Part shown: one piece after another, positions 1 through 64,000 of the stretch | Layout of the letters: every line of letters starts with the position of its first letter | Position numbering within the stretch: position 1 is the stretch's first letter | From: a virus | Taxonomy: Duplodnaviria; Caudoviricetes | Length of the DNA stretch: 64,000 nt | Direction: 5' to 3' (one strand) | IMG/VR virus record: IMGVR_UViG_3300021400_000034 | Location: 64,001-128,000 of that record | Notes under the pieces: model-generated | The model's database searches: none | The model's input: the letters and a program-made list of their open reading frames with translations, nothing else | What the model was told of the DNA's origin: nothing | Translations under genes and position numbers: made by a program

Positions 1-318
1 TCCGACATGGAGTTCGACAGCGCTACGTCCTGCTACAACTACAGCTGGTCTCGCAGCGATTCTGCTCACGCTATCGAGACGGTCTTCGAGACGATCCGTC
101 GTGAGTTCAAGGCTGCTGGGTACGAGCTCCCTGGATTGATCTTCTGGAACGTGAACTCTCGCACTGGCGCAGTTCCGCTTCAGACGAACAAGTATGGACT
201 CAAGCTGCTCTCTGGCTTCAGCCAGAACGTGGTCAAGATGGCTATGTCCAACAAGCTCGATCCGTTCGAAGCTCTGAAGGAGACTCTCCTCTCTCCGCGC
301 TATGAGGTCATCAAGTAA
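1..318 (+). CDS. DUF2828/vWA-type (TROVE-like) protein, C-terminal part (gene starts before the window)
   Basis: Frame open from base 1: SDMEFD...FKAAGYELPGLIFWNV...LLSGFSQ...LLSPRY, the typical DUF2828/DUF7788 C-terminus. Confidence 0.75.
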   Translation, partial: SDMEFDSATSCYNYSWSRSDSAHAIETVFETIRREFKAAGYELPGLIFWNVNSRTGAVPLQTNKYGLKLLSGFSQNVVKMAMSNKLDPFEALKETLLSPRYEVIK

Positions 319-488
319 TGCAGAGATACCGCTGCACTGTCCTCATGGGAGGAGATCAAGAGATCTTCAAGCGCTACGGGAAAAACGAGGAGCAAGTCCG
401 AGACGAGCTCTTCGACTTCCTAACTAGCGCTTACGGACACGTCTGTCAGATACGAGAAGTCTCGACCGACAAGACGAAGACCATTTAA
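318..488 (+). CDS. hypothetical protein, 56 aa (below ORF-track cutoff)
   Basis: TAATG coupling to upstream stop; MQRYRCTVLMGG...KTKTI; phage-like codon usage. Confidence 0.6.
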   Translation: MQRYRCTVLMGGDQEIFKRYGKNEEQVRDELFDFLTSAYGHVCQIREVSTDKTKTI

Positions 489-492
489 CAAG

Positions 493-519
493 ATCCAGCA
501 GAGAACCTGCTGGATTTTC
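493..519 (+). terminator. intrinsic terminator-like hairpin
   Basis: ATCCAGCAG-agaac-CTGCTGGAT followed by TTT. Confidence 0.6.
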
Positions 520-532
520 TTATATTTGAATC

Positions 533-721
533 ATGGACATCAAGCCGAAGACTTACGTATTTACCGTTCGTTTTAGAAAACTGTTTGACAATGATTGGGA
601 CTTCAAGAACGTGATCATAGAAGACTGCGTAGACGTGAAGAGCGCACTGAAGAAGATGCGATCGATGTTCTCAGAAGGCACAGTAGTCATTGTCGACAAC
701 ATCTACTCCGAGGAATCATGA
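533..721 (+). CDS. hypothetical protein
   Basis: ORF with ATGA overlap to next gene. Confidence 0.65.
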   Translation: MDIKPKTYVFTVRFRKLFDNDWDFKNVIIEDCVDVKSALKKMRSMFSEGTVVIVDNIYSEES

Positions 722-1536
722 AGATCAACTCGAAATTCAAAGACTACTACGACTGCGCCCTAGGATCATTCATGGATTCTGATGTCGTGTTCAATCGCAC
801 TCCGAAGATCGAACCTCATCATGTGATGGACTTCCCGTCACTCGGAGAGGACTTCAACGGACTGCTGCACAGTCCAAGGAGTTACCTCGAAGAGCACAAA
901 GGCCTACTCGTCGTAGATCCTATGGTCATTCACTTTGAGCTATACTCGCTCTGGGTCGGATTCTGCGGAAAGTACTATCCTTTCGTGACTCCATCTGAAA
1001 CGGTAGGAGAGATGGTCTGGTCGAAGTACTCTAAAGATGCGATCAAGGATCCGATGAGTACCCATCTCAGGGGATTCTTCCGCGACTCTGTCCGGTGGAA
1101 CGTCGCGCCGTCAGACTTCGACACGGTCTCGCTCTATAGTCGTTTCGATGTGGACTTCAAGAGGTCGATAGGTCTCAAGATGGACAAGACACCTCTGAGG
1201 CACGAGTTCCAGAACCCAGCAGAAGCTATGTTCTGGAAGGACGAAGCTTTCGAGAAGTTTGGACCGATCTTCATGGCAGTCTTCCCTGTTCAGACGAAAT
1301 ACGTGAACGACATGGATAAGAAGCGTATATGGATCTTCAAGAACCCGTGCCTGAAGTCACTCGGGTTCCAGAAAGTCATGGATCCGTACACGGCTCTATG
1401 GACTCTAGAGAGCTGGCTAGACAGCCATGCACGTCCAGATGACGCGATCGTTCCAGTCGGAGATGACATCACGCGTCTGAAGGCATACGGATTTGATCCT
1501 AAGAGTTCATTCAGAAAATCGAAGGAGAAGAAATGA
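718..1536 (+). CDS. conserved-looking phage hypothetical protein
   Basis: Start moved to ATG 718 (ATGA overlap, AGGA RBS); MKINSKFKDYYD...NPCLKSLGFQKVMDPY. Confidence 0.75.
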   Translation: MKINSKFKDYYDCALGSFMDSDVVFNRTPKIEPHHVMDFPSLGEDFNGLLHSPRSYLEEHKGLLVVDPMVIHFELYSLWVGFCGKYYPFVTPSETVGEMVWSKYSKDAIKDPMSTHLRGFFRDSVRWNVAPSDFDTVSLYSRFDVDFKRSIGLKMDKTPLRHEFQNPAEAMFWKDEAFEKFGPIFMAVFPVQTKYVNDMDKKRIWIFKNPCLKSLGFQKVMDPYTALWTLESWLDSHARPDDAIVPVGDDITRLKAYGFDPKSSFRKSKEKK

Positions 1537-1718
1537 TGTCTACATTACCTTGGTATTTAGCGTACGCTGTCGTTTGCGCTCTAGGCATGGAGATATTCGA
1601 AAATGTCTTGGATATCAGTCTAGAGGGCACATGGGGTTACTTCATTCTTGGCATTTTATGTGGATTAGAGGCTTCTATCGGGTACCTCATGGGCAAGACC
1701 GAAAAGGATGATGACTAG
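1533..1718 (+). CDS. small two-TM membrane protein
   Basis: Two hydrophobic segments; paralog of next gene (GILCGLEASIGYL). Confidence 0.65.
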   Translation: MMSTLPWYLAYAVVCALGMEIFENVLDISLEGTWGYFILGILCGLEASIGYLMGKTEKDDD

Positions 1719-1917
1719 GAGAGAAAAGATGAAAAAACTAACTATAGCTCTAGGCGCTGCGATCTGCGTACTCACTCTGGGAGCAAATCTCGTCTTGAAA
1801 CACTATTTCGGGCTCGAGAACAACGTGGAGCTGAGCGTTTTTACTGGAATTCTGGTAGGTCTGTCCGCTACTGTCGGATATGTCTATTCTAAGCTAGAAG
1901 ACATCCATGAAGAATAA
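1708..1917 (+). CDS. small two-TM membrane protein
   Basis: Two hydrophobic segments; GILVGLSATVGYV; true start may be ATG 1729. Confidence 0.65.
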   Translation: MMTRREKMKKLTIALGAAICVLTLGANLVLKHYFGLENNVELSVFTGILVGLSATVGYVYSKLEDIHEE

Positions 1918-2188
1918 GTTTTACGAGACAAAGCGCTGGATCGTTGCGACATACGAGAAGAGCTACAAGTTTCGCTCGTATATGGTCATCGTTCAGTTCG
2001 TCGTAAAGCGGAAGATCGTCAAGATGCTCTGGGGATTCTGCAAGTATGACACCCTGATCTACAAGAACGACTACGAGTCGGAAGTGAAGCGAAAGGCGCA
2101 AGAGGTTCTGAACCGAAAAGAGATGACCGAGCTCGATCTGATGGTGAAGATCGACGCTCTCCAGATTCAGCTCAAGCATGTGAGGTAG
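1907..2188 (+). CDS. hypothetical protein
   Basis: ORF in tightly packed + strand operon. Confidence 0.6.
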   Translation: MKNKFYETKRWIVATYEKSYKFRSYMVIVQFVVKRKIVKMLWGFCKYDTLIYKNDYESEVKRKAQEVLNRKEMTELDLMVKIDALQIQLKHVR

Positions 2189-2190
2189 AC

Positions 2191-2715
2191 ATGGATATAG
2201 AAGAGATGAAGAAGTCGATAGATGAGTTCTTCGACACGCACAGTCCGAGAGATATAGTGGAGACGATGTACAGACCTTTCATCGAACACATGAAGACGTT
2301 CGACCGCGCCATGTGGGAAGAGGCGATAGACAGAGAGCTGTCGCTAGGTGATGAGGAGTGCTGGTATTCGGAGGATCCAGATGTGAACAAGTTCAAGGAC
2401 CTGTGGAATATCTTCAATCCTCATATAGACGTGAGAATCCCTTGGCTCTGTGTCGAGAACGCTGACTTTCCTACACGCTACTTCGGTGTAGTGCACAACG
2501 GGAAGACCTCGATCGTGACTCTGATGATCGGACAGGGAAGTGCGATGGATATAGTACCGCTTGAAGGCTTTCTCGAATGGATGAAGAGAAACAAGTGGAA
2601 AGTCATGATTCCGGACAAGACCCTGACGCTCGATGAGCTCGAGAAGGCTGCTAAGGACACGATAGCTGATCTCGAATACCGGATCCGGAGCGCTAGCGAT
2701 AAAGTTGAAAAATAG
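2191..2715 (+). CDS. hypothetical protein
   Basis: GAGG RBS, 174 aa, phage-like codon bias. Confidence 0.7.
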   Translation: MDIEEMKKSIDEFFDTHSPRDIVETMYRPFIEHMKTFDRAMWEEAIDRELSLGDEECWYSEDPDVNKFKDLWNIFNPHIDVRIPWLCVENADFPTRYFGVVHNGKTSIVTLMIGQGSAMDIVPLEGFLEWMKRNKWKVMIPDKTLTLDELEKAAKDTIADLEYRIRSASDKVEK

Positions 2716-2717
2716 GG

Positions 2718-2746
2718 TTTACGAAAGCGAAGGAAATTCTTAAATT
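2718..2746 (+). promoter_or_regulatory. early sigma70-like promoter
   Basis: TTTACG-N17-TAAATT; GGAGG RBS downstream. Confidence 0.6.
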
Positions 2747-2769
2747 TACTGCATAATTCGGAGGACCAG

Positions 2770-3747
2770 ATGGTTGACAACTTTGAAACGATCAAGAAAC
2801 TCTTGAAATTCGAAGAGCCTGGCGACTGCTACTACGTCCAGCTCTTGAGGCGGCAGTCTGACGACCCGCTCGTCGACGGGATGCCAGATCCAGCCTATCA
2901 TGGCAACATGCACTCACGATCCATCAAGGACTACTTCATCTCCTCGATCGAGAACTTGGAACAGCGCAAGTCAGACATCATCAAGCTCTGTGAGACGTTC
3001 AACGTGAGAGCTTACATCCGTCTGAACAAGCGAAACTACAAGCAGATCTGTCTTCACATGCTCAAGCACATCGCCGAGCAGGAGATCTCTGGACAGAGCT
3101 TCGCTTCTCCTTTCCACATCGTGGCGTCTGCTGCGGGTCTCGCTAACTGCGCTGCGAAGAACGAGAAGACGTGGATCGTAGACCTCGATGTCGAGTATTC
3201 TCATCACAATCGAGCTATTCGTGAGATGATCTGCAAGTGTGATCCTATCGACAGCGAGCTCAAGGCTGCTGCTAAGCGTCTCGGAACTCCGAACGATGAA
3301 GAAGAGCTCTACCAGACGATGCTCGAGAACGAGATGGAGAAGTTCACCGAGATCCAGACTAAGAACGGAAAGCACCTCATCGTCCATCCTTTCAACAAGG
3401 CTAAGTTCGCTCAGCTCTGGGAAGAGTATGTCGTCAAGAACGAGGTCACTTCTCCTCTTCCTCAGATGAAGATGACGACTCTGTACGACTTCACGTTCAG
3501 TCTGACTGGACCATACTTGAAGCACGCTAACACCCTTCTCGCTATCTGCCAGTCCGTCTATAAAGCTAAGGCAGAGAGGATCGACCAGAACAAGGTCATG
3601 ATCCACGCCGAGGCTGAATACGTGGTCGACTCTAAGGACTTTGAGAAGATCCTAGAAGACTGGAAGAAGTGGTGCAAGACCAGCAAGTTTTGGCTCAAAG
3701 CTCCCGACATCCACAAGGACAACCCTAGCGTGTTATATTGTCCATAA
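2770..3747 (+). CDS. putative AEP (primase-polymerase)-fold phage protein
   Basis: WIVDLD (DxD), TKNGKHLI (GxH) and C-terminal HKDNP resemble AEP motifs; fold call is tentative. Confidence 0.5.
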   Translation: MVDNFETIKKLLKFEEPGDCYYVQLLRRQSDDPLVDGMPDPAYHGNMHSRSIKDYFISSIENLEQRKSDIIKLCETFNVRAYIRLNKRNYKQICLHMLKHIAEQEISGQSFASPFHIVASAAGLANCAAKNEKTWIVDLDVEYSHHNRAIREMICKCDPIDSELKAAAKRLGTPNDEEELYQTMLENEMEKFTEIQTKNGKHLIVHPFNKAKFAQLWEEYVVKNEVTSPLPQMKMTTLYDFTFSLTGPYLKHANTLLAICQSVYKAKAERIDQNKVMIHAEAEYVVDSKDFEKILEDWKKWCKTSKFWLKAPDIHKDNPSVLYCP

Positions 3748-3757
3748 GGAGTGAAAG

Positions 3758-4078
3758 ATGGAAGGAAATACAGATAAAAGAAAGCTCATCAAGACGAAGA
3801 TCGATGAACTGGTCAAGACCATCGAGAAGGTGGATGACGCAGTCGACTTCGCCTTCGAACTTCGCTTCGCATTGAAGGAATGGCTCAAAGAGCACCACAC
3901 TAGCGATCGTGGTTCGATCAACCGTAAAGATCCAGCGTGGAATCTCATCAACAACCTTCAAGAGGGCGTCAAGTACGCAATGAACTCAAACGCTTCTGAC
4001 ATCCAGCTTAGCTCTATTCTCTCTTTCAACAGTGAGCTATGCGACCTGATCAGGAAGTACTATGGAGATGTAAAGTGA
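3758..4078 (+). CDS. hypothetical protein
   Basis: AGGAG RBS. Confidence 0.7.
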   Translation: MEGNTDKRKLIKTKIDELVKTIEKVDDAVDFAFELRFALKEWLKEHHTSDRGSINRKDPAWNLINNLQEGVKYAMNSNASDIQLSSILSFNSELCDLIRKYYGDVK

Positions 4079-4338
4079 CATTCCGAGAATACGACGAACT
4101 GCATGAACGATGTGAGATGTACAAGACTAGAGCTCTAGAGGCTATCAAATATCTCAAGGGCTACACTTTCGAGATCTACAACCTTCACTCTAGCCTGAAC
4201 CAGTGCAGCGACACTGAACTCAGCTACTCCATCGAGGACGCAGACGGCTATGACTATGGCGGCAGAATTCCGATCGATGCGCTAGATCTATACCTGGACG
4301 GCAAAGTAGACGAAGCGCGAGCTAGGTTAGGAAGATGA
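4075..4338 (+). CDS. hypothetical protein
   Basis: GTG start overlapping upstream TGA; GGAG RBS. Confidence 0.6.
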   Translation: MTFREYDELHERCEMYKTRALEAIKYLKGYTFEIYNLHSSLNQCSDTELSYSIEDADGYDYGGRIPIDALDLYLDGKVDEARARLGR

Positions 4339-4562
4339 TAAGAAAGCTTGACAGAATGTTCTTCAGGGTCAAGAGGAACGGCAAGTGGGTGAACCTTTGC
4401 GTCTCTGACATGACAGACGAAGAGCTCAGAGAGAACATATACGATAAGAAGAGCAAGGAGTTTCTAGAGGGCGTCATCACTAACCTCGTTCATACGCTGA
4501 AGAAGATAGGTGACGCTTTCGAGCTGACTACCGAGATTCCGGAGGAAGATGATGGAAGCTAA
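4335..4562 (+). CDS. hypothetical protein
   Basis: ATGA overlap. Confidence 0.65.
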   Translation: MIRKLDRMFFRVKRNGKWVNLCVSDMTDEELRENIYDKKSKEFLEGVITNLVHTLKKIGDAFELTTEIPEEDDGS

Positions 4563-5166
4563 GTTTCCCGTGTCTGATCCACAGATGATGGTGCTACTTT
4601 CGAAGTACCCGTTCTTGAAGTACAACAAGTATGAAGAGCGAGAGAATATCGAGCACAACTGGTACAAGATCTGGGACGGTCACGGCTGGGAGAGACTGTG
4701 GAAGCTCTACTTCATGCCTAGGCTGTTCAAGCTCTACGACTCGTGGGACGACGAGAAGAAGTCTCAGTTCTACTTCGTCGACACGAAGAGCAAGTACGGC
4801 TCACTCAGGCTCTCGACTTCGTTCACTCTTCCAGACGACATGGAGTTTATCCTAGAGTGGATGTCTGAGTTCATCTGCGAGACCTGCGGCGCTGAGCCTA
4901 AGGACGAGGAAGGACATCACATCATCTACGAGACGAGCGGCTGGATCACACATCAGTGCGAGACATGTCTACGAAAGTATCTCAGCATAGCGTTCGAGGA
5001 CATCCCTGATGACTTGCAACCTAAGATGATCCAAGACATGAAGCGAGTGGCGCTCACGTTCGGGTACAAGCGGACGAGTCGTGATGGATCCGTAGAGAGG
5101 CGCTTCAAGTACAACAAAGATGACGATTGGCTCGTTTTAGACAGCGAAACCGTCGAAAAAGCTTAA
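4549..5166 (+). CDS. phage protein with CxxC...CxxC zinc-ribbon
   Basis: KSKYGSLR...ICETCG...GWITHQCETC. Confidence 0.7.
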   Translation: MMEAKFPVSDPQMMVLLSKYPFLKYNKYEERENIEHNWYKIWDGHGWERLWKLYFMPRLFKLYDSWDDEKKSQFYFVDTKSKYGSLRLSTSFTLPDDMEFILEWMSEFICETCGAEPKDEEGHHIIYETSGWITHQCETCLRKYLSIAFEDIPDDLQPKMIQDMKRVALTFGYKRTSRDGSVERRFKYNKDDDWLVLDSETVEKA

Positions 5167-5187
5167 CTCAATAACCTCACATATAAC

Positions 5188-5214
5188 AAGAGAGCTGGGA
5201 TTCCAGCTCTCTTT
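5188..5214 (+). terminator. intrinsic terminator
   Basis: AAGAGAGCTGG-gatt-CCAGCTCTCTT-T; separates early block from late block. Confidence 0.75.
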
Positions 5215-5221
5215 CAGTGTG

Positions 5222-5229
5222 TATAAATA
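5222..5229 (+). promoter_or_regulatory. T4-type late promoter
   Basis: TATAAATA about 30 nt upstream of ATG 5258. Confidence 0.65.
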
Positions 5230-5257
5230 AACTAATGAATATACAAGGATTTGTGAG

Positions 5258-5863
5258 ATGATAGTAAGTGGTGGACAACTGATAGGCATAGATCACGTCG
5301 AGACTGATGGAGTAAGCATCCTAGGCGATGGCGTGCTAGAGCCGCTGAAGGTCAATCCTGATGCCATAGACTACTACTCTGCCGGTCCTGGTATCGCCTT
5401 GAACGATGGCGACTCTATCGAGATCGAGAACACTGACCACGTGTTCTACGAAAGCGGCTATTTCGACGTCGTGGATGACGAAATGAGCGCCTACATAGGT
5501 AACAACCGGTATATCAAGTTTGACGTCCCAGAACCGGTCAAAAAGCTCACTATCAAGGTGTTCAGGACTGAAGACGAGAGCACAGTCTCACGCTCGCAGT
5601 TCGAATTCACTAAGCTCGGCCCAGAGTCAGCCGAGCTCGACGATGTCACTGTTCTGAACGAAGACGACGTCGAGTGCCTCATGATGGCTCCTATGGACTG
5701 GCCTGGTCTAGTCACTTATCAGGGCACAGTCACTAACGACATTGCGACGATCATCGGCTATTCTCCGCTAGTTCCGGAAGGTCCTATCTTGTGCACGGAC
5801 GACGGAACGAACATAGTCACTAGCGATCGCCGGAAGATTCGATACAGGATCGTAGAAGATTAA
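5258..5863 (+). CDS. putative tail/baseplate-associated adaptor protein
   Basis: Late promoter; VETDGVSILGDG and YSAGPGIAL fibre-type motifs; shares a domain with the 8812 protein. Confidence 0.6.
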   Translation: MIVSGGQLIGIDHVETDGVSILGDGVLEPLKVNPDAIDYYSAGPGIALNDGDSIEIENTDHVFYESGYFDVVDDEMSAYIGNNRYIKFDVPEPVKKLTIKVFRTEDESTVSRSQFEFTKLGPESAELDDVTVLNEDDVECLMMAPMDWPGLVTYQGTVTNDIATIIGYSPLVPEGPILCTDDGTNIVTSDRRKIRYRIVED

Positions 5864-5875
5864 GAGAGGGAAAAC

Positions 5876-7321
5876 ATGTCTGTAAAAACACACGTAAATG
5901 ACGACGAGAAAGAGATCCACGAGCTGCCAGAGGTTACAACCCTCCAGCCAGGAATGATGGTGGCTGTGGACAGCGAACCGACTGGTACCAAGAGTTTCAA
6001 TCTGACTACTGCGTTGGAAGGAAAGGCAAGCGCCGACGACATCAGTGCGCTGGAAAACGAACTTGCCGAGAAGGCGGACGCTTCCGAAGTGGAAGAATTG
6101 GCCACATCTGTCGCCAGCAAGGCAGATGCATCCGATATGACTACCGCGCTTGACGGAAAGGTTGACGCTCCGGCCACTACGCCAGCAGAAGGTCAAGTGC
6201 TGACATTTAATGGTTCCGCCAACACCTGGGCAAATCCGCCAGAGGGCGTCTACGTACTCAACTACACTGAAGTATCCGACTTGAATGATATTGATGTCAA
6301 TAGAGTGAAGACTCAGCCGACATTCATGAAAGTCGATACGGATATTACCGTGTCCATTCCTACATCTGGATCACCTTACACGGTATCAGTGCAGCAAGGA
6401 ACTCTCATGACCATTGATGAAATTGGCTCAGAAGGAACAACTGGTTCTTATACCGGTCCAAGCTTCATCTCATTCTATTGCAATAACGGAAAGAATGTTG
6501 GCGGCGGTATTATGCAAAATGCCGACTTGAAAATTCTGTGTATGGTATCGCTCAGCTCATTTGGCGGAGTTACAAAAACATGGGGAGCAAATGGATTTTT
6601 AAATAGTGATGGTGCATTGCTCAGAACTATGCCAGCACCAGTTACGTTTAAATGCACAAATAGTAGAGGTCCTGGTGAAGTTTCTGTTACTACAAATCAT
6701 GCACTAAAAGTAGAAATTCAATCACTCGGGCAGATACGCACACAATCACTTCTTCCAGCCGAGATAGAGACTCACGACTTCTCTACTGACGAGACTCCGG
6801 AGCTGATTCAGTTCATGGGCTGGGGAGCCACATCTAACCGTGCTGGTTATAAGACGATCAATGAAGTTCCGACATCGACTGCTGGAGATTCTGGAAAGGT
6901 ACTCACGGTAGCAGCCAACGGCACACCAGTTTGGGGAAACGGAACACCTCCAGTTACATTATACCATCATTGGGAAAAAGTAAATGGCGATTATGATGAT
7001 AACACCGAGTATTTGGACTTTGATGTGAGTTCTAGCGGTATAAAATCTGCCATCGTGGTAATACAAATGTCAATGAATGCCGGCAAGTATGTATTTTTCA
7101 ATGTTGAAGGGATAAATATGTCCAATTCAACATTTGGTGGTACAGAAAACTATGCGCATAATAATTCTGACTTTAACGGAATTAAACCTTCCGTTACAAA
7201 TATAATGGATTACCAGTATAGTGGAATTAAGGCGATTCGCATAAAGCACCATGGTTCTCAGCAACATAAATTTTCAACCGAAACATCTGGAATCGATATA
7301 AAAGTAATTGGGTTTAAGTAA
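5876..7321 (+). CDS. tail-fibre-like protein
   Basis: KADASE/D coiled-coil repeats, GQVLTF and GKVLTV...PVW shaft motifs, beta-rich tip. Confidence 0.65.
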   Translation: MSVKTHVNDDEKEIHELPEVTTLQPGMMVAVDSEPTGTKSFNLTTALEGKASADDISALENELAEKADASEVEELATSVASKADASDMTTALDGKVDAPATTPAEGQVLTFNGSANTWANPPEGVYVLNYTEVSDLNDIDVNRVKTQPTFMKVDTDITVSIPTSGSPYTVSVQQGTLMTIDEIGSEGTTGSYTGPSFISFYCNNGKNVGGGIMQNADLKILCMVSLSSFGGVTKTWGANGFLNSDGALLRTMPAPVTFKCTNSRGPGEVSVTTNHALKVEIQSLGQIRTQSLLPAEIETHDFSTDETPELIQFMGWGATSNRAGYKTINEVPTSTAGDSGKVLTVAANGTPVWGNGTPPVTLYHHWEKVNGDYDDNTEYLDFDVSSSGIKSAIVVIQMSMNAGKYVFFNVEGINMSNSTFGGTENYAHNNSDFNGIKPSVTNIMDYQYSGIKAIRIKHHGSQQHKFSTETSGIDIKVIGFK

Positions 7322-7361
7322 TCGCATTGATGCTTAATGTTCAATAACGTCATCTACCGTT

Positions 7362-7389
7362 AAACGACCACCCTTGGTGGTCGTTTTTT
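7362..7389 (+). terminator. intrinsic terminator
   Basis: AAACGACCACC-ctt-GGTGGTCGTTT-TTT. Confidence 0.8.
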
Positions 7390-7468
7390 GCATCATAGCT
7401 GAACTACAAATATATAAACTACGAGAAACGGGTTTCCGCCACGTAGACCTATATACAAGGATGATATT

Positions 7469-7840
7469 ATGAGCAAGAAGATTCGCCTGGGTTACGACAT
7501 TCTATCCAAGAGAGCCATCTAGACTGAGTCTGGTGTCAACATTGACGATGCACTCAAGAAGATTACTAGCTATAAGAAAGTTCCCGGTACCGGTGAGGAC
7601 AATCATCCGAACGAACCTCGTCACAGTACCAAGGTCATTTATTTCGTCAAGGTGGACGGTGCAAGCACGCCAGACATTTACAAGGAATGGATATGGAACC
7701 AGCCAGCAGACAGCATATTTACTGATAATGCAGAATTTCTACTCTTCCCTAAAGAGTATAACAATATACTCACAAAGAATACGCATCAAAAATGTGCATG
7801 CTCACTGCGTCTAGTAAACACGACGGCTACTGAAGAGTAG
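7469..7840 (+). pseudogene. relic of tail adhesin gene (in-frame TAG, apparent internal deletion)
   Basis: MSKKIRLGYDILSKRAI*TESGVNIDDALKK matches the N-terminus of 8812 (GAG->TAG at 7520); ends CSLRLV, like FISUMP C-termini. Confidence 0.75.
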
Positions 7841-8744
7841 CTGACATGAAGCCAGTTACGAGACCAGTGATCACGCCGACTATGTACAGTGTGAATCCGA
7901 CGATCATTCCTGCATAGACGGCGTTCTTGATCTTCTTGGACTTCTCTAGCAGTCTCATTCGGTCCATGATCAGATGTCTTCCTTTGACGTGGTCGAACAG
8001 TCCGTCAGTTCTCTCATGAGCTAGATGAACGATCGGCGCATCTGTGAAGATGTCGATCTTTAGTCCAGCGTAGAGCGAGTCTATCCCCATAGCGACATCT
8101 TCGTATCCCCAAGATCCGTCGAACGTTTCGGTGTCGAACAGCTCTCTGCGACCGTATGTCTTCTCCATGAAGTCTAGATGCTTCTCGAGCCCCTTTCGAG
8201 TGATAGCGAAGCTGCAGCTCCAACCGATCATCCCAGTCAGCATCAGATCTAGCTTTGAGTTGAAGTCGATCGACTTTTTCCAAGCTTCGATGGCGCCAGA
8301 CTCCTCACGGAGGTCGGTCGTCTTGAGCTTCTCTCCAGCCCACATGCGATCCATGTTAGACGTCAGATAGTCAGACGGAGCCTTCTTGAGCTTAGACTTC
8401 GGCATCTCGTGAATGCGTGTACCGAACACTAAGTCGAAATTCTCTAGCTCGTCCTCGTACCTCTGGATGAACGTGCTGCTCTTCGGGTATGAGTCTCCGT
8501 CGATGAAGATGATCGCATCGCACTCAGAGTCTAGGAATTCACGGATGACGGAGTTTCTGTTCTTGCAGCGTCCTGAGCCTTCTTCGTTGTTTATGGCTAT
8601 TACTCCTTCTGATTCTTCAAAAGGCTTCCCGTCTGAGCAAACGAAGACCTGGTCTGGCGCTTGTGTCTGTCTCTTGAGCTTCTTGAGTGTGCTCTCGATT
8701 ATTCTATTTTGATCGTGATTAGTGATGCAGAGTGCTATCTTCAT
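7827..8744 (-). CDS. GT2/GT-A fold glycosyltransferase with C-terminal TM helix
   Basis: Start MKIALCITNH at 8744; IFIDGD (DxD), WGYED, HLAH; hydrophobic C-terminus. Confidence 0.75.
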   Translation of the reverse strand: MKIALCITNHDQNRIIESTLKKLKRQTQAPDQVFVCSDGKPFEESEGVIAINNEEGSGRCKNRNSVIREFLDSECDAIIFIDGDSYPKSSTFIQRYEDELENFDLVFGTRIHEMPKSKLKKAPSDYLTSNMDRMWAGEKLKTTDLREESGAIEAWKKSIDFNSKLDLMLTGMIGWSCSFAITRKGLEKHLDFMEKTYGRRELFDTETFDGSWGYEDVAMGIDSLYAGLKIDIFTDAPIVHLAHERTDGLFDHVKGRHLIMDRMRLLEKSKKIKNAVYAGMIVGFTLYIVGVITGLVTGFMSATLQ

Positions 8745-8748
8745 ATTG

Positions 8749-8774
8749 TATTTATCGTCGCAAGAGTATAAATA
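8749..8774. promoter_or_regulatory. divergent late promoters
   Basis: GATAAATA on - strand (8749-8756) and TATAAATA on + strand (8767-8774). Confidence 0.6.
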
Positions 8775-8811
8775 AAAGGAAAGATTATGCACTTCTGCAA
8801 GGATTTGACCA

Positions 8812-11800
8812 ATGGCTAGAAAGATACGACTAGGATACGACATTCTATCTAAGAGAGCGATCGAGACTGAGTCTGGAATAAACATCGACGAAGCGTTGAA
8901 GCGCAAGGGTCAACAGATAATCGATCTCGGAGATCAGCTAACTAATATCGAGGGAGATATCGTAAACGTCTTGTCTAACTTCGAAGGGATCTATCTAGAT
9001 CCGGAACTCGGAGATGACGATAATGACGGCCTGACGAAGAACACTGCAGTCAAGACGATCTCTGGAGCAATTGAGGCATTCAAGAACGCTAGAGAGACTA
9101 ATCCTAATCTGAGAAGACTAAAAGTATTTGTAACGACAGACTATCAAGGAACTCCGCTACAGGCACCTTTGAATGAAGAGATGGCGTCTATTGCTGGATA
9201 TAGCGATGGACTATATCTGTACGGAAAGGGAATAAGACTAGATAATAATGTTACAGCAGAACCTGCCATCATTCAGTACCATGTCAAGATCGTAGCAGAG
9301 AATGTAGGACTATTCATTACTAGATCGAACGATATTTCAGATTTTGATCTCAATGTCGAATGCGTAAATTTTGAAGGGTATTGCTGGAATAAGGGATCAA
9401 TCAAGATAGATGCAGCTAAGTACATTCAGATATCGACTAATTCTGGAGCTGAGCTTGGTGGTAAACTGCCATCACTAAAGCTGAACTGCGAAGGAACTAT
9501 AGACCTATATGGTTCTGCTTACTATTCATCTGTCGACATCTGCTGTAAAGGAGATATACGAAGCTATCAGAGTATCACTTCGACTGGCAATGTGAAGATT
9601 AGATCCTTAGAAGGATCACTAATATGCAATTACCCTATATTTGCATACGATCCGACAACTACTCCAACTACTTATTACGATGTAGAGATAGATGTCTGCT
9701 ATGGTGTAAGACAGACAACTTCGCTCTACTGCAAAGATCTCACAATAAACGCCGGAAAAGAGATCTCAAGGAATCCTTCAGACAACGATGTCAACATCGC
9801 TGGAAGCAACTACATCTACGGAAATGCAAAGATCAAGTGCACTAACTTCGTTCCTGGTGGCGGCGCTCATCAGTACTATGGAGATGTATATGTCGAAGCC
9901 GATATGATAAACCTAAGCAACGCTGGTGGATTCTATCTGCACAAGAAGGCCGAGTTCATATCGAACAGCTACTTTGAAGGATCCTCTGGAACAATGTACG
10001 TGAATAATCTCTATGTCAAGGCGACTGGAAATGAGCCTATCTGCGCCAATAGCGTGAAGAGATACAGCACGATGTATTCATTGTACCCATATCGAGAGAA
10101 CGGAGAAGTCACAGACAAGAACTCTTCTTATGTATTCGATATGGGTAATTCCGACTTCAAGTTCATGTATTCCACAATTCAGAACTACTTCGCTGACGTC
10201 AAGATAATCTCAGACGGAAAAGTAGAGATAGGTACTGGAAGCAGTGAATCTTGGATGAAGAAGATTTCGATAAAGGCTAAGGAACTTAAACTTGGCGCAG
10301 TGCTTCATACTGGATTTTTCGATATAGATGTAGACGGCATGATAGAGCAGATAAATCCTGGTTGCTACATCGTTATGGAGAAACAGTCTTCTAGCTCTAC
10401 AGACGAGATCAGCTATGATCTTCAGAGCAACAACTTCCTGAAGTGTGGATCTCTATACTGCTCTCTTTACTACACTTCTGACGGTTGTGGCTTAATTCAG
10501 CCATACTACGGAGATTCACACAAGAACATCGACATTCAAGTCGGAATGATATTGTCTCCGTATTACAATGGATCCGGTTGTCATACGCCTTTCGTTCTCG
10601 GTACTTGCAGAAGCGGATCTCATACATTCAATTCTACTATCTCTGGCCATGTCGGAGGATATGTCGGATATAGCTCTTCGATGAAAGTTAGCACATGGAA
10701 CCATGACGTCAGATATATTCCTTCATCATACGGTTCTACGATAGTTGACGGAGATCCTTATTCTAGCAATAACACTGGCGGAGTCATAACACTGAAATTT
10801 GACGATGTCCATGAGACAAATCACTTCTGGTTTGACCCAGACCAAGGCGATGACACTCTTGACGGCTGCACGAGACAGACGGCTGTTAAGACAGTGACTG
10901 CGCTTGTAAACGTGATGATGAGGAAGACAAACGGAACATATTATTCTTCCGACAACTACTTCTACATATCGCAGCCAGTATCTATACACATACTGTCAGT
11001 TCAGTCAGGCAGTCATTACAACTGTAGGTACTTCAGTGGAGCTGACGACGCATACAGCCTTTCGGACTTCATGTACAATGGCGGAAATTTGATCGGATTG
11101 AATTTCGATAGAGTAGATGGTCATAGTGGGTGCAGAGTCTCGTTTGGTATGCTTGAGTTCATTCCGGAAGCGCCTGACATGTCGCTATACGCGAAGGCTT
11201 TCAATGCAAGCGTCCTAATCGCTAAGGGATTCTACAATGTAGGTCTATGCGGATATGGAAGCGGCGGCATAAACTACATAGAAGCTAGCGGATCTGTCGG
11301 CATAAACAACTCACAGTATTATGGAGGTTATTCATACTACTCAAATAGACTCGGTCCGATCAGCATCAAAGCCAGAGACATAGTTCTATACGGCTGGTTC
11401 AACTCCTTGACGGCCAAGGCAGAAAATCGAGTAGTTATCTATGACTCTTATGGCGGCTCGAGTGAAAGCGATGGTAACTGCTGTCTAAGCGGTATAACTA
11501 CAATAGAAGGTGCAGCGATAGATCTAGGAGTAGGGTTCGGTTATTATTCCGGAAACGATTACTATGAGACACTTTATAAGATAGGAATCAATGGCATTGC
11601 TTATATAAAGTCTACAGGTTCTATTAACTGTTATGTTGACTCCTTCTATGATGCAGTGGCCTACATAGAAGCTGCTGACAACATTTCTGGTGGACTCGGA
11701 GATGGATTCTTTAGAGGTAGACTGCATATTCAGTGCAATAACTGCTATCTAGGATACGGAACTGCTTATGGAAGTTCGTATTACAGTTTCAGTACTTATA

Positions 11801-13386
11801 TCGCTGCTGATAGGGGCGGTGCTGGAATAATCGATATTCGAGCCAGAGAGCAGATTACTGCCTCTGGCTGGGGAACAAATGGTGGTAACGAAAACTACTT
11901 ATATGGCGTCAACCTATATCTTACTGCTCCTCTAGTAGCTGGATCTACCTCACTATACATATATGGAAATAACGGAAGCGGAAAGATTCTCATTGATGCT
12001 GATGAGCTATATATGGGAATCAAGCCTTACTACTACAACTACATATTCATCAAGTCGCAGCACTACGCTTCTCCGTTCAGATTATACAGTGGAGGTCCTT
12101 GGACTGATTCAGGCAACAATACTACTTTCATCAATCTAGACATCGGAAAGATGCGTAGCAGTATAGAGATTCCGAGAAGTATAGACGCTAGCAACACTAG
12201 GACTTATGAAATTACTGGCCGAATAGGCTTGATAAATGCTAAAGTGCTCAGCTGGTGGGACACTTCAGTAGACCCAGAAAATCCTCCAACACTAAGTAGG
12301 GTAGCTTACAAGTTCTCTATCGTTGTCGCACACTCGACGATCGAAGGACATGGAGTGGATAAGACCGGATGGATTCCTGATGACTCTGGAACAGTCATAG
12401 TACTGAACGACAACAAGCAGCTAGTCGCTGGTAAGGGAATCACTATCTCCGACACTGGAGATCAGATTGTTATCGCTGCTAAGAATACGGGTTCAACCGA
12501 GATGGTCGAGATCCCAGTCATCTTGGATTCGATGGATCCTACGCAGTGCAGCGCTAGCTTGGTTCTCAATAAGTACAACGTCATCACTGGCTTGGATGAC
12601 AGCATCACGGATATGAGCATCTTGGTTCCTGAACCTGCGTCTCATAGTCTCCGCGAAGTCGGATTCGAGTTCACTCCAGAGAGCGGAACTTGCCTATCAG
12701 GCGTGAACTTCTACTCTGAGAACGGAAGTCCTTTCTATGACATCTCTCCGGAGGAATACTTCTACGGATGTGTCTATCAGGGCGCTGTCATCAACCGCTG
12801 TGTCACTCTCGTCGAGTATGGCGATCCAGTTGAGCCTGATCCGCAAGGATTGGTTATTGACGGCAGGACTTACAGGACTGTGACCATGCCTGACGGTAAT
12901 GAGTGGATGGCTGAAAACCTGGCTGCGTCCAGTTTCGGCGGCGTATGCTACAACAACGGTACTGACGACAGTTACGGTCTATATTATTCCATCGAGGAAG
13001 TCGCAAACATATCAGTACCGGGATGGCACGTAGCTACACTTGACGAATGGAATGGCCTAGCAGAAAGTGTCAACTCTGATTACGCAAAACTGGCAAGTAC
13101 TGACGAATGGGGATTTCCAGACACGGGTGTAACTATACACGGTACTGACGACTACGGATTTACTTTATGCCCGTATGGATGTGGGTATAGCAATACGGAT
13201 CAGTCGCTTATGTGGGATCCCATTGGGTCGTTCGGAGTAATGTGGTTATCTAACGGAGACAAAATAGGTGCCGTTGGGATATTTGTAAATCCGGAAACTT
13301 CAGAATTTGCCGATTCAACGCAGACAGAAACTCCTAGTGGAGAGGTATATCTGCAGAACGTACGACTTGTCAAGGACAAGCAATAA
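8812..13386 (+). CDS. large tail spike/adhesin: two beta-helix-like modules plus C-terminal Fibrobacter-major (FISUMP)-like domain
   Basis: Two [YW]xDPxxGDDxxDGxTxxTAVKT motifs; G/S/Y/N-rich beta repeats; C-terminal DGRTYRTV...WMAENL...GWHV...VRLVKD. Confidence 0.75.
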   Translation: MARKIRLGYDILSKRAIETESGINIDEALKRKGQQIIDLGDQLTNIEGDIVNVLSNFEGIYLDPELGDDDNDGLTKNTAVKTISGAIEAFKNARETNPNLRRLKVFVTTDYQGTPLQAPLNEEMASIAGYSDGLYLYGKGIRLDNNVTAEPAIIQYHVKIVAENVGLFITRSNDISDFDLNVECVNFEGYCWNKGSIKIDAAKYIQISTNSGAELGGKLPSLKLNCEGTIDLYGSAYYSSVDICCKGDIRSYQSITSTGNVKIRSLEGSLICNYPIFAYDPTTTPTTYYDVEIDVCYGVRQTTSLYCKDLTINAGKEISRNPSDNDVNIAGSNYIYGNAKIKCTNFVPGGGAHQYYGDVYVEADMINLSNAGGFYLHKKAEFISNSYFEGSSGTMYVNNLYVKATGNEPICANSVKRYSTMYSLYPYRENGEVTDKNSSYVFDMGNSDFKFMYSTIQNYFADVKIISDGKVEIGTGSSESWMKKISIKAKELKLGAVLHTGFFDIDVDGMIEQINPGCYIVMEKQSSSSTDEISYDLQSNNFLKCGSLYCSLYYTSDGCGLIQPYYGDSHKNIDIQVGMILSPYYNGSGCHTPFVLGTCRSGSHTFNSTISGHVGGYVGYSSSMKVSTWNHDVRYIPSSYGSTIVDGDPYSSNNTGGVITLKFDDVHETNHFWFDPDQGDDTLDGCTRQTAVKTVTALVNVMMRKTNGTYYSSDNYFYISQPVSIHILSVQSGSHYNCRYFSGADDAYSLSDFMYNGGNLIGLNFDRVDGHSGCRVSFGMLEFIPEAPDMSLYAKAFNASVLIAKGFYNVGLCGYGSGGINYIEASGSVGINNSQYYGGYSYYSNRLGPISIKARDIVLYGWFNSLTAKAENRVVIYDSYGGSSESDGNCCLSGITTIEGAAIDLGVGFGYYSGNDYYETLYKIGINGIAYIKSTGSINCYVDSFYDAVAYIEAADNISGGLGDGFFRGRLHIQCNNCYLGYGTAYGSSYYSFSTYIAADRGGAGIIDIRAREQITASGWGTNGGNENYLYGVNLYLTAPLVAGSTSLYIYGNNGSGKILIDADELYMGIKPYYYNYIFIKSQHYASPFRLYSGGPWTDSGNNTTFINLDIGKMRSSIEIPRSIDASNTRTYEITGRIGLINAKVLSWWDTSVDPENPPTLSRVAYKFSIVVAHSTIEGHGVDKTGWIPDDSGTVIVLNDNKQLVAGKGITISDTGDQIVIAAKNTGSTEMVEIPVILDSMDPTQCSASLVLNKYNVITGLDDSITDMSILVPEPASHSLREVGFEFTPESGTCLSGVNFYSENGSPFYDISPEEYFYGCVYQGAVINRCVTLVEYGDPVEPDPQGLVIDGRTYRTVTMPDGNEWMAENLAASSFGGVCYNNGTDDSYGLYYSIEEVANISVPGWHVATLDEWNGLAESVNSDYAKLASTDEWGFPDTGVTIHGTDDYGFTLCPYGCGYSNTDQSLMWDPIGSFGVMWLSNGDKIGAVGIFVNPETSEFADSTQTETPSGEVYLQNVRLVKDKQ

Positions 13387-13394
13387 ATTTAAAA

Positions 13395-13808
13395 ATGGAG
13401 AAACTCATGAACAACGAAGAATTCAAGAACAAAGTTAGAACGATTCTCGGAGAAGCTAGAATCCTGATCGCAGAAGACGAGTCAGTATTCTCGACAGCGA
13501 AGATCATTCAGAACGAGGCTGATGATTCTCTGATGCTAGTAACACCTGATCGATCAGCGTGGATCTGGCTGGGAACTATGATGCCAGATTCGGAATTCAC
13601 ATCAGAGATAAAGAGATTTATCGAAGTCTTCAGAGACTATGTTCAGAATAGTGTGAAGACCTCTGTCGAGATCAATCCTAACGTCTCTGTCAAGGAATAT
13701 CTCGAGAGTCTAGCGAAGATGTTCGGCGGCAAGGCTCCTACGATGAAGATCGGAACGGCTAAGCTTTCTGATCTCGTAAACGAAGCTATGACTCCAGCCA
13801 ACGGGTAA
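13395..13808 (+). CDS. hypothetical protein (possible head-packaged protein)
   Basis: 137 aa ORF; ILGEARILIAE and VKEYLE motifs. Confidence 0.65.
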   Translation: MEKLMNNEEFKNKVRTILGEARILIAEDESVFSTAKIIQNEADDSLMLVTPDRSAWIWLGTMMPDSEFTSEIKRFIEVFRDYVQNSVKTSVEINPNVSVKEYLESLAKMFGGKAPTMKIGTAKLSDLVNEAMTPANG

Positions 13809-13848
13809 TATGTGATGATGAAGGTAACTGAATAGTCTAGGAGACAGC

Positions 13849-14123
13849 ATGGCACTGATCAAGCGCTTAGATTCATTCGTAACTTTTGGCAATTCTCTGG
13901 TTCAATACTCTGGAGCTATCGTTCCTCCTGAACCTCCGGAGGAAAACTATTACCAGCTGACCAACAGAAGCTCAAGCCAGGCTACACTCACAATAACGTC
14001 AGGCACAAAGGGCTCAACAATACCATAAACCATAGCTCGACATTTTATAAGTGCGGAATCAACACAGAAAGTGGTGCTGCGGAACTTGCACAAATACTAG
14101 ATGACTGGAAACGTGCATATTAA
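13849..14123 (+). pseudogene. relic of LRR adhesin gene (N- and C-termini joined out of frame)
   Basis: AGGAG RBS; 13849-14028 VPPEPPEENYYQLTNRS resembles 14141 protein; -1 frame 14019-14123 HSSTFYKCG...ELAQILDDWK resembles the LRR-module cap of neighbours. Confidence 0.7.
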
Positions 14124-14140
14124 ACGAGAGTAAATAATAT

Positions 14141-17122
14141 ATGGGACACTTTATCCATCTATTACATACATTACAAGGAACGCTTGGCGATAACTTACCC
14201 GATGGTATGCTTCTGGTAGACGACCATGAACGGTTTGTAGTAAATTCTGACAAGGAGTTCATCGAAGTTGTAAACATTAAGCCGCCGATTCCAGTTCCGC
14301 CGTCGAATAACTATTTTATGTTCACTAACCGAGGCACTACTCCCATTACGGTGACATTTGCCACGTCTGACACAATCGGTGGCGAGGTATATATAGACGA
14401 CGTATTTGTCGGTAATACTGGAAGCTCATATAATTTTCCTCCTGGCAGTACCGCGAAAGTTACTAGACTACGTTCATTAGACGACAGCTCGCGTGGTGTC
14501 GTACAATGTAGCGATCCATCAGCGAACATATCTATCGACAGGTGGGATGAATCGCTTGGTAGTGTTATGTATAATAATGAATACCTGTTCAGTGGACAGA
14601 GCGGTATTAGAAGTATTAAGACATGGGCTGGTGCTGAGCGTTATACAGAGTTGACTTATCTGTTTTACGAATCTGACTTAGAAACTGTAGAAACATGGGA
14701 TGGCTTAGATAGCCTAGTAAGCATGTACGCTGCTTTTTACTCGGCATCCAATTTATCCAGTATTCCTGCAAGTTGGAGAGGCCTTGAATCCGTACAAACG
14801 TTCGACTGTGCATTTGAATATTGCTATAATTTATCCTCTATTCCAAATACATGGGAAGGACTTGATTCAGTCACGTCATTATATGAAGCATTTTATTATT
14901 GTACTAGCATAACAGCTATCCCGGAATCATGGAGAGGACTTGAGTCTGTTACGTCATTATATGAAGCATTTTACAACTGCGAAAATATAGCTACCGGAGG
15001 CAACGAAGATTTTGATTCGCTCGCCAATGTAACTGACTCGTATTATGCTTTTAGATATTGCTCTAAATGGACAGGAAACGGATATGGGTTGTATGAATAT
15101 CTGAGCACCAAACCGATTACGGTATCATCTCATTCATACACGTTTGGTAATTGCACTAATGTAATAGACTATGAATATATTCCTACCGACTGGGGAGGAT
15201 TGGGTCACGAAATTAGCGCATTTGAACTTAAAAATACTGGTTCCGAAACTGTACCGCTTGTCATCAATTCTGGTACAGAAGCTAAAGTAAAGGTAGGCAC
15301 TACAATATATACCGCAAGTCCCAATACTCCGCTTTCATGTACGGTAAATGCAGGAGAAACAGTCAAGATAAATGGGCTGACTAAAAACTCTCTCGGTACA
15401 GTAGCAATCAGATCCACTGGCTCAATAAATAGCAATCGAGCATTGACACTTGTTAAATGCGATTCCAAACTGCCTAACCTGGACAGTATATTCAGCAATT
15501 CGTCATTTACGGTTAATTCCGGCGAAGAAACCTACATCAGGTATATTGGCGACTTGGCCGGTTCAGAAAACTACAATAATCTAAACTACGCGTTCTATAA
15601 CCATAACGGCCTGACTGGATTCTATCAGTATTTCAAGTGCAAAGCAATAACATCTATGGACTACGCGTTCATGAATACGTCGATTACCGGATTTCCTCCA
15701 TACTTGTACGGACTTACATCGCTACGGTCATGTCGCTATACGTTCGCGGGATCTAAACTGACATCAGGTAGCAGATACCTGTATGACTTTAGCAAAGTAG
15801 TAGAACATATCGACGGCATGTTCGCCAACTGCAGATTGATGACAACGCCATACCTGCTGTATACATATTTCCAAGAAAATTTACGTAACGGAAAGATACT
15901 TACGTACCAGAACGCGTTCCTAAACTGCGGTCTCGACGCTGGTACCACTGCCGTACAGGCATATTCATACGTACCGGATATATTCGGAGGCGGCAGGCCG
16001 TATAACCATGTCGTTATCGACGGAATCATGTACGGCACGGTCGAAATCGCTGGACGTACGTGGCTATTGGAACGTCTTAATGCTGGTACGCAAGAATGGC
16101 TGCCTGGCAAGAAAACGGATTCTTTATATACAATACAGCTAGGCAACGACGGATACGTAAAATGGAAATCGTATCTCTATGAATATGCGTTGAAGTACGG
16201 CGATATATACGGGTGGCATATACCGTCAGTCGAAGAGGCTGAAAGCCTGTTAGCCCTAGCATCGACGGACCCGAAGAAGTTGAGGACACCGGCCATAAGC
16301 GGTATGGCCTCTTGGTGGAACGGTTCGACTACATATTACGGTACCGACGATTTCAAAATGACTATCGATCCCGACGTATCGTCAGGGTATTCCTACGGCA
16401 AGACCGCTAACTTCTGGCTGAAATACCAGGAATACAAGCCTGCCGAACATCTGACACCTGAACGGTATACTCACAAGCTTCTATCTATCAACGGCGAAAC
16501 TAATACAAATAGCATAGCGTCGGAAGACCAACGGATATATCCTGATGACTTCGCTTATGCTCGTACGTATTATTATCATCCGCTACGACTAGTTAGGGAT
16601 TTCGTACCAAAGACAGACCCAGTCACATTCTACGGCACCGTCTACGAGACGAAGGTACTTAATGGCAACCTTCGAGTCATGGCCGAGAACCTCGCGTATG
16701 ACGACGGCGGAGACGGAATTACAGTTAAGACAATAAACGGAATTCCGGTCTATTTCTATACACAAGCTGCTGCGATTCGCATAGCGAACAGTATCGGCGA
16801 CGGATGGAGACTGCCGAACCAGTCAGAATTGAATACTGCTCTCAGTAATGCTGGATATGATATTGAGGGAGTAAAGGGAGACAAGGTTTGGGAAACGCCG
16901 GGTACAAACGCGTGCGGACTGAATATATATCCGGTAGGGTATCTTTCGGGATCAAGTTGGTACAATCAAACGGACGGAGCTTTTTACTGGTGTAATGGCA
17001 GCTACAGTTCCATACAGTCAGGCCAAGTAGGATATTGCTTCACGGTATACAATAACCAATTCATAGGAAATACTGGTTCGGTCACTTACCAATACTGCGT
17101 ACGATTGGTAAAATCCGTATAA
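14141..17122 (+). CDS. adhesin/receptor-binding protein: BspA/DUF285-like LRRs plus two FISUMP-like domains
   Basis: 26-aa repeats IPxSWxGLxSVTSLYEAFYxC; two domains ending PLRLVRD and CVRLVKS, with MAENL and GW[HR][IL]P motifs. Confidence 0.75.
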   Translation: MGHFIHLLHTLQGTLGDNLPDGMLLVDDHERFVVNSDKEFIEVVNIKPPIPVPPSNNYFMFTNRGTTPITVTFATSDTIGGEVYIDDVFVGNTGSSYNFPPGSTAKVTRLRSLDDSSRGVVQCSDPSANISIDRWDESLGSVMYNNEYLFSGQSGIRSIKTWAGAERYTELTYLFYESDLETVETWDGLDSLVSMYAAFYSASNLSSIPASWRGLESVQTFDCAFEYCYNLSSIPNTWEGLDSVTSLYEAFYYCTSITAIPESWRGLESVTSLYEAFYNCENIATGGNEDFDSLANVTDSYYAFRYCSKWTGNGYGLYEYLSTKPITVSSHSYTFGNCTNVIDYEYIPTDWGGLGHEISAFELKNTGSETVPLVINSGTEAKVKVGTTIYTASPNTPLSCTVNAGETVKINGLTKNSLGTVAIRSTGSINSNRALTLVKCDSKLPNLDSIFSNSSFTVNSGEETYIRYIGDLAGSENYNNLNYAFYNHNGLTGFYQYFKCKAITSMDYAFMNTSITGFPPYLYGLTSLRSCRYTFAGSKLTSGSRYLYDFSKVVEHIDGMFANCRLMTTPYLLYTYFQENLRNGKILTYQNAFLNCGLDAGTTAVQAYSYVPDIFGGGRPYNHVVIDGIMYGTVEIAGRTWLLERLNAGTQEWLPGKKTDSLYTIQLGNDGYVKWKSYLYEYALKYGDIYGWHIPSVEEAESLLALASTDPKKLRTPAISGMASWWNGSTTYYGTDDFKMTIDPDVSSGYSYGKTANFWLKYQEYKPAEHLTPERYTHKLLSINGETNTNSIASEDQRIYPDDFAYARTYYYHPLRLVRDFVPKTDPVTFYGTVYETKVLNGNLRVMAENLAYDDGGDGITVKTINGIPVYFYTQAAAIRIANSIGDGWRLPNQSELNTALSNAGYDIEGVKGDKVWETPGTNACGLNIYPVGYLSGSSWYNQTDGAFYWCNGSYSSIQSGQVGYCFTVYNNQFIGNTGSVTYQYCVRLVKSV
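14873..14973 (+). repeat. 23-bp exact direct repeat within LRR array
   Basis: ACGTCATTATATGAAGCATTTTA at 14873 and 14951 (78-nt period). Confidence 0.8.
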
Positions 17123-17147
17123 TAAATATATATAACGCGAGGATGCA

Positions 17148-20100
17148 ATGGCACGGAAAAAGATAATTAAAACGAGGATCTATCAGGAGCCAAACTACAC
17201 GGAGAAGACTGGCTATGTATTAGCTGACGCCGGCGCTAACAAGCCTACAGGTAAGCTTACATTTGAAGAGCTCGGAAAGCTTCTCGGCAGTAACCCGCTG
17301 ATCATCATATTTATGCCTGACGGATCGGGTAGCTATACCATGTACAGGCAGACTACGTTTGACATGAATGTTCAGCCTCAGATGGAACCTATAGACTTTG
17401 CTTGGTTGTATCAGAACGTATATAAAGTGATGGTATGTGCTGCAATTATCTACGGTGGAACTGCTGAACATAACGGAAACCCTACATTCTTCTTCTCTGG
17501 AATGTATACTGATACTCAGACAAATCTACCGATCCTGGAATTCACTCGATTCGATACGACAGAAGATGATGTAGTAACTGAGCACAGCATACTCGTTTCT
17601 ACGGATGCTCCATATCCATTCACGGGCGGAAACACTATAATAACTGACAGATACGTAAATATATCATCTGGCGATAACATATTCATATTTGACGCAAGCG
17701 ATCAGAGTAGTGGAGAAGTTACATCCAGTACTACTTATGCAGAAGTAAAAGCTGCATGGGATGCTAATAAGACGATTCTAATGCGTCTCCAGACGACTTA
17801 TGGAGACCATCAGATATGGCCGCTAATAGACGTTAACTATGAAAGCGACATGTTCATATTCTACTTCCCAGGAGATGAGCAGCAGTTCGACTGGCAAAAG
17901 CCTAATTACTATCAAGTAATCAAGACTGAAATAGATAAAAACTTTATCTACTTGTGGAAAGGTACATCAGGAAATACCGACAGATATCAGAAATGCAATC
18001 TTAGACTGAACAATCTCAACAACTATGTACCTAAAGAGACTGGAAAAGGACTATCGACGAACGACTACACGAACGCTGACAAGTCTACAGTCACGCTAGC
18101 GGCTGCGGCTATTCCGTCTTCTGCGTCAAGCTCTAACATGCTGACGACGGTGACAGACGTCGAGATCATCGCTGGAAGAACTGGCGGGTACAAGAAAGTC
18201 GATAAGAACCAGGAAGGATATCCGGATGTTCAGAATCCGAGCAACAAGCTGATCTACTTGACTGATAACGACACACAGAGCGGATCTAACTTCTATGACG
18301 AGTGGCTCTATGACTCTGCTGCGCTGACGCACTGGGAGCTAATCGGAAGCACCCAGATGGATCTGACAGGCTATGCTACTGAGGATTGGGTCAATCAGCA
18401 AGGATTCGTTGAATCTGGCGATCTAGCCGACTACGCTAAGGTAGCAGATCTTCAGAACCTGTCTGATGTCGTGGACAGTCACGCTGACGCTATCGAAGCT
18501 GTCGAGCTTGACGTCTCTGAGGTCTCTGCCGCTGTCGATGAGATAAACTCTCATCTCGGAGACTATGCGACTGAGAGCTGGACAGCCGAAGAGATCGAGA
18601 GAGCTACGTCTGGCAAGATGGACGCATCAGACTCTTCAGCGTTCTATCCGATGGGATCTAACCCGAGCGGTTATCTGACTCAGCATCAAGATCTAAGCGA
18701 ATACGCTAAGACCGCCGACATGAATCAGGCTATCTTGAGCGCAACGTCTGGAAAGATGGACGATAGCCGAGCTTCTGAGTTCTATCCGTCGAACAACCCG
18801 TCCGGGTTCATCGACCAGACATATCTGAACGGCTTAGCGACTGAGCAGTGGGTGAATGAGAACACTTCCGCGTTCATCACATCGTCTTATCTAGCTCCTT
18901 ATGCTAAGACAGAAGATCTTGAAGCACTGTCCGACGACTTGACAGACTTCACTGACGAGTTCACGATGAAGCTAGATGAAGTCTCTGGAGCAGTCGATCA
19001 GGTCATCGACACTATTGGAGATATATCTGCCGAGTTCGACGAGAAGCTTGAAGACAAGATGGACAAGGATGAATCTTCTGCATTCTATCCGATGGACTCT
19101 AACCCAGCTGGCTATCTAGTTGATGAAGATCTTGAAGACTACGCTACTAAGTCTTACGTCGACGATGGACTCGGAAACACGTCTGCATGGGCTAAAGCTA
19201 CTTTCGCTTCTGCGAGCCAGCTTGATGACTACTATCCTAACACTAACCCGTCCGGATTCCTGACGAACTCTGATCTCGCTGGCCTCGCTACCGAGACCTA
19301 TGTTCAGTCTCAGACATCCGGAAAGCTTGACAAGAGTTCTTCTGGCGCATTCTACCTAGCTACGAACCCAGATCACTTCGTGACTTCTGGAGAGGTGGCT
19401 ACTTTGTCTGCCAAGATCGAATCCGACATCCCTTCACTCGAAGGCTACGCTACAATCGCTTGGGTAGAAGAGCAAGGCTATCTGACTTCTGTTCCTGCCG
19501 AGTACGTGACTGACACTGAGATGGGAAATGCGATCGAGGCTGCTACGTCTGGAAAGATGGACAAGTCTACATCCGCTCAGTTCTATCCGAGAAGCACGAA
19601 CCCCGAGCACTATGTCACATCCGGTGAGCTCTCTACTCTGTCTGCAAAGATCGAGGGAGACATACCGTCAATTGAAGGACTCGCTGCTGAGACCTGGGTT
19701 CAGGCTAACTTCGCTTCCGCAAGTCAGATCAGTGACATGGCCACTCAGACGTGGGTTGATCAACAAGGGTTCTTGACAGAGGTTCCTGACACTTATGCAA
19801 CTTCTGCATGGGTTGCCGCTACTTTCGCTTCTGCTAGCCAGCTCGACGACTACTACCCAGCTAACAACCCGTCTGGGTTCTTGACAAGCGATGATGTCGC
19901 ACAGTCTGACTGGACTGAGACCGACTCAGCAGATCCTGCATACATAAAGAACAAGCCAGCAGCGCTATCTATGGCCGCTGGAGAAGGTATACAGATTGTC
20001 GAGTCCAACAACACGATCACCTTCTCCGTATCTGGAGACTACGCTGAGCGAAGCGATCTCGATGACTACTATCCGAAAACTAACCCTTCTGGATTCCTGA

Positions 20101-21041
20101 CAGAAGTTCCGGCAGAATATGTCACTGACACTGAGCTTCAGACGGTTCTTGACGACTATGGAACTAGCGCTTGGGTTCTCGAACAGCTAGACGAGAAAGT
20201 CGACAAAGTGACGGGCATGGGTCTGTCCCAGGAAGACTTCACGTCTGCTTACAAGGATAAGCTCGATCATATCGAGTCTAGCGCTAACAAGAACGTCCAG
20301 TCAGACTGGACGGAATCTGACTCAGCATCTGATGCATTCATACAGCACAAGCCTGTTCAACTGACTATGGCAGCTGGAGAGGGAATCTCGATCACCGAGA
20401 ACGATAACACGCTGACGTTCTCTGTCTCGGCTGACTATGCCACCGAGTCTTATGTTCAGAGTCAGACGTCAGGCAAGGTAGACAAGGTTGTTGGAAAGGA
20501 TTTGTCTACCAACGACTTCACTGACGCTCTTAAGGATAAGCTCGATGGAATTCAGTCTGGCGCTGAAGTTAACGTTCAGTCTGACTGGGAACAGACCGAT
20601 AATACTGCTGACGACTTCATCAAGAATAAGCCGACTCCTATCTCGATAGTAGGTGGCGAAGGAATATCTGTTACCGAGAATCAAGGAAATCTGGAAATAT
20701 CAGTATCTGCTGACTATGCTACAGAGAACTACGTCCAGCAGGAGACTTCTGGAAAGGTCGACAAGGTCACTGGAATGGGACTATCTCACGTCGATTTCAC
20801 TTCAGCTTATCAGAGCAAGCTAGACTCGATCGCACCGAGCGCTGAAGTCAACGTCCAGTCAGACTGGAACGTGACTAACTCTGCGCTTGACTCATACATC
20901 GCTAATAAGCCAGATATCATCGTTCCTCTCGCTAGCACGTCATTCTCTGCTCCGAAGAAGCTAGTCGTCGTCAGCTCTATGCCAGCTGCTGCTAACATCG
21001 ATCCGGACACTATATATCTAGTAAAGGAAACCGTCTCGTAA
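17148..21041 (+). CDS. long repetitive tail-fibre shaft protein
   Basis: 8x [FY]Y[PL]..NPxx[FY], 4x QSDW...[FY]IxxKP, 4x [GD]LSxxD[FY]T; ends DPDTIYLV; upstream AATAAATA. Confidence 0.8.
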   Translation: MARKKIIKTRIYQEPNYTEKTGYVLADAGANKPTGKLTFEELGKLLGSNPLIIIFMPDGSGSYTMYRQTTFDMNVQPQMEPIDFAWLYQNVYKVMVCAAIIYGGTAEHNGNPTFFFSGMYTDTQTNLPILEFTRFDTTEDDVVTEHSILVSTDAPYPFTGGNTIITDRYVNISSGDNIFIFDASDQSSGEVTSSTTYAEVKAAWDANKTILMRLQTTYGDHQIWPLIDVNYESDMFIFYFPGDEQQFDWQKPNYYQVIKTEIDKNFIYLWKGTSGNTDRYQKCNLRLNNLNNYVPKETGKGLSTNDYTNADKSTVTLAAAAIPSSASSSNMLTTVTDVEIIAGRTGGYKKVDKNQEGYPDVQNPSNKLIYLTDNDTQSGSNFYDEWLYDSAALTHWELIGSTQMDLTGYATEDWVNQQGFVESGDLADYAKVADLQNLSDVVDSHADAIEAVELDVSEVSAAVDEINSHLGDYATESWTAEEIERATSGKMDASDSSAFYPMGSNPSGYLTQHQDLSEYAKTADMNQAILSATSGKMDDSRASEFYPSNNPSGFIDQTYLNGLATEQWVNENTSAFITSSYLAPYAKTEDLEALSDDLTDFTDEFTMKLDEVSGAVDQVIDTIGDISAEFDEKLEDKMDKDESSAFYPMDSNPAGYLVDEDLEDYATKSYVDDGLGNTSAWAKATFASASQLDDYYPNTNPSGFLTNSDLAGLATETYVQSQTSGKLDKSSSGAFYLATNPDHFVTSGEVATLSAKIESDIPSLEGYATIAWVEEQGYLTSVPAEYVTDTEMGNAIEAATSGKMDKSTSAQFYPRSTNPEHYVTSGELSTLSAKIEGDIPSIEGLAAETWVQANFASASQISDMATQTWVDQQGFLTEVPDTYATSAWVAATFASASQLDDYYPANNPSGFLTSDDVAQSDWTETDSADPAYIKNKPAALSMAAGEGIQIVESNNTITFSVSGDYAERSDLDDYYPKTNPSGFLTEVPAEYVTDTELQTVLDDYGTSAWVLEQLDEKVDKVTGMGLSQEDFTSAYKDKLDHIESSANKNVQSDWTESDSASDAFIQHKPVQLTMAAGEGISITENDNTLTFSVSADYATESYVQSQTSGKVDKVVGKDLSTNDFTDALKDKLDGIQSGAEVNVQSDWEQTDNTADDFIKNKPTPISIVGGEGISVTENQGNLEISVSADYATENYVQQETSGKVDKVTGMGLSHVDFTSAYQSKLDSIAPSAEVNVQSDWNVTNSALDSYIANKPDIIVPLASTSFSAPKKLVVVSSMPAAANIDPDTIYLVKETVS

Positions 21042-21050
21042 GGAATCAAG

Positions 21051-22247
21051 ATGTCTATCAAAGTCGGCGACAACAATTCTATACTAGCCATGAATTTCGG
21101 AGGAAACAGAATAGCTCAGGTCTACTTCGGACACGATCTGGTCTTCCAGAACTACTTCGTGAAGATCACGTTCCACTTCGACAGAACGAACGTGAATCCG
21201 AGAGACAAGCTAGGCTCGAGAGCGAAGAAGGTAGGCGCTGAGTGGAGATCGACATCTGATCCCAACACTTGGTACGTCATCACTCCTCTATACACTAAAG
21301 GGGCTGGCGAACAAGACCCGTCACTCGGGATCGGAAAGCTGTTCGTGGGCGACAGCAGTGATAATGGACTCCTTCAGCAGAACACGCTTGGAACTTGCCA
21401 GGTCACTTCAATCGAAGGAGACGTTGGCAAGATCCAGACGATCGACCGTCTCTTCCAGAAGTGCAATGCGATAACGAGCATAAGCAAGACTGGATTCTAC
21501 GACAAGTTCGCTGGCAGCACAAAGCTGTTCAACGTCAACAGCTTGTGCAAAGAGTGCACAGGAATCACTGACGGATCTTCTCTTGACGGCTACAACGTTC
21601 TGAAGAACGTGAGCACTATAACGACTCACGCAGCTACGTTCGCGAGCGCAGACAGCGCTGCTAACCTAGAACAGATTCCTACTGGATGGGGCGGAAACAT
21701 GGCTCCGCCTGCAGCTCAGCTAGACTGCACGAAGACGAACAACGCTGGCTGGATCGTCAGCGTTCAAGACCCTGACTGGCCCGACTTCTCCACTGTCACT
21801 ACGCTTCAAGTCTTCACGACGAGCAGCATATCTCAGTATGACGGCGTGAACATGAGAAAGACGAACATCTGGAACAAGAACTCTTACTTCTCAACTTCTC
21901 TAGCTACTTACTACTATCCGTGCTTTATGCAGGGCACTGGAAACTGGCCTACTAGCGGAGGAAAGTCGTTCACTCCGACTTGGGTCTTCGGACCTATGAA
22001 CTACAACGGAATGCTCGACGCGAACACTGCCTCTGGAGATATGCCAGGTACTCTAGACTACGATAGCTATGGTCCGTTCAGCCGTCTATATGGAACATAC
22101 GACAGCACGAAGACGACTTACTTCGGATTCATAGTCTTGAACGATCCGGCGAACATAACGACCTTCGATCCTGCTACGACTGGATTTGGCATTCACTCAA
22201 ACAACAACTTCAGAAACATGGTCCTGAACTGGTTCATACCTAGCTGA
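21051..22247 (+). CDS. tail-fibre tip/receptor-binding protein
   Basis: N-terminal IAQVYFGHDLVF docking-type motif; LRR-like core ending IPTGWGG. Confidence 0.65.
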   Translation: MSIKVGDNNSILAMNFGGNRIAQVYFGHDLVFQNYFVKITFHFDRTNVNPRDKLGSRAKKVGAEWRSTSDPNTWYVITPLYTKGAGEQDPSLGIGKLFVGDSSDNGLLQQNTLGTCQVTSIEGDVGKIQTIDRLFQKCNAITSISKTGFYDKFAGSTKLFNVNSLCKECTGITDGSSLDGYNVLKNVSTITTHAATFASADSAANLEQIPTGWGGNMAPPAAQLDCTKTNNAGWIVSVQDPDWPDFSTVTTLQVFTTSSISQYDGVNMRKTNIWNKNSYFSTSLATYYYPCFMQGTGNWPTSGGKSFTPTWVFGPMNYNGMLDANTASGDMPGTLDYDSYGPFSRLYGTYDSTKTTYFGFIVLNDPANITTFDPATTGFGIHSNNNFRNMVLNWFIPS

Positions 22248-22271
22248 TAAATAAATATGAGGGATTAGACT

Positions 22272-23357
22272 ATGGCAGACAAGATTTTGACATTCAACGG
22301 AAAGACGATATCCGGACCGAGCGGAACTGGGATGGTGATCGTTCCTGGACCAGCGACGATGACTATAAGGTTCAAGTTTACCAGCAATAACACTATTTAT
22401 CCTGGAAATTTTAACCCGTATGATGCCCAATGCAAAAAAGGTACATGGAATAAAGTAGAAGAAGTTGTGGATGAATACAGTATCTGGGATTGGATCTATA
22501 CCGGTTCTAATGCGTCAAGAGCATTTGATAGTATATTCAGCTATGATTGCGATTATGACAAAGAGATTATAAGCATAAACTGTACGTCAGAAATCACGGA
22601 CGTATCAGAACTGTTTGCCGGTTGTACTGAACTCAATGGATTACTTTTAGCATACAACTATCTATCTCAGTTGACGGTAAAACATGACAACTGTTTCTAT
22701 CGAGCAGGCGGTAACCTAGAACAATGCGCAGAAATAGCGGATATTCCGGAAGACTGGGGAGGTACTAAGCCGTTAACAGGCAGAGGTATAAAGCTCGGAA
22801 ATTATATCTGGGATAAAGAAGCCATAGGGCTTATCGACATTCCTGGGTTGATCGAGATTGATGAATACTCGGACTTTGAAGAAGGCACTATCGGATATCT
22901 AGCAAGAGACGGGGTCGTGTATTATACAAAGGCGGCGATTGACTATATAAGAAATCATCCAGAAGTATTTGAAACGCAATATAACGGATGGCACCTGCCT
23001 ACTTATGAAGAAGGTGCTGATCTTGTGGACTATTTAGAAAGTATAAATACGGTTGCGTTCTTCCAGACATCCGGTATTAACGGTTTCAATATGGAGTTCT
23101 CTTCTTGGAATCCTGGAGATACTAGTATTACAAGCGGCGATTCATTATTGCAATATGATAACGATAATGTAGAATGGGTATACGGTTTTATTGGCGAGTA
23201 CTCGCTCAGGGATTCAGTATATTGGCCTTTGCAAGGTAATAATAGACTCGAATTGTGGGTTTCTGAAAGTTATTCATGCACTCTTTATGTAAACTCATAT
23301 AATATAGATGAACCGAGTTACATGTATCCAGTAAGACTTGTAAGAGATCATAACTGA
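22272..23357 (+). CDS. adhesin with LRR-cap module and FISUMP-like domain
   Basis: IPEDWGG; GWHLPT; ends YPVRLVRD; upstream GATAAATA. Confidence 0.7.
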   Translation: MADKILTFNGKTISGPSGTGMVIVPGPATMTIRFKFTSNNTIYPGNFNPYDAQCKKGTWNKVEEVVDEYSIWDWIYTGSNASRAFDSIFSYDCDYDKEIISINCTSEITDVSELFAGCTELNGLLLAYNYLSQLTVKHDNCFYRAGGNLEQCAEIADIPEDWGGTKPLTGRGIKLGNYIWDKEAIGLIDIPGLIEIDEYSDFEEGTIGYLARDGVVYYTKAAIDYIRNHPEVFETQYNGWHLPTYEEGADLVDYLESINTVAFFQTSGINGFNMEFSSWNPGDTSITSGDSLLQYDNDNVEWVYGFIGEYSLRDSVYWPLQGNNRLELWVSESYSCTLYVNSYNIDEPSYMYPVRLVRDHN

Positions 23358-23375
23358 TTTTTATAGGAGTTTGAA

Positions 23376-24092
23376 ATGAAGACTGTAATATGCGCGATAT
23401 CGAAAAACGAAGACAATTACATTAAGGACTTCTGTGAATATCACTTAGGTCTTGGATTCGATGAGATACATATATACGATAACGGTACAGAAATACCGTT
23501 AAAAGACGATAGAATCATAGTCCATCCGTTCCGTGAAATAGATTCAAAGTGTCCGCAGATGACGGCATACAACGATATGCTTTCTAATACTGATGCTGAC
23601 TGGTGTGCATTCATAGATATTGACGAGTTCATAACGTTGTCTGGATATACTTCAATATCGGAATTTCTCTCGTCTTTACCAAACGGTACAAGCGCGATTA
23701 AACTTGGAAATGTTACATTTGGCGATGGAGGACAGATTACTCCAGAAGACATCAGTATTCCTGTATATGAAAGAATAACAAAAACGAGTTACAAAAAACA
23801 ACACGTATCATACAAATATATTTTGAAACCGAACAAGAAATGGAAAATGGATAATCCGCATCGTATTTTGCTAGACGATGAACATTCTAAACAGGAAATC
23901 TATGTTCCGAATCGAGAATGCTATATCCGTCACTACAAGACCAAGACACTCTCTGAATTCTGCGACCAGAAGTTGAATACATCTAGAGTATTTGATCCGA
24001 CGAAGAAAAGAACAATAAACTATTTCTTCAAGGTCAACGAGAAGACTCCAGAGAAGATAGCGTACCTGAAGTCCAGGGGAATCGAGGCATAA
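23376..24092 (+). CDS. glycosyltransferase (GT92/Glyco_tranf_2_4-like)
   Basis: ICAISKNEDNYI..YHLGLGFDEIHIYDN; WCAFIDIDEF; IRHYKTK. Confidence 0.8.
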   Translation: MKTVICAISKNEDNYIKDFCEYHLGLGFDEIHIYDNGTEIPLKDDRIIVHPFREIDSKCPQMTAYNDMLSNTDADWCAFIDIDEFITLSGYTSISEFLSSLPNGTSAIKLGNVTFGDGGQITPEDISIPVYERITKTSYKKQHVSYKYILKPNKKWKMDNPHRILLDDEHSKQEIYVPNRECYIRHYKTKTLSEFCDQKLNTSRVFDPTKKRTINYFFKVNEKTPEKIAYLKSRGIEA

Positions 24093-24211
24093 AGTGAACA
24101 ACCGTGAGAAGAACAGACTGATGAACGTCGCTATCGGGATCCTGACCTCATTCATCGTGCTCGGCCTGATAGTCCTGTTAGTTTTGTAAACTTTCTTTAT
24201 CATATCTGCTA

Positions 24212-24240
24212 TTTACGAAACCCGTCTAGATTTCTATATT
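24212..24240 (+). promoter_or_regulatory. early sigma70-like promoter
   Basis: TTTACG-N17-TATATT. Confidence 0.65.
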
Positions 24241-24266
24241 CTACACATAGAAACTTAGGAGTCTAG

Positions 24267-24800
24267 ATGATACCCTTCATTATCGTGTTCATTGTCGCAT
24301 TCACTGTGATCTCGTGCTTGATCGCAGTGGTCATGGCCGAGAAGAACGCTAAGAAAGCCCACGAGAAGCACCTCAAGAACGTCGCATCTCCATACCGCAT
24401 CGTCTTGAGCGGGATGTGCGAGTACCGCATTCAGCGATACGAATACCTAAAACAGAGCAAGGTACGAACAAACGACGACGTGATCTGGGAGACGCCGAAG
24501 TCTGACTGGCAGTGGGTCGCGATAGGAGACCGCTATGAAGAGCTAGAAGACGCGAAGAAGAAGTACTGCGCACTGATGGCAGCGTTCCGCAAGAAGTCTG
24601 AGACCGAGACAGAGACATTCGTGAAGAGATGGGCCGACGTCTCTAGAACTGAAGTTCACTCTGAGGGACGTGACCAAGTCGTCGACCTGGCCGACTGCGA
24701 AGATCTCATCAATCAGATGGTCGAGGGAGTGAAGAAGAGAGCAGAACGAAAGAGGAAGAAAGATGGAGAAGGAACTGAGAAAGCAGCTGTGGCTGAGTAG
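24267..24800 (+). CDS. membrane-anchored hypothetical protein
   Basis: N-terminal TM helix; AGGAG RBS. Confidence 0.7.
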   Translation: MIPFIIVFIVAFTVISCLIAVVMAEKNAKKAHEKHLKNVASPYRIVLSGMCEYRIQRYEYLKQSKVRTNDDVIWETPKSDWQWVAIGDRYEELEDAKKKYCALMAAFRKKSETETETFVKRWADVSRTEVHSEGRDQVVDLADCEDLINQMVEGVKKRAERKRKKDGEGTEKAAVAE

Positions 24801-24987
24801 AGCGCTGAGATGCGCTGCAGAGCAGCAGAAGTTTCACTCTCTAGCGTGCGCTCTGCTCTCGATAGGAGACGAGAAGAACTACAAGAGATACTTCGACAGA
24901 GCGGAGAGGTTCGGAAGAGGTGTTCCGAAGTGCCTACGGAAAGCTGTCGAGAACGGACTGGAGATAAAGAATGAAGAAGAAGATTGA
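24763..24987 (+). CDS. hypothetical protein
   Basis: Operon packing. Confidence 0.55.
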   Translation: MEKELRKQLWLSRALRCAAEQQKFHSLACALLSIGDEKNYKRYFDRAERFGRGVPKCLRKAVENGLEIKNEEED

Positions 24988-25231
24988 GATCGAGTTTGAC
25001 GGCGCTGACAGAGACGGCTTCACTGACCTGCAGGTGATCGAGCTCAACAAGATCCTCACTCGTGCGATACACCAGATCCACGAGTTCTCTAATCCCAAGA
25101 AAGTGACCGTTGACGGAAACGTCTTCTGGCTCAGAGGAGGTGCTCCAGAGCCGAAGGTCGCTAAGAAGACTTATCCAGTGCATCACGAAGAGCACATCGT
25201 GATGCAGAGACCAACCTTCAAGAAGAGGTAA
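24971..25231 (+). CDS. hypothetical protein
   Basis: GGAG RBS. Confidence 0.65.
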   Translation: MKKKIEIEFDGADRDGFTDLQVIELNKILTRAIHQIHEFSNPKKVTVDGNVFWLRGGAPEPKVAKKTYPVHHEEHIVMQRPTFKKR

Positions 25232-25237
25232 ACTACA

Positions 25238-25942
25238 ATGACCACGACAACTCAATGGGCCGAGAACGAAGTCCGTCTCGCAAAGGAAAGAGAGCACAAG
25301 AACTCTAGCGCTGAAGACGCTGCACTCTTCGGAGGCTATGTCGACGCTTGCTACGACTCTGCGCTCAAGACTTACAAGTGCATGGCTGAGGACGGACACT
25401 CGGGCATGTCTTGGGGAATCACCAAGAACATTCTCATCAAGCTTCTCAACGACGTCCCGCTCGGACCTATCGAAGAAAATGAAGACTGCTGGTCTGGGCA
25501 AAACACTCTTGACAAGTCACAGCAGTGCACGCGCCGATTCTCTCTGTTCCGCGAGAAACAAGATGACGGCACTTGGAAGTACCACGACATCGACCTAGTC
25601 GCAGTGGACGACGTCTATCCGGATCACATCTCTGCCGTAGGATCTAAGTTCGGGGACTCGCTCTGCGAGAAGCTGTTCGGAGATATCATCACTTTCCCGT
25701 ACTATCCGCCCGTTCATCCGTATCGCGTCCGCCGCATCGAGATCAACGGTCTCACTAGGAACGGCAACGACGTCGTCTTCGTTCCGTTCGTCAAGAAGCC
25801 TAACGGTGAGATCGTAGAAATCAACAAGTTCTACGAAGACAAGTGGGAGGATCCTATCGAGATAGGATTCGAGTTCAGGATGAATCCGGAACAAGAGAAA
25901 GAATTTGACGAGAAGAAGAAGTACTCGGACTCTCGCCGCTAA
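25238..25942 (+). CDS. phage protein with GHSGxS motif
   Basis: WAENEVRLA...DGHSGMSW...QCTRRFSLFR; function unknown. Confidence 0.75.
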   Translation: MTTTTQWAENEVRLAKEREHKNSSAEDAALFGGYVDACYDSALKTYKCMAEDGHSGMSWGITKNILIKLLNDVPLGPIEENEDCWSGQNTLDKSQQCTRRFSLFREKQDDGTWKYHDIDLVAVDDVYPDHISAVGSKFGDSLCEKLFGDIITFPYYPPVHPYRVRRIEINGLTRNGNDVVFVPFVKKPNGEIVEINKFYEDKWEDPIEIGFEFRMNPEQEKEFDEKKKYSDSRR

Positions 25943-25973
25943 CGCTTAACAACTAACAACAGGAGCAAACTAA

Positions 25974-27254
25974 ATGCAAATCTCAACTAAAATGATCAAG
26001 TGGGCAGTCGCTATCGTGCTGGCCTTCATCGCAAGCATCTGGCTGATCTGTGAAAACGTCGGGTACAAGAACTCGACAGAGATCGTCATCAAGCAGAGCC
26101 CGTTCGGCACCATGAGCTGTGTCGAAGACCAGGGCTACTACTTCAAGGGCTTCTCTAGGACATGGACGTTCTTGAAGGCTCGCTCGTTCTACTTCAACTC
26201 TTCGACTGAGAAGGTCGGAGGCAAGGCATGGGAAGGAGACGACACTGATGAAGATGACATCGAAGTGACTCTGTCCCGCAACTCTAAGGCCTGGATCTCT
26301 GGCTACCTCATGTACGAGCTTCCGTCCGACTGCTCTGTGCTTCTCCGTCTTCGTGACAAGCACCACACCGACGACGAGATCAAGCACAACCTCGTAAGAA
26401 ACGCCGTGATGTCGGGTATCGCTAAGACAGCTCCGATGTTCACCGCAGAAGCTGCTAAGGTCACTAACCTGGTTGAGTTCCAGGCTCTCGCGTACGACCA
26501 GATCACTCAGGGCGAGTACATGACCGAGACACATACCGAGCGTGAGCTAGTCTCCGAAGAAGAGAAAGATTCGACCGGAAAGGTCATCAAGAAGGCCGAA
26601 TACGCAGAATACAAAGTCACTAGCTTGAAGAAGGACTCTCTAGGCCACCGCATCATCATGAACGAGTCTGCTCTGCACGAGTTCGAGATCAAGGTCACCC
26701 AGTTCCAGATCCGTGGCGTCAAGCTCGACTCTGTCTCTCAGAACCAGCTAGATGTCGTGAAGAGACGTGAGACTCAGCGTGTCGCTAAGATCACAGAAGC
26801 CGAGACGGCTAAGCAGGACGCTATCACGAACGAAGCTAACGGTAAGGCGAACGCTGCCAAGGCTAAGTGGGACGCAGAAGCTGAGAAGGCACGAGTCATC
26901 GTGAAGATGGAACAGTCGAAGGACTCTGCAATCATCTTGGCAGAACGTGAAGCTGAAGTCGCTAAGAGAAACGCACAGAAGGCGAAGTATCAGGCTGACT
27001 CTACCCGTGAAGCTGGCCGAGCAGAAGCTGAAGCTAACCGCTTGAAGGTTCTAGCTGGTCTTACTCCCCAAGAACGCGCTGAGTGGGAATACAAGACTAA
27101 GGTCGGCGTCGCAGAAGCTCTCGCTAAGTCTGCACAGCCTCTCGTTCCAGAGATCATGATGTCTGGAGACTCTAAGGGCGGAGCAGGAACTGCGATGGAC
27201 GCAGTGGGCCTGAACATGCTCATGGATCTGACGAACAAGCTATCAACGAAGTGA
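25974..27254 (+). CDS. SPFH/band-7 (prohibitin/flotillin-like) membrane protein
   Basis: N-terminal TM, SPFH-like domain, Ala/Glu/Lys coiled coil, GLTPQERAEW...LVPEIMM tail. Confidence 0.8.
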   Translation: MQISTKMIKWAVAIVLAFIASIWLICENVGYKNSTEIVIKQSPFGTMSCVEDQGYYFKGFSRTWTFLKARSFYFNSSTEKVGGKAWEGDDTDEDDIEVTLSRNSKAWISGYLMYELPSDCSVLLRLRDKHHTDDEIKHNLVRNAVMSGIAKTAPMFTAEAAKVTNLVEFQALAYDQITQGEYMTETHTERELVSEEEKDSTGKVIKKAEYAEYKVTSLKKDSLGHRIIMNESALHEFEIKVTQFQIRGVKLDSVSQNQLDVVKRRETQRVAKITEAETAKQDAITNEANGKANAAKAKWDAEAEKARVIVKMEQSKDSAIILAEREAEVAKRNAQKAKYQADSTREAGRAEAEANRLKVLAGLTPQERAEWEYKTKVGVAEALAKSAQPLVPEIMMSGDSKGGAGTAMDAVGLNMLMDLTNKLSTK

Positions 27255-27361
27255 AAGCGTAAGACCACGGCGACGATCACGCACGCTGGAGGAAGTCAGA
27301 TATCCGATCCAGGAGCTATGGTCTTGAAAGAGAACTCGACTCCGATGGTGTTCAAGTAAAG

Positions 27362-27472
27362 TTTCCTTTACAAAGGAAAGCGCAAGGCTCTGGCGCCAAA
27401 TAGAGCCAAGATGAAAAACCCATACACCGTGGCGGTTGGGAGGTCGGCGCAAGCTGGCCTCTCACGCTTTTT
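27362..27472 (+). ncRNA. candidate structured RNA / complex terminator
   Basis: Four hairpins including a 12-bp stem with GCAA tetraloop plus U-run; possible closing helix AAAGCG/CGCTTT. Confidence 0.4.
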
Positions 27473-27492
27473 GAGATTTTTTGAGAAAACTG

Positions 27493-27521
27493 TTTACAAA
27501 ATCGACAAATTTTCCTATAAT
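27493..27521 (+). promoter_or_regulatory. early sigma70-like promoter
   Basis: TTTACA-N17-TATAAT. Confidence 0.75.
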
Positions 27522-27553
27522 ATATTGTACAACTCTCTAACACGGAGACCTAT

Positions 27554-27901
27554 ATGGAACTTCCCGATAGCCTCGACTACGAAGCTGCAAAGTTCGTAGA
27601 GATGAAGCGCAATCCTAACAGCAAACTCGTCGAAGTTGAGGATGCCTATGACGATCTCGTGAAGCACACTGCTAGCTTCCTTCAAGATCGTTGGCTCAAC
27701 GAATTCCTCGACGGCAAGGCTCCTAACCCTTCTCTCTTCGATCTGCTCATCGTCTGCGCTGCAGACGCCGTAGATCTCGTCGACGAAATCGTCTCCGTCG
27801 AAGAAGCTGATGAAGAGCCGATTCAGCTGACTGACCACGACAAAGAGCTATTCCTCAAGGCTATGAGCAAGGTGAACGGAGGCAAGAATGAAGATATTTA
27901 A
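27554..27901 (+). CDS. hypothetical protein
   Basis: GGAG RBS after promoter. Confidence 0.7.
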   Translation: MELPDSLDYEAAKFVEMKRNPNSKLVEVEDAYDDLVKHTASFLQDRWLNEFLDGKAPNPSLFDLLIVCAADAVDLVDEIVSVEEADEEPIQLTDHDKELFLKAMSKVNGGKNEDI

Positions 27902-28721
27902 GAGATCAGACGCTAGGGCGAAAGTCGGAGACACTGTCGTGATCGAGGGCTTCAAGTGCGACAGTGACTGCTCTCTCCCGCATAGCGAGCGCAGTCTCAT
28001 CGGAAAGATTGGCAAGGTGACGCTAGTCGACGACTTTGGCGCAATACACGGCACGTGGGGCGGTATTTCGCTTCTGCCCTGTGATGACTATCACGTTATC
28101 GAAAAGGACAATAAGATGGAGATGTGCGACGAAAAGGACATACCGGAAGAAGCCCCAGACCGTGGCAACTTTCCGAGGATAGGGAACAGCGACTACCGCT
28201 TCAATCTGTGGTACAAGTTTCCGAAGCTTGTCGAGAAGGAGAAGTCAGAGGACGGCCTCTATCACATGATCGACAACTATCGTGGAGAGCACAACTTCGA
28301 ATCCGACGATCTCATCGACTACATGAGAGAGTCTCTGTCTGGGATCAAGCTCATCGAGTGCTTCGACTGCAACGACGACTACTGGTCCGGGGACATCAAC
28401 GATCGCGTCAGGTACTCGTACAGCATCTCCGCGTTCATTCCGGAACGTGAGTGCGGAATAGATGCCGTCTACACTCAAGAGGGCATGAAGTCTTTCGACG
28501 AGATCGACTATCAGAAGTCTGGAGAATGGGTCGCTAAGATGCTCGACGATCTCGGCGCTGTGCTCGACATAGATGAGTGCATCGAACTGATCAAGCGACA
28601 GCAGGACGATGCTAAGGATTTGATCGACTCGAACAATGAGCTGTTCGAGATCATAGGCGACGTCAACGAGAGACTCAGGGCTGCAATAAGCGGCGATAAA
28701 TCTATTATAAAGGAGAACTAA
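27888..28721 (+). CDS. hypothetical protein with N-terminal DUF4314-like segment
   Basis: GKVTLVDDFGAIHGTWGGISLLPCDDY. Confidence 0.65.
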   Translation: MKIFKRSDARAKVGDTVVIEGFKCDSDCSLPHSERSLIGKIGKVTLVDDFGAIHGTWGGISLLPCDDYHVIEKDNKMEMCDEKDIPEEAPDRGNFPRIGNSDYRFNLWYKFPKLVEKEKSEDGLYHMIDNYRGEHNFESDDLIDYMRESLSGIKLIECFDCNDDYWSGDINDRVRYSYSISAFIPERECGIDAVYTQEGMKSFDEIDYQKSGEWVAKMLDDLGAVLDIDECIELIKRQQDDAKDLIDSNNELFEIIGDVNERLRAAISGDKSIIKEN

Positions 28722-28886
28722 ATGACCTTAACTTGCAAAGACGGCGAATTGAACGTTCAAGACATGATCTACAACTTGTTTCCGAAAGTGAGAGCTTTCG
28801 TGGATGACCCGAGAGTTCAGGAGTGGGCTAAAGAGCACAAGATGACTGAAGTCTTCCAGAAAGTCCAAGAGAGGGTAGGTGTATGA
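28722..28886 (+). CDS. hypothetical protein, 54 aa
   Basis: AAGGAG RBS; ATGA overlap with next gene. Confidence 0.6.
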   Translation: MTLTCKDGELNVQDMIYNLFPKVRAFVDDPRVQEWAKEHKMTEVFQKVQERVGV

Positions 28887-29152
28887 ACTTCCATCCTTTC
28901 GTGTCTGGTCTCATCGTAGCTGCAGCGGCGCTCATCTTCGGATGCTCGTGCGCTGACTGCTCTATGGGAAACAAGTACGTCAAAGTCTGCCGCATGGACG
29001 CTAGCAATCAAGACTGCTACGAGTTCAAGGATGTGCATGTCATACAAGGAAAGACGATGATCACGATCCAAGACGGCCACAACAAGTTCTCCTTCAACAA
29101 GTCCGGATGGTCTATCCTAGTGATGGACAAGGGAGAGAGGAACAGAAGATGA
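28883..29152 (+). CDS. putative secreted protein/lipoprotein
   Basis: Hydrophobic N-terminus ending LIFGC. Confidence 0.6.
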   Translation: MNFHPFVSGLIVAAAALIFGCSCADCSMGNKYVKVCRMDASNQDCYEFKDVHVIQGKTMITIQDGHNKFSFNKSGWSILVMDKGERNRR

Positions 29153-29409
29153 GATACCTAAACCTAGAGACCGCTATTCGCGAGATCAAGAAAGACCTAG
29201 ACTTTTTCAACATCGACTACAAGATGGATTCTGACGTCAGCTTCGTCAACTTCCTTCTCGGCGAAGAAGAAGATGTTCTCGCTGTGTCGGTCAATCAAGA
29301 CAAGTACTACGCACACTTTGATGTCCCAGGCGACACAGTGACCGAGAAGATCAGTACGGTCAAGTACTGGATCGCTACATGGGCTCACAAACACGATGAT
29401 CTAAACTGA
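29149..29409 (+). CDS. hypothetical protein
   Basis: ATGA overlap; start moved to 29149. Confidence 0.6.
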   Translation: MRYLNLETAIREIKKDLDFFNIDYKMDSDVSFVNFLLGEEEDVLAVSVNQDKYYAHFDVPGDTVTEKISTVKYWIATWAHKHDDLN

Positions 29410-29807
29410 TGAAGTTCAAAGACGAAACTTACAATCTGCCTCTCATCAATGGGCTAACTGAAGAAGACTTTCCGCTGCTGCACGACATGTGCCGCAAGAA
29501 CGACTACGGCACTAGCGAAAACGTGAAGGTCATGTCTGAGCTCTACACGGGCTCAGAACCGCTCGCTGTGGCGGTCTATCGAGACAAGTGGGACGAAGAG
29601 ACGGCCACGACGAAGCGGCGTGTGCTAGTCCTAGAAGTGAACAAGAACAAACATCTCCTAGGACTCGGAAAGAAGATGCTAGACGAGCTCAAGTGGGACT
29701 GCGAAGAGATCCGTCTCGGCTATGTGCCAGAGTCTATAGAGTTCTACCGAAAGAACGGCTTCGTCGAGTCAGGAGAGAACGAGATGCTATGGAGGCGAGA
29801 TGACTAA
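29409..29807 (+). CDS. GNAT-fold acetyltransferase-like protein
   Basis: LEV...LGLGKKML (motif A-like) and SIEFYRKNGF. Confidence 0.65.
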   Translation: MKFKDETYNLPLINGLTEEDFPLLHDMCRKNDYGTSENVKVMSELYTGSEPLAVAVYRDKWDEETATTKRRVLVLEVNKNKHLLGLGKKMLDELKWDCEEIRLGYVPESIEFYRKNGFVESGENEMLWRRDD

Positions 29808-30063
29808 CAACTCTGAAGAGAAAGAGTTCACGTTCTGGATCATTCGTCTGAGCCGCATCGTCTTTGACTCCAGCGATCCTAACAAGCGTGAGTACGAGAA
29901 GACTCAGTACTACGAGAAGCCTGCGCTAGTCGATACTCCAGAGCGTGCTAAGCACTTCAGGACTCTGAAGAACGCAGAGAAGATTGCAGCAGCTTACAGG
30001 AGCATCGGGTACAAGACTGGAATTCTAGAATACAGAGCACAACTTCAAAACGGAGAAAGCTAA
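29800..30063 (+). CDS. small hypothetical protein (AxxF/YxxxxxA family)
   Basis: DTPERAKHFRTLKNA. Confidence 0.65.
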   Translation: MTNNSEEKEFTFWIIRLSRIVFDSSDPNKREYEKTQYYEKPALVDTPERAKHFRTLKNAEKIAAAYRSIGYKTGILEYRAQLQNGES

Positions 30064-30064
30064 T

Positions 30065-30829
30065 ATGAAGAGCTATCGCGATTTGTGTCATAATTCTACT
30101 GAGAATTTTCTATCAGAGAAGCAGTATAATATACTATCCTTCAAAGAGTACATAACTGAGAGACTCCAGTTCACTACTAGAGTAGATTTTGAAAAGCACT
30201 TGAGCGCGAATAAGTGCGATCTTCTAGACTATGCGACTACTAGGAACGGAAATAGATATATTCTTCTAGGTAAAGTGCTAGATCTTTACTCTTCTGGTGT
30301 GAGTTTAGAAGAACAGATACTGAACTTTAATAAGTTTCTGGAGAAATATTCGTATCGCGTATCTCGGATAATCAGAAGCATGTCAAAGCTATATGTCGAG
30401 ATAGTTCCCGAGAACTTTAGAGACCTTCCTACTAGAGACTTTCAGAATCTATATATTCATCTAAGTAGGACTGACGGATTAGATGATATCGGAATGAAGC
30501 CTAAGAGCTCTAAGTCTGTCGATGCGCTAGATATGTATGACGAGAGAGTCTACTTATTTCCGCTATCCGCTCTACTTGAGGAAACAGTCGATATTGACGA
30601 CGAAGATGAAGTCTTTAATAGCATCTATAAGTCAACTGAACGAATAGTCAAAATGTTCAACTCGATGCGAGCTGAGAAGAGGGACTATTTCGTATATCTC
30701 GTAGACATAAGTAAGCAGTCTATGCAGACTTATCGAGATCCAGAGTATACCGAGAGGAGCGCAGTCTACGTAAAGAACTATATCAAGCCTGACGCTATTA
30801 GAAAAATTGGAAAAATCTACAAGGAGTAA
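30065..30829 (+). CDS. putative ADP-ribosyltransferase-fold protein with capsid-targeting-like leader
   Basis: SFKEYITE leader; YIHLS...IGMKPK...RVYLF...YRDP...AVYVKNYIKPDAI; AT-rich insert. Confidence 0.55.
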   Translation: MKSYRDLCHNSTENFLSEKQYNILSFKEYITERLQFTTRVDFEKHLSANKCDLLDYATTRNGNRYILLGKVLDLYSSGVSLEEQILNFNKFLEKYSYRVSRIIRSMSKLYVEIVPENFRDLPTRDFQNLYIHLSRTDGLDDIGMKPKSSKSVDALDMYDERVYLFPLSALLEETVDIDDEDEVFNSIYKSTERIVKMFNSMRAEKRDYFVYLVDISKQSMQTYRDPEYTERSAVYVKNYIKPDAIRKIGKIYKE

Positions 30830-30836
30830 AATAATC

Positions 30837-32123
30837 ATGTATGGAAAGCCGCTAGCCTACGTCGTTAAAGTGGGAGAGATCCGAGAAATCCCTGACGCAG
30901 ACCGCATCGAGCTAGCCACGGTGATGGACTACACTGTCGTCGTGAAGAAGAACGAGTTCAAGGAAGGAGACCTCGGCGTCTATGTCGAAGTCGACTCTGT
31001 CCTTCCTGACGGACTAGCAGAACAGCCAGAGCTGAGAGACAAGTACATAAAGCTGTCTCAGCACGACGGCGAGTACGAGAACTGGTCCGAAGATCAGATT
31101 CAGGCTGCAGCCGCAGAGATCATGAAGGTCCACAAGTACCCGTACTTCGAGTTCCTTCGCGGCAAGAAGTTCAAGATCAAGTCCATGAAGCTGAGCAAGT
31201 TCGGCGTCGTGTCTCAAGGCATTCTGTTCCGCCCCGTCGACTTAGGACTCGGAGACGTGAAGATCGGACAAGACCTGACTCAGCGCTTCGAGATCACCGA
31301 GATCGTCCAAGACGAAGAAGAAGCTGGTCTCGCTGCTCAGTACCAGAAGGACGGCTGGATAGTCAAGAAGCTCATGCGATTCAAGTGGTTCCGTGACTGG
31401 CGCAAGCGCAAGAAGCATCCGGAGATCTGGGATCCGACTCATCCAGGCAAGTCGGACGAAGAGAACGTCCAGAAGGTCTACTCCAAGATGTACGAGAAGT
31501 ACAAAGATGAAGAGTGGGTGGCTACTGAGAAGCTCGAAGGTCAGAATATCACGATCTTCACTGAGTACGAAGATCAAGTCAAGTGGCTGTTCTTCAAGAA
31601 GAGAGTCAAGCGCGTCGGCGTCTGCTCTCGAACTCGTGAAGTTCCTAAGGGCACTGAGTTCTGGAAGACGGTCGAGCGTCTAGGCCTAGACAAAGAGATC
31701 TCGGCTATCGAAGGGGAGTGGTTCTGTCGCGGCGAGCATGTCGGTCCAGGAATTCAGGGAAACATATACAAGCTCGACAAGACGGACATCATATTCTTCG
31801 ACTTCTACAAGAAGGTCTACGAAGATGAAGAGAACAAGAAAATGTCGCACTGGGTGAAGCTCAACTTTGAAGAGTCTGTCAAGTTCGCCAAGGAGAACAA
31901 CCTCAAGTTCGTTCCTATCCTCGACGAGCACTACAAGCTTCCAGCGCCGACTGTCAATGACAAGGGCGTGAAGGTCTCTGGCGCTGACATCATGCTACAG
32001 CAGTCCGACAAGAACACTGTCTTCGGAAACAACTTGAAGCACAAGCGAGAAGGATTCGTTCTGCGTCTCCGCAAGGACTACAGCGTGTCATTCAAAGTCA
32101 AGAACCCCAACTACTCTATCTAG
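30837..32123 (+). CDS. ATP-dependent RNA ligase (DRB0094/Rnl2-like family)
   Basis: N-terminal IPDADRIELA..EVDSVLP; TEKLEG, RGEHVGPGIQGN, FFDF, REGFVLR, SFKV ligase motifs. Confidence 0.85.
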   Translation: MYGKPLAYVVKVGEIREIPDADRIELATVMDYTVVVKKNEFKEGDLGVYVEVDSVLPDGLAEQPELRDKYIKLSQHDGEYENWSEDQIQAAAAEIMKVHKYPYFEFLRGKKFKIKSMKLSKFGVVSQGILFRPVDLGLGDVKIGQDLTQRFEITEIVQDEEEAGLAAQYQKDGWIVKKLMRFKWFRDWRKRKKHPEIWDPTHPGKSDEENVQKVYSKMYEKYKDEEWVATEKLEGQNITIFTEYEDQVKWLFFKKRVKRVGVCSRTREVPKGTEFWKTVERLGLDKEISAIEGEWFCRGEHVGPGIQGNIYKLDKTDIIFFDFYKKVYEDEENKKMSHWVKLNFEESVKFAKENNLKFVPILDEHYKLPAPTVNDKGVKVSGADIMLQQSDKNTVFGNNLKHKREGFVLRLRKDYSVSFKVKNPNYSI

Positions 32124-32126
32124 AAC

Positions 32127-32471
32127 ATGGCTAAGAGAAAGAAGAAGCGCGAGAAGCTAGAAGGCTTCACGGACTGGACTGCTCAAGACGGAGAGATCCT
32201 CACCTGGAGCTATCTGCTGAAGATGGCAGAGAAGGCGTCAGACGTGGACTCTCCGATGATGATCCGTCTGCCTATTCCTATCGCTTTCGGAAAGTTCCCT
32301 GACGGATCTCCGAGAACGGCTACTTCTGTCGGCTTAGTCAAAGAGATCGACGGCTTCACTCATCCGGTCTTCTTCCACTGCGACGACAAAGGTACTGCTA
32401 TCGCGATCCGCATGGAGGACATCGAAGAGGAAGAGGTCGAGAGGGACTTCGCTAAAGGTCGTTTCGACTGA
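32127..32471 (+). CDS. hypothetical protein
   Basis: Follows ligase directly. Confidence 0.65.
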   Translation: MAKRKKKREKLEGFTDWTAQDGEILTWSYLLKMAEKASDVDSPMMIRLPIPIAFGKFPDGSPRTATSVGLVKEIDGFTHPVFFHCDDKGTAIAIRMEDIEEEEVERDFAKGRFD

Positions 32472-32490
32472 GTTTACAAAACTTTACAAT

Positions 32491-32529
32491 AAAGGCGGGT
32501 TAACGAAACGGCCCGCTTTTTCTTATATT
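32491..32529 (+). promoter_or_regulatory. terminator hairpin overlapping an early-type promoter
   Basis: AAAGGCGGG...CCCGCTTTT; TTAACG-N18-TATATT. Confidence 0.55.
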
Positions 32530-32560
32530 TTATGTATCAACTTTAGACAAGGAAAACTAA

Positions 32561-33148
32561 ATGTACATCATAGACTACTTCAGAAGGATCAAGTCTCTCG
32601 ACGCTTATCGAGAGATCGAAGACGTCATCCGCACCTACTTCATGCGCTTCAAGTTCAAGCGCGACGACGAGAACAGCTGGAAGGGCTTCTTCCTGCCAGG
32701 GTTCGCTAACGACGATCCGTTCATCTACATCAGCTTCCTCCCTTACGGCGGAGAGAACATTCCTTGTTCTCTCACCATCTTCCAGAACGTGACAATCGTC
32801 TACGACCCGAAAGGAATACAGTGCAAGACTATCAACAAGGCAGAGTTCCCTCTCTACCGAGAGCAGTTCCGTCTGTCTGATTGGAAGGAGACGAAGAAGA
32901 AGCTCATCGAAGCTCTCAATTTCGCTATCGAGTCTCTCGACAAGACTGAAGAGGCTCTTGACGTCTGGAAGGCTGAGAAGTTGGACCCGAAGACGATCGT
33001 TCTGGAGCACACTGGAACTCCATCGCCTCTGAAGAAGAACCGCTACAAGCCTCGTAAGCCGAAGATCACTACGAGCGACGGGGCTAAGGTGACCGCATCT
33101 ACGAGTGACGTGAGTCCGGTCGACTATCAGGGAGCTAAGCTTCCTTGA
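32561..33148 (+). CDS. hypothetical protein
   Basis: AAGGA RBS. Confidence 0.7.
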   Translation: MYIIDYFRRIKSLDAYREIEDVIRTYFMRFKFKRDDENSWKGFFLPGFANDDPFIYISFLPYGGENIPCSLTIFQNVTIVYDPKGIQCKTINKAEFPLYREQFRLSDWKETKKKLIEALNFAIESLDKTEEALDVWKAEKLDPKTIVLEHTGTPSPLKKNRYKPRKPKITTSDGAKVTASTSDVSPVDYQGAKLP

Positions 33149-33222
33149 CCGCAGCATGGCTAATCGCGGTAGTCGCCGCTACCGCATTCACTGTCCTGTT
33201 CATGGGACGAAAGAGGTAAATC

Positions 33223-33453
33223 ATGAGAGATCCAGAGAGACTCGAAGAGTTCTACAAGCAGCTGAAAGAGCTGCACCAGAAGAAGTTCCCAGACTGGCGC
33301 TTCGGCCAGTTCATGATAAACTTTCTAGGTTGGCTTGGAAAGAAGAGAGACGGATTCTTCCCGGAGGAAGACGAGATGCTCGAATATCTGAAGCAGTTTG
33401 GACGCGGACTAAAGAACCCGAACGTCGCTAAAGCATTGGAGAAGACTAAATGA
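33223..33453 (+). CDS. small phage protein (MRDPER...PDWRFGQ, YihD/DUF1040-like)
   Basis: GAGG RBS; characteristic MRDPxR and PDWRFGQ motifs. Confidence 0.7.
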   Translation: MRDPERLEEFYKQLKELHQKKFPDWRFGQFMINFLGWLGKKRDGFFPEEDEMLEYLKQFGRGLKNPNVAKALEKTK

Positions 33454-34082
33454 AGCGCTTATTGGTCATTTGCGGCGTCCAGAAGGACTTTTTCGAGCTA
33501 CCCTTTGGAAACCCTGGGGCAAGATCAATACTCCCTAAAATCGCCTCTTTTGTGCACGATTGGCAAGACGACATAATCGTGGTCAAAGAGACACGTCTGA
33601 CCCGAGAGCTCGTGGAGATGGGCAACGGGACTATTCCAGACGCTAAGCCTTGGGAAGATACACGCGAGGCGTTCGTCTGGGGATACGCTAAGCACTGCAT
33701 CAAGTGGTCGGACGGCTGGGAGATCGAGCCAGAGATTCTCGCTGAGCTGCAGAAGAAGAACGACCGGAAGTGCACTTTCCGCACTGTCGAGGCATACGGG
33801 CAGACGTGGCACGACTGGGCGAACAACATCGCTACATACGATCAGATCGTCGTCTGCGGCACTAAGCTCGAAGACCAGATCATATCGACGGTCTTCGCCA
33901 TCTTGGCGGTCAGACCAAACGTCGATGTCTTCGTTCAGCAGAATCTGTGCTGCTCTGACTGGCACTCTGACGCGCTCTACGTCTGGAAAGTTCTAGAGGG
34001 CAAAGTCAACTTGACGTTCTACGCTAACTTGAGAGAGATGAAAGACTTAACCGGAAATGAACATGATGTTAACAAAACGTAG
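33450..34082 (+). CDS. isochorismatase/nicotinamidase-fold protein, catalytic residues degenerate
   Basis: LLVICGVQKDFF, HCIKWSDGWEI, VVCGTKLEDQI. Confidence 0.7.
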   Translation: MKRLLVICGVQKDFFELPFGNPGARSILPKIASFVHDWQDDIIVVKETRLTRELVEMGNGTIPDAKPWEDTREAFVWGYAKHCIKWSDGWEIEPEILAELQKKNDRKCTFRTVEAYGQTWHDWANNIATYDQIVVCGTKLEDQIISTVFAILAVRPNVDVFVQQNLCCSDWHSDALYVWKVLEGKVNLTFYANLREMKDLTGNEHDVNKT

Positions 34083-34599
34083 ACAAATTACAGCAGAAGA
34101 ACAACGGCTGAGAGCTGAGCGAGACGAAGCACAGCAGGTTCTGTACAAGAAGCAGAAAGCGCTAGACGAGTACCGTGACAAAGAAGAGTCTGGTCTCTTG
34201 AGCGACTTGAGAGAGCAGTATGTCGGAAAGATCATCCGAGTGCGACAGTATGAGCGAGGACTCAGTCCGATGAACAAGTTCGAGCGCCAGTATCACTACA
34301 TGTGGATCCACGTCAGAGACGTCAAGCACAAGTTCAGAGACGAGACTGAGTTCAGCGGAGAGATGCTGCAGCTTAACTTGCAGCCGAGCAACTTTGATCT
34401 GGCGGACCATCTAGGAGACAAAGAGTTCACGAAAGTCGAGATGTGCTGCGTTCTCTCTGAGCAGCTTCGAGTGTCTGACGAAGACATCGACGACAAGTTC
34501 TGGACAGAAGCAGAGATACGAGAAGTGGCTAAGAGAACGAACGAAGTCGAGAATGAGCTTCTGAAAGTGTTCTTCGAAGGAGCAGAAGATGAAGGGTGA
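34057..34599 (+). CDS. hypothetical protein
   Basis: Operon packing. Confidence 0.65.
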   Translation: MNMMLTKRRQITAEEQRLRAERDEAQQVLYKKQKALDEYRDKEESGLLSDLREQYVGKIIRVRQYERGLSPMNKFERQYHYMWIHVRDVKHKFRDETEFSGEMLQLNLQPSNFDLADHLGDKEFTKVEMCCVLSEQLRVSDEDIDDKFWTEAEIREVAKRTNEVENELLKVFFEGAEDEG

Positions 34600-34819
34600 C
34601 AGGCGACACTGCTACATGGTCTTCTTCGCTTCTTACGACCAGTACGGAACTTCTAAGAGCGAGCACTCGTTCGCATTCGTGAGCAACCAGACGGGAACTA
34701 AGCTCGCTAGAGAGATATACGGACGAGTGAACAAGTTCAAGTGCGGAGATCCGTCTATCAAGGTATTCGAGAAGAGGGTCACAAAATCAGTGTTCGACTG
34801 TGGAATAGTAGGAGACTAG
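34589..34819 (+). CDS. hypothetical protein
   Basis: AGGAG RBS. Confidence 0.6.
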   Translation: MKGDRRHCYMVFFASYDQYGTSKSEHSFAFVSNQTGTKLAREIYGRVNKFKCGDPSIKVFEKRVTKSVFDCGIVGD

Positions 34820-34822
34820 AAT

Positions 34823-35119
34823 ATGAAGTTTAAGCTATACGGCCTGTACTGCAGCCAGATCGAAGTCGTGGACGACGCAGAGTCTACTCCTGGCGAGTCT
34901 AGAATGATTCAGAGATTCAGACGCGAGTGCTACGAGCCCATCGTGAAAGCGATGATGGCGCTAAAGCCAGCGGAGAAGTACACGTGCCTGTCAGACGTCT
35001 GGAATACGGTCAACGAAGTTCTGAAGACGCACCACTTCAAGATAGAAGAGAGCTGCTTCCACACGAACGAGAAGGATGGACTTGAACATGCTGACTTCCG
35101 GATCAGCAGCGAGGAGTAA
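34823..35119 (+). CDS. hypothetical protein
   Basis: AGGAG RBS. Confidence 0.65.
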   Translation: MKFKLYGLYCSQIEVVDDAESTPGESRMIQRFRRECYEPIVKAMMALKPAEKYTCLSDVWNTVNEVLKTHHFKIEESCFHTNEKDGLEHADFRISSEE

Positions 35120-35123
35120 GAGT

Positions 35124-35456
35124 ATGAAGATGAAGTTTAGAGGAGCCGAGATCGAGCTGACAGTCGAAGAGCTGAAGCAGATGATCGACAGAGGAATTCT
35201 AGATGACGAGCACTGGGACAAGAACGATCCTTGGCTGAAGCTGGTCGACGAGTCGACTAAGTCTATGCCGAAGAAGAATCCGTTTCCTGACACTGTAGCT
35301 CTCTATGGATGCCAGATGCCGAACAGCTGGGAGCCTCCGTTCTATCAGCAGGATCACACTGGCTTGCCGCATATAGACGCTACAGAAGTTACAGCTTTGA
35401 ATGTCACATCAGTAGAGAAGATCGACAAGGAGAAAGAAGATGAGTCTAAAGAATGA
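35124..35456 (+). CDS. hypothetical protein
   Basis: Start moved to ATG 35124 (GAGGAG RBS). Confidence 0.65.
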   Translation: MKMKFRGAEIELTVEELKQMIDRGILDDEHWDKNDPWLKLVDESTKSMPKKNPFPDTVALYGCQMPNSWEPPFYQQDHTGLPHIDATEVTALNVTSVEKIDKEKEDESKE

Positions 35457-36870
35457 TGATATCAGAATCGCTATCTCGACGATTCTCACTAACGTCCATG
35501 CAGATTATGTACTGACGAACGCAGTAGCGCACCAGGAACATAAAAGGTGCGTTCAGTACGTACTGCCTATGACACAGACGACGATTCTAGCTAGCCTTGA
35601 CGATGACTGGTGGTTCATCGGCAATGTTCTAGAAGATCGTTACGTAAGCACAGAATTCCGGAAACGTGACACTTTCTTGTCCGATGTCGAAATTGAAGGA
35701 CGACGCTCTCACAAGAAGCAATGTGAGTTAGAGATGGCTTCTACGCGACTCGGATCTAAGACCTTGTATCGTGAATCTGAAGCTAAGGGGAAGGCGGAAA
35801 CTCTCAACTACGGAGATGCTCCTTACCAGTACTCTCAGAAAGAGGCTGTTGACACAGTCAACAAGATCATCCGGGATCACTCGATCGCTAACGCACAGAC
35901 GAATTTTATCGAATATACAGACGGAACAGGCGTAGCGATCGAATTCACTTCTTGGGGAATGCCTATGCTAGTCGCTATCGATCCAGTCTTCGTTGGAGAG
36001 AAGACTCCAAAGATCGCACTGTTCGAGAACTACAGAGACACTCCGACATACATCACTAACGGCGCAGGCGGCTACACTAAGCCTAGAGCTTTCCGCTGGT
36101 TCATGGCGATGCTGGACAACTTCCTGACTCAGCGCGACGAGAAGAAGAAGTCTAAGCTGAGCGACGAGAGCTTCGCGCTCGAAGCTGAAGCAGAGAAGCT
36201 GAGAGGCGAGTTCAACGAAGAGATCCGTGAGAACGAGGCTATGGCTCCAACAGACGAAGGAACTCTAGTCGGAAACTTGGATCACGTACGCAATGCTGAC
36301 CAGCTCTTGGAGAAGGCGGAAGAGAATTGTGTCAAGGACATTCAGGACAAGGCTGTGGAGCTGGCTGAAGAGCGTGGCTACACTGACACGGCTGAGAAGA
36401 TCAAGAGCGAAGGACTCTTCTCTGAGATGAAGAAGTGCCAGCTCAAGTCGGCTAACAACTGCAAGCTGTGCTGCTTCGGAAAGTCATGTCCGCAGTCTCT
36501 CTTGAACGCTGCTATGCGTCCCATCAAGCCTAAGCCGAAGGTGAAGAAGCTCGAACCTGATCCTAACTGGCTCAACGCATCTGATGCCGTTGAAGCGCTA
36601 TTGGCTACGAATGACGTCTCGTTCACGTCTGAGTCTATGTCTGGAGGAAACTACCGCATCAGCGCTCACGAAGGAGACAAGCGCATCGAGATTCTGTTCA
36701 GGCTCAACCCCGATCTCACGAACGACGTCACTCTAAATCGATGGAAAGACGGAGACAAGAGCCCTTATGACGAGACTATGATTCCAGTTCGCGACACCTG
36801 CTCTTGCAATCACTTGCTCAACACTGTTCTGCACTACATCAAAGGAATGAAGGAGGCTGCTGATGCCTGA
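35440..36870 (+). CDS. hypothetical multidomain protein with Cys cluster
   Basis: 476 aa; CQLKSANNCKLCCFGKSC. Confidence 0.75.
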   Translation: MSLKNDDIRIAISTILTNVHADYVLTNAVAHQEHKRCVQYVLPMTQTTILASLDDDWWFIGNVLEDRYVSTEFRKRDTFLSDVEIEGRRSHKKQCELEMASTRLGSKTLYRESEAKGKAETLNYGDAPYQYSQKEAVDTVNKIIRDHSIANAQTNFIEYTDGTGVAIEFTSWGMPMLVAIDPVFVGEKTPKIALFENYRDTPTYITNGAGGYTKPRAFRWFMAMLDNFLTQRDEKKKSKLSDESFALEAEAEKLRGEFNEEIRENEAMAPTDEGTLVGNLDHVRNADQLLEKAEENCVKDIQDKAVELAEERGYTDTAEKIKSEGLFSEMKKCQLKSANNCKLCCFGKSCPQSLLNAAMRPIKPKPKVKKLEPDPNWLNASDAVEALLATNDVSFTSESMSGGNYRISAHEGDKRIEILFRLNPDLTNDVTLNRWKDGDKSPYDETMIPVRDTCSCNHLLNTVLHYIKGMKEAADA

Positions 36871-37396
36871 TCCACTCATGAGACCTATAGTCACTAACGA
36901 AGATCTGAAGAAGCTAGTCGGCGTTCCTGATAGATGGGCTACGATCGACTGGGTAGAGATCTGCCTAGGCGAGAACGAGAACTTCTTCGGTTCTTCTCTC
37001 TTGCCAGCTACTACGATCTACGACATTCTTAACGAGTGCTGCGAGAGCGAGTACAGCGACGAGAAAGACCACTCGATCTACGTCTCTGGAAAGATCATCA
37101 TCGAGCGCAAAGGTGTTCCACTTCTCATGCTTCGTCGTCCGAAGAAGCGAGACCGCAACGGCGTCGAGTTCGTCTACGCTGAAGCGAAGATCATACCGAC
37201 TCAAGAGAACGTCAATCTGTTCGAAACGATGGCTAACGAAGGATTCGGAATGAAGATCGACGTCTACAACGGCGTTTGCGACTTCAACTACGACCACCTA
37301 GGAATCTTTCCTAAAGAGCAGCTCGAAAGAATGAATCTCACTCGACGGAATCTAGTCAAGAGCGAAGAACCTACAGACTTGGAGCCATTACTCTGA
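36863..37396 (+). CDS. hypothetical protein
   Basis: AGGAGG RBS. Confidence 0.7.
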   Translation: MPDPLMRPIVTNEDLKKLVGVPDRWATIDWVEICLGENENFFGSSLLPATTIYDILNECCESEYSDEKDHSIYVSGKIIIERKGVPLLMLRRPKKRDRNGVEFVYAEAKIIPTQENVNLFETMANEGFGMKIDVYNGVCDFNYDHLGIFPKEQLERMNLTRRNLVKSEEPTDLEPLL

Positions 37397-37665
37397 TGAG
37401 CAAGCCGATAACGCTAGAAGAATATGTAGTTCAGTGCAAGATGCATTATGACGGCGGTGAAGAGCGAGACCTGTATGTCGGACAAGAAGACTACTACACT
37501 CTGTATCTCAGCGATGCAAAGTTCTTCAGCTCTGTGAAGAACGCTAAGCTGTCTATCGCTTATGATTCGAAGCACAACAAGAGCGCCCACGACTACGTGA
37601 TATTCAAGGTTCGACGGACGTTCGAGATCATCGGGATATTCCAAGGAGAAACAAATGCTGACTAA
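37396..37665 (+). CDS. small hypothetical protein (AxxF/YxxxxxA family)
   Basis: TLYLSDAKFFSSVKNA. Confidence 0.65.
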   Translation: MSKPITLEEYVVQCKMHYDGGEERDLYVGQEDYYTLYLSDAKFFSSVKNAKLSIAYDSKHNKSAHDYVIFKVRRTFEIIGIFQGETNAD

Positions 37666-38032
37666 CCTGTTCATAGTCACTATCGTCTACGAAGTCATCC
37701 AGAGCGTCATCATGGCTTACAAGCTCAATAAAGGAATCTGGAGCCAAGCGGAGGAAGAGATGATGCCAGACGAAGACCAGCGCATAAAGGCATATGGCGT
37801 CGCTTTTCTCTGCAACGTGTTGTTCATATTAGCTGCGTTGTTTGGCGCTCTGCTAGGCGGCAATATGGCGCTTACGCTCGCTTGCGTCTTCACAGCCTTC
37901 TGCGCTTTCGGAACAGCTATGTACGTCTTCTCGTTCGGTCGAGGGAGAAACATCGCTGCGCTTTGGGCGTGCTACAACTTCACCATGATGATCTTGTTCG
38001 TCTGGTGCATCTGCAAAGGGATTCAGGGATGA
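37655..38032 (+). CDS. four-TM membrane protein
   Basis: Four hydrophobic segments; AAGGAG RBS. Confidence 0.7.
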   Translation: MLTNLFIVTIVYEVIQSVIMAYKLNKGIWSQAEEEMMPDEDQRIKAYGVAFLCNVLFILAALFGALLGGNMALTLACVFTAFCAFGTAMYVFSFGRGRNIAALWACYNFTMMILFVWCICKGIQG

Positions 38033-38104
38033 GCGGAATAAAACTTATATTTCTTGGGCTGGTCATGACCAGCGAAGGCATAACTTTTGAAAAGGAGTAA
38101 CTAG

Positions 38105-38449
38105 ATGACTCTGGGAGAAGAGATACTAGAGATACAGCTCAAAGCGAAAGCTGACAATGACGCTGAGCGTCAGAAGCGCGCCGAACGTGCTGGAAAGAAG
38201 GTAGGAGAAGCGCTGAAAGAGATCGCTCAGTCGAATCCATACTTGAAAGAGTTCTTCATTCCGATAAAGAAAGGAATTCTGATGTATCGCGACGAACAGA
38301 TCGCGCTCATCAACGAGTTCAATTATCTCGGCAATTGGCTGTTGAAGCAAGGAATAGAGATGGTCGGAACATACGACAGATCCGAGTGCAACGGTCAGTG
38401 CGTGTTCAGGCTCAAGGACGATCTTCTAGACAGAGGGCAATGCGAATGA
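38105..38449 (+). CDS. hypothetical protein
   Basis: AAGGAG RBS. Confidence 0.7.
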   Translation: MTLGEEILEIQLKAKADNDAERQKRAERAGKKVGEALKEIAQSNPYLKEFFIPIKKGILMYRDEQIALINEFNYLGNWLLKQGIEMVGTYDRSECNGQCVFRLKDDLLDRGQCE

Positions 38450-38763
38450 CAGTAGCTGAACAGAAAGTCAAAGAGCTAGCGTCTAAGCTCGCTGAACAGA
38501 TTGAGACGTGCGAGAATAGTGGAATGGCTATGGACATGATTCTGCACGGAGTCAAGTGCTATCTGTCCGGAATAGAGGACGGCATCTCTCTTTCCGAAGA
38601 GATGCGAGAGCCAGACTACTCCGTTCAGGCTAAGGCTGGCGGAGAGAGACCGATCGTAGGAGACGGTCCTCACGAGACTATCTCTGGCGGTCCGAAGACG
38701 ACTAACATCCTTATCGACGAGAGAGATCTACCTTGGAACATCAGACCGGGAGCAGACTTATGA
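38446..38763 (+). CDS. hypothetical protein
   Basis: ATGA overlap; start moved to 38446. Confidence 0.6.
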   Translation: MTVAEQKVKELASKLAEQIETCENSGMAMDMILHGVKCYLSGIEDGISLSEEMREPDYSVQAKAGGERPIVGDGPHETISGGPKTTNILIDERDLPWNIRPGADL

Positions 38764-38963
38764 TACACGATTACAGAGACTTAGAGAGTTTAGAGCCTTT
38801 CGACGACGATGAAGAGCTCGTCAAGGCGATCCAGAAACGTGATGACCACATCGCTAAGCTAGAAGCGTTCATCGAGCAAGACAACGACATCAAGGACGCA
38901 TTCGAAGCATGGGAGAAGGACTGGTGGGAAGATCCGTCTGATCCCAAAGGAGCTGTCGAATGA
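38760..38963 (+). CDS. hypothetical protein
   Basis: ATGA overlaps at both ends. Confidence 0.6.
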   Translation: MIHDYRDLESLEPFDDDEELVKAIQKRDDHIAKLEAFIEQDNDIKDAFEAWEKDWWEDPSDPKGAVE

Positions 38964-39670
38964 TCGTAGTGAGCATGACATCGTGGGCGAGACGCATCAA
39001 CAACGTCGTTCCTGTCCTGAACAGTCTGGCTGACGTCAACAGCTACTGTGAGAGATCACTGACAGTCGTCGAACTCAATCTCAGCAAGGAAGAGTTTCCG
39101 AAGAGAGAGAAGGACCTTCCGAACGAGCTTCTGTTCTGGAAGTCTCCGACTGCAGATATGTCTCTGTCGATCAACTGGGTGGGACGCAACACTAAGGCTT
39201 TCAAGAAGCTCATTCCTACAGTCAAGAAGTTCTACGACAAGGACGTGAAGATCATCACTGTCGATGACGACGTCCTCTATCCTAAGGGCTTCTTGGCTTC
39301 TATGGAAGCTGCAGCTGAGGCGAATCCAGAGCACATCATATCGAACAACTTCTGTCGCGGCATGTATCAGGGTCAGCAGTGCGTCAACGGCGCGGGAACG
39401 CTATATCGTCCTCGATTCTTCACGCCGTTCCTCTGGGAAGAGCTCAACGACGAGATCATCGCTACGAACGCTGACGACTGGTGGTACTCGTTCTGCCTCT
39501 GGATCACTGGCATAAGGCCCGTAAAGTACATCCCGCAGAAGTTTAAGTTCTTCAACGAGGTGAATCCTAATGAGAGCAGCGCAATCGACCCTAGACCAGC
39601 TCTACAGCGCAAATGGCTAGAGGTCATACACAGACCCGAAGTATCTGGAGGAGCAGGAAGATGCGGGTAG
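38960..39670 (+). CDS. GT-A fold glycosyltransferase
   Basis: IVVSMTSWARRI, FKKLIPT, IITVDDDVLYP, ADDWW; paralog of 45542-46270. Confidence 0.8.
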   Translation: MIVVSMTSWARRINNVVPVLNSLADVNSYCERSLTVVELNLSKEEFPKREKDLPNELLFWKSPTADMSLSINWVGRNTKAFKKLIPTVKKFYDKDVKIITVDDDVLYPKGFLASMEAAAEANPEHIISNNFCRGMYQGQQCVNGAGTLYRPRFFTPFLWEELNDEIIATNADDWWYSFCLWITGIRPVKYIPQKFKFFNEVNPNESSAIDPRPALQRKWLEVIHRPEVSGGAGRCG

Positions 39671-40599
39671 AGAGACCTAGATACGTAAAAGTCTACAAGA
39701 GCAGCGAAGACGGATCTCTGTGGTATCACCAGCTGAACGCTCAAGAGGCTCATCCGTTCAATCCGGACGAGACGGTGTTCTATCTGGAGAAAGATGTCGA
39801 CGCTCTGATGGCTGGAATAGACATCGTGATAGAGAACAAGGTTAAGTTCCTCGAAGAGTCTGCCGAGAAGTGGAAGAAAGAGTTCGCTGAGAAAGCTGAC
39901 GAGAAGCTCAGAGAGAAAGAAGAGTTCCTTGTCGAGATGCTGCAGATAGCGACTAAGAAGTTCGTCGAGCAAGAGCTTTGCGGCGAACTGACTGACGCTA
40001 ACAAGGAAGCGATCAACTTCCTCATCTCTGAGTCGCTAGCTCATGTAGAGGATAAGCTGAAGAAGAAAGAGGACAAGAAGGAAGAGGAACTTCCTCCGTG
40101 GGCAGCAAACGAGACCATTGATCCGGTCGAACTGGCCAAAATCGAACTTCAATGCGCAGTAAAGTCTGAAGATGCGCTGGGCATTGCGGAAGCGACAGCC
40201 AACCTAGCCACAGCAAAGATGGCCAAGCTGCTCGAAACCGAGAAGAAACCGTATAATGGTGATAAGCCGAAGAGAGAGGCGAAGATGATTGAAGACAAAG
40301 AGAAGTACAGAAACGAGTGCGCTAAGAGATCTAACAAGATCTTGGAGCTCCAGGGAAAGAAGGATTTCATCGATAAGCTCGTCGACGAGTTCGGCGACGC
40401 ATCGATCACGGACATCAGTCTATCAATCGATGAAGATCTAGAGAAGGCTCAGAAAGCCTATGACGATTTCACTAAGGAAGAGACTGAGACGCTAAAGAAG
40501 ATCGAGGAGAAGTATGATTCTGGAAAGATTCTAGACTTGATCGCTGACGGCTACGACCAGATAGACATGGTAAACGCATATCTGAGAGGAGATCTATGA
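39661..40599 (+). CDS. coiled-coil hypothetical protein
   Basis: Start moved to ATG 39661; E/K-rich. Confidence 0.7.
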   Translation: MRVERPRYVKVYKSSEDGSLWYHQLNAQEAHPFNPDETVFYLEKDVDALMAGIDIVIENKVKFLEESAEKWKKEFAEKADEKLREKEEFLVEMLQIATKKFVEQELCGELTDANKEAINFLISESLAHVEDKLKKKEDKKEEELPPWAANETIDPVELAKIELQCAVKSEDALGIAEATANLATAKMAKLLETEKKPYNGDKPKREAKMIEDKEKYRNECAKRSNKILELQGKKDFIDKLVDEFGDASITDISLSIDEDLEKAQKAYDDFTKEETETLKKIEEKYDSGKILDLIADGYDQIDMVNAYLRGDL

Positions 40600-40790
40600 C
40601 GCTGTTCGAGAAGTGGTGGGATCACGGCACTAAGACCTTCTGCATCCAGTGGTGTCCCAGACACACTCTACGCTGCTTCTTGAGCTTTCACAACAACGGC
40701 GCAAAGAAGGGCAGAGACAGGTGCTATGACGGATCGTTCTGGATCCTCGGATTCTGCTTCAACTACACTAACTGGAGATATGATCGATGA
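40596..40790 (+). CDS. hypothetical protein
   Basis: ATGA overlap; aromatic-rich. Confidence 0.55.
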   Translation: MTLFEKWWDHGTKTFCIQWCPRHTLRCFLSFHNNGAKKGRDRCYDGSFWILGFCFNYTNWRYDR

Positions 40791-40815
40791 CCGAAGATCA
40801 ATATGGAGAAGAAAG

Positions 40816-41103
40816 ATGATTGAAGCAAAACTGAAGACCTGGGTACTCTGCTGTCGGCCGAGACAGTATCACTCTGGCTGGAATGGCGAAATTCACTACT
40901 GGACTAGCAAAGGTTCCGGTGGACATTGGACTGATGACTTGAGTCAGGCTACCCACTATCCCAATAAGGGCAGAGCTAAAGCTACTATGACGGCAGAGAG
41001 AAAGAAGTATAAGCAATATCCGTGGTTTGACTTCACGGAAGAGGACAGAATGTTCGTCGGCGAGATAGACACGACTGTACAAATCAACGAGACTGGAGAC
41101 TAG
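40816..41103 (+). CDS. small hypothetical protein (AxxF/YxxxxxA family)
   Basis: WTDDLSQATHYPNKGRA; GGAG RBS. Confidence 0.6.
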   Translation: MIEAKLKTWVLCCRPRQYHSGWNGEIHYWTSKGSGGHWTDDLSQATHYPNKGRAKATMTAERKKYKQYPWFDFTEEDRMFVGEIDTTVQINETGD

Positions 41104-41105
41104 GG

Positions 41106-41333
41106 ATGAGAGGTTGCGAAGACTGCGAACACTTTGTAGAAGTAGAGCTAAAGAACACTCCGCACAACTGGAGACGGTACTGCGGACTTGGAAACTTCAA
41201 CATCGATCTCGCTAGCTTCGAAGTCGTGAAGACTTCACACAACAAGACGAGATACCAGAGAGAACGAATCGGATCAGACGGCTTGGAGTATCACAAGCCG
41301 AAGCGCTGTCCACTACTGAGGAAAGAGAAATGA
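41106..41333 (+). CDS. small Cys-motif protein
   Basis: CEDCEHF...YC...PKRCPL. Confidence 0.65.
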   Translation: MRGCEDCEHFVEVELKNTPHNWRRYCGLGNFNIDLASFEVVKTSHNKTRYQRERIGSDGLEYHKPKRCPLLRKEK

Positions 41334-41899
41334 AACTAGAAGACATGAACATTCAGCAGCTATTCAAGTTGAATTCGAAGGTAGAAGACTTTCCAGAGGG
41401 ACTAGGATTGATGAGAGATGGAAAGCCGTTCGACTTAGAGGACTACTTCTTTCAGCGCATTATGGACTTTTTCGATGCGCCAGAAGAGACTGCTCAGAAG
41501 CTAGTCGGAAGATGCTTCAAGTCACCATACGGCGGAACATACATGATCAAGATTCTCGGTCTCAGAACTGACCGAGACAACAAGTACTGGAACAAGTCTA
41601 AGCTCTGGCAGGAGTTCATCTACGAGAGTATAGAGAAGGTTGGAAGAGGATGGGAATTTCCTGACTACTCTCATCTCCAAGATGATGACGATCTGAAGGA
41701 TATGCGCATCACACCATTCGCTGAGATTAACTACGCGTCAGAAGAGATGTTCAACATAGGCAAGGATGGCAATCTGTATGTGGACTACTGGTGCAACAGA
41801 GACTACTCGAAGCTGCAAGAAGTCGATCCGAAGACGTTCAACAAGCACAGAGCTGAAGCTTACAAGAAATGGAAAGATGAGAATGCAGATGATGAGTGA
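41330..41899 (+). CDS. hypothetical protein
   Basis: ATGA overlap. Confidence 0.7.
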   Translation: MKLEDMNIQQLFKLNSKVEDFPEGLGLMRDGKPFDLEDYFFQRIMDFFDAPEETAQKLVGRCFKSPYGGTYMIKILGLRTDRDNKYWNKSKLWQEFIYESIEKVGRGWEFPDYSHLQDDDDLKDMRITPFAEINYASEEMFNIGKDGNLYVDYWCNRDYSKLQEVDPKTFNKHRAEAYKKWKDENADDE

Positions 41900-42069
41900 T
41901 AACCGAATGACGAGCGCTGATGCGATCGACCAAGAGATTTTGTCTGATCTAGCAAAGGGCGTAAAGGTTGAAACGACTACTGGATGGAAGGCGAAAAAGA
42001 CAAGGCTTTAGACTTGTACAAGAAAACTAAAGAAATCAAAAAGTGGAAAGATCCGCGGGAGACTAAATA

Positions 42070-42189
42070 ATGGAAGCATTTTTAAATTTCTGTCAGAATA
42101 ATCCGGGATTAACAATTATGGGTATGATTTTTGTGTACCTGATTATTGATTCTATTGCTGGAATTTTCAAGAAAAATAAGGAAAACTAA
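42070..42189 (+). CDS. small membrane protein, 39 aa
   Basis: MEAFLNFCQNNPGLTIMGMIFVYLIIDSIAGIFKK; GGAG RBS; TAATG coupling. Confidence 0.55.
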   Translation: MEAFLNFCQNNPGLTIMGMIFVYLIIDSIAGIFKKNKEN

Positions 42190-42389
42190 TGGAACACGAT
42201 TTGAAATTCTGGAAGAAGCTTGCTACCGATATGGTGGTAGTCCTCGGTAACAATCCGTATATGGCCAAGGCAGCAATGATGTCTTGGATTACGAAGATGG
42301 GTGACGCCGAAGAACAAGTGTCATTGCTTGCTCTTTCTGACAATATTACAAAGCGATTACTGGAAATTAAACCGGAAGAATGGAAATAA
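42189..42389 (+). CDS. hypothetical protein
   Basis: TAATG coupling. Confidence 0.6.
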   Translation: MEHDLKFWKKLATDMVVVLGNNPYMAKAAMMSWITKMGDAEEQVSLLALSDNITKRLLEIKPEEWK

Positions 42390-42449
42390 TGGATAAATTA
42401 TATATTGTTAGACATACAGATATTGCATTAAAAACTATAGGAGTATACG

Positions 42450-42746
42450 ATGACAGCAGAAGAAGCAAGAAGCCAGAGACACTCAGCAGAAGACGAGAAG
42501 GTGGGACACAAGAATACATTCAACCTGCTCGTAAGCGACTATGTCAACGATATAGAGCGCAAGATAAGGAAGGTCGCGTGTTACACTGACGCGGCTATCT
42601 ATTCCTTGAAAGACTTGTGCAACCGCACAGACGTCGCTGACGAGATCGTGCGTCAGCTGAGAGAATCTGGGTTTAAAGTGACTCCAGACGTGAGATGCTA
42701 TCTTGGGACCAACGTGATGTGGGTTGACTTGTACATCACCTGGTGA
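42450..42746 (+). CDS. hypothetical protein
   Basis: AGGAG RBS. Confidence 0.65.
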   Translation: MTAEEARSQRHSAEDEKVGHKNTFNLLVSDYVNDIERKIRKVACYTDAAIYSLKDLCNRTDVADEIVRQLRESGFKVTPDVRCYLGTNVMWVDLYITW

Positions 42747-43024
42747 AAATGACTGAGAGGATTCGAAGAATGACACAGGAAATAGAATTCAAAGAAAGCG
42801 AGTTCCTTGCAGAACTCAAGTCGGTCGTAGCAGAGATAGGCGGTGAGCTGACTATGTCGTACAATAGTGACGACATGTCATACGTCGTAAACTATACGAG
42901 GAACGGAATTCCGTTCAAGATTAGCCTTGAAGCGCTGGAAGCAGTGTGCAGCATAAATGGATCTGGAACTCTTCGTGAAACACTGCTTAGCGCGACCGAC
43001 TTGCATAATGATGAAGAGAGATGA
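42743..43024 (+). CDS. hypothetical protein
   Basis: Operon packing; start uncertain. Confidence 0.55.
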   Translation: MKMTERIRRMTQEIEFKESEFLAELKSVVAEIGGELTMSYNSDDMSYVVNYTRNGIPFKISLEALEAVCSINGSGTLRETLLSATDLHNDEER

Positions 43025-43188
43025 CGAAGAGCTCTGATTCTAAGATGTCATTCAGCGAGTTGACTACTGCTCTAGGTCAAACGACACAGTTGCTGAATTG
43101 CTGTCCTTATGGAAGTCAAGATTGGATCGAAATAAACAAGAGACAAGAACAATTATACAAAGACTTGAGAGATGGCAACTACCTATGA
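43021..43188 (+). CDS. hypothetical protein, 55 aa
   Basis: ATGA overlaps at both ends. Confidence 0.5.
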   Translation: MTKSSDSKMSFSELTTALGQTTQLLNCCPYGSQDWIEINKRQEQLYKDLRDGNYL

Positions 43189-43334
43189 CAAATAAAGAGC
43201 TGCGAGAGAAGCTAGAGAAGCTTCCTGACGATATGGATGTATGGAGCAAGATTGCAGACAAGCCTATCGATGAAGTCTATGATGAAAACAACTGCGATTG
43301 TGGCGAGTGGAAAACCGTCATAATGCTTGAGTAA
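43185..43334 (+). CDS. small phage protein
   Basis: MTNKELREKLEKLPDDMDV-type N-terminus. Confidence 0.6.
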   Translation: MTNKELREKLEKLPDDMDVWSKIADKPIDEVYDENNCDCGEWKTVIMLE

Positions 43335-43349
43335 GTATGAGGAAGAAAG

Positions 43350-43883
43350 ATGACGATAACTGATAAGCACATTCTGTTCTGGGGCCAGTGGCCCAGCAAC
43401 TTCGCATGGTCTCCTATAGAGACGGTCACGTTCGATGGAGACAGACGACGCTTCTTCAGCGTAGAGCAGTGCTACGCTTGGAGCAAGGCTCTGTACTTCG
43501 GCGACTTGGACACGATGAACCTGATCGAGAAGCTAGACTTCTACGAAGGAAGATCTGATCTCGCTAAGAAGCTCGGGAGAACGACTAAGGACTTTGACCA
43601 GGACGCTTGGAACGCTGTCTCTTACGACATCATGCTCAAGGCGTGCCTCAGCAAGTACAGCCAGAACAGAGTCTTGCTAGACAAGATCACTGATCCGGCT
43701 CTCGAAGGAAAGAAATTCGTAGAGGCTAGTCCAGTAGACATGATCTGGGGCATCGGACTTCGTGAAGCAGATCCGCTAGCAGACGACGAGAACAGCTGGA
43801 AGGGCGAGAACCGTCTAGGCAAGGTGCTCGACGAAGTCAGAAAGAAGCTGCTGGAAGGCTACAGGGAAGATCTGAAGTACTAG
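43350..43883 (+). CDS. NADAR (YbiA-like) family protein
   Basis: FWGQWPSNF, SVEQ...KA..FGD, KKLGR, FVEASPVDMIWGIG, GENRLGKVL. Confidence 0.9.
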   Translation: MTITDKHILFWGQWPSNFAWSPIETVTFDGDRRRFFSVEQCYAWSKALYFGDLDTMNLIEKLDFYEGRSDLAKKLGRTTKDFDQDAWNAVSYDIMLKACLSKYSQNRVLLDKITDPALEGKKFVEASPVDMIWGIGLREADPLADDENSWKGENRLGKVLDEVRKKLLEGYREDLKY

Positions 43884-43897
43884 AATAAATAGCTTGT

Positions 43898-44731
43898 ATG
43901 CAAAAGAAATATCTCACTGAAGTTGTTCTTCTAACTAAGTCTTACAACTTGACCGACTTTAAAGACTGGTTGCACTGGCACTTGGACATCATCGGCTTCG
44001 ATCACTGCCACATCTTCGATAACGAGAGCTTAGTAGACATAAAGTCTGTCTGCGATCAGTATAAAGATAAGGTAAGCTATGAGCTAGTGAAAGGCTGGCC
44101 AGATCAGTATAACCTGTACAATAGATACATCAACAATGAGAGTCCTGCTTGGTGGGTTCTACCTATTGATGATGATGAGTATCTATACGTATCTGACAAG
44201 TATCAGAACAATATCGACGCCTTCTTGCTCAGCTGGTGTAAGTCACATAGAGACTGGAGCAAGATATGCATCGGCTGGAGAAATCTATTCCCATCTAAAT
44301 TCACCGATGAGAGAACGAATCCTCATAGGATTCTAAACGCTACTGCGTGGTCAAATGAGGCTAGTCAGGTATGGCAAGCTGGAAATAAACCTGTGAAGAC
44401 ATTTGTGCTCACTACACACAAATACGAGTGGTCTGACAGAATAGGCCACAGTACACATGATCCACTGATCGATGGAAGATACGAGCCAGGAAAGACCATC
44501 TATGGAACTGAAGTGAAGAATAGCTGGCAGGTAACGGCAACTCCGGACGATGCAGACTTGATTCTCTATCATTATCAGTTCGTATCCAACAAAGAGTGGC
44601 AGTATAAGTGCAAGAATCGAAAGAGCCCGGGATCTAAGACCTTCGTCAAGGACTTTCCGATCTTCTATTCTAAGCTTTACACATTTGCTCTAAACGAAGA
44701 CAATAGAGTCGTTAACTTATTCGAGAGGTAA
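43898..44731 (+). CDS. glycosyltransferase (GT92/Glyco_tranf_2_4-like)
   Basis: DWLHWH..IGFDHCHIFDNES; VLPIDDDEY; LYHY; AATAAATA at 43884. Confidence 0.75.
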   Translation: MQKKYLTEVVLLTKSYNLTDFKDWLHWHLDIIGFDHCHIFDNESLVDIKSVCDQYKDKVSYELVKGWPDQYNLYNRYINNESPAWWVLPIDDDEYLYVSDKYQNNIDAFLLSWCKSHRDWSKICIGWRNLFPSKFTDERTNPHRILNATAWSNEASQVWQAGNKPVKTFVLTTHKYEWSDRIGHSTHDPLIDGRYEPGKTIYGTEVKNSWQVTATPDDADLILYHYQFVSNKEWQYKCKNRKSPGSKTFVKDFPIFYSKLYTFALNEDNRVVNLFER

Positions 44732-44734
44732 TTT

Positions 44735-45556
44735 ATGCCGAGTTGGGAAGAGTATTGCTTATCTCAGGAGAGCAATATACAGAAGATGTTCCCTAACAAG
44801 AACATTAAGCATCCGTCAACATTCACCGAGAAGATACAATGGCTTAAAATACACGACTCGTCTTTTCTAAAGACATACTGCACTGATAAGATAACTGTTC
44901 ATGAATATTGTAAAAAGAAGTTAGGTAAAGATATATGCATTCCTATTCTGAAAGTCTATAATAATGTAGACGAGATAGATCTCTCGGAATTGCCAAAGTC
45001 TTTCGTAATTAAATGCAATCATGGAAGCGCAATGAATATAATCGTGGAAGACAAGTCGAAATTGAATTTATCTGAAGCGAAGATGAAACTTAAGAAGTGG
45101 CTAAATACTGACTTTTCAAAATTCAGTGAACTACATTATAAGCTAATTCCTAGAAAGATATATATCGAAGAGTTCAAATCAAATATCGGTAAATCTGATC
45201 TTACAGACTATAAGCTATTTTGTTTCAATGGAGTTCCTAGGTTTTGGCAAGTTATAACTGATAGACGAACGTCTGAGAAGATCTCTCATTATGATATGGA
45301 TTGGAAGTATGCTCCAATATATGACTGGAGAGATTATGGGTCGATCAGCAATATTCCAAGACCTGAGAATTATGAATTGATGGTCGAATATGCGAAAAAG
45401 CTATCTGCAGATTTTAAGATGGTTAGAGTAGACTTCTATGAAATAGACGGTATGGTGTATTTAGGCGAGCTGACTTTTACACCAGCAAACGGGAAACAGA
45501 TTTTTAAGAATTCTAATGCTGATAAGCTTATAGGGGATATGCTACAACTTCAATAG
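44735..45556 (+). CDS. TupA-like ATP-grasp protein
   Basis: PSTFTEKIQWLK, DKITV, LPKSFVIKCNHGS, DYKLFCFNG, VRVDFY, GELTFTP. Confidence 0.9.
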   Translation: MPSWEEYCLSQESNIQKMFPNKNIKHPSTFTEKIQWLKIHDSSFLKTYCTDKITVHEYCKKKLGKDICIPILKVYNNVDEIDLSELPKSFVIKCNHGSAMNIIVEDKSKLNLSEAKMKLKKWLNTDFSKFSELHYKLIPRKIYIEEFKSNIGKSDLTDYKLFCFNGVPRFWQVITDRRTSEKISHYDMDWKYAPIYDWRDYGSISNIPRPENYELMVEYAKKLSADFKMVRVDFYEIDGMVYLGELTFTPANGKQIFKNSNADKLIGDMLQLQ

Positions 45557-46270
45557 TTTTTTCATTGTATAATAATCAGACCTTTTATCATAATGACGTT
45601 CATTTGATAGAGGTTCTATTTGATTATGAAATATACAAGCTATTGTATTAGATCTCTTTTGTACATGAAAGCCCAGAGGTATGTTTTTTATGTTATACTT
45701 TTTACATAATAAGGCATAAAGCATATCGTCTTCTGTTAATTTATATTTAAGAAATTCATTTAGAATTTCTTTATTAAAACCACTAAAAGCATTTGGTGGA
45801 AATAGAGTAGAATATCCACATAATAATTTAAGCCCAAATCTACTGACTGATTCTAGACCTACTCTTGAATTTTCATTTTCTTTCCATTTCTTGTATAGCA
45901 TCTCAGCATAGTTGCATGTGTAGATGCAGTCATCGTCAGCGCTAATGACAGGAACGTCGCGATACTTGTCCATCGTGAAGAGGACTTTCTTAAACGCTTT
46001 GTAGTTCTTGTAGACCCATAAGACTTCGATGAGATCGTTCTTGACAAACAACTTCAAGTTCGATGGAATCTCGTCCATCATCTTCGGAAACTCTTCCTCG
46101 CTGAGGACTAGAACGATGTGAAAGCCAGGGCACTGCTTGAGAAGGCTGTACAGTGTCTTTGATACGGTGTCGATCCTGGCCTTCCAAGACGTGAGGCTGA
46201 TAATTGCTTTTTCTCCAGCGTACTTCTTGCCGAAAGTTGGATAATTTTCTCTAGTGTATTCTTCTCTCAT
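45542..46270 (-). CDS. GT-A fold glycosyltransferase
   Basis: IISLTSWKARI, KAFKK, VISADDDCIY, EDD; GATAAATA at 46275-46282. Confidence 0.8.
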   Translation of the reverse strand: MREEYTRENYPTFGKKYAGEKAIISLTSWKARIDTVSKTLYSLLKQCPGFHIVLVLSEEEFPKMMDEIPSNLKLFVKNDLIEVLWVYKNYKAFKKVLFTMDKYRDVPVISADDDCIYTCNYAEMLYKKWKENENSRVGLESVSRFGLKLLCGYSTLFPPNAFSGFNKEILNEFLKYKLTEDDMLYALLCKKYNIKNIPLGFHVQKRSNTIACIFHNQIEPLSNERHYDKRSDYYTMKKLLKL

Positions 46271-46321
46271 AGTCTATTTATCAGTAGATCCAGTCACCGC
46301 GATCTAAGTCGTAGTTGTTCA

Positions 46322-46645
46322 TCATCCCCATCGATTATTGACGAAGTCGTAATTTCTTTCCCACCACTCTTCGCTAGCTTTTCTTCTATTCTCTAGATCC
46401 CGAGATTTCTTCAACGCTTGCTTATAGTAGCCGTCGTACTTTGTGATGAGCTTCTTAGTGCTCAGCTCAGCTGGTCTTCCGATCCACTGTGGGTTGTCCT
46501 GAAGGAACTTGATCTGCTCGTCTCTCTTTTTCAGCCAGATCTCTGAGATCTCCTTCCACTCTTCTGCCGTTCTCGGCAACTTAGACTCTAGAATGAGAGG
46601 CTCAGATGCTAAGACGTCGATCGCTTCCTCAAATGACATCTTCAT
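46322..46645 (-). CDS. putative head-packaged protein
   Basis: Leader MKMSFEEAIDVLASEPLILE. Confidence 0.7.
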   Translation of the reverse strand: MKMSFEEAIDVLASEPLILESKLPRTAEEWKEISEIWLKKRDEQIKFLQDNPQWIGRPAELSTKKLITKYDGYYKQALKKSRDLENRRKASEEWWERNYDFVNNRWG

Positions 46646-46776
46646 ATTGAAACCCTTTTCTAGTTGACTGACAGAATCTCTACTTCTGGACTGCCTTCAC
46701 TGAGAATATCGCTCAGAGCTTCGATGATCTCATCCTCGTCGTCCGGATTCTCTAGCCAGACAGTGTCTTGTCTAGC

Positions 46777-47673
46777 TTAGTCGCCCTGATACTTTGCTGT
46801 TCTATAGAACTCAGATGCGCCAGCCTGGAATGCGTCGTTAGCGTCAGCGCTCTTCTTAACTGCAGCTGCATCTTCTTCGTCGAGGAAGTCGTCAGCGTGT
46901 GCGAACTCGATAGCAGCGGGCATGAAGATGTCCATCGGAATGTACCAAGTGTTTCGGTTCTCGTCGCGGTATCTCTCTAGAGCAGCGCATGCCTTAGCCT
47001 TGCCGTTCGAGTTCTGGGCGAGAATTCTCAGCGCGTCGCTGTTTCCGAGAGTCACTTGCTCGATATTGATCGGAGTCTCGAACCGGAACGAGTCGACGCT
47101 GTTCTCGACTCTCATTGTGATCTTGTAAGGAATCTTGCTTCCGTCTAGCGGCTCAGCGCCAGGAAGGGCATCTTTGATATTCTTCATGAGCTCATCGAAG
47201 TCGTAGAAGTGATCAGCGTACTCGATCTTGACGATTTCGTATCCGTTCGCTACTAGCTTGTCGACAACCTTCCTCTTGTACTCTGGCCAGACTTCTAGGC
47301 ACTTCTTGTAGCGGTTGTAGATGTTCTGATTGTAGCGGCGTATCTCGGCGTCTCGTCCATCGTTCCGCACCTTCTCGTAGTGAGCGTTCGACAGGTAGTA
47401 GAGAGTCTCACGCTCTTTGCGGTCGAACAGGTCCTTGCCTCTTCTGTTAGCCCAGCCAGCGACGTCGTTGACTGCGAAAGGAGCAGCAGCGTCATCTGCT
47501 TTGCGCTTCTCTTCGTCTGTCAGCGGCTTCTTGCTGCGTTCGTATGAGAAGTCAGGGAAAGCGTCGATCAGCCTTCTAGCGGCAGCTTCTTTCTTGGTTC
47601 TGTCGAAAGATCTAGCTTCGGTGATGCTCATGCCGGATCTTCTGATAATTCTTAGCGCTTCGTGTAGTTTCAT
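46777..47673 (-). CDS. putative head-packaged protein
   Basis: Leader MKLHEALRIIRRSGMSITE; GATAAATA at 47687-47694. Confidence 0.75.
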   Translation of the reverse strand: MKLHEALRIIRRSGMSITEARSFDRTKKEAAARRLIDAFPDFSYERSKKPLTDEEKRKADDAAAPFAVNDVAGWANRRGKDLFDRKERETLYYLSNAHYEKVRNDGRDAEIRRYNQNIYNRYKKCLEVWPEYKRKVVDKLVANGYEIVKIEYADHFYDFDELMKNIKDALPGAEPLDGSKIPYKITMRVENSVDSFRFETPINIEQVTLGNSDALRILAQNSNGKAKACAALERYRDENRNTWYIPMDIFMPAAIEFAHADDFLDEEDAAAVKKSADANDAFQAGASEFYRTAKYQGD

Positions 47674-47692
47674 AATTTCCTCTTTTTATTTA

Positions 47693-48661
47693 TCACCAGA
47701 GACGGAAACGACTTCTACTGCGTCTACCATAGGATTTCTCACCTCCGAGATAGACAGAGTCCCATTCCTTCACGACGTCTCTCTCGAACAGGTTATCCAG
47801 GTAGCTGCCCTTGAATGCGCTATTTCCAGCATAGCTCACAGGTGTCAGCTTCTCTCTGGCGAGCTTCTCTGGATCGAACTTGTACTCGACCCACTTTCCT
47901 TGTCTGTTTCCTTCCTCTACGTCTTTCTTGAGCTTGTTGAAGCCTTCATCCGTTAGATAGTAGAAGTACTTGTGTCTTCCTCCGCCTGGCTCGCAGAGAA
48001 CAATGTGATTTCCCTGAGTCGCTTTGATCGCCGCAGCCTTCTCTTCTCCAGTGTCTTCTAGCTCATCCGTCTGACCGAACTTGTTTAGCTTCAGATAAGG
48101 GAACTTGCTCATCAGCTCTTCGCACTTCGCGAGCCAGATGCCGTGATGACCGTCTTTGCCCATCGACCTCGTCAGAGCGTTCCACCATCTTCTGCTTCTC
48201 GCCATGCCGTAGGCGTTAGCTCCTCTGATGTCTTCTCGGTCGATCTGTTGGTACGCCCACTGGTGAACCATCTCGTGAACTAAGACGTTTCTGAACGTCT
48301 GATAGTTTCGAACGTCTTCGTTTACTCGTATAGCCGAGCAGAATACCTCGTTCTTTCTAGGGTCATAGTCTGACGTGCACTTTCCAAGCGATCCAGACTT
48401 GCTCGGCATAAAGAAGCGTGGTTCTTTCAGCGTCCCTTCGAAGTACTTCTTGTTGAATATGCTCCACTGAACTTTGATGAATCCTGTGCTGACGTCGACT
48501 GGAGCTGCAGGATCAAGCTCTTTAGGTCCCCTAGGATTCTCTGATGAAGATGATGCAGCTTCAGCCTTTCTCTTCTCGCGACGATCCTTAGCTCTCGCTC
48601 TTCTCGCTTCTCTCTGCTCGGGAGTCAATTCTCGCTCAAGAATCATGTCTAGAAGGCTCAT
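47693..48661 (-). CDS. SprT-like zinc metalloprotease
   Basis: FNKKYFEGTL...VLVHEMVHQW (HExxH)...GHHGIW; leader MSLLDMILE. Confidence 0.8.
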   Translation of the reverse strand: MSLLDMILERELTPEQREARRARAKDRREKRKAEAASSSSENPRGPKELDPAAPVDVSTGFIKVQWSIFNKKYFEGTLKEPRFFMPSKSGSLGKCTSDYDPRKNEVFCSAIRVNEDVRNYQTFRNVLVHEMVHQWAYQQIDREDIRGANAYGMARSRRWWNALTRSMGKDGHHGIWLAKCEELMSKFPYLKLNKFGQTDELEDTGEEKAAAIKATQGNHIVLCEPGGGRHKYFYYLTDEGFNKLKKDVEEGNRQGKWVEYKFDPEKLAREKLTPVSYAGNSAFKGSYLDNLFERDVVKEWDSVYLGGEKSYGRRSRSRFRLW

Positions 48662-48927
48662 TCTACCACCTCCGGTCCAGCATCACGGTCGACGTAGACG
48701 GCGAGCCATACGCGCTCTTTAGCCGTCTCTAACGGGATGTCCTGATCGAAAGCCTCGAACATGACAGACTCTAGCTGGTCTAGATCGGGGCTGAAGTTCT
48801 CTTCCTCAGCCTTCTTCAAGACAGCTTTGCGCAAGGCGCTGATGTACTCAGCTTCCTTCTCCTCGACCTCGGTCAAGAACTGGACGCCTAGGTTGACCAA
48901 TTTGGTCAAAGATTCAGATAATCTCAT
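48658..48927 (-). CDS. putative head-packaged protein
   Basis: Leader MRLSESLTKLVNLGVQFLTE; TATAAATA at 48966-48973. Confidence 0.65.
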   Translation of the reverse strand: MRLSESLTKLVNLGVQFLTEVEEKEAEYISALRKAVLKKAEEENFSPDLDQLESVMFEAFDQDIPLETAKERVWLAVYVDRDAGPEVVE

Positions 48928-48946
48928 AAAATCTCCACTATAGGGG

Positions 48947-49006
48947 TTTAGAAAAGCTTCTGTTTTATTTATATTGTCTATGTAACCTCAACAAAAGGAC
49001 CAAACT
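48947..49006. promoter_or_regulatory. early promoter and conserved leader (+) overlapping late promoter (-)
   Basis: TTTAGA-N17-TATATT, TGTAACCTCAACAAAAGGACC; TATAAATA on - strand at 48966-48973. Confidence 0.7.
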
Positions 49007-49435
49007 ATGACCGGTAAAGAAAACATCGACAGATACGTCGAGGCGAGCAAAACGCTGGACAAGCTCTATGACTTGACGTACTGGGTAGCCAACAAGCTCG
49101 GTTCGATATATATCAGCGGCGCAGGATATTACGAGTTCAAGGGTATCGAACGGAAAGGTGACCGGTACGAGATCACGGTCGACTGGACCGTGTCGGGCGA
49201 AACTAATTACGGCGAGACGTTCACGGTTCCTGCAGAGCTGTGCGAGAAGTGCTTCTGCAAAGAGACACGAGACGAAGCGTATGCAGAACTGAAGAAGATC
49301 AAGGACGAGGAACGCCGTATTCGCGAAGCCGAAGAGAAGGCCAAGTTCGAGAAGGCGCAGGCTGAACAAAAAGCCTTTGAGAAGGAACGTCGTCGCAAGC
49401 AATACGAAGAGCTCAAGAAGGAATTCGGAGAATAA
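49007..49435 (+). CDS. early hypothetical protein
   Basis: Behind conserved leader; ends YEELKKEFGE. Confidence 0.75.
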   Translation: MTGKENIDRYVEASKTLDKLYDLTYWVANKLGSIYISGAGYYEFKGIERKGDRYEITVDWTVSGETNYGETFTVPAELCEKCFCKETRDEAYAELKKIKDEERRIREAEEKAKFEKAQAEQKAFEKERRRKQYEELKKEFGE

Positions 49436-49440
49436 TCTCT

Positions 49441-49668
49441 ATGAAGAAACTGCAAAAGTTCGCTAAGAAGATTGAAGAAGAGCTAGATCTCGACGGAGCT
49501 GAAGTCGAGATCATCACTACCTCGCTCGACGGCATACCTCGTGTAAAGGTGACCTGGCGAGGGATCAGCACTGACTTCACTTCGGAGAATATTGACAACT
49601 TCAATGTTGAAGAGTTCCGTGAGGCGCTCGTCGCTGAAGACGTATTCAGGAAAGGACTCGGAATATGA
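49441..49668 (+). CDS. hypothetical protein
   Basis: GGAG RBS. Confidence 0.65.
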   Translation: MKKLQKFAKKIEEELDLDGAEVEIITTSLDGIPRVKVTWRGISTDFTSENIDNFNVEEFREALVAEDVFRKGLGI

Positions 49669-50078
49669 GCGAACAAACGATGTCGAAAGAAGAATTTTCA
49701 GCTATATGCAAAGAGTGTGGACTTGAGGTCGAATATACCAAAATTGGTCCAGGAATGGACAATGTCGTAGCATACGTATCGTCACCTATGCTCAGAGACG
49801 GCAGATCTTCCTTTGCATGGTGGAGCAACTATGTTCTCTCGAACCACGGAATCTTCTATGGATTCTATGAAGCTCTATGGCGAGAGACGAGCACTGGAAA
49901 GTATACGCTGAACGGAAACGATCTAGGAGACTGCTTATCGTATGTCAATGATGAAGACGAACTCCGTGAAGTTTGTCTCAATGCGATTGATGCTTTGAAA
50001 CGACTTGAAAGAGACGAGTCATATCGGCCAAAGCATATAGACTTGAACCGAGGAAAGTATGAGCGAGAAAAAGAATAA
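49665..50078 (+). CDS. hypothetical protein
   Basis: ATGA overlap. Confidence 0.65.
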   Translation: MSEQTMSKEEFSAICKECGLEVEYTKIGPGMDNVVAYVSSPMLRDGRSSFAWWSNYVLSNHGIFYGFYEALWRETSTGKYTLNGNDLGDCLSYVNDEDELREVCLNAIDALKRLERDESYRPKHIDLNRGKYEREKE

Positions 50079-50253
50079 TAAGCTTTCGAAACCTATCTAT
50101 GCGCTGTATGGCGGACAACCTATGAAGCTGCCGCAAGATCTGATCCTGCTAGACTTCGCTTTGCGTGAGCTCAAACACGCAGGATACGATGGAGACCTGT
50201 ACGCGGACGCGAAGTGCAAGCGCTCGCTCGGACCTATGAAGAAATACCTTTAA
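50059..50253 (+). CDS. hypothetical protein
   Basis: GAGG RBS. Confidence 0.55.
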   Translation: MSEKKNNKLSKPIYALYGGQPMKLPQDLILLDFALRELKHAGYDGDLYADAKCKRSLGPMKKYL

Positions 50254-50264
50254 GGAGACAAACA

Positions 50265-50690
50265 ATGACAACACTATCCTATCTTCTCTTACTCGCTCCA
50301 GCCGCTGAAGGACTATGCATCGCGTGCGGACTCATGTCGGGAATTCTCGCTCTCGGCGGAGTCATATACATCATCTACATGTGCGGAGGCTTCAACACAT
50401 ACAACAATGATGAACCGCCAGCTGGAACTAGCAAGAAGTGGCCAGTGATCGCGTTCACGCTGACTATCGTCTTCGCTCTCATGGCTGCGATCATGCCAGA
50501 CCGCAAGACCGTCTACATGGTCGCTGGCGTCGAGACGATCAACCGCTTCTCACAGACTGAAGTCGCTAAGGAGCTCGGCGAGAGCGGAATGAACATCGTG
50601 AGGGACATCACGACGATGATCCACACCTACACGATGGACGCAGTCCGCGAGTCTAAGGCGAAGAACGGAGGCAGCGATGGCAGAAATTGA
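50265..50690 (+). CDS. membrane protein
   Basis: AAGGAG RBS before ATG 50265; TM helices; MPDRKTVYMVAG. Confidence 0.7.
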   Translation: MTTLSYLLLLAPAAEGLCIACGLMSGILALGGVIYIIYMCGGFNTYNNDEPPAGTSKKWPVIAFTLTIVFALMAAIMPDRKTVYMVAGVETINRFSQTEVAKELGESGMNIVRDITTMIHTYTMDAVRESKAKNGGSDGRN

Positions 50691-50767
50691 AAAGATGGGT
50701 TACAAGGTTCAGCTTTGTAAAAATGGCTCTGGCAGACTTGAATCTATCATAGTGAGGTGGTAAACTG

Positions 50768-51100
50768 ATGAGTACATGGAGAATTAAGGAAATCTTCAGT
50801 CCGAAGTACAATATGACGCTGTATATCCCGCAGCAGAAGGGGCTGTTCTTCTATAGCAGCTTCCCCTATAGTGAATACTGCGAATACATCGAGAAGCGGC
50901 ACAATATGACTGGCGAATTCGAGCTGGTCAAAGGGGACGGTCTTGATAATCGTGTCGGCTTCAAGACAGTTGAAGGCGCGAAGCGGATGATCAAGTATTA
51001 CCGAGAATACTGGTGGATTGTCGCCGAACACGAGAAGGCCGAAAAAGAAGCCCGGAAGAAGGGCAAGAAGTTCAAGAGCAGATACATCGTTGTGGACTAA
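50768..51100 (+). CDS. hypothetical protein
   Basis: GAGGTG RBS. Confidence 0.65.
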   Translation: MSTWRIKEIFSPKYNMTLYIPQQKGLFFYSSFPYSEYCEYIEKRHNMTGEFELVKGDGLDNRVGFKTVEGAKRMIKYYREYWWIVAEHEKAEKEARKKGKKFKSRYIVVD

Positions 51101-51127
51101 TGAAGAAACCTAAACACGGAGAAATAT

Positions 51128-52081
51128 ATGACCTCTGACAAAATCCAAGACATCATCGACCAGAACATCCAGCGTAGGCTGTCGAGCCGAGCGAACCTGC
51201 TCTTCTTGAAGCTCTGCATCAGCTCACTCTCTGAGAAGATCTGGATCGCTGGAAACTCTCTGAACGCTGGCGAGTGCCACGACATCGACGTCTTCTTCCC
51301 TAAGAAAGGCTACGGACTCGGAGGCTGGAACGAGGAAGAGATCGACCTAGACGGAATAGAGAACTGCATCGATGAGTACAACAAAGAGTTCTCCGAGAAG
51401 ATGGGCAAATGCGAGATTCTGCACACGAGCCAGAACGCTATCACGGCCGAGTTCAAAGGAGTCAAGTACCAGTTCTGCAAGTACCAGAAAGAGACGATCC
51501 AGGAGCTCGTCGAATCGTTCGACTACGCTCACATTCAGATCGGGTGCGTGGTTGACTTCGAAGAAGATGGAGAAGAGAACGAGCCCAAGGTCGACGAAGT
51601 CTACTGCACTGACGCTTATCTAGAGGCGCTGTTGACGCACCGGACGTGGTACGTGGGTTCTGACTATCCGCTAGGATCGATCTTCAGAGCAGAGAAGTAC
51701 AAGCGCTACGGCGAGATGCACAGCAGCGAGTACAAGAAGTCCGTCGTGAAGGCTCTCACTGACTTGATACGTCGCGGCTACAAGGACTACCAAGACTTCA
51801 AGGACTCGATCGGCGCAATCGATCTGCTGCTCTTCGACCGCTCTACGTCTGACTGCCTCTTCCACTACTTCGAGGCTTGCGCCGAGCGTGGTCTGGTCGC
51901 TTCGATCAAGTCTGGAGATGAGGAGAAGCTGGACCAGTGGCAGTTCGAATCGATGATGAATGATGAAGAGTTCCAAGATCCGAATATCAACCAAGAGAAG
52001 ACTCTAGACCTAGAAGAGCTCTTCGCTCCACCGAAAGAAGAACCTAAAGAAGAATCTAAAACCGAAGAGAAGAAAGAATGA
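51128..52081 (+). CDS. Pol-beta superfamily nucleotidyltransferase-like protein
   Basis: IWIAGNSL...HDIDVFF; QNAIT; SFDYAH; RAEKYKRYG. Confidence 0.65.
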   Translation: MTSDKIQDIIDQNIQRRLSSRANLLFLKLCISSLSEKIWIAGNSLNAGECHDIDVFFPKKGYGLGGWNEEEIDLDGIENCIDEYNKEFSEKMGKCEILHTSQNAITAEFKGVKYQFCKYQKETIQELVESFDYAHIQIGCVVDFEEDGEENEPKVDEVYCTDAYLEALLTHRTWYVGSDYPLGSIFRAEKYKRYGEMHSSEYKKSVVKALTDLIRRGYKDYQDFKDSIGAIDLLLFDRSTSDCLFHYFEACAERGLVASIKSGDEEKLDQWQFESMMNDEEFQDPNINQEKTLDLEELFAPPKEEPKEESKTEEKKE

Positions 52082-52413
52082 AGTTCGATGAAGCCAAAGA
52101 GATCGTAGACGAGTTATGGAAAGATCAACCAGATCTTGTCGTATTCGGAGTGAACGAATTCAACAATCCCACGTTGAGCGTCTCTTACGGGACTAACAAC
52201 AAGCAGTGGTTCAACATGGAGAAAGGTCAACACGGCTGGGACCTCTGGATCGACAACAGGTTCATCACGTACCGCATGTACACGCTCGACATTCGTCTTG
52301 AACCTGTGAAGATGAAGATGAGAAGCATAATGCTCAGCAAGCTTCAACCCGACATGCTCAGATCCTTCTTGATGGGTCAATTAGCGCTAGCTGCTGTTGC
52401 GCAAAGAAAGTAG
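52078..52413 (+). CDS. hypothetical protein (paralog of 53652-53969)
   Basis: MKFDEAK...DQPD...GW...LEPV...FL. Confidence 0.65.
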   Translation: MKFDEAKEIVDELWKDQPDLVVFGVNEFNNPTLSVSYGTNNKQWFNMEKGQHGWDLWIDNRFITYRMYTLDIRLEPVKMKMRSIMLSKLQPDMLRSFLMGQLALAAVAQRK

Positions 52414-52442
52414 ATCAGAGTACGCGTATAGGCTACAATAAT

Positions 52443-52470
52443 AGACCGAGATTGAAGTCTCGGTCTCTTT
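52443..52470. terminator. terminator between convergent genes
   Basis: AGACCGAGA-ttgaag-TCTCGGTCT-CTTT. Confidence 0.7.
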
Positions 52471-52474
52471 ATGT

Positions 52475-53302
52475 TTAGATGAAGTTCTTGATCAGTCCGA
52501 GCTCTTTCGACAGAGTCTTGGATATGTCGTCGAACACAGCAGTGATCTCGCTGTAGTCTTCGAACTTCTCGCCAGTAGCCTGAACAGTGTCGATGAAGTC
52601 TTCGATCTCTTCTACGGCTTCTTGAGCTTCGAAGTTCATAGAGTCGGCCTTCATCTCGCTCTGAAGGTTGAATCTGATGTTCTTTCCGCTAGCCAAGCAG
52701 ACTTCGACGAGCTCATCTGCGAAGTCTCTCAGAGCGTCGTAGATCGCCTCGAAGTGCGTGTGCTGGAATCCGGACTGGCAGCACCAGTGCCAGCAGTGAA
52801 CCTGGTCAGCGAACTGGAGTGACTTTCCAGCCAGCTCATATAGCTCTTCTACGTTAGCCTCTTCGAGATAGCTCTCGTTGATAGCTCTCTTTCCGGATTC
52901 CTTAAGAATCTTCATGGCTTCGTCCATTGACATTTCTTCTTTCATAACTTCCTTCCTATGCTCTCTTAATTTTGTCTTGAGTGAACCGAGATCGTCCACG
53001 AAGAATTTCGTTTCTTGCAGCTTTGACGGATAACCGTAGTAGTGAACTGCATAAATGACGTACTTGTAGCTGAAGTCTCTTATGAATCCGAGCTCGTCTG
53101 GTTTGTCATCGCCTACGTGATTGACTTCCTCCCATGAGCAGAGATTGACAGGGTCTACTCCACGAATTGCCCAGCCTAGACAAGTTAGCTCGAAACCGTC
53201 TCCGTGAAGCTTATTTGATGAGTGAACGGCAGCGACTCCACCGTTGCCCATGCTGTCGACTAGTTTATGTGCTGATTTAAGTGCTGAATCTACAAGACTC
53301 AT
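52475..53302 (-). CDS. two-domain protein with C-terminal Dps/ferritin-like (DUF5856-like) domain
   Basis: QVHCWHW...QHTHFEAIYDALRDFADELVE; internal linker MSMDEAMKILKESGKRAINE; late promoter at 53324-53331. Confidence 0.7.
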   Translation of the reverse strand: MSLVDSALKSAHKLVDSMGNGGVAAVHSSNKLHGDGFELTCLGWAIRGVDPVNLCSWEEVNHVGDDKPDELGFIRDFSYKYVIYAVHYYGYPSKLQETKFFVDDLGSLKTKLREHRKEVMKEEMSMDEAMKILKESGKRAINESYLEEANVEELYELAGKSLQFADQVHCWHWCCQSGFQHTHFEAIYDALRDFADELVEVCLASGKNIRFNLQSEMKADSMNFEAQEAVEEIEDFIDTVQATGEKFEDYSEITAVFDDISKTLSKELGLIKNFI

Positions 53303-53323
53303 TCTCGATTTCCTTATTCTCTT

Positions 53324-53370
53324 TATTTATATCCGCTCGGGTTTACAAAAATATAGAAGTTTCTTATATT
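53324..53370. promoter_or_regulatory. back-to-back late (-) and early (+) promoters
   Basis: TATAAATA (-) 53324-53331; TTTACA-N17-TATATT (+) 53342-53370. Confidence 0.7.
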
Positions 53371-53400
53371 TTCATTGTACAACTCGAAAACGGAGGATCT

Positions 53401-53652
53401 ATGTCCGCTATGAAGTACATTCTCGATAGTGATGTCGATGTTCAAGATCGACTGGGACTGTCGGTTTGTAAAGACCATGTCAAGGTGACTGGAGAATACA
53501 CGTCTGACTCTGTCGCCAAGTTCAAGCTCACCTGGAAGGCTGAGCAGGCTATGAGGAGGGCTCATCGCGGTCGCGTTCCGGTCTTGACTAAGACACACTT
53601 CTACTGCTTTGACGGCAGAGGAACCGCAGAACTAGGAAGAAAGGAGTACTGA
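53401..53652 (+). CDS. hypothetical protein
   Basis: GGAGG RBS before ATG 53401. Confidence 0.65.
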   Translation: MSAMKYILDSDVDVQDRLGLSVCKDHVKVTGEYTSDSVAKFKLTWKAEQAMRRAHRGRVPVLTKTHFYCFDGRGTAELGRKEY

Positions 53653-53969
53653 TGACTTTTGAAGAAGCTAAGCAGACAGCGCTAGACGTGATGAGCGACT
53701 ATCCCGACTGGATCGACGTTACAATTTCATCACAGGAAGGAAAGACGTTCGTCCAGATCATGTATGACAAGTCCCGCAAAGGAAAGCGTGATGAAGATAT
53801 GACGATCTGCGACGAGGGCTGGATAGTCTACAATCAGTGGTACGAGGATCTGAACCTGAAGCCCGTTCGAGGCATTCCTGAGTACTCGGCGCTGATAGGA
53901 ATCGAGCGCGGACATCTATACGAGTTCCTGTGTCGACAGATCGAGATGGTCTCACACATCACATACTAA
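53652..53969 (+). CDS. hypothetical protein (paralog of 52078-52413)
   Basis: MTFEEAK...DYPD...GW...LKPV...FL. Confidence 0.65.
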   Translation: MTFEEAKQTALDVMSDYPDWIDVTISSQEGKTFVQIMYDKSRKGKRDEDMTICDEGWIVYNQWYEDLNLKPVRGIPEYSALIGIERGHLYEFLCRQIEMVSHITY

Positions 53970-53986
53970 AATAAAGGAGACAAAAA

Positions 53987-54394
53987 ATGAAATGGACATA
54001 TAAGTATGAAGCAGAAATGGACACGAATGACGGAGACTATATTTATAAGTCAGGCGAACTTGGTGTCTATGATGACGCTGACATTGAACAGATGAAAGCA
54101 GTACACATGACTATGATGTACTTGAACGCTTATGCAGAGAAGTTTGATGATGGCAATGCAGACGATGATGAAGTAAGAGAGGCATTTGCGGAAAAGTGCA
54201 AGTCTTATGGACTTGAAGAAGCAGACTATAAGAATTTCCACATAGATGGATATCATTACAAACCAAGAGATCCAAACTGCGACAGCAATGCTCACGATCT
54301 GGAATTCTCATTCAAGCGTCTTCCTGCAGATGTCGTAGAACAGAACGTAGATGAGTTCGGCTTGAGACAGTACTACAATGTAAATAGAGGTTAA
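53987..54394 (+). CDS. hypothetical protein
   Basis: AAGGAG RBS. Confidence 0.7.
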   Translation: MKWTYKYEAEMDTNDGDYIYKSGELGVYDDADIEQMKAVHMTMMYLNAYAEKFDDGNADDDEVREAFAEKCKSYGLEEADYKNFHIDGYHYKPRDPNCDSNAHDLEFSFKRLPADVVEQNVDEFGLRQYYNVNRG

Positions 54395-54395
54395 T

Positions 54396-54680
54396 ATGGC
54401 TACCGCAGCAGAAAATGCGAGAAAAGTCCTTAATTCAATCAGATCGAAACTCAAGCTGGATAAGTTTCCTCGTGGAACATTTATCGAAAGTTTTGGTGAG
54501 GATCTCGCATACATCCGATACAACGGTTGTATTGAAGACCGTTTCTCTTCTGGTGAACTGACTGTCGATGAAGCCTATGGACGTGCACAGAAGATAATCG
54601 ACACTTGTGGCGCACCTAAGCTGAACACCTCTGACGATTTCCTTGCTCCAGAAGACCTTCCACCATGCATGTTAGGTTAA
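54396..54680 (+). CDS. hypothetical protein
   Basis: GAGG RBS. Confidence 0.65.
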   Translation: MATAAENARKVLNSIRSKLKLDKFPRGTFIESFGEDLAYIRYNGCIEDRFSSGELTVDEAYGRAQKIIDTCGAPKLNTSDDFLAPEDLPPCMLG

Positions 54681-54694
54681 TCTAGAATTTACGG

Positions 54695-54753
54695 TTTAGA
54701 TTTCTCTCGGATTTACTTATATTTTCTCTGTAACTTCAACAAAGGACCAACTA
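54695..54753 (+). promoter_or_regulatory. early promoter and conserved leader
   Basis: TTTAGA-N17-TATATT; TGTAACTTCAACAAAGGACC. Confidence 0.75.
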
Positions 54754-55932
54754 ATGAGAATTGAGACTAAGTACATACAGTCAGACGCTCTGCGCTGCGG
54801 CATGGATCTCTGCAAGGAGATCAACAAGTTCGGCCATGAAGCTTACGTGGTCGGCGGCTGCGTCCGCGATCTCGTCCGCTGGGGCTTCGGTCAGACTGAC
54901 AAGCCCGAGATCCACGACGTGGACATCGCTACGAACATGCCAATCGATGCGCTGAAGAACTGCTTCCGCACGGAGAGCAACAACGGCGAAGCTCACGGCA
55001 CGATCCTCGTCTTCCACATCTACGGCTATCCGTTCGAAGTGACTCAGTTCCGCAAGGACGGCGCTTACAGCGACGGTCGTCATCCCGACACGGTAGACTT
55101 CACGAGAGACTTCAAGGAAGACGCTGCACGTCGAGACTTTACGATGAATGCTATCGGCATGGACGGTGACGGCAACCTGATCGATCCTTTCGACGGCATT
55201 CACGACATCGACGTCGGCATCGTTCGAGCTGTCGGCGACGCTGACGCACGCTTCAAGGAAGACTCCCTCCGCATCATTCGCGGCATCAGGTTCTCTGTCA
55301 ACTTCGGCTACGAGATCGAAGCTGAGACACAAGCTGCGATGAAGACGAACGCTGCTCTTCTGAACAGTCTCTCTAACGAGAGGGTCCGCAAAGAGATCGC
55401 TGCCGTCAAGAACAAGGACTGCGGCTTCCAGCTCTTCATGAACAAGCTCGGCAAGCTCGACGCGCTGGACAATCATCCTATGTTCGAGTGGATCGACTAC
55501 CACGCTCTTCACGTCGCTGCTCTGCGGTCTAGGGACTTCGGCAAGACTTCTGTCTTCGCTATGATGACTCTCTTCAGCCACCAGAGCGACAGACAAGCTG
55601 AGCTGTGCCTTCTCACGAGAGAAGAGAAGAAGCAAGTGAAGTGGTTCCAGAAGTTCTGGGCTAAGCGCGACGAGATGACGCTGCCTTGGGCAGAGCTCAT
55701 CGAGTTCGTCAAGGGCGACTGGAACACGTTCATCAGCATTCTCGACAATCGAGATCTTCCCGCTTGGGCGAACTACATCCCTCAGGCTATCGCTCTGAGC
55801 AAGATGGAGATCGATCAAGCGGCCATCAGCGGCAAGCTGATGGATGAAGGCTATGAGCCTGGTCCCGTCTTCGGCGACATGGTTCGAGCCGAGATCCAGA
55901 AGATCTACCAACAAGAAGTGGATAAGATGTAA
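54754..55932 (+). CDS. cca: tRNA nucleotidyltransferase (CCA-adding enzyme, class II)
   Basis: VVGGCVRD, DVDIAT, EVTQFR, YSDGRHPD loop, RRDFTMNA, RFKEDSLRIIR, ERV. Confidence 0.9.
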   Translation: MRIETKYIQSDALRCGMDLCKEINKFGHEAYVVGGCVRDLVRWGFGQTDKPEIHDVDIATNMPIDALKNCFRTESNNGEAHGTILVFHIYGYPFEVTQFRKDGAYSDGRHPDTVDFTRDFKEDAARRDFTMNAIGMDGDGNLIDPFDGIHDIDVGIVRAVGDADARFKEDSLRIIRGIRFSVNFGYEIEAETQAAMKTNAALLNSLSNERVRKEIAAVKNKDCGFQLFMNKLGKLDALDNHPMFEWIDYHALHVAALRSRDFGKTSVFAMMTLFSHQSDRQAELCLLTREEKKQVKWFQKFWAKRDEMTLPWAELIEFVKGDWNTFISILDNRDLPAWANYIPQAIALSKMEIDQAAISGKLMDEGYEPGPVFGDMVRAEIQKIYQQEVDKM

Positions 55933-55937
55933 ATAAC

Positions 55938-55978
55938 TTGTTTACAAATTGTTCAGACTTTGTTTAGTCTTTGTTTAG
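55938..55978 (+). repeat. four 8-bp direct repeats at 11-bp period
   Basis: TTGTTTAC, TTGTTCAG, TTGTTTAG, TTGTTTAG at 55938, 55949, 55960, 55971. Confidence 0.65.
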
Positions 55979-55982
55979 GGAC

Positions 55983-56016
55983 AAAAAGAGAGACGGTCTT
56001 CACGGCCGTCTCTTTC
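55983..56016. terminator. bidirectional terminator between convergent genes
   Basis: A-run, AGAGACGGTC-ttcac-GGCCGTCTCT, TT. Confidence 0.7.
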
Positions 56017-56033
56017 TCGTTAGCGGAATTTCA

Positions 56034-56795
56034 TCAGGACTCGTCGTTCTCCTGCTCTTCAAGAAAGCGATCCATCTGCTCAGCGGCTTCCTTCGGCGTG
56101 TAGCCGTCTTTGAAAGCCTGAATGAACTCTCCTCTCCACTCGTCAGTCACATAAGAGTTAGCAGTGACTGGACCGTAGCCGAGCTTTATCATCTCCCTCT
56201 TGCACATGTCCATCCAGTCGCTAGCGTCAGTGTTGCTCTTGTCGACGCGACGACCAGACTCACGGATGATCTCTAGCGCTTCTTCGACTGACATGCTCTC
56301 GTTCTTCTTGCCGAGCAGCTGCTGTCCGATCCGCTCGATGATCTGGTCAGTGTTGAGAGCTCCGTCCTGGACGAGCTTCAAGATGTCGTATCCGCGAGAA
56401 GCCAAGAACTCTTTAGGATCTAGATTCTTGAGACCACATAGAGTCAGAACGACGTGGTCGAACTGAGCCTTCTGGACGCGATCCATAGTCTGGATGCGCT
56501 TGACTGCCTTCTTCTTCTGGAGCGCAGGTGCGCTGTCGACGATCTCGGTAGCGTATCTCTCGAACGACTCGGTCAATCTGTCCCACTTAGAGCAGTTGTC
56601 ACGGATCGAAGAAGCGCAGTCGAACTCGCTCATTCTGTCAGCGTAGAAGTCTCGAATCCAAGACTCCGCATGTTTCATCTTGCTAGGATCGATGACGATT
56701 CCTATAGAGCCTAGAACGTCAAGAACGCGGTTCTTGTAGCTCTTGTAGCTGTCGCCGAAGAATCCTTCGTTGATGCACTCTCCGAATGTTCTCAT
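56034..56795 (-). CDS. putative head-packaged multi-segment protein
   Basis: Leader MRTFGECINE; internal RLTE-S and KKNE-SMSVEEALEIIRESGRR. Confidence 0.7.
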   Translation of the reverse strand: MRTFGECINEGFFGDSYKSYKNRVLDVLGSIGIVIDPSKMKHAESWIRDFYADRMSEFDCASSIRDNCSKWDRLTESFERYATEIVDSAPALQKKKAVKRIQTMDRVQKAQFDHVVLTLCGLKNLDPKEFLASRGYDILKLVQDGALNTDQIIERIGQQLLGKKNESMSVEEALEIIRESGRRVDKSNTDASDWMDMCKREMIKLGYGPVTANSYVTDEWRGEFIQAFKDGYTPKEAAEQMDRFLEEQENDES

Positions 56796-57022
56796 TACTG
56801 ATACTCCCAGTGAAGGTTTCTGATGCCGCCGTCATAGTCGAAAGCGCGGCGGACCGGACGAACCTTCTTCCTCTTGGTCTCTTCGATCTTAGCTCTCACA
56901 GTGCCACGCTTTGCGGGAGCAGCCTTCTTAGGATCAGCCTTCTTCTGAACGGAGTTGAACTCCTTCTCGTACTCTGCGAACATAGCTAGCAGTTCGGGAT
57001 CTTTGATTTCGCTTAAGTCCAT
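56795..57022 (-). CDS. small basic late protein
   Basis: TATAAATA at 57043-57050; GAGG RBS; TAATG coupling. Confidence 0.65.
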   Translation of the reverse strand: MDLSEIKDPELLAMFAEYEKEFNSVQKKADPKKAAPAKRGTVRAKIEETKRKKVRPVRRAFDYDGGIRNLHWEYQ

Positions 57023-57042
57023 GATATTACCTCAGTTTATGT

Positions 57043-57117
57043 TATTTATACTTTATCTATTTAGATTTCTCACGGATTTTCTTATATTTACTGTGTAACT
57101 TCAACAAAGGACCAGCT
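57043..57117. promoter_or_regulatory. back-to-back late (-) promoter and early (+) promoter with conserved leader
   Basis: TATAAATA (-); TTTAGA-N17-TATATT; TGTAACTTCAACAAAGGACC. Confidence 0.75.
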
Positions 57118-57489
57118 ATGAAGAGAATCATCAACACCTCTATCATGAGGAAAGCGTGCCGCATCGAATACAAGACCGAGGACGGCTTCATCACATTGAG
57201 CTTCAATGAAGATCAGACCGAGTACACGATCAGTCCGATCAAGAACAGCGAATACCTGGTTCTGATCCAGACTGAAGGCGCGTCGGAAGGACCTATGACG
57301 GCTGTCCCGTGGTGCGATCCGGTCGACACTTGGCTGAGCGAAGGCCGCTTGTCCATCTACGACGAGAGCCAGATGGACGTAAACACTGTCTTCCTCGCTA
57401 CGATGATGTATGCAGAGCTCCAGAAGCTCAACAAGAAGATGAAGATAGCTAAAGCGGCTGTCGAACTCGGAAAAGCCCTAGAAGTATAA
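57118..57489 (+). CDS. early hypothetical protein
   Basis: Behind conserved leader. Confidence 0.7.
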   Translation: MKRIINTSIMRKACRIEYKTEDGFITLSFNEDQTEYTISPIKNSEYLVLIQTEGASEGPMTAVPWCDPVDTWLSEGRLSIYDESQMDVNTVFLATMMYAELQKLNKKMKIAKAAVELGKALEV

Positions 57490-57512
57490 ATATCCTATAA
57501 AGAGGAATTTAT

Positions 57513-58475
57513 ATGCGGAAACTAATCTCAGAAAAGCGAGAGAGGAAGACTTTCGACACATTCATGACATATCTGATGGATCAGGACGGCAGGTGCTCTG
57601 CTGACGGCGGAGACCACACCTTCTACTGTCTCAAGCTGAACGACGAGAACTTCAGCTTCGACGGCTACGACAAGTTCAAGGAACAGATCGACAAGGAAGG
57701 GCTCTACGACTGGTCCTGGGTCGCAGGTCTGATTCCGAACAAGAACCTGGAAGACGGAAAGGTTCCAGTCAGCTGGCTTCCGATCTTCGGCGATCCTAAC
57801 CGCTATGTAACGAAATGGTTACGTAACGGCACGCCGTCTGGCGCAGTGGAAGAAGTCTTCCGTGACCGCAGAATGAAGATCAAGGACCGCATCGACTACT
57901 TCGCTATTCCAGCAGAAGAGCAGCTGAGCTTGAACGCTCTCAAGGAAGAGCTCGAGAAGATCGGACTTCCTTGCCGCATCAGAAGCCATCACCGCAAGGG
58001 CGACTTCTTGGAGACGAACCTCGAGTTCTCTCAAGAAGCATGCAAGAAGTGGAACGACATTCCCGTCTCGGGCGGCTACAAGATCGTATGGCTCATCCGC
58101 AACAAGTTCGTCATCAACAAGCACAAGTTCAACTCCGTCCAGAAAGTCGTAGACTACTTCAAGGAGAACAAGGATCTCTACGAGATCGCTGAAGCTAAGG
58201 AAACTATCAAGAAGGCTGGAAAGAAGCTCATCAAAGAGTCTAGCTATTCCTTCGAGAAGATGAAGAAGATCACGGAGATCCTCTACGACAACATCGAAGA
58301 GCTGAACTACGACGACGCTCAAGACATCGCAGACTACGTCTCCGAGAAGATGGAATCCGAAGACGTGGACCGTGAGTACGTAGCAGAGACGCTAGAGCAG
58401 ATGCTAGACGACTGCGGCATCCGCATCTCCTTCGACCTGTCTACTCGTCTCGCTAGCAAGATCATAGCGCTATAA
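57513..58475 (+). CDS. putative head-packaged two-segment protein
   Basis: TATAAATA 57485-57492; leader MRKLISE; internal IAEAKETIKKAGKKLIKE-S. Confidence 0.75.
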   Translation: MRKLISEKRERKTFDTFMTYLMDQDGRCSADGGDHTFYCLKLNDENFSFDGYDKFKEQIDKEGLYDWSWVAGLIPNKNLEDGKVPVSWLPIFGDPNRYVTKWLRNGTPSGAVEEVFRDRRMKIKDRIDYFAIPAEEQLSLNALKEELEKIGLPCRIRSHHRKGDFLETNLEFSQEACKKWNDIPVSGGYKIVWLIRNKFVINKHKFNSVQKVVDYFKENKDLYEIAEAKETIKKAGKKLIKESSYSFEKMKKITEILYDNIEELNYDDAQDIADYVSEKMESEDVDREYVAETLEQMLDDCGIRISFDLSTRLASKIIAL

Positions 58476-58495
58476 ATAAGAAAAAGGAATTTGGA

Positions 58496-59458
58496 ATGAA
58501 AAAGTTGACTGAAGCAATGCTTGTTCTAGAACGTTCTGGTCTCCTCATAGAAGCATATCCAGGTGAAGGCTACAAGAAGCCAGTGCTGCAAATGCTTCAA
58601 GAGATCGAAGATAATGACCGAGATCTCGGAAAGCTAGTAGACTTCATAATCAAAGACAAGTGGGGCGACATCCAGAAGGCATTCAACGAAGCGTCAAGCG
58701 AGTTCCGTGAGATCAAGTCAGATACGAGCTGGAAAGGAGATACCTACTACGCTGCTTGGTTCAAAGAAGGATTTGCTCAGAATAGCCGCGATGCTAGAAG
58801 CTACGGAAGATACATATTCTCTAAGGTCAGTAAGTTGGCTGGAATTCCGATCAAGTTCAGCAAAGAAGGCGGCGCTAGAAAGCGTGGATCCTGGACTCAG
58901 GCCTGGTGCATAGACTTCAACATTCTGACGAAGGATGACGGATCTTATGATCTCAGGGCCATCGCTGAAGTAGTAGGAAATGACGACAAGTACTGGGAAA
59001 TCCTCGATGAGCTGTATGCTCACAGGAAGGACCGACATGACTCTCATACTCCGAGCGAAGAGGAGAAGAACATAGAAAGTGCGAGAGAAACAAGTATCAT
59101 TAGAGCTCTCAACAGCATCAGCAGAGCTCCTCTGACAGAGAAAGACTGGGAGAGATTAAAAAGCAGCACAATCGGAAGACAGCTAGGAACGCTAGACAAG
59201 CTGAGCGACGAGAAGCTTAACTCGAGAAAGCACGCTATCCTTCTCATGATGGCTAAGAAGTGTCATGGTGAAATTGGCGAGGAGATCGACTTTGGAGACG
59301 AAGATGTAAGCATTACTAAGGTGAGCAGATTCCTGAGGAGATGCGGAATCTCTATACCTGACGCGCGCACATATAGGGAACTTGGAGATATTATCTTGGA
59401 TCGACTGAGAGAGGTCAAAGATTACTTCAAAGATGAGCTAGAAGTTCTCGATCAGTAA
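58496..59458 (+). CDS. putative head-packaged protein
   Basis: TATAAATA 58471-58478; leader MKKLTEAMLVLERSGLLIE. Confidence 0.75.
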   Translation: MKKLTEAMLVLERSGLLIEAYPGEGYKKPVLQMLQEIEDNDRDLGKLVDFIIKDKWGDIQKAFNEASSEFREIKSDTSWKGDTYYAAWFKEGFAQNSRDARSYGRYIFSKVSKLAGIPIKFSKEGGARKRGSWTQAWCIDFNILTKDDGSYDLRAIAEVVGNDDKYWEILDELYAHRKDRHDSHTPSEEEKNIESARETSIIRALNSISRAPLTEKDWERLKSSTIGRQLGTLDKLSDEKLNSRKHAILLMMAKKCHGEIGEEIDFGDEDVSITKVSRFLRRCGISIPDARTYRELGDIILDRLREVKDYFKDELEVLDQ

Positions 59459-59471
59459 TTAAATCTTTACA

Positions 59472-59504
59472 TTTCCGGTGGTTTTTATAATCGCCGGAAA
59501 TTTT
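59472..59504 (+). terminator. terminator-like hairpin
   Basis: TTTCCGGTG...CGCCGGAAA-TTTT. Confidence 0.55.
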
Positions 59505-59529
59505 GTAGATTTACTGTGGAAGGCTTATA

Positions 59530-59961
59530 ATGAAACCTACATTCAAAGTACTATACGAAGAGTTCAACAAGAACGAGATCCAGTTCGCGAACTGGTTCGA
59601 CTTCAGTCAGTGGTCAGTCATCAAGAGAGAGCTCTCTGGTCTGATCAAGAAATTCAGAAAGCTAGAGAAGCTAGACTTCAAGAAATCCCAGAAGGAAGTG
59701 AAAGAATTCTTCACGAAGAACATGTGGTCGGACGAGTTCAAGAAGTGCAAGAGTCTTGACGAGCTAATCGAGTACTCTATCGAGATGCGACTAGAGCGTC
59801 TCTGCATGTACTACTTCTGGTCTAAGTGCGAATATGAAGTGATCGTGTCTTCCTGGCCTCCACGCGAAGGATCAGAGGAGAAGATCGACATCTACGATCA
59901 GCTCAAAGCGAACTGGGATATATTCAAAGAACTCGTATTCAAAGAGTTGAAGCTCAGATGA
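59530..59961 (+). CDS. conserved-looking phage hypothetical protein
   Basis: YYFWSKCEYEVIV...KIDIYDQL. Confidence 0.75.
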   Translation: MKPTFKVLYEEFNKNEIQFANWFDFSQWSVIKRELSGLIKKFRKLEKLDFKKSQKEVKEFFTKNMWSDEFKKCKSLDELIEYSIEMRLERLCMYYFWSKCEYEVIVSSWPPREGSEEKIDIYDQLKANWDIFKELVFKELKLR

Positions 59962-60701
59962 CGCAAGACGAAAAGAACAAGTTCGACAGTCTGACGGACA
60001 CTTCGTATCTATTCAGACTGATCTTCGAGAGAGCTGGTCTCGATCTCACGTGCATACAGATCGACGGAAAAGACTGCTGGCACTTATACTACAAGACGGC
60101 CATCGTAGGAGCAGTCACGACCAGGCTATGGGAGACAGAGGCTGACTCTTGCACCTTCACGAACCTGCATCTCTACAAGTACTTCACTGACAAGTTTCCG
60201 AAAGTGAAAGACTTCAGGATGTCAGAGTTCTACGAGTACCGAGATGGAAAGCGGGTCAAGTTCTCGTTCGACAAGTTCGAAGACTACACAGACCAGATCA
60301 AGAAGTGCTCAGAGTCGCTGGTGAAGCATGATGAAGATGAAGAAGATCCCGACAATCTAGAGGACGCTATCGCTAGACTGAAGGACTTCTGCGACGAGTT
60401 TGACGAGAAGTTCTCGAACAACACGCTCTTCAAAGACGTGAGGGCGCTGCTGAACGAGAACGAGAGACTTAACAAAAAACTGAAAGAGGTTGACAATGGC
60501 AATGACACTAGAAGAAGCAGTTCAGAAGAGGGAAGAGCTAGTAGCGGAGCAGAGGAAGTATGCTCACGCGATCAAGATTCTGAAGTCGGAGAGCATTCCG
60601 GAGAACGGAGCGATCAAGACAGCGATCGCTCTGTACGAGTCGAAGATCAAGATGATCGACGAGAATCTGAAGGATCTAGCGAATCAGGCTCTGGATGCTG
60701 A
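59958..60701 (+). CDS. hypothetical protein (last about 68 codons overlap next gene)
   Basis: ATGA overlap at start; tail reads through next gene in another frame. Confidence 0.65.
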   Translation: MTQDEKNKFDSLTDTSYLFRLIFERAGLDLTCIQIDGKDCWHLYYKTAIVGAVTTRLWETEADSCTFTNLHLYKYFTDKFPKVKDFRMSEFYEYRDGKRVKFSFDKFEDYTDQIKKCSESLVKHDEDEEDPDNLEDAIARLKDFCDEFDEKFSNNTLFKDVRALLNENERLNKKLKEVDNGNDTRRSSSEEGRASSGAEEVCSRDQDSEVGEHSGERSDQDSDRSVRVEDQDDRRESEGSSESGSGC

Positions 60702-60903
60702 GAAGCCGGAGTGGACTATCGAGTTCAACTTCGAGGGTGAGAGCACTTACATCACTGAGTGCAAGATCGGCATCGAGAAGAACCCAGACAAAGATGATCT
60801 GATGACGTGGGACTCTAAGGAGTCTGCAGAAGAGTTCGCTAAGTGGTACGGGTACAAGCACGGCTGGAAGGTCGTTCCAGTCTCTCAGTACAAGAAGAAG
60901 TAA
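60496..60903 (+). CDS. hypothetical protein
   Basis: GAGG RBS; strong codon bias in this frame. Confidence 0.7.
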   Translation: MAMTLEEAVQKREELVAEQRKYAHAIKILKSESIPENGAIKTAIALYESKIKMIDENLKDLANQALDAEKPEWTIEFNFEGESTYITECKIGIEKNPDKDDLMTWDSKESAEEFAKWYGYKHGWKVVPVSQYKKK

Positions 60904-60906
60904 TCG

Positions 60907-61824
60907 ATGAAGCTGTTCGTAATCTCCGACATACACACGGACGTCTGGTTTCCTTATGCGGTAGAGAAAGACCGCTGGAAGCTCGATGATCCTCCTGAGT
61001 CAGCATCGAGGGACACGCTCGAGCACATCTGGAAGATGTACGAATATCCTCTAGACGTGGACGCTATCTTGGTGGCCGGAGACATAGCGAACGACTATCT
61101 GACGACGACATACACGCTCAAGTGGCTGTCGGAGAAGTACAAGAAGGTCTACTTCGTCGTCGGAAATCACGAGTTGTGCGTACGTGGAGGAACTCCGAGC
61201 AAGAGCAACCTGCAGTTCTTGAACAGCTACGAGAAAGTGACTAACCTGGGACGCTACGCTGACTCCCTAGGAAACTGCTATCTCCTCGACGCGTCGATGC
61301 GCGACGGAATCGCTGGGACTATGGGCTTCGCCGACTTCAAGTGCTGCTGCTACGACGTCGCCTCAGAAGTCAGAATGAAGCTCGCTTGGCGAAGGTCATG
61401 GTTTGACGGGAATCACTGGAAGCTGCACAGCATGAATCCTGACGACATCTGGGAGTCAGAGAGGGTCCGCATGCACGATCTGATCGGCGGAAAGCCAAAG
61501 GTGCTAGTAACTCACTTCACGCCTATTCAGCTCGGGATCACCTTCGACGCTAGGAACGATCCAGGAAACGCTTTCTTCTTTTTCGACGCTAAAGAGTTCT
61601 TGGAGGAGTTCGAAGAGGACGCTTATTGGGTGTGCGGGCATACGCACTACCACTATAAGGCAGTATACACGAACGCTAAAGGAGCCAAAGTCACTATCCT
61701 GTGTAACCCGAACGGCTATCCAGACAGCTCCCATACAGCGCTCTATGCGCCGAGCGAGAAGCGTCCTAAGACTGCGACATCGATAGGTCTGACTGAAAAC
61801 GAGCACTTCATCATCGAGATATAA
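60907..61824 (+). CDS. calcineurin-like metallophosphoesterase
   Basis: ISDIH, AGDI, GNHE, VTH, CGHTH, NPNGY. Confidence 0.9.
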   Translation: MKLFVISDIHTDVWFPYAVEKDRWKLDDPPESASRDTLEHIWKMYEYPLDVDAILVAGDIANDYLTTTYTLKWLSEKYKKVYFVVGNHELCVRGGTPSKSNLQFLNSYEKVTNLGRYADSLGNCYLLDASMRDGIAGTMGFADFKCCCYDVASEVRMKLAWRRSWFDGNHWKLHSMNPDDIWESERVRMHDLIGGKPKVLVTHFTPIQLGITFDARNDPGNAFFFFDAKEFLEEFEEDAYWVCGHTHYHYKAVYTNAKGAKVTILCNPNGYPDSSHTALYAPSEKRPKTATSIGLTENEHFIIEI

Positions 61825-61858
61825 ATAAAGAGAATAACATTCAAGGAGTTTTTCTAAG

Positions 61859-62764
61859 ATGACTACTGAAAACGAAAACATCAAGGACGAAGAGCTGAAC
61901 GAAGCTGAGCTCAGCGACGTGAAGAACTCGATCGCCTCTCTCTGCAAGAAGTACCTCACTGGCTCGTTCTTCGACAAGCTGGTCGACACGAGTGGAATCA
62001 AGATCGCCAAGGACATCCTTCTCGGCGACCTGAAGAACATGATCGGCAAGGGCACTTCTGGTCCTGCAGCTAAGAAGTTCGCTATCGCTATCCAGATGGC
62101 TAAGAATCCTGTGGCAGTCGACACTATCATGTCGAACTACATGCTCAAGGGCGACGGCATGGGATCTGGCATCGGCTACAGCGAGTCTGCCGAGATTCAG
62201 GGATTCCGCGAGTATCTCACTGAAGCCAAGAAGGGCGGATGCTGCGGCGGAAAGAAGAAGCCGTCCGAAGAAGAGATCGAAGAAGCTATCAAGGTCGTGG
62301 AGGCTGAAGGCTACAAAGTCAGCCGCATCGAAGAGTCCAAGGAAGACAAGAGCTTCGTCACCGAAGAAGAGATCGAGAAGGCTAAGAAGCTCGTCGAGTC
62401 TCGCGGATTCAAGGTTCGCGAGAAGAGAGTCAACGAGTCCGAAGAGGAATACCTGGTCTTGGAGATCCCAGCTGACAAGCTCGGATTCGACGTCGACGAA
62501 GTAGAGACTCTCATCGAGATTGCTATGAGCGACAGATCAGTTCCGACCTATCTGCGAAACAGCGTCGAGCACATTTCTACTGATCACGACGACGGAACAG
62601 TACATGTTATGGTCTACGATGCAGAAGACGCTGAAGAGGCTAAGGAAACGATCATCAAGCTGATCGACGCATTACTGGAGAACGCTACGGGCATCGAAGC
62701 CGAGATCTCCGAAGATCTTCTCGACAACTACAGAAACCTCATCGACAAGGCTGTAGAAGTCTAA
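61859..62764 (+). CDS. acidic putative head-packaged/core polyprotein
   Basis: TATAAATA 61820-61827; FREYLTE-A and two EEIE[EK]Axx[VL]VExxG[YF]KV...E-S repeats. Confidence 0.75.
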   Translation: MTTENENIKDEELNEAELSDVKNSIASLCKKYLTGSFFDKLVDTSGIKIAKDILLGDLKNMIGKGTSGPAAKKFAIAIQMAKNPVAVDTIMSNYMLKGDGMGSGIGYSESAEIQGFREYLTEAKKGGCCGGKKKPSEEEIEEAIKVVEAEGYKVSRIEESKEDKSFVTEEEIEKAKKLVESRGFKVREKRVNESEEEYLVLEIPADKLGFDVDEVETLIEIAMSDRSVPTYLRNSVEHISTDHDDGTVHVMVYDAEDAEEAKETIIKLIDALLENATGIEAEISEDLLDNYRNLIDKAVEV

Positions 62765-62787
62765 AAGATAACAAATCTTTACAAAAC

Positions 62788-62812
62788 AAGCGCCTTAACC
62801 GGCGCTTTCTTT
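62788..62812 (+). terminator. intrinsic terminator
   Basis: AAGCGCC-ttaacc-GGCGCTT-TCTTT. Confidence 0.6.
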
Positions 62813-62852
62813 GTGTTTTCTGAAAAAAATTGAGATTTTTCTGATTTTGGGG

Positions 62853-62911
62853 TTTAGATTTCTCTCAGAAGTACTTATATTGTATATGTAACTTCAACAA
62901 AGGACCTACCT
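62853..62911 (+). promoter_or_regulatory. early promoter and conserved leader
   Basis: TTTAGA-N17-TATATT; TGTAACTTCAACAAAGGACC. Confidence 0.75.
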
Positions 62912-63799
62912 ATGAATATCTGGGACAACAAGATCGAGACCAAGTCCGGCGCCACCTTCAGCCTCCACTACCGTGGCCTCAAGAACAAGACCTACTCCGG
63001 ATTCCTCCGCAACATCGAATGGCCGCGCAACTGCTCCATCTCGATTCCGAAGACCAAGGGCATGGCTGCATTCCAGGCCATCGTCGACCAGGTGATCGAC
63101 AACGAAGACAAGTTCAACTCTGCGAACACTCTCGGCCGTCCTCGCTACTACGACATCCTCGCCAACGGCGTCGCAGGTCTGCCGACCGAGAACAAGGTCT
63201 TCAAGCTGCGTGAATCCAACCCGGACTTCCACACCTACAAGAACTCCAAGCGCATGTGGTACTACAAGTCCATCGGCGGCAACTTCAACATGAAGTCCAT
63301 CAAGATCAATCACATGCGTCTGATCGACTCTGTCTCCTTCAAGGAACTCTTCCCGTTCATCAAGAACGAAGAAGTCAAGGAAGTGCTCGAAGCGCTCCGC
63401 CGCCAGAAGTTCGAATTCGAAGGCGAGTTCATCAACTTCTGCGACCAGCTCATCGACGCTACTGAGGACACCATGATTCAGTCCTACAACTCCTACATGA
63501 AGAGCTTGGTCGGCACCCACAAGACTCTCACCCGCAGCAAGAAGGACGGGACTCCGTCTCTCACTTACTACGTCTACGTCTCTGCGGACGCCTCTGCTGC
63601 CGACAAGGCGCTCCAGGAATCCGCTGGTCGTCAGGACATTCCGGCCAGCGCGAACGTCAAGGTCATCGAACTGAAGATGTTCCCGGAAGACTCCATCGCC
63701 AACGCCATGACCGACAAGGTCCGCCACGACAAGCTGGAAGCCATCAAGGCTTACTTCGCCGAGCGCAAGGCTGCCAAGAAGTCCAAGAAGGCTGCATAA
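62912..63799 (+). CDS. early hypothetical protein, probably highly expressed
   Basis: Monocistronic promoter-leader-gene-terminator unit; extreme C-ending codon bias. Confidence 0.8.
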   Translation: MNIWDNKIETKSGATFSLHYRGLKNKTYSGFLRNIEWPRNCSISIPKTKGMAAFQAIVDQVIDNEDKFNSANTLGRPRYYDILANGVAGLPTENKVFKLRESNPDFHTYKNSKRMWYYKSIGGNFNMKSIKINHMRLIDSVSFKELFPFIKNEEVKEVLEALRRQKFEFEGEFINFCDQLIDATEDTMIQSYNSYMKSLVGTHKTLTRSKKDGTPSLTYYVYVSADASAADKALQESAGRQDIPASANVKVIELKMFPEDSIANAMTDKVRHDKLEAIKAYFAERKAAKKSKKAA

Positions 63800-63820
63800 C
63801 TCTTTACCATATCTAGCAAT

Positions 63821-63850
63821 AGAGCGGGCCTCTAACTTGAGGCCCCTCTT
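63821..63850 (+). terminator. intrinsic terminator
   Basis: GGGCCTC-taactt-GAGGCCC-CTCTTT. Confidence 0.65.
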
Positions 63851-63961
63851 TCTAACTTCAACTACTCTCGACCCGTTAAGTACATTCCGACGCAGCGGAA
63901 AGAGAACTGGGAAAATAATGGTGACATATAAATAGAATGTTCCTATCACTCAAACGAGCAG

Positions 63962-63989
63962 AAATTCCGCCTTTCTGGGCGGAATTTTT
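63962..63989 (+). terminator. intrinsic terminator
   Basis: AAATTCCGCC...GGCGGAATTT-TT. Confidence 0.7.
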
Positions 63990-64000
63990 GTGTTCAGAAT

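Follow-up and report, generated by a model that had tools for sequence, protein, structure and literature searches.

In phage T4, the internal proteins IPI-III and Alt carry a capsid-targeting sequence (CTS) that is removed by gp21 (Mullaney and Black 1996, reviewed in PMC9026906, PMC5694885, PMC3012670); packaging requires no more than ten N-terminal residues, and the protease cleaves behind a Glu (PMC9026906, PMC5694885). Sites in T4 itself read I-A-E/A, L-T-E/A and L-R-E/S (the slash separates P1 from P1′). In the giant phages phiKZ, 201phi2-1 and SPN3US, propeptides of head and ejection proteins are removed by gp21-related proteases, which cleave behind S/A/G-x-Glu (PMC5694885, PMC7411985, PMC10052503), while in T4-like phages the PeSL promoter-terminator cassettes mediate gene shuffling in hyperplastic regions (PMC4122927, PMC2839356). 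By analogy with the first of these systems, the short peptide module which we describe here is probably a longer version of the T4 capsid-loading tag.

The source phage is an uncultured T4-like phage from the rumen with a 243-kb genome, of which the stretch at issue (“the window”) covers 64,000 nucleotides. An earlier note on this DNA had named a gp21-like protease and a gp55-like sigma factor as genes to look for. The protease is present: a gp21-family prohead protease gene at genome positions 55335-55778 matches PF03420 (Peptidase_S77) with 105.9 bits, above the cut-off. No gp55 homologue was confirmed in the searches. The genome also encodes a gp23-type capsid protein and a scaffold protein. 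Among relatives, the N-termini of the capsid proteins are distinguished by indels placed right before an [ILV]-x-E/W site.

The module comprises ~20 residues, namely a helix that contains Glu-Ala, followed by a Gly and a few hydrophobic residues; the amphipathic helix follows the pattern M-s-h-x-E-A-h-x-h-L, and part of the copies end in [ILV]-x-Glu. Two regular expressions describing it gave 12 and 14 matches in 310 gene calls, compared with means of 1.0 and 0.8 (maximum 4) in shuffled proteomes, which is an enrichment of about 12-fold. The module is real and lies well above chance. A profile made from the matches, a check proposed earlier, found ~25 genes across the whole genome and had no match at E < 0.05 in a six-frame translation of phage T4. 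The copies are ~30-50% identical to one another at the protein level, and once the module is masked the bodies are unrelated by BLASTP, with the sole exception of a paralogue family outside the window. Two known domains were considered as identities and rejected: the PASTA domain (PF03793), whose best match scored 17.3 bits (cut-off 23.2) and covered only model positions 9-37 of a ~64-residue domain, and the SHOCT-like domain (PF22746), which scored 17.4 bits (cut-off 27) in a 15-residue segment of one protein.

The module is N-terminal in most genes, internal in four genes of the window, C-terminal in three genes (all outside the window) and tandem in two proteins, the second of which (136 aa) also lies outside the window. 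The N-terminal address label proposed earlier does not cover all of these positions, the module being used as an inter-domain joint and a C-terminal tail as well. The four long examples singled out in the earlier note are all present, as are the internal copies. N-terminal modules lie on the minus strand at 46586-46645 (ORF 46322-46645, 107 aa; end I-L-E/S), 47617-47673 (ORF 46777-47673, 298 aa; I-T-E/A) and 48868-48927 (ORF 48658-48927, 89 aa; L-T-E/V), and on the plus strand at 58496-58552 (ORF 58496-59458, 320 aa; L-I-E/A), the last in a gene missing from a close relative. Internal copies occupy 52874-52933 on the minus strand (ORF 52475-53302; I-N-E/S), where an N-domain is joined to a Dps-like (DUF5856) four-helix bundle, 56235-56294 on the same strand (ORF 56034-56795; without an [ILV]-x-E end), 58179-58241 on the plus strand (ORF 57513-58475; I-K-E/S) and, as two tandem modules, 62270-62428 on the plus strand (ORF 61859-62764), the relative's orthologue having three. 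In AlphaFold models confidence is lowest in the module, which is flanked by coil and lies between confidently predicted domains (residues 116-143 of the first model and residues 20-22, at the predicted cut, of the second have pLDDT < 50), and it is predicted to sit in disordered linkers.

Expression of the module genes was approached through the late boxes. The window contains 11 copies of TATAAATA, where 0.85 would be expected. A [T/G]ATAAATA box is found within 130 nt upstream of 13 of the 25 module genes and 41 of the 282 others (Fisher p = 4e-5), and the nearest upstream box lies at a median distance of 46 nt versus 2841 nt (Mann-Whitney p = 2e-7); both statistics tie the module genes to such boxes, as the earlier note had supposed. 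On the minus strand, a GATAAATA box at 47687-47694 stands 13 nt upstream of the ORF starting at 47673 and opens the late unit in which ORF 46322-46645 is the second gene. On the same strand, TATAAATA boxes lie at 48966-48973 (38 nt upstream of the ORF starting at 48927), 53324-53331 (21 nt upstream of the ORF starting at 53302) and 57043-57050 (opening the unit 57022 to 56034). On the plus strand, TATAAATA precedes ORF 57513-58475 (box at 57485-57492, 20 nt upstream), ORF 58496-59458 (58471-58478, 17 nt) and ORF 61859-62764 (61820-61827, 31 nt). Judged from these boxes, the module genes are probably for the most part expressed late, with the head proteins. Some of them are preceded by a composite of terminator hairpin and late box. 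Identity with PeSL cassettes was rejected, the promoters being late-type and not early and a T-run being fused to the late box at only two loci in this genome.

An [ILVM]-x-E end lies within 3-8 residues of the Gly in 13 of the 26 modules, compared with a background of 11-13% (p ~1e-6), and the remaining 13 are without a Glu site. Of the initial claim that unrelated proteins share a module ending in [ILV]-x-E, the sharing holds, and the ending applies to half of the copies. The Glu-ended form is the one tied to the late boxes: 11 of 12 genes with such a module have a box of their own versus 2 of 13 without (Fisher p = 2e-4), and genes of the latter kind would mostly not be directly late. At P1′ the module Glu is often followed by Lys, Tyr, Glu or Val, whereas small residues are found there in T4.

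Shorter leaders with the same end are less uniform. As a class, the loose short-leader pattern is not significant (13 matches versus 6.8 in shuffles, maximum 14), and the two proposed at 13395 and 30065 proved to be plain [ILV]-x-E sequences 20-30 residues inside ORFs without a late box. The SprT-like metalloprotease ORF 47693-48661 has a 9-residue leader (48635-48661, minus strand; I-L-E/R), which is a weak, low-information match. ORF 56034-56795 begins with a 10-residue T4-CTS-like leader (56766-56795, minus strand; I-N-E/G) that is kept in the relative's orthologue, ORF 57513-58475 with a 7-residue leader (57513-57533, plus strand; I-S-E/K), and ORF 61859-62764 contains an internal T4-CTS-like peptide (62198-62224, plus strand; L-T-E/A).

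Sequence comparison in three metagenomic protein families shows that the insertion, exchange and loss of domains take place exactly behind an invariant Glu. In the family of ORF 57513-58475 (58 homologues), the same body can follow any of four leaders or joints, each of which ends in h-x-E: the place of the 57513-57533 leader is taken by a full module in ~30 homologues, and by an extra N-domain with an internal module or a T4-CTS-like peptide, such as the joint K-P-F-K-Q-F-L-N-E/A, in ~25. After the 58179-58241 module, homologues insert a 104-aa domain, itself ending in V-N-E/S, exchange the C-domain or lack the body between the two modules. In the DUF5856 family (120 homologues), forms of 151-156 aa have the module as their N-terminal leader; it is also the joint behind at least six different N-domains, and two forms retain only ..S-I-N-E/S at the joint. 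In the family of ORF 46777-47673, the leader is retained in homologues at 37% identity, and one form links it to a truncated body directly after I-T-E/A. At four junctions in these three families the Glu is invariant (P1 is Glu in 52/52 in the first family and in 120/120 in the DUF5856 family), part of this invariance being shared descent because the sequences within each family are closely related; P3 is Ile, Val or Leu and P2 is variable. In sequence terms, an invariant Glu with Ile, Val or Leu at P3 and a variable P2 is the pattern of T4 gp21 sites.

These junctions bear on the unlikely alternative that the module is a peptide for docking to, or oligomerising with, a partner outside the head (a host protein, a tag-modifying phage enzyme or the module itself, by self-association), with the Glu as a binding motif and no cleavage. 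Its N-terminal, internal, C-terminal and tandem placement would suit such a peptide, as would the lack of the Glu site in half of the copies, the predicted lone helix within a disordered stretch, expected for a fold-on-binding motif, and the sub-threshold likeness to the PASTA helix-Gly-strand start in 3 of 10 proteins. However, at one junction the module gives way to a 7-residue remnant or a T4-CTS-like peptide with only h-x-E kept, and at another ..S-I-N-E/S alone stands for it. Since the replacements retain only h-x-E, the constant element is a protease-type motif and not the helix. The close coupling of the Glu-ended form to private late promoters argues in the same direction, and no partner gene was seen in the neighbourhoods read.

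Quite improbable, in our view, is a second alternative, in which the module is a mere N-terminal leader of small late proteins and its internal copies are gene-fusion accidents caused by loss of the upstream stop, the downstream protein being perhaps still made from its own start and nothing being cut. The joints would then match modules simply because fusions occur at gene boundaries. Met is indeed usually retained at the first position of internal modules, and the fused 275-aa DUF5856 form includes the entire start region (M-K-E-K-M..) of the free-standing 156-aa form. Several internal modules nevertheless have no Met, for example that at the N-junction of the 450-aa forms in the ORF 57513-58475 family; no consistent Shine-Dalgarno sequence precedes the internal Met codons, and the inserted domain has h-x-E/S at both ends with no module on the far side. 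As the fusion scenario is silent on the purpose of the N-terminal leader, it is compatible with a capsid-targeting role for the N-terminal copies.

A relative with a 93% identical capsid protein lacks homologues of five module genes in the window and carries a module-led late gene of its own, in agreement with the “swappable” set postulated in the earlier note. In a second lineage (GC 33%, the same Peptidase_S77 family), seven module-led ORFs were found in 105 kb, one of them immediately after the protease gene. The absence of the five genes from the close relative could also be read, together with the precise stop of domain exchange and deletion at the modules, the composite terminator-late-box elements and the documented PeSL-mediated shuffling (PMC4122927), as a sign that the module has no protein-level function and persists as a patch for homologous recombination between cassettes, like the PeSL motifs. 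We consider this very unlikely: at ~30-50% protein identity the copies are too diverged for efficient homologous recombination, and their conservation is amphipathic and at the amino-acid level, with Glu invariant and P2 variable, which points to selection on the peptide.

The best explanation, to which we give about an even chance, is that the module represents a capsid-targeting and prohead-protease joint, by means of which proteins would be packaged, cleaved and injected. It would act as a portable propeptide and joint on late accessory proteins: the helix would attach its protein to the scaffolding core of the prohead, like the 10-residue T4 CTS, after which the gp21-type protease would cleave behind the Glu inside the head, stripping the N-terminal leader or separating the domains of mosaic proteins. 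Because the joints are alike, cargo domains could be added, dropped or exchanged by recombination. Core docking, cleavage, presence in the virion and delivery to the host are all steps that we infer. Several observations count against this explanation. Half of the module copies have no Glu site, a cut at the three C-terminal copies would take off just 0-4 residues, and the tandem copies resemble a repeated binding unit more than a signal; P1′ is often not small as it is in T4, and similarity to the T4 CTS is not detectable. Dps-like proteins normally form a 12-mer, which is hard to square with ejection through the tail.

A wider reading is possible and is offered tentatively: a cargo “grammar” may be widespread in uncultured T4-like jumbo phages, combining a private late promoter with a 20-residue helix for docking and a site for the prohead protease, so that domains could be plugged in alone or in chains, loaded on the scaffold core, cut in the capsid and delivered with the DNA. 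The head would then hold a rapidly exchangeable kit of dozens of proteins, far more than T4's handful of three or four, reshuffled by domain at the protease joints. Much of the set of “hypothetical late genes” that gut and rumen jumbo phages carry in their variable regions would be accounted for in this way. Virion-delivered proteins could then be predicted from metagenomes by a sequence rule, and a second, longer tag would be available with which to package foreign proteins into T4-type capsids. If the reading is wrong, the module remains an unexplained, strongly selected short peptide on unrelated proteins in at least two phage lineages.

Among the known systems, the T4 CTS is similar in being a short common N-terminal peptide with a hydrophobic-x-Glu end on unrelated, highly variable accessory proteins, in the presence of a gp21-family protease gene and late promoters, and with a gene set that varies among close relatives. 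Unlike it, the module is twice as long (~20 residues), has a helix-Gly-strand layout and shows no detectable similarity to MKTYQEFIAE, which only some short joints (62198-62224, K-P-F-K-Q-F-L-N-E/A) resemble; it also occurs as an internal joint, in tandem and C-terminally, lacks the Glu site in half of its copies, and its function here is one that we infer. The giant phages phiKZ, 201phi2-1 and SPN3US have many inner-head proteins processed after Glu, with propeptides that are longer than T4's, are thought to target the prohead and have conserved N-termini among paralogues. Those propeptides, however, are family-specific and of 20-130 residues, whereas here one portable 20-residue unit occurs on unrelated bodies; P3 is small there (Ala, Ser, Gly) and Ile, Leu or Val here, and no domain shuffling at the sites is described for them. 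With PeSL the locus shares the exchange of variable genes among close relatives at short conserved elements and a terminator hairpin fused to the late box ahead of some module genes, but PeSL is non-coding DNA with early promoters, while the module is a coding peptide behind late promoters, conserved at the amino-acid level. Viral polyproteins are cut at short linker motifs by a virus-encoded protease, and here too independent domains are strung via a repeated short motif fitting the specificity of a protease from the same genome; in contrast to polyproteins, it is accessory cargo that would be processed here, in place of replication or structural proteins, and the putative cut would take place inside the prohead.

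All four long examples of the module, a peptide of about 20 residues with a Glu-Ala-bearing helix, a Gly and a short hydrophobic stretch, and its internal copies were located where the earlier note had placed them. Two regular expressions for the module gave 12 and 14 matches, against a mean of ~1 (maximum 4) in 200 shuffled proteomes, and a profile made from the matches found it in ~25 genes genome-wide with the consensus M-s-h-x-E-A-h-x-h-L-x-x-x-G-h-x-h-(h)-x-E. Searched against all six reading frames of phage T4, the same profile had no match at E < 0.05, which shows that the module does not belong to phage N-termini in general. Once the module was masked, the protein bodies had no mutual BLASTP similarity, the sole exception being the paralogue family g043, g044 and g046 outside the window. 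These belong to a tandem, translationally coupled set of paralogues, g040-g046 (locus L005, genome 38598-41377), with module-like N-termini and neither the Glu site nor a private late box (one directly upstream of a single gene). Module matches to PASTA, SHOCT-like and other known small domains were sub-threshold only, and these candidates were rejected.

The shorter leaders listed in the earlier note fared less well: the [ILV]-x-E matches at ORFs 13395 and 30065 are unremarkable and lie some way inside ORFs without a late box, and the loose short T4-like pattern is not significantly enriched (13 vs 6.8). Since even a strict N-terminal pattern is enriched only 2.4-fold, we used only short leaders backed by orthology.

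The phage genome (243,336 bp, with terminal repeats; the window covers its bases 64001-128000) encodes a gp23-type major capsid protein, a head scaffolding protein and one gp21-family prohead protease (Peptidase_S77), and the phage is therefore T4-like. Its 310 genes were called with a simple codon-usage caller and numbered g001-g310. The gp21-like protease anticipated in the earlier note is thus present, and T4 gp55 as query gave no match in the genome for the sigma factor expected alongside it; a 190-aa gp55 candidate was discarded, as the common stretch is only 22 residues and it has no family match. Cultured phages gave no DNA or protein match to the region or to two module proteins, and the ESM Atlas returned only unnamed viral clusters, all below 0.9.

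The window holds 11 copies of the T4-type late box TATAAATA where 0.85 would be expected, and the whole genome 48, mostly between genes and in matching orientation. The proposed link of the module to late promoters held up: [T/G]ATAAATA lies within 130 nt upstream of 13/25 module genes vs 41/282 others (p = 4e-5), and the closest box upstream is a median of 46 nt away vs 2841 nt (p = 2e-7). Only 13/26 module copies carry [ILVM]-x-E within 3-8 residues past the Gly, yet this far exceeds the background of 11-13%, and a private late box precedes 11/12 genes with this ending vs 2/13 genes without it (Fisher p = 2e-4). The helix-Gly part thus has the wider distribution, with the Glu-ended module as the late-gene form.

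At genome 128774-128795 (window 64774-64795, just beyond the window end) and 204725-204746, a terminator hairpin with its T-run is fused straight onto the late box (TTTTTC-TATAAATA). Similar fusions to CATAAATA occur near 48830 and 50284 of G006, a contig of a low-GC lineage. Each such fusion makes a self-contained cassette of terminator, promoter and leader that recalls PeSL elements, except that the promoters are late. A low-GC island at window 44001-46282 (0.37 vs 0.49) holds a 242-aa ORF (45542-46270, minus strand) with a GATAAATA box only 4 nt from its ATG, so close that its late mRNA may be leaderless.

We compared three module families through a collection of 5.8 billion proteins. The family of ORF 57513-58475 (58 homologues) has one body behind four alternative leaders or joints: in this genome, a leader of 7 residues; in ~30 proteins, a complete module; in ~20, an internal module placed after an extra domain of 110 residues; and in others, the extra domain and then a peptide like the T4 capsid-targeting sequence (CTS), K-P-F-K-Q-F-L-N-E↓A, where the arrow marks the proposed cut. 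All four finish h-x-E in one alignment column. Past the internal module, four proteins have an inserted 104-residue domain itself ending V-N-E↓S and three a different C-terminal domain, while in two others the body is wholly missing, so that a single module links the extra N-domain to the C-domain. Among the 120 homologues of ORF 52475-53302, the module leads the DUF5856 body in free-standing proteins of 151-156 residues and links it to six or more kinds of N-terminal domain; in two DUF5856 proteins it stands at the extreme N-terminus, with the joint reduced to ..S-I-N-E↓S. The 19 homologues of ORF 46777-47673 retain the leader at 37% identity, and in one of them it is joined to a truncated body immediately past I-T-E↓A.

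At four junctions of these three families, the residue before the predicted cut (P1) is Glu in 52/52, 47/47, 120/120 and 19/19 sequences (the alignment register of nine of the 47 was corrected by eye). P3 is I, V or L in all but one sequence, and P2 is variable. The module as a recombination patch is one rival explanation of such exchange of domains. Another is that internal modules are the legacy of gene fusions, perhaps retaining internal starts; against such starts, the internal Met codons are not consistently preceded by a ribosome-binding site.

Two proteins were modelled with AlphaFold2 from family alignments. In ORF 52475-53302, two confident domains flank residues 116-143, which include the module and have pLDDT < 50 except for a lone helix. 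In the module-led homologue of ORF 57513-58475 from a close relative, residues 2-13 form a helix, confidence is lowest at residues 20-22, the predicted cut, and a second low-confidence coil follows the internal module. From these low-confidence segments between confident domains, the module is predicted to be an exposed linker element, part of neither adjacent fold. By Foldseek, the DUF5856 C-terminal domain (window 52475-52873, minus strand) has a Dps-like ferritin fold with probability 1.00, at a target-normalised TM of 0.6-0.65 and an E of only ~0.01; a model of the ORF 57513-58475 family gave no significant match.

The close relative (247,923 bp; capsid protein identity 93%) has no homologue of five window module genes (g145, g146, g148, g167 and g174), and has its own module-led late gene adjoining the orthologue of ORF 52475-53302. 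In its SprT-like gene (L051 region, G001 173264-173426), the basic N-terminal extension is still in frame, and the leader has been lost along with any ATG, GTG or TTG start upstream of the extension; the gene may be truncated or in decay. Distant homologues of ORF 46777-47673 sit on phage contigs of ~33% GC, some on 375-kb contigs. One 105-kb fragment of this lineage carries Peptidase_S77 and seven ORFs with N-terminal modules, one directly 3' of the protease gene and several preceded by a terminator hairpin and CATAAATA box. A search of one literature library gave no description of the module, nor of cargo polyproteins in T4-like phages.

The prohead protease (L007:2276-2965, genome 55275-55964) and a late, acidic protein of 308 aa that is unrelated to it (L076:3681-4607, genome 220680-221606) have only their first 16-18 residues in common, K-K-x-L-L-N-E then [A/D]-[Y/F]-L-S-D-V, also kept in the close relative; the common stretch is apparently a leader of a third type and may be a core-protein propeptide. 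Among relatives, the major capsid protein (L015:9011-10345, loci L016-L041) varies by indels of 0-8 residues directly ahead of an [ILV]-x-E↓W site, and its propeptide would span only 5-13 residues here vs 65 in T4. A 136-aa late protein (L014, genome 222125-222535) consists of two tandem modules and a strongly acidic tail, recalling the T4 prohead core protein gp67 (helical N-part, acidic tail), to which no sequence homology was detected. Homology of the module to gp67, whose N-terminus is reminiscent of it, was rejected, as the profile fails to detect gp67.

We suggest that the Glu-ended module would serve as a packaging leader akin to the T4 CTS, removed by the prohead protease after Glu, and that internal copies would be protease joints between domains of mosaic cargo proteins. 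Against this stand the 13/26 copies without the Glu site and the P1' residues, which are often not small. Dps-like cargo, normally a 12-mer, is also hard to reconcile with ejection through the tail. The C-terminal and tandem copies count against it too, being more in keeping with a binding peptide. A docking peptide for some other partner is a further rival.

In T4, gp21 sites follow the rule (L/I)-x-E, and the sites of the T4 record are I-A-E↓A (IPII/III), L-T-E↓A (gp23) and L-R-E↓S (gp24). The first ten residues of T4 IPIII suffice for head incorporation, and gp21 strips T4 propeptides by cleavage after Glu (PMC9026906, PMC5694885, PMC3012670). The most economical reading, to which we give roughly an even chance, is that the Glu-ended module would act as a longer functional counterpart of the T4 CTS, and as a protease joint within mosaic cargo proteins.

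Follow-up and report, generated by a model that had tools for sequence, protein, structure and literature searches.

Genes and module copies at the locus

Within the window (the whole 64,000-nucleotide stretch analysed, part of the 243-kb genome of an uncultured giant T4-like rumen phage), the four genes P0001 to P0004, lying between positions 52475 and 62764, encode proteins that carry internally a peptide of about 20 residues, hereafter called the module (Table 1). An earlier note had described five internal copies in these four genes, and all five were found where it had placed them. The module runs from an amphipathic helix (x-x-h-x-E-A-h-x-h-h-[EK]) through a Gly and a short strand ([YFK]-[KR]-V-[VI]) to the motif [ILVM]-x-Glu (h-x-E for short).

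Table 1. Module-bearing genes, module copies and late promoter motifs, with positions in the window (a slash marks the candidate cut)
Feature	Position	Strand	Description
P0007 N-terminal module	47617..47673	-	MKLHEALRIIRRSGMSITE/A; profile match
P0001	52475..53302	-	275 aa: N-domain without assignment, module, Dps/ferritin-like DUF5856 domain
P0001 internal module	52871..52933	-	aa 124-144, MSMDEAMKILKESGKRAINE/S; profile match
P0001 late promoter TATAAATA	53324..53331	-	T4-type, 22 nt upstream of P0001
P0002	56034..56795	-	253 aa: 'EGFF' N-domain, module, 65-aa C-segment
P0002 internal module	56232..56294	-	aa 168-188; profile match
TATAAATA	57043..57050	-	upstream of two-gene unit (75-aa ORF and P0002)
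TATAAATA	57485..57492	+	upstream of P0003
P0003	57513..58475	+	320 aa: short leader MRKLISE/K, 215-aa core, module, 78-aa C-domain
P0003 internal module	58179..58241	+	aa 223-243, ends LIKE/S; profile match
TATAAATA	58471..58478	+	upstream of P0005
P0005 N-terminal module	58496..58552	+	MKKLTEAMLVLERSGLLIE/A; profile match
TATAAATA	61820..61827	+	upstream of P0004
P0004	61859..62764	+	301 aa: helical N-domain, Cys/Lys patch, two modules, hypervariable alpha/beta C-domain
P0004 module 1	62270..62335	+	aa 138-159, ends RIEE/S; helix aa 137-149
P0004 module 2	62366..62437	+	aa 170-193, ends VNE/S; helix aa 169-181

When the 701 six-frame open reading frames (ORFs) of the window were searched with a profile built from the copies, only the internal copies of P0001 to P0004 and the N-terminal copies of P0005 and P0007 were matched; the true matches had i-E values of 1e-8 to 4e-6, and the next unrelated match had E > 0.3. 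The P0007 module gave an i-E of 0.012 on the first seed profile and of 1.3e-6 on the iterated whole-genome profile. Over the whole genome, profile search revealed 15 copies in 12 ORFs. Eight ORFs carry the module at the N-terminus or within about 15 residues of it (two in tandem in the ORF at genome position 222125), four ORFs contain five internal copies and one has a C-terminal copy; most copies are terminal rather than internal. The N-terminal copies end in LIE/A, ITE/A, VIKE/Y and IAE/K. Codon usage differs among the copies, indicating that their likeness is maintained at the protein level.

About 200 metagenomic homologues were compared. In the profile-selected set of 181 distinct modules, the Ala, which is central on the hydrophobic side of the helix, is invariant (181/181), and the Gly is kept in 176 of the 181. 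It is extremely improbable that the likeness arises by chance, or from the composition of Glu/Lys-rich helices, with no common function behind it. The module is indeed short and built from common residues, and many Pfam alpha-beta families match it weakly, but the near-fixation of Ala and Gly, profile matches clearly apart from noise (i-E 1e-8 to 1e-5), conservation above the level of the flanks in orthologues and recurrence at homologous junctions in some 200 proteins all speak against this. Excised modules gave sub-threshold Pfam matches only (SHOCT-like, PASTA, RraB, PepSY and assorted alpha-beta units). HicA-like and L7/L12-like N-terminal alpha-beta units, considered as further candidates, were rejected because the remainder of those folds is missing.

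Domain architecture around the module

As the earlier note had said, the segments joined by the module differ in character: the C-terminal half of P0001 is a DUF5856/Dps-like bundle, and P0004 combines a helical N-domain with an alpha/beta C-domain. The Dps-like DUF5856 domain was the only one recognised in P0001 by Pfam and PHROGs, which recognised nothing in most module-bearing proteins and no peptidase domain in P0001 to P0004. Paralogues of the flanking segments were not found within the same genome. Among GenBank phages (INPHARED) the DNA of 52-63 kb was unmatched, and P0002 and P0004 had no protein match. The ESM Atlas gave no usable match for P0003 and P0004, viral-contig scans with P0004 and P0207 gave no matches, and Foldseek returned nothing at E <= 0.001 when the P0004 model was compared with PDB and BFVD.

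In AlphaFold models of P0001 and P0004 the modules lie outside the folded domains. The four-helix bundle of P0001 comprises aa 151-273 and does not include the module. The P0004 modules stand as separate helices between two domains that fold independently of each other, and they form no packed mini-domain; the IEE/S site is within a stretch of pLDDT < 50 (157-166) and the VNE/S site within 190-195. A complex prediction with scaffold, protease and the two-module stretch of P0004 scored 0.00, which speaks neither for nor against an interaction.

The homologues of these proteins vary around the module. Members of the P0004 family carry one to four tandem modules, and their N-domains are 98-100% identical where the C-domains share 0-37% identity; a 98-aa cassette is flanked on both sides by LEE/SK, and a 150-aa cassette likewise by GFRVVNE. 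The P0003 family, whose best-conserved stretch is the GKKLIKE of the module, includes the architectures X-module-core-module-C, X-module-C and core-module-insert-C as well as forms with an alternative C-domain. In the P0002 family the module is N-terminal, internal or C-terminal relative to the EGFF domain. The module of P0001 is kept in two relatives at 72-73% identity, and 12 of the 14 residues of the P0002 module helix are identical in an orthologue with 48% overall identity.

Homologues thus add, lose or swap domains exactly at the module: the same segments occur with other partners, with extra cassettes or with one segment missing, the breaks always falling at the module, and partner exchange was seen in the P0002, P0003 and P0004 families. 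Together with the structure models, these results support two parts of the earlier proposal, namely that genes fuse through this linker and that the system is modular.

Two of the internal copies begin with Met (M124 of P0001, M168 of P0002) and might be internal starts, so that a long protein and a nested, leader-bearing short one would both be made, as from the nested head genes of other phages. Met is kept at the module start in divergent P0001 and P0002 homologues, a purine-rich sequence precedes M124 of P0001, and one protein, P0212, consists exactly of the module and the C-segment. Viral and metagenome scans for this stand-alone form gave fused forms only, so the P0212 gene call may be truncated. 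Internal starts are nevertheless very unlikely: the internal modules of P0003 and P0004 lack Met, the strong GAGG-type ribosome-binding sites that precede every N-terminal copy are missing before the internal Met codons, and tandem copies and cassette boundaries are left unexplained.

The [ILVM]-x-Glu motif, the prohead protease and late promoters

All junctions observed carry [ILVM]-x-Glu. Directly after the strand, [ILVM]-x-E was found in 92% of the 181 distinct modules and in 18% of background windows (maximum 26% in 200 resamplings), the modules being related sequences rather than independent events and the finding profile overlapping part of the motif. Motif density was 2.6 per 28 aa in modules versus 0.73 in the background; two of the three motif positions are inside the amphipathic helix, which is rich in Glu, so that its periodicity could by itself produce h-x-E there. 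The Glu of the after-strand motif moves among module columns 19, 20, 22 and 25. At junctions that have no helix h-x-E is still present (e.g. FLNE/A, MRKLISE/K), and inserted cassettes carry an h-x-E end of their own. At P3 the module sites have I, L, V or M, not the A/S of the phiKZ-type rule. Two results count against cleavage at these sites. No clear depletion of [ILVM]-x-E was seen inside the domains (observed/expected 0.92 vs 1.08), and the P0002 module has no site after its strand, the stretch there (RRVDKS) not being conserved.

The module could instead be a structural element that is never cut, serving for docking onto a common partner, for SHOCT-like self-association or as a semi-rigid spacer in proteins that act at full length, in the virion or not. 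Helix and Gly are its best conserved parts, with the Ala invariant; the tight arrays of 1-4 copies with a 20-residue period resemble a repeat or avidity element, and their inner units often lack a perfect after-strand site; an acidic amphipathic helix pattern alone can yield h-x-E. SHOCT and SHOCT-like domains (PF09851, PF22746) are likewise short helix-Gly-strand units at protein ends, and a weak SHOCT-like Pfam match was accompanied by further sub-threshold alpha-beta matches. However, PF22746 scored 17.4 bits (14.2 with the excised module) against a cut-off of 27, in one of the seven window copies, SHOCT does not have the conserved E-A signature of the module, and AlphaFold produced no packed mini-domain. 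A terminal 'linker' would join nothing, yet most copies are terminal. That the after-strand site persists in 92% of modules while its position moves suggests that selection acts on the motif and not on a structural column, and both the h-x-E ends that cassettes bring along and those kept at helix-less junctions are hard to reconcile with an uncut element. We therefore consider an uncut element rather unlikely, while giving it appreciable weight.

A candidate enzyme for cleavage is encoded in the same genome. The gene of an S77 prohead protease occupies genome positions 55275-55964, with a match to PF03420 (Peptidase_S77) above the cut-off at 55335-55778 (E 2.3e-31), and T4-type major capsid protein, portal and scaffold are encoded as well; the major capsid protein shares only about 30% identity with those of cultured T4-like phages and cyanophages. 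The protease itself begins with MAEHKKLLNE/A. The confirmed head proteins (major capsid protein, scaffold and protease) all have short h-x-E leaders without the module, which counts against the module as the address for the head. The module genes at genome positions 55978 and 57042 come directly after the protease gene, and the same arrangement is found in a related phage, G001. In another, more distant phage the protease shares 48% identity, and each of the two genes that come next begins with the module, the first of them encoding a module plus a homologue of the P0002 N-domain.

All 13 module genes belong to units whose promoter is of the T4 late type or closely similar to it. Exact TATAAATA was located within 60 nt in 8 of the 13, as compared with 27 of 299 other genes (Fisher p = 1e-5). 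Assignment of these genes as late is by promoter motif only, i.e. TATAAATA or GATAAATA upstream or location within the protease operon. Late promoters also drive genes for non-virion proteins, and this counts against packaging of the module proteins.

Altogether, the leader-like peptide shared by these proteins and its head-protease motif suggest that they are probably loaded into the capsid and cut apart. For the claim of the earlier note that the domains are separated by cutting in the prohead, the motif match, the late promoters, the S77 gene and its adjacency are indirect evidence; we give it about an even chance, and the module-bearing proteins may be cargo.

Known systems and a proposed role of the module

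The closest known system is the capsid targeting sequence (CTS) of T4, of which the module looks like a longer version that also occurs internally, marking points of domain exchange. No paper describing cargo polyproteins of this kind in T4-like phages was found. The T4 CTS is the 10-residue MKTYQEFIAE; any protein fused to it is taken into the capsid, and the cut comes after Glu (PMC8442874, PMC9026906). Asp in place of this Glu prevents processing in T4 while targeting is kept (PMC9026906). The CTS is borne by the internal proteins IPI-III and Alt and removed by the prohead protease gp21 (PMC9026906, PMC8442874, PMC5694885). Both are short amphipathic leaders on late, unrelated proteins with fast turnover, both end in [I/L]-x-Glu, and T4 and the module phage alike encode a gp21-type (S77) protease. 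The module is longer, at about 20 residues, adding the Gly-strand part and two or three copies of the motif. Unlike the CTS, it is also placed between domains, in tandem arrays and at the C-terminus, and its function is predicted from sequence. The two sequences are alike in pattern, with no profile link, ten residues being too few for statistics.

In phiKZ, 201phi2-1 and SPN3US, many head and ejection proteins are cut after Glu at S/A-x-E by a protease of family S80, and redundant sites in the propeptides let small fragments exit the head (PMC5694885, PMC10052503, PMC9026906). Sites ending in Glu, several per propeptide or module, are common to both systems (cutting being predicted here), whereas the phiKZ type differs in its S80 rather than S77 protease, in Ala/Ser at P3 and in long propeptides instead of a common portable module; cassette shuffling at its sites is not described in the literature. 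The polyvalent proteins of Iyer et al. 2017 are multi-domain, shuffled and late- or virion-encoded, and their packaging, delivery alongside the DNA and occasional processing have been predicted (PMC5512222). The module proteins are likewise multi-domain, combinatorially shuffled and, by promoter motif, late. Polyvalent proteins, however, are large, with 2-15 known effector domains and often a metallopeptidase of their own for self-processing, whereas module proteins have 250-450 aa, nearly all domains are unrecognised and the joints match the head-protease rule.

We propose, with the chances roughly balanced, that the module is this lineage's counterpart of the T4 CTS, a portable address and cut site at which the S77 protease would free the domains. 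The amphipathic helix would dock the protein onto the prohead core, and each module has approximately three [ILVM]-x-Glu sites, a motif that agrees with the P3-P1 rule known for prohead proteases of the T4 type. An N-terminal module would serve as a leader, which in-frame fusion of the leader-bearing gene or cassette downstream of another domain would turn into an internal joint. The protease would then degrade the joints within the prohead, leaving separate head-internal proteins that are probably injected. Docking, packaging, cleavage and injection are in this sense putative. Somewhat more tentative is the generalisation that T4-like jumbo phages of a deep-branching clade share a single address and self-destruct module of 20 residues that works at any position of the chain, splicing adding cargo and the protease freeing several injected proteins.

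If this is true, new capsid cargo could be gained simply by cassette splicing, with fast effector turnover, a plug-and-play arrangement that would be the natural equivalent of the engineered T4 CTS fusion system, and phages could build, recombine and deliver groups of small proteins. In T4-like phages, targeting to the capsid would then go beyond a 10-residue N-terminal tag to a grammar of leaders, joints and tandem arrays, and the hypervariable ends beside near-identical N-domains would be explained. Dozens of uncharacterised domains of uncultured gut and rumen jumbo phages would become candidate injected effectors (e.g. a Dps-like DNA binder and a SprT-like protease), and phage capsids could be loaded by means of a second tag, one that is possibly position-independent. 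In a relative with a nearly identical protease, 6 of the 13 module genes are absent, which is reminiscent of the plastic internal-protein loci of T4 (PMC9026906).

The module in a T4-like jumbo phage

The window (64001-128000) belongs to one 243,336-bp phage contig that has terminal repeats. T4-type head genes were recognized (see table), and the closest capsid protein of a cultured phage was only ~30% identical to the one encoded here. Neither the window DNA at 52-63 kb nor the P0002 or P0004 protein had a match among GenBank phages. The contig represents a T4-like jumbo phage, uncultured and deep-branching.

Genes and other features (G, genome coordinates; W, window coordinates)
Feature	Position	Strand	Remark
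P0001	W 52475-53302	-	internal module
P0002	W 56034-56795	-	internal module
P0003	W 57513-58475	+	internal module
P0003 N-terminal remnant	W 57513-57536	+	MRKLISE/K
P0004	W 61859-62764	+	internal modules
P0004 Cys/Lys-rich patch	W 62228-62263	+	aa 124-135, KKGGCCGGKKKP
P0005	W 58496		N-terminal module
P0007	W 47673		N-terminal module
Prohead protease (L023)	G 55275-55964		Peptidase_S77, E 2e-31
198-aa ORF	G 55978-56574		extreme C-terminal module; outside window
Major capsid protein	G 195010-196344		Gp23, E 5e-60
Portal			T4-type head protein, E 5e-69
Scaffold			T4-type head protein, phrog_237, E 6e-11
308-aa acidic late protein (L022)	G 220680-221606
136-aa acidic protein	G 222125		two tandem modules
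tRNA nucleotidyltransferase (CCA-adding / poly(A) polymerase family)	W 54754-55932	+	no module
Calcineurin-like metallophosphoesterase	W 60907-61824	+	no module
P0009, SprT-like metalloprotease	W 47693-48661	-	Arg-rich helix, aa 1-35
P0010	W 59958-60701	+	low-complexity tail, aa ~185-247
Arg-rich helix, further sites	G 57042, 128805, 144643, 51130-52077		outside window

The four reading frames P0001 to P0004 and their five internal copies of the module were located exactly where the earlier note had placed them. When a 21-column profile made from the module copies was run on the 701 six-frame ORFs of the window, only these five copies and the N-terminal ones of P0005 and P0007 were retrieved, with a clear gap above noise. 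Chance likeness was excluded for practical purposes, as profile matches stood clearly apart from noise. Iterated genome-wide, the profile yielded 15 copies in 12 ORFs: N-terminal or near-N-terminal in eight ORFs (a tandem pair in the 136-aa protein), internal in four (five copies) and extremely C-terminal in the 198-aa ORF. Because codons differ among copies, it is at the level of the protein sequence that they are kept alike.

From 181 distinct instances (this genome, its 248-kb relative G001 and ~200 homologues) the consensus E-[EQ]-I-x-E-A-[IK]-K-[IV]-[VI]-[EK]-x-x-G-[YFK]-[KR]-V-[VI]-x-E was obtained. The Ala was invariant, partly owing to profile selection, and the Gly was present in 176 instances. 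The i, i+3, i+4, i+7 spacing of the hydrophobic residues points to an amphipathic helix with the small Ala central on its face.

Domain exchange and folded domains

The strongest result is that of the comparative data: judged from homologous sequences, domains were gained, lost and swapped at the module in the P0004, P0003 and P0002 families, which agrees with the earlier claim that genes fuse through this linker. In the 119 homologues of P0004, a conserved N-domain precedes 1-4 modules in tandem, and the C-domain behind them varies greatly. In P0027, P0028, P0030 and P0032 the N-domain was 98-100% identical to that of P0004, while the C-domain had no BLAST match or was about 27-38% identical. 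P0030 and P0046 carried an additional ~98-aa cassette after RLEE/SKED (slash, predicted cut point after Glu), itself ending in ELEE/SKKE; P0071 differed from P0070 by a ~150-aa cassette directly after GFRVVNE, also ending in GFRVVNE; and an additional 135-aa domain was joined at ELNE/AELS in P0093 and P0104. The C-terminal end of this family looks like a case of mosaic or diversifying evolution, as in arms-race proteins. All C-domains (P0020-P0138) end in a similar G-x-EAE-x-GE-D-x-x-D motif. Distant homologues keep patches (GCC, CCGG, K runs) similar to the Cys/Lys-rich one just ahead of the P0004 modules.

Most of the 57 P0003 homologues open with an N-terminal module, MSEFDEAKKLLESTGHLVVE/K. 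Compared with G001 (L009, 14932-13913), this module is 13 codons shorter in P0003 itself, and the internal module is kept. The family includes X-module-core-module-C (P0148), X-module-C with the core missing (P0194, P0195), core-module-105-aa insert-C (P0139-141, P0162) and proteins with an unrelated C-domain (P0174, P0177, P0178). Junctions without the helix retained FLNE/A, LISE/A or LLE/A, and GKKLIKE was the best-conserved stretch. In the P0002 family, a 75-residue 'EGFF' domain occurred in three arrangements, with the module ahead (P0214, P0215, P0217), after it (P0204, P0205, P0219-221) or as the very C-terminus (P0222).

In the AlphaFold model of P0004 (alignment of 55 sequences), a helical N-domain (aa 15-98) was followed by a disordered region, then by each of the two modules as an isolated helix (aa 137-149 and 169-181), and last by an alpha/beta C-domain predicted with confidence (aa 198-300, pLDDT 85-93); the sites IEE/S and VNE/S were located within two segments of pLDDT<50 (aa 157-166, 190-195). 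In the P0001 model, a low-confidence module helix (aa 126-135) lay outside a confident ferritin-like bundle (aa 151-273); the N-domain was modelled poorly owing to a shallow alignment. DUF5856 proteins that stand alone and are homologous to the C-half of P0001 (147 aa, ~42% identical) had no module. Since the modelled modules lie outside the folds and these homologues do without one, the linker does not appear to be part of a domain core. PDB/BFVD fold searches with the P0004 model and ESM Atlas searches with P0003 and P0004 gave no usable match.

Cut-site motif and possible processing in the prohead

At every junction type seen (at least a dozen), [ILVM]-x-Glu occurred within a few residues. 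Just past the strand it was present in 92% of the 181 modules, which are related sequences and whose profile overlaps part of the motif, versus 18% of random 11-residue windows from the same proteins (maximum 26% in 200 resamplings). As the Glu shifts between module columns 19, 20, 22 and 25, selection seems to act on the motif and not on one column. Two more Glu hot positions were column 5, before the invariant Ala, and column 11 or 12. Motif density was 2.6 per 28 residues in the module vs 0.73 elsewhere; the two positions within the helix might merely follow from its acidic amphipathic character. Depletion of the motif inside domains gave no clear signal. The protease and the capsid protein begin with MAEHKKLLNE/A and MKILNSQKTITE/A. 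Multiple sites per propeptide are known in T4-type and phiKZ-type maturation, where they enable small fragments to exit the head (PMC9026906, PMC5694885).

On this analysis, chances are about even that the module works as a portable 'address plus cut' peptide which the S77 protease degrades in the prohead. Its T4 analogue would then be the capsid targeting sequence, a 10-residue peptide with cleavage after Glu that loads whatever protein it is fused to (PMC8442874, PMC9026906). Internal modules would be former leaders caught by in-frame fusion, and would likewise be degraded inside the prohead. Several still begin with Met. That these are internal translation starts is highly improbable, as this would account for the Met-bearing copies only, and these are without the strong ribosome-binding sites seen before every N-terminal copy. 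The main rival, namely that the module stays uncut and serves for docking, oligomerisation or spacing, we regard as possible but rather doubtful; it would fit the strongly conserved helix, the tight tandem arrays and the confirmed head proteins that have no module.

The T4 capsid targeting sequence and multi-site processing in giant phages are already known, as are 'polyvalent' packaged proteins (PMC5512222). New here would be one leader peptide serving also as internal joint and domain-exchange point, a combination on which no paper was found in the literature.

Late promoters and gene neighbourhood

The T4 late-promoter consensus TATAAATA occurred 11 times in the window (0.85 expected), directly upstream of P0001, P0003, P0004, P0005 and the two-gene unit containing P0002, which comes after a small gene with its own promoter. 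Genome-wide, exact TATAAATA was found within 60 nt at 8 of 13 module genes vs 27 of 299 other genes (p = 1e-5); two further module genes had GATAAATA, and two sit in the protease operon. This promoter-motif evidence suggests a late expression class. The tRNA nucleotidyltransferase and metallophosphoesterase genes are interspersed with the late module-bearing genes.

The protease gene is followed by the 198-aa ORF, a small gene and a 150-aa ORF with N-terminal module. The latter keeps its place after the protease in G001; the 198-aa ORF was not at the matching place there. In a more distant phage, IMGVR_UViG_3300028797_000108 (protease 48% identical), both genes directly after the protease begin with the module, the first joining it to a P0002 N-domain homologue (E 6e-15). 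Although the proteases are nearly identical, 6 of the 13 module genes are absent from G001, which has one extra; this gain and loss resembles the turnover of T4 internal-protein loci (PMC9026906).

The protease and the 308-aa protein have a common N-terminus, KKxLLNE[AD][YF]LSD. The 308-aa gene and the 136-aa protein gene directly after it may form a second prohead-core gene cluster. P0010 has a long Ser/Asp/Glu/Arg-rich tail, and its G001 orthologue stops at ~199 aa without it. Behind several leaders a second shared motif was seen, an Arg-rich helix (TPEQ-x-ARRR-x-AK-x-RR), found in P0009 (MSLLDMILE/RELTPEQREARRARAK...), in three module-bearing proteins and, in one case, internally; this motif may bind DNA or serve as a second targeting element.
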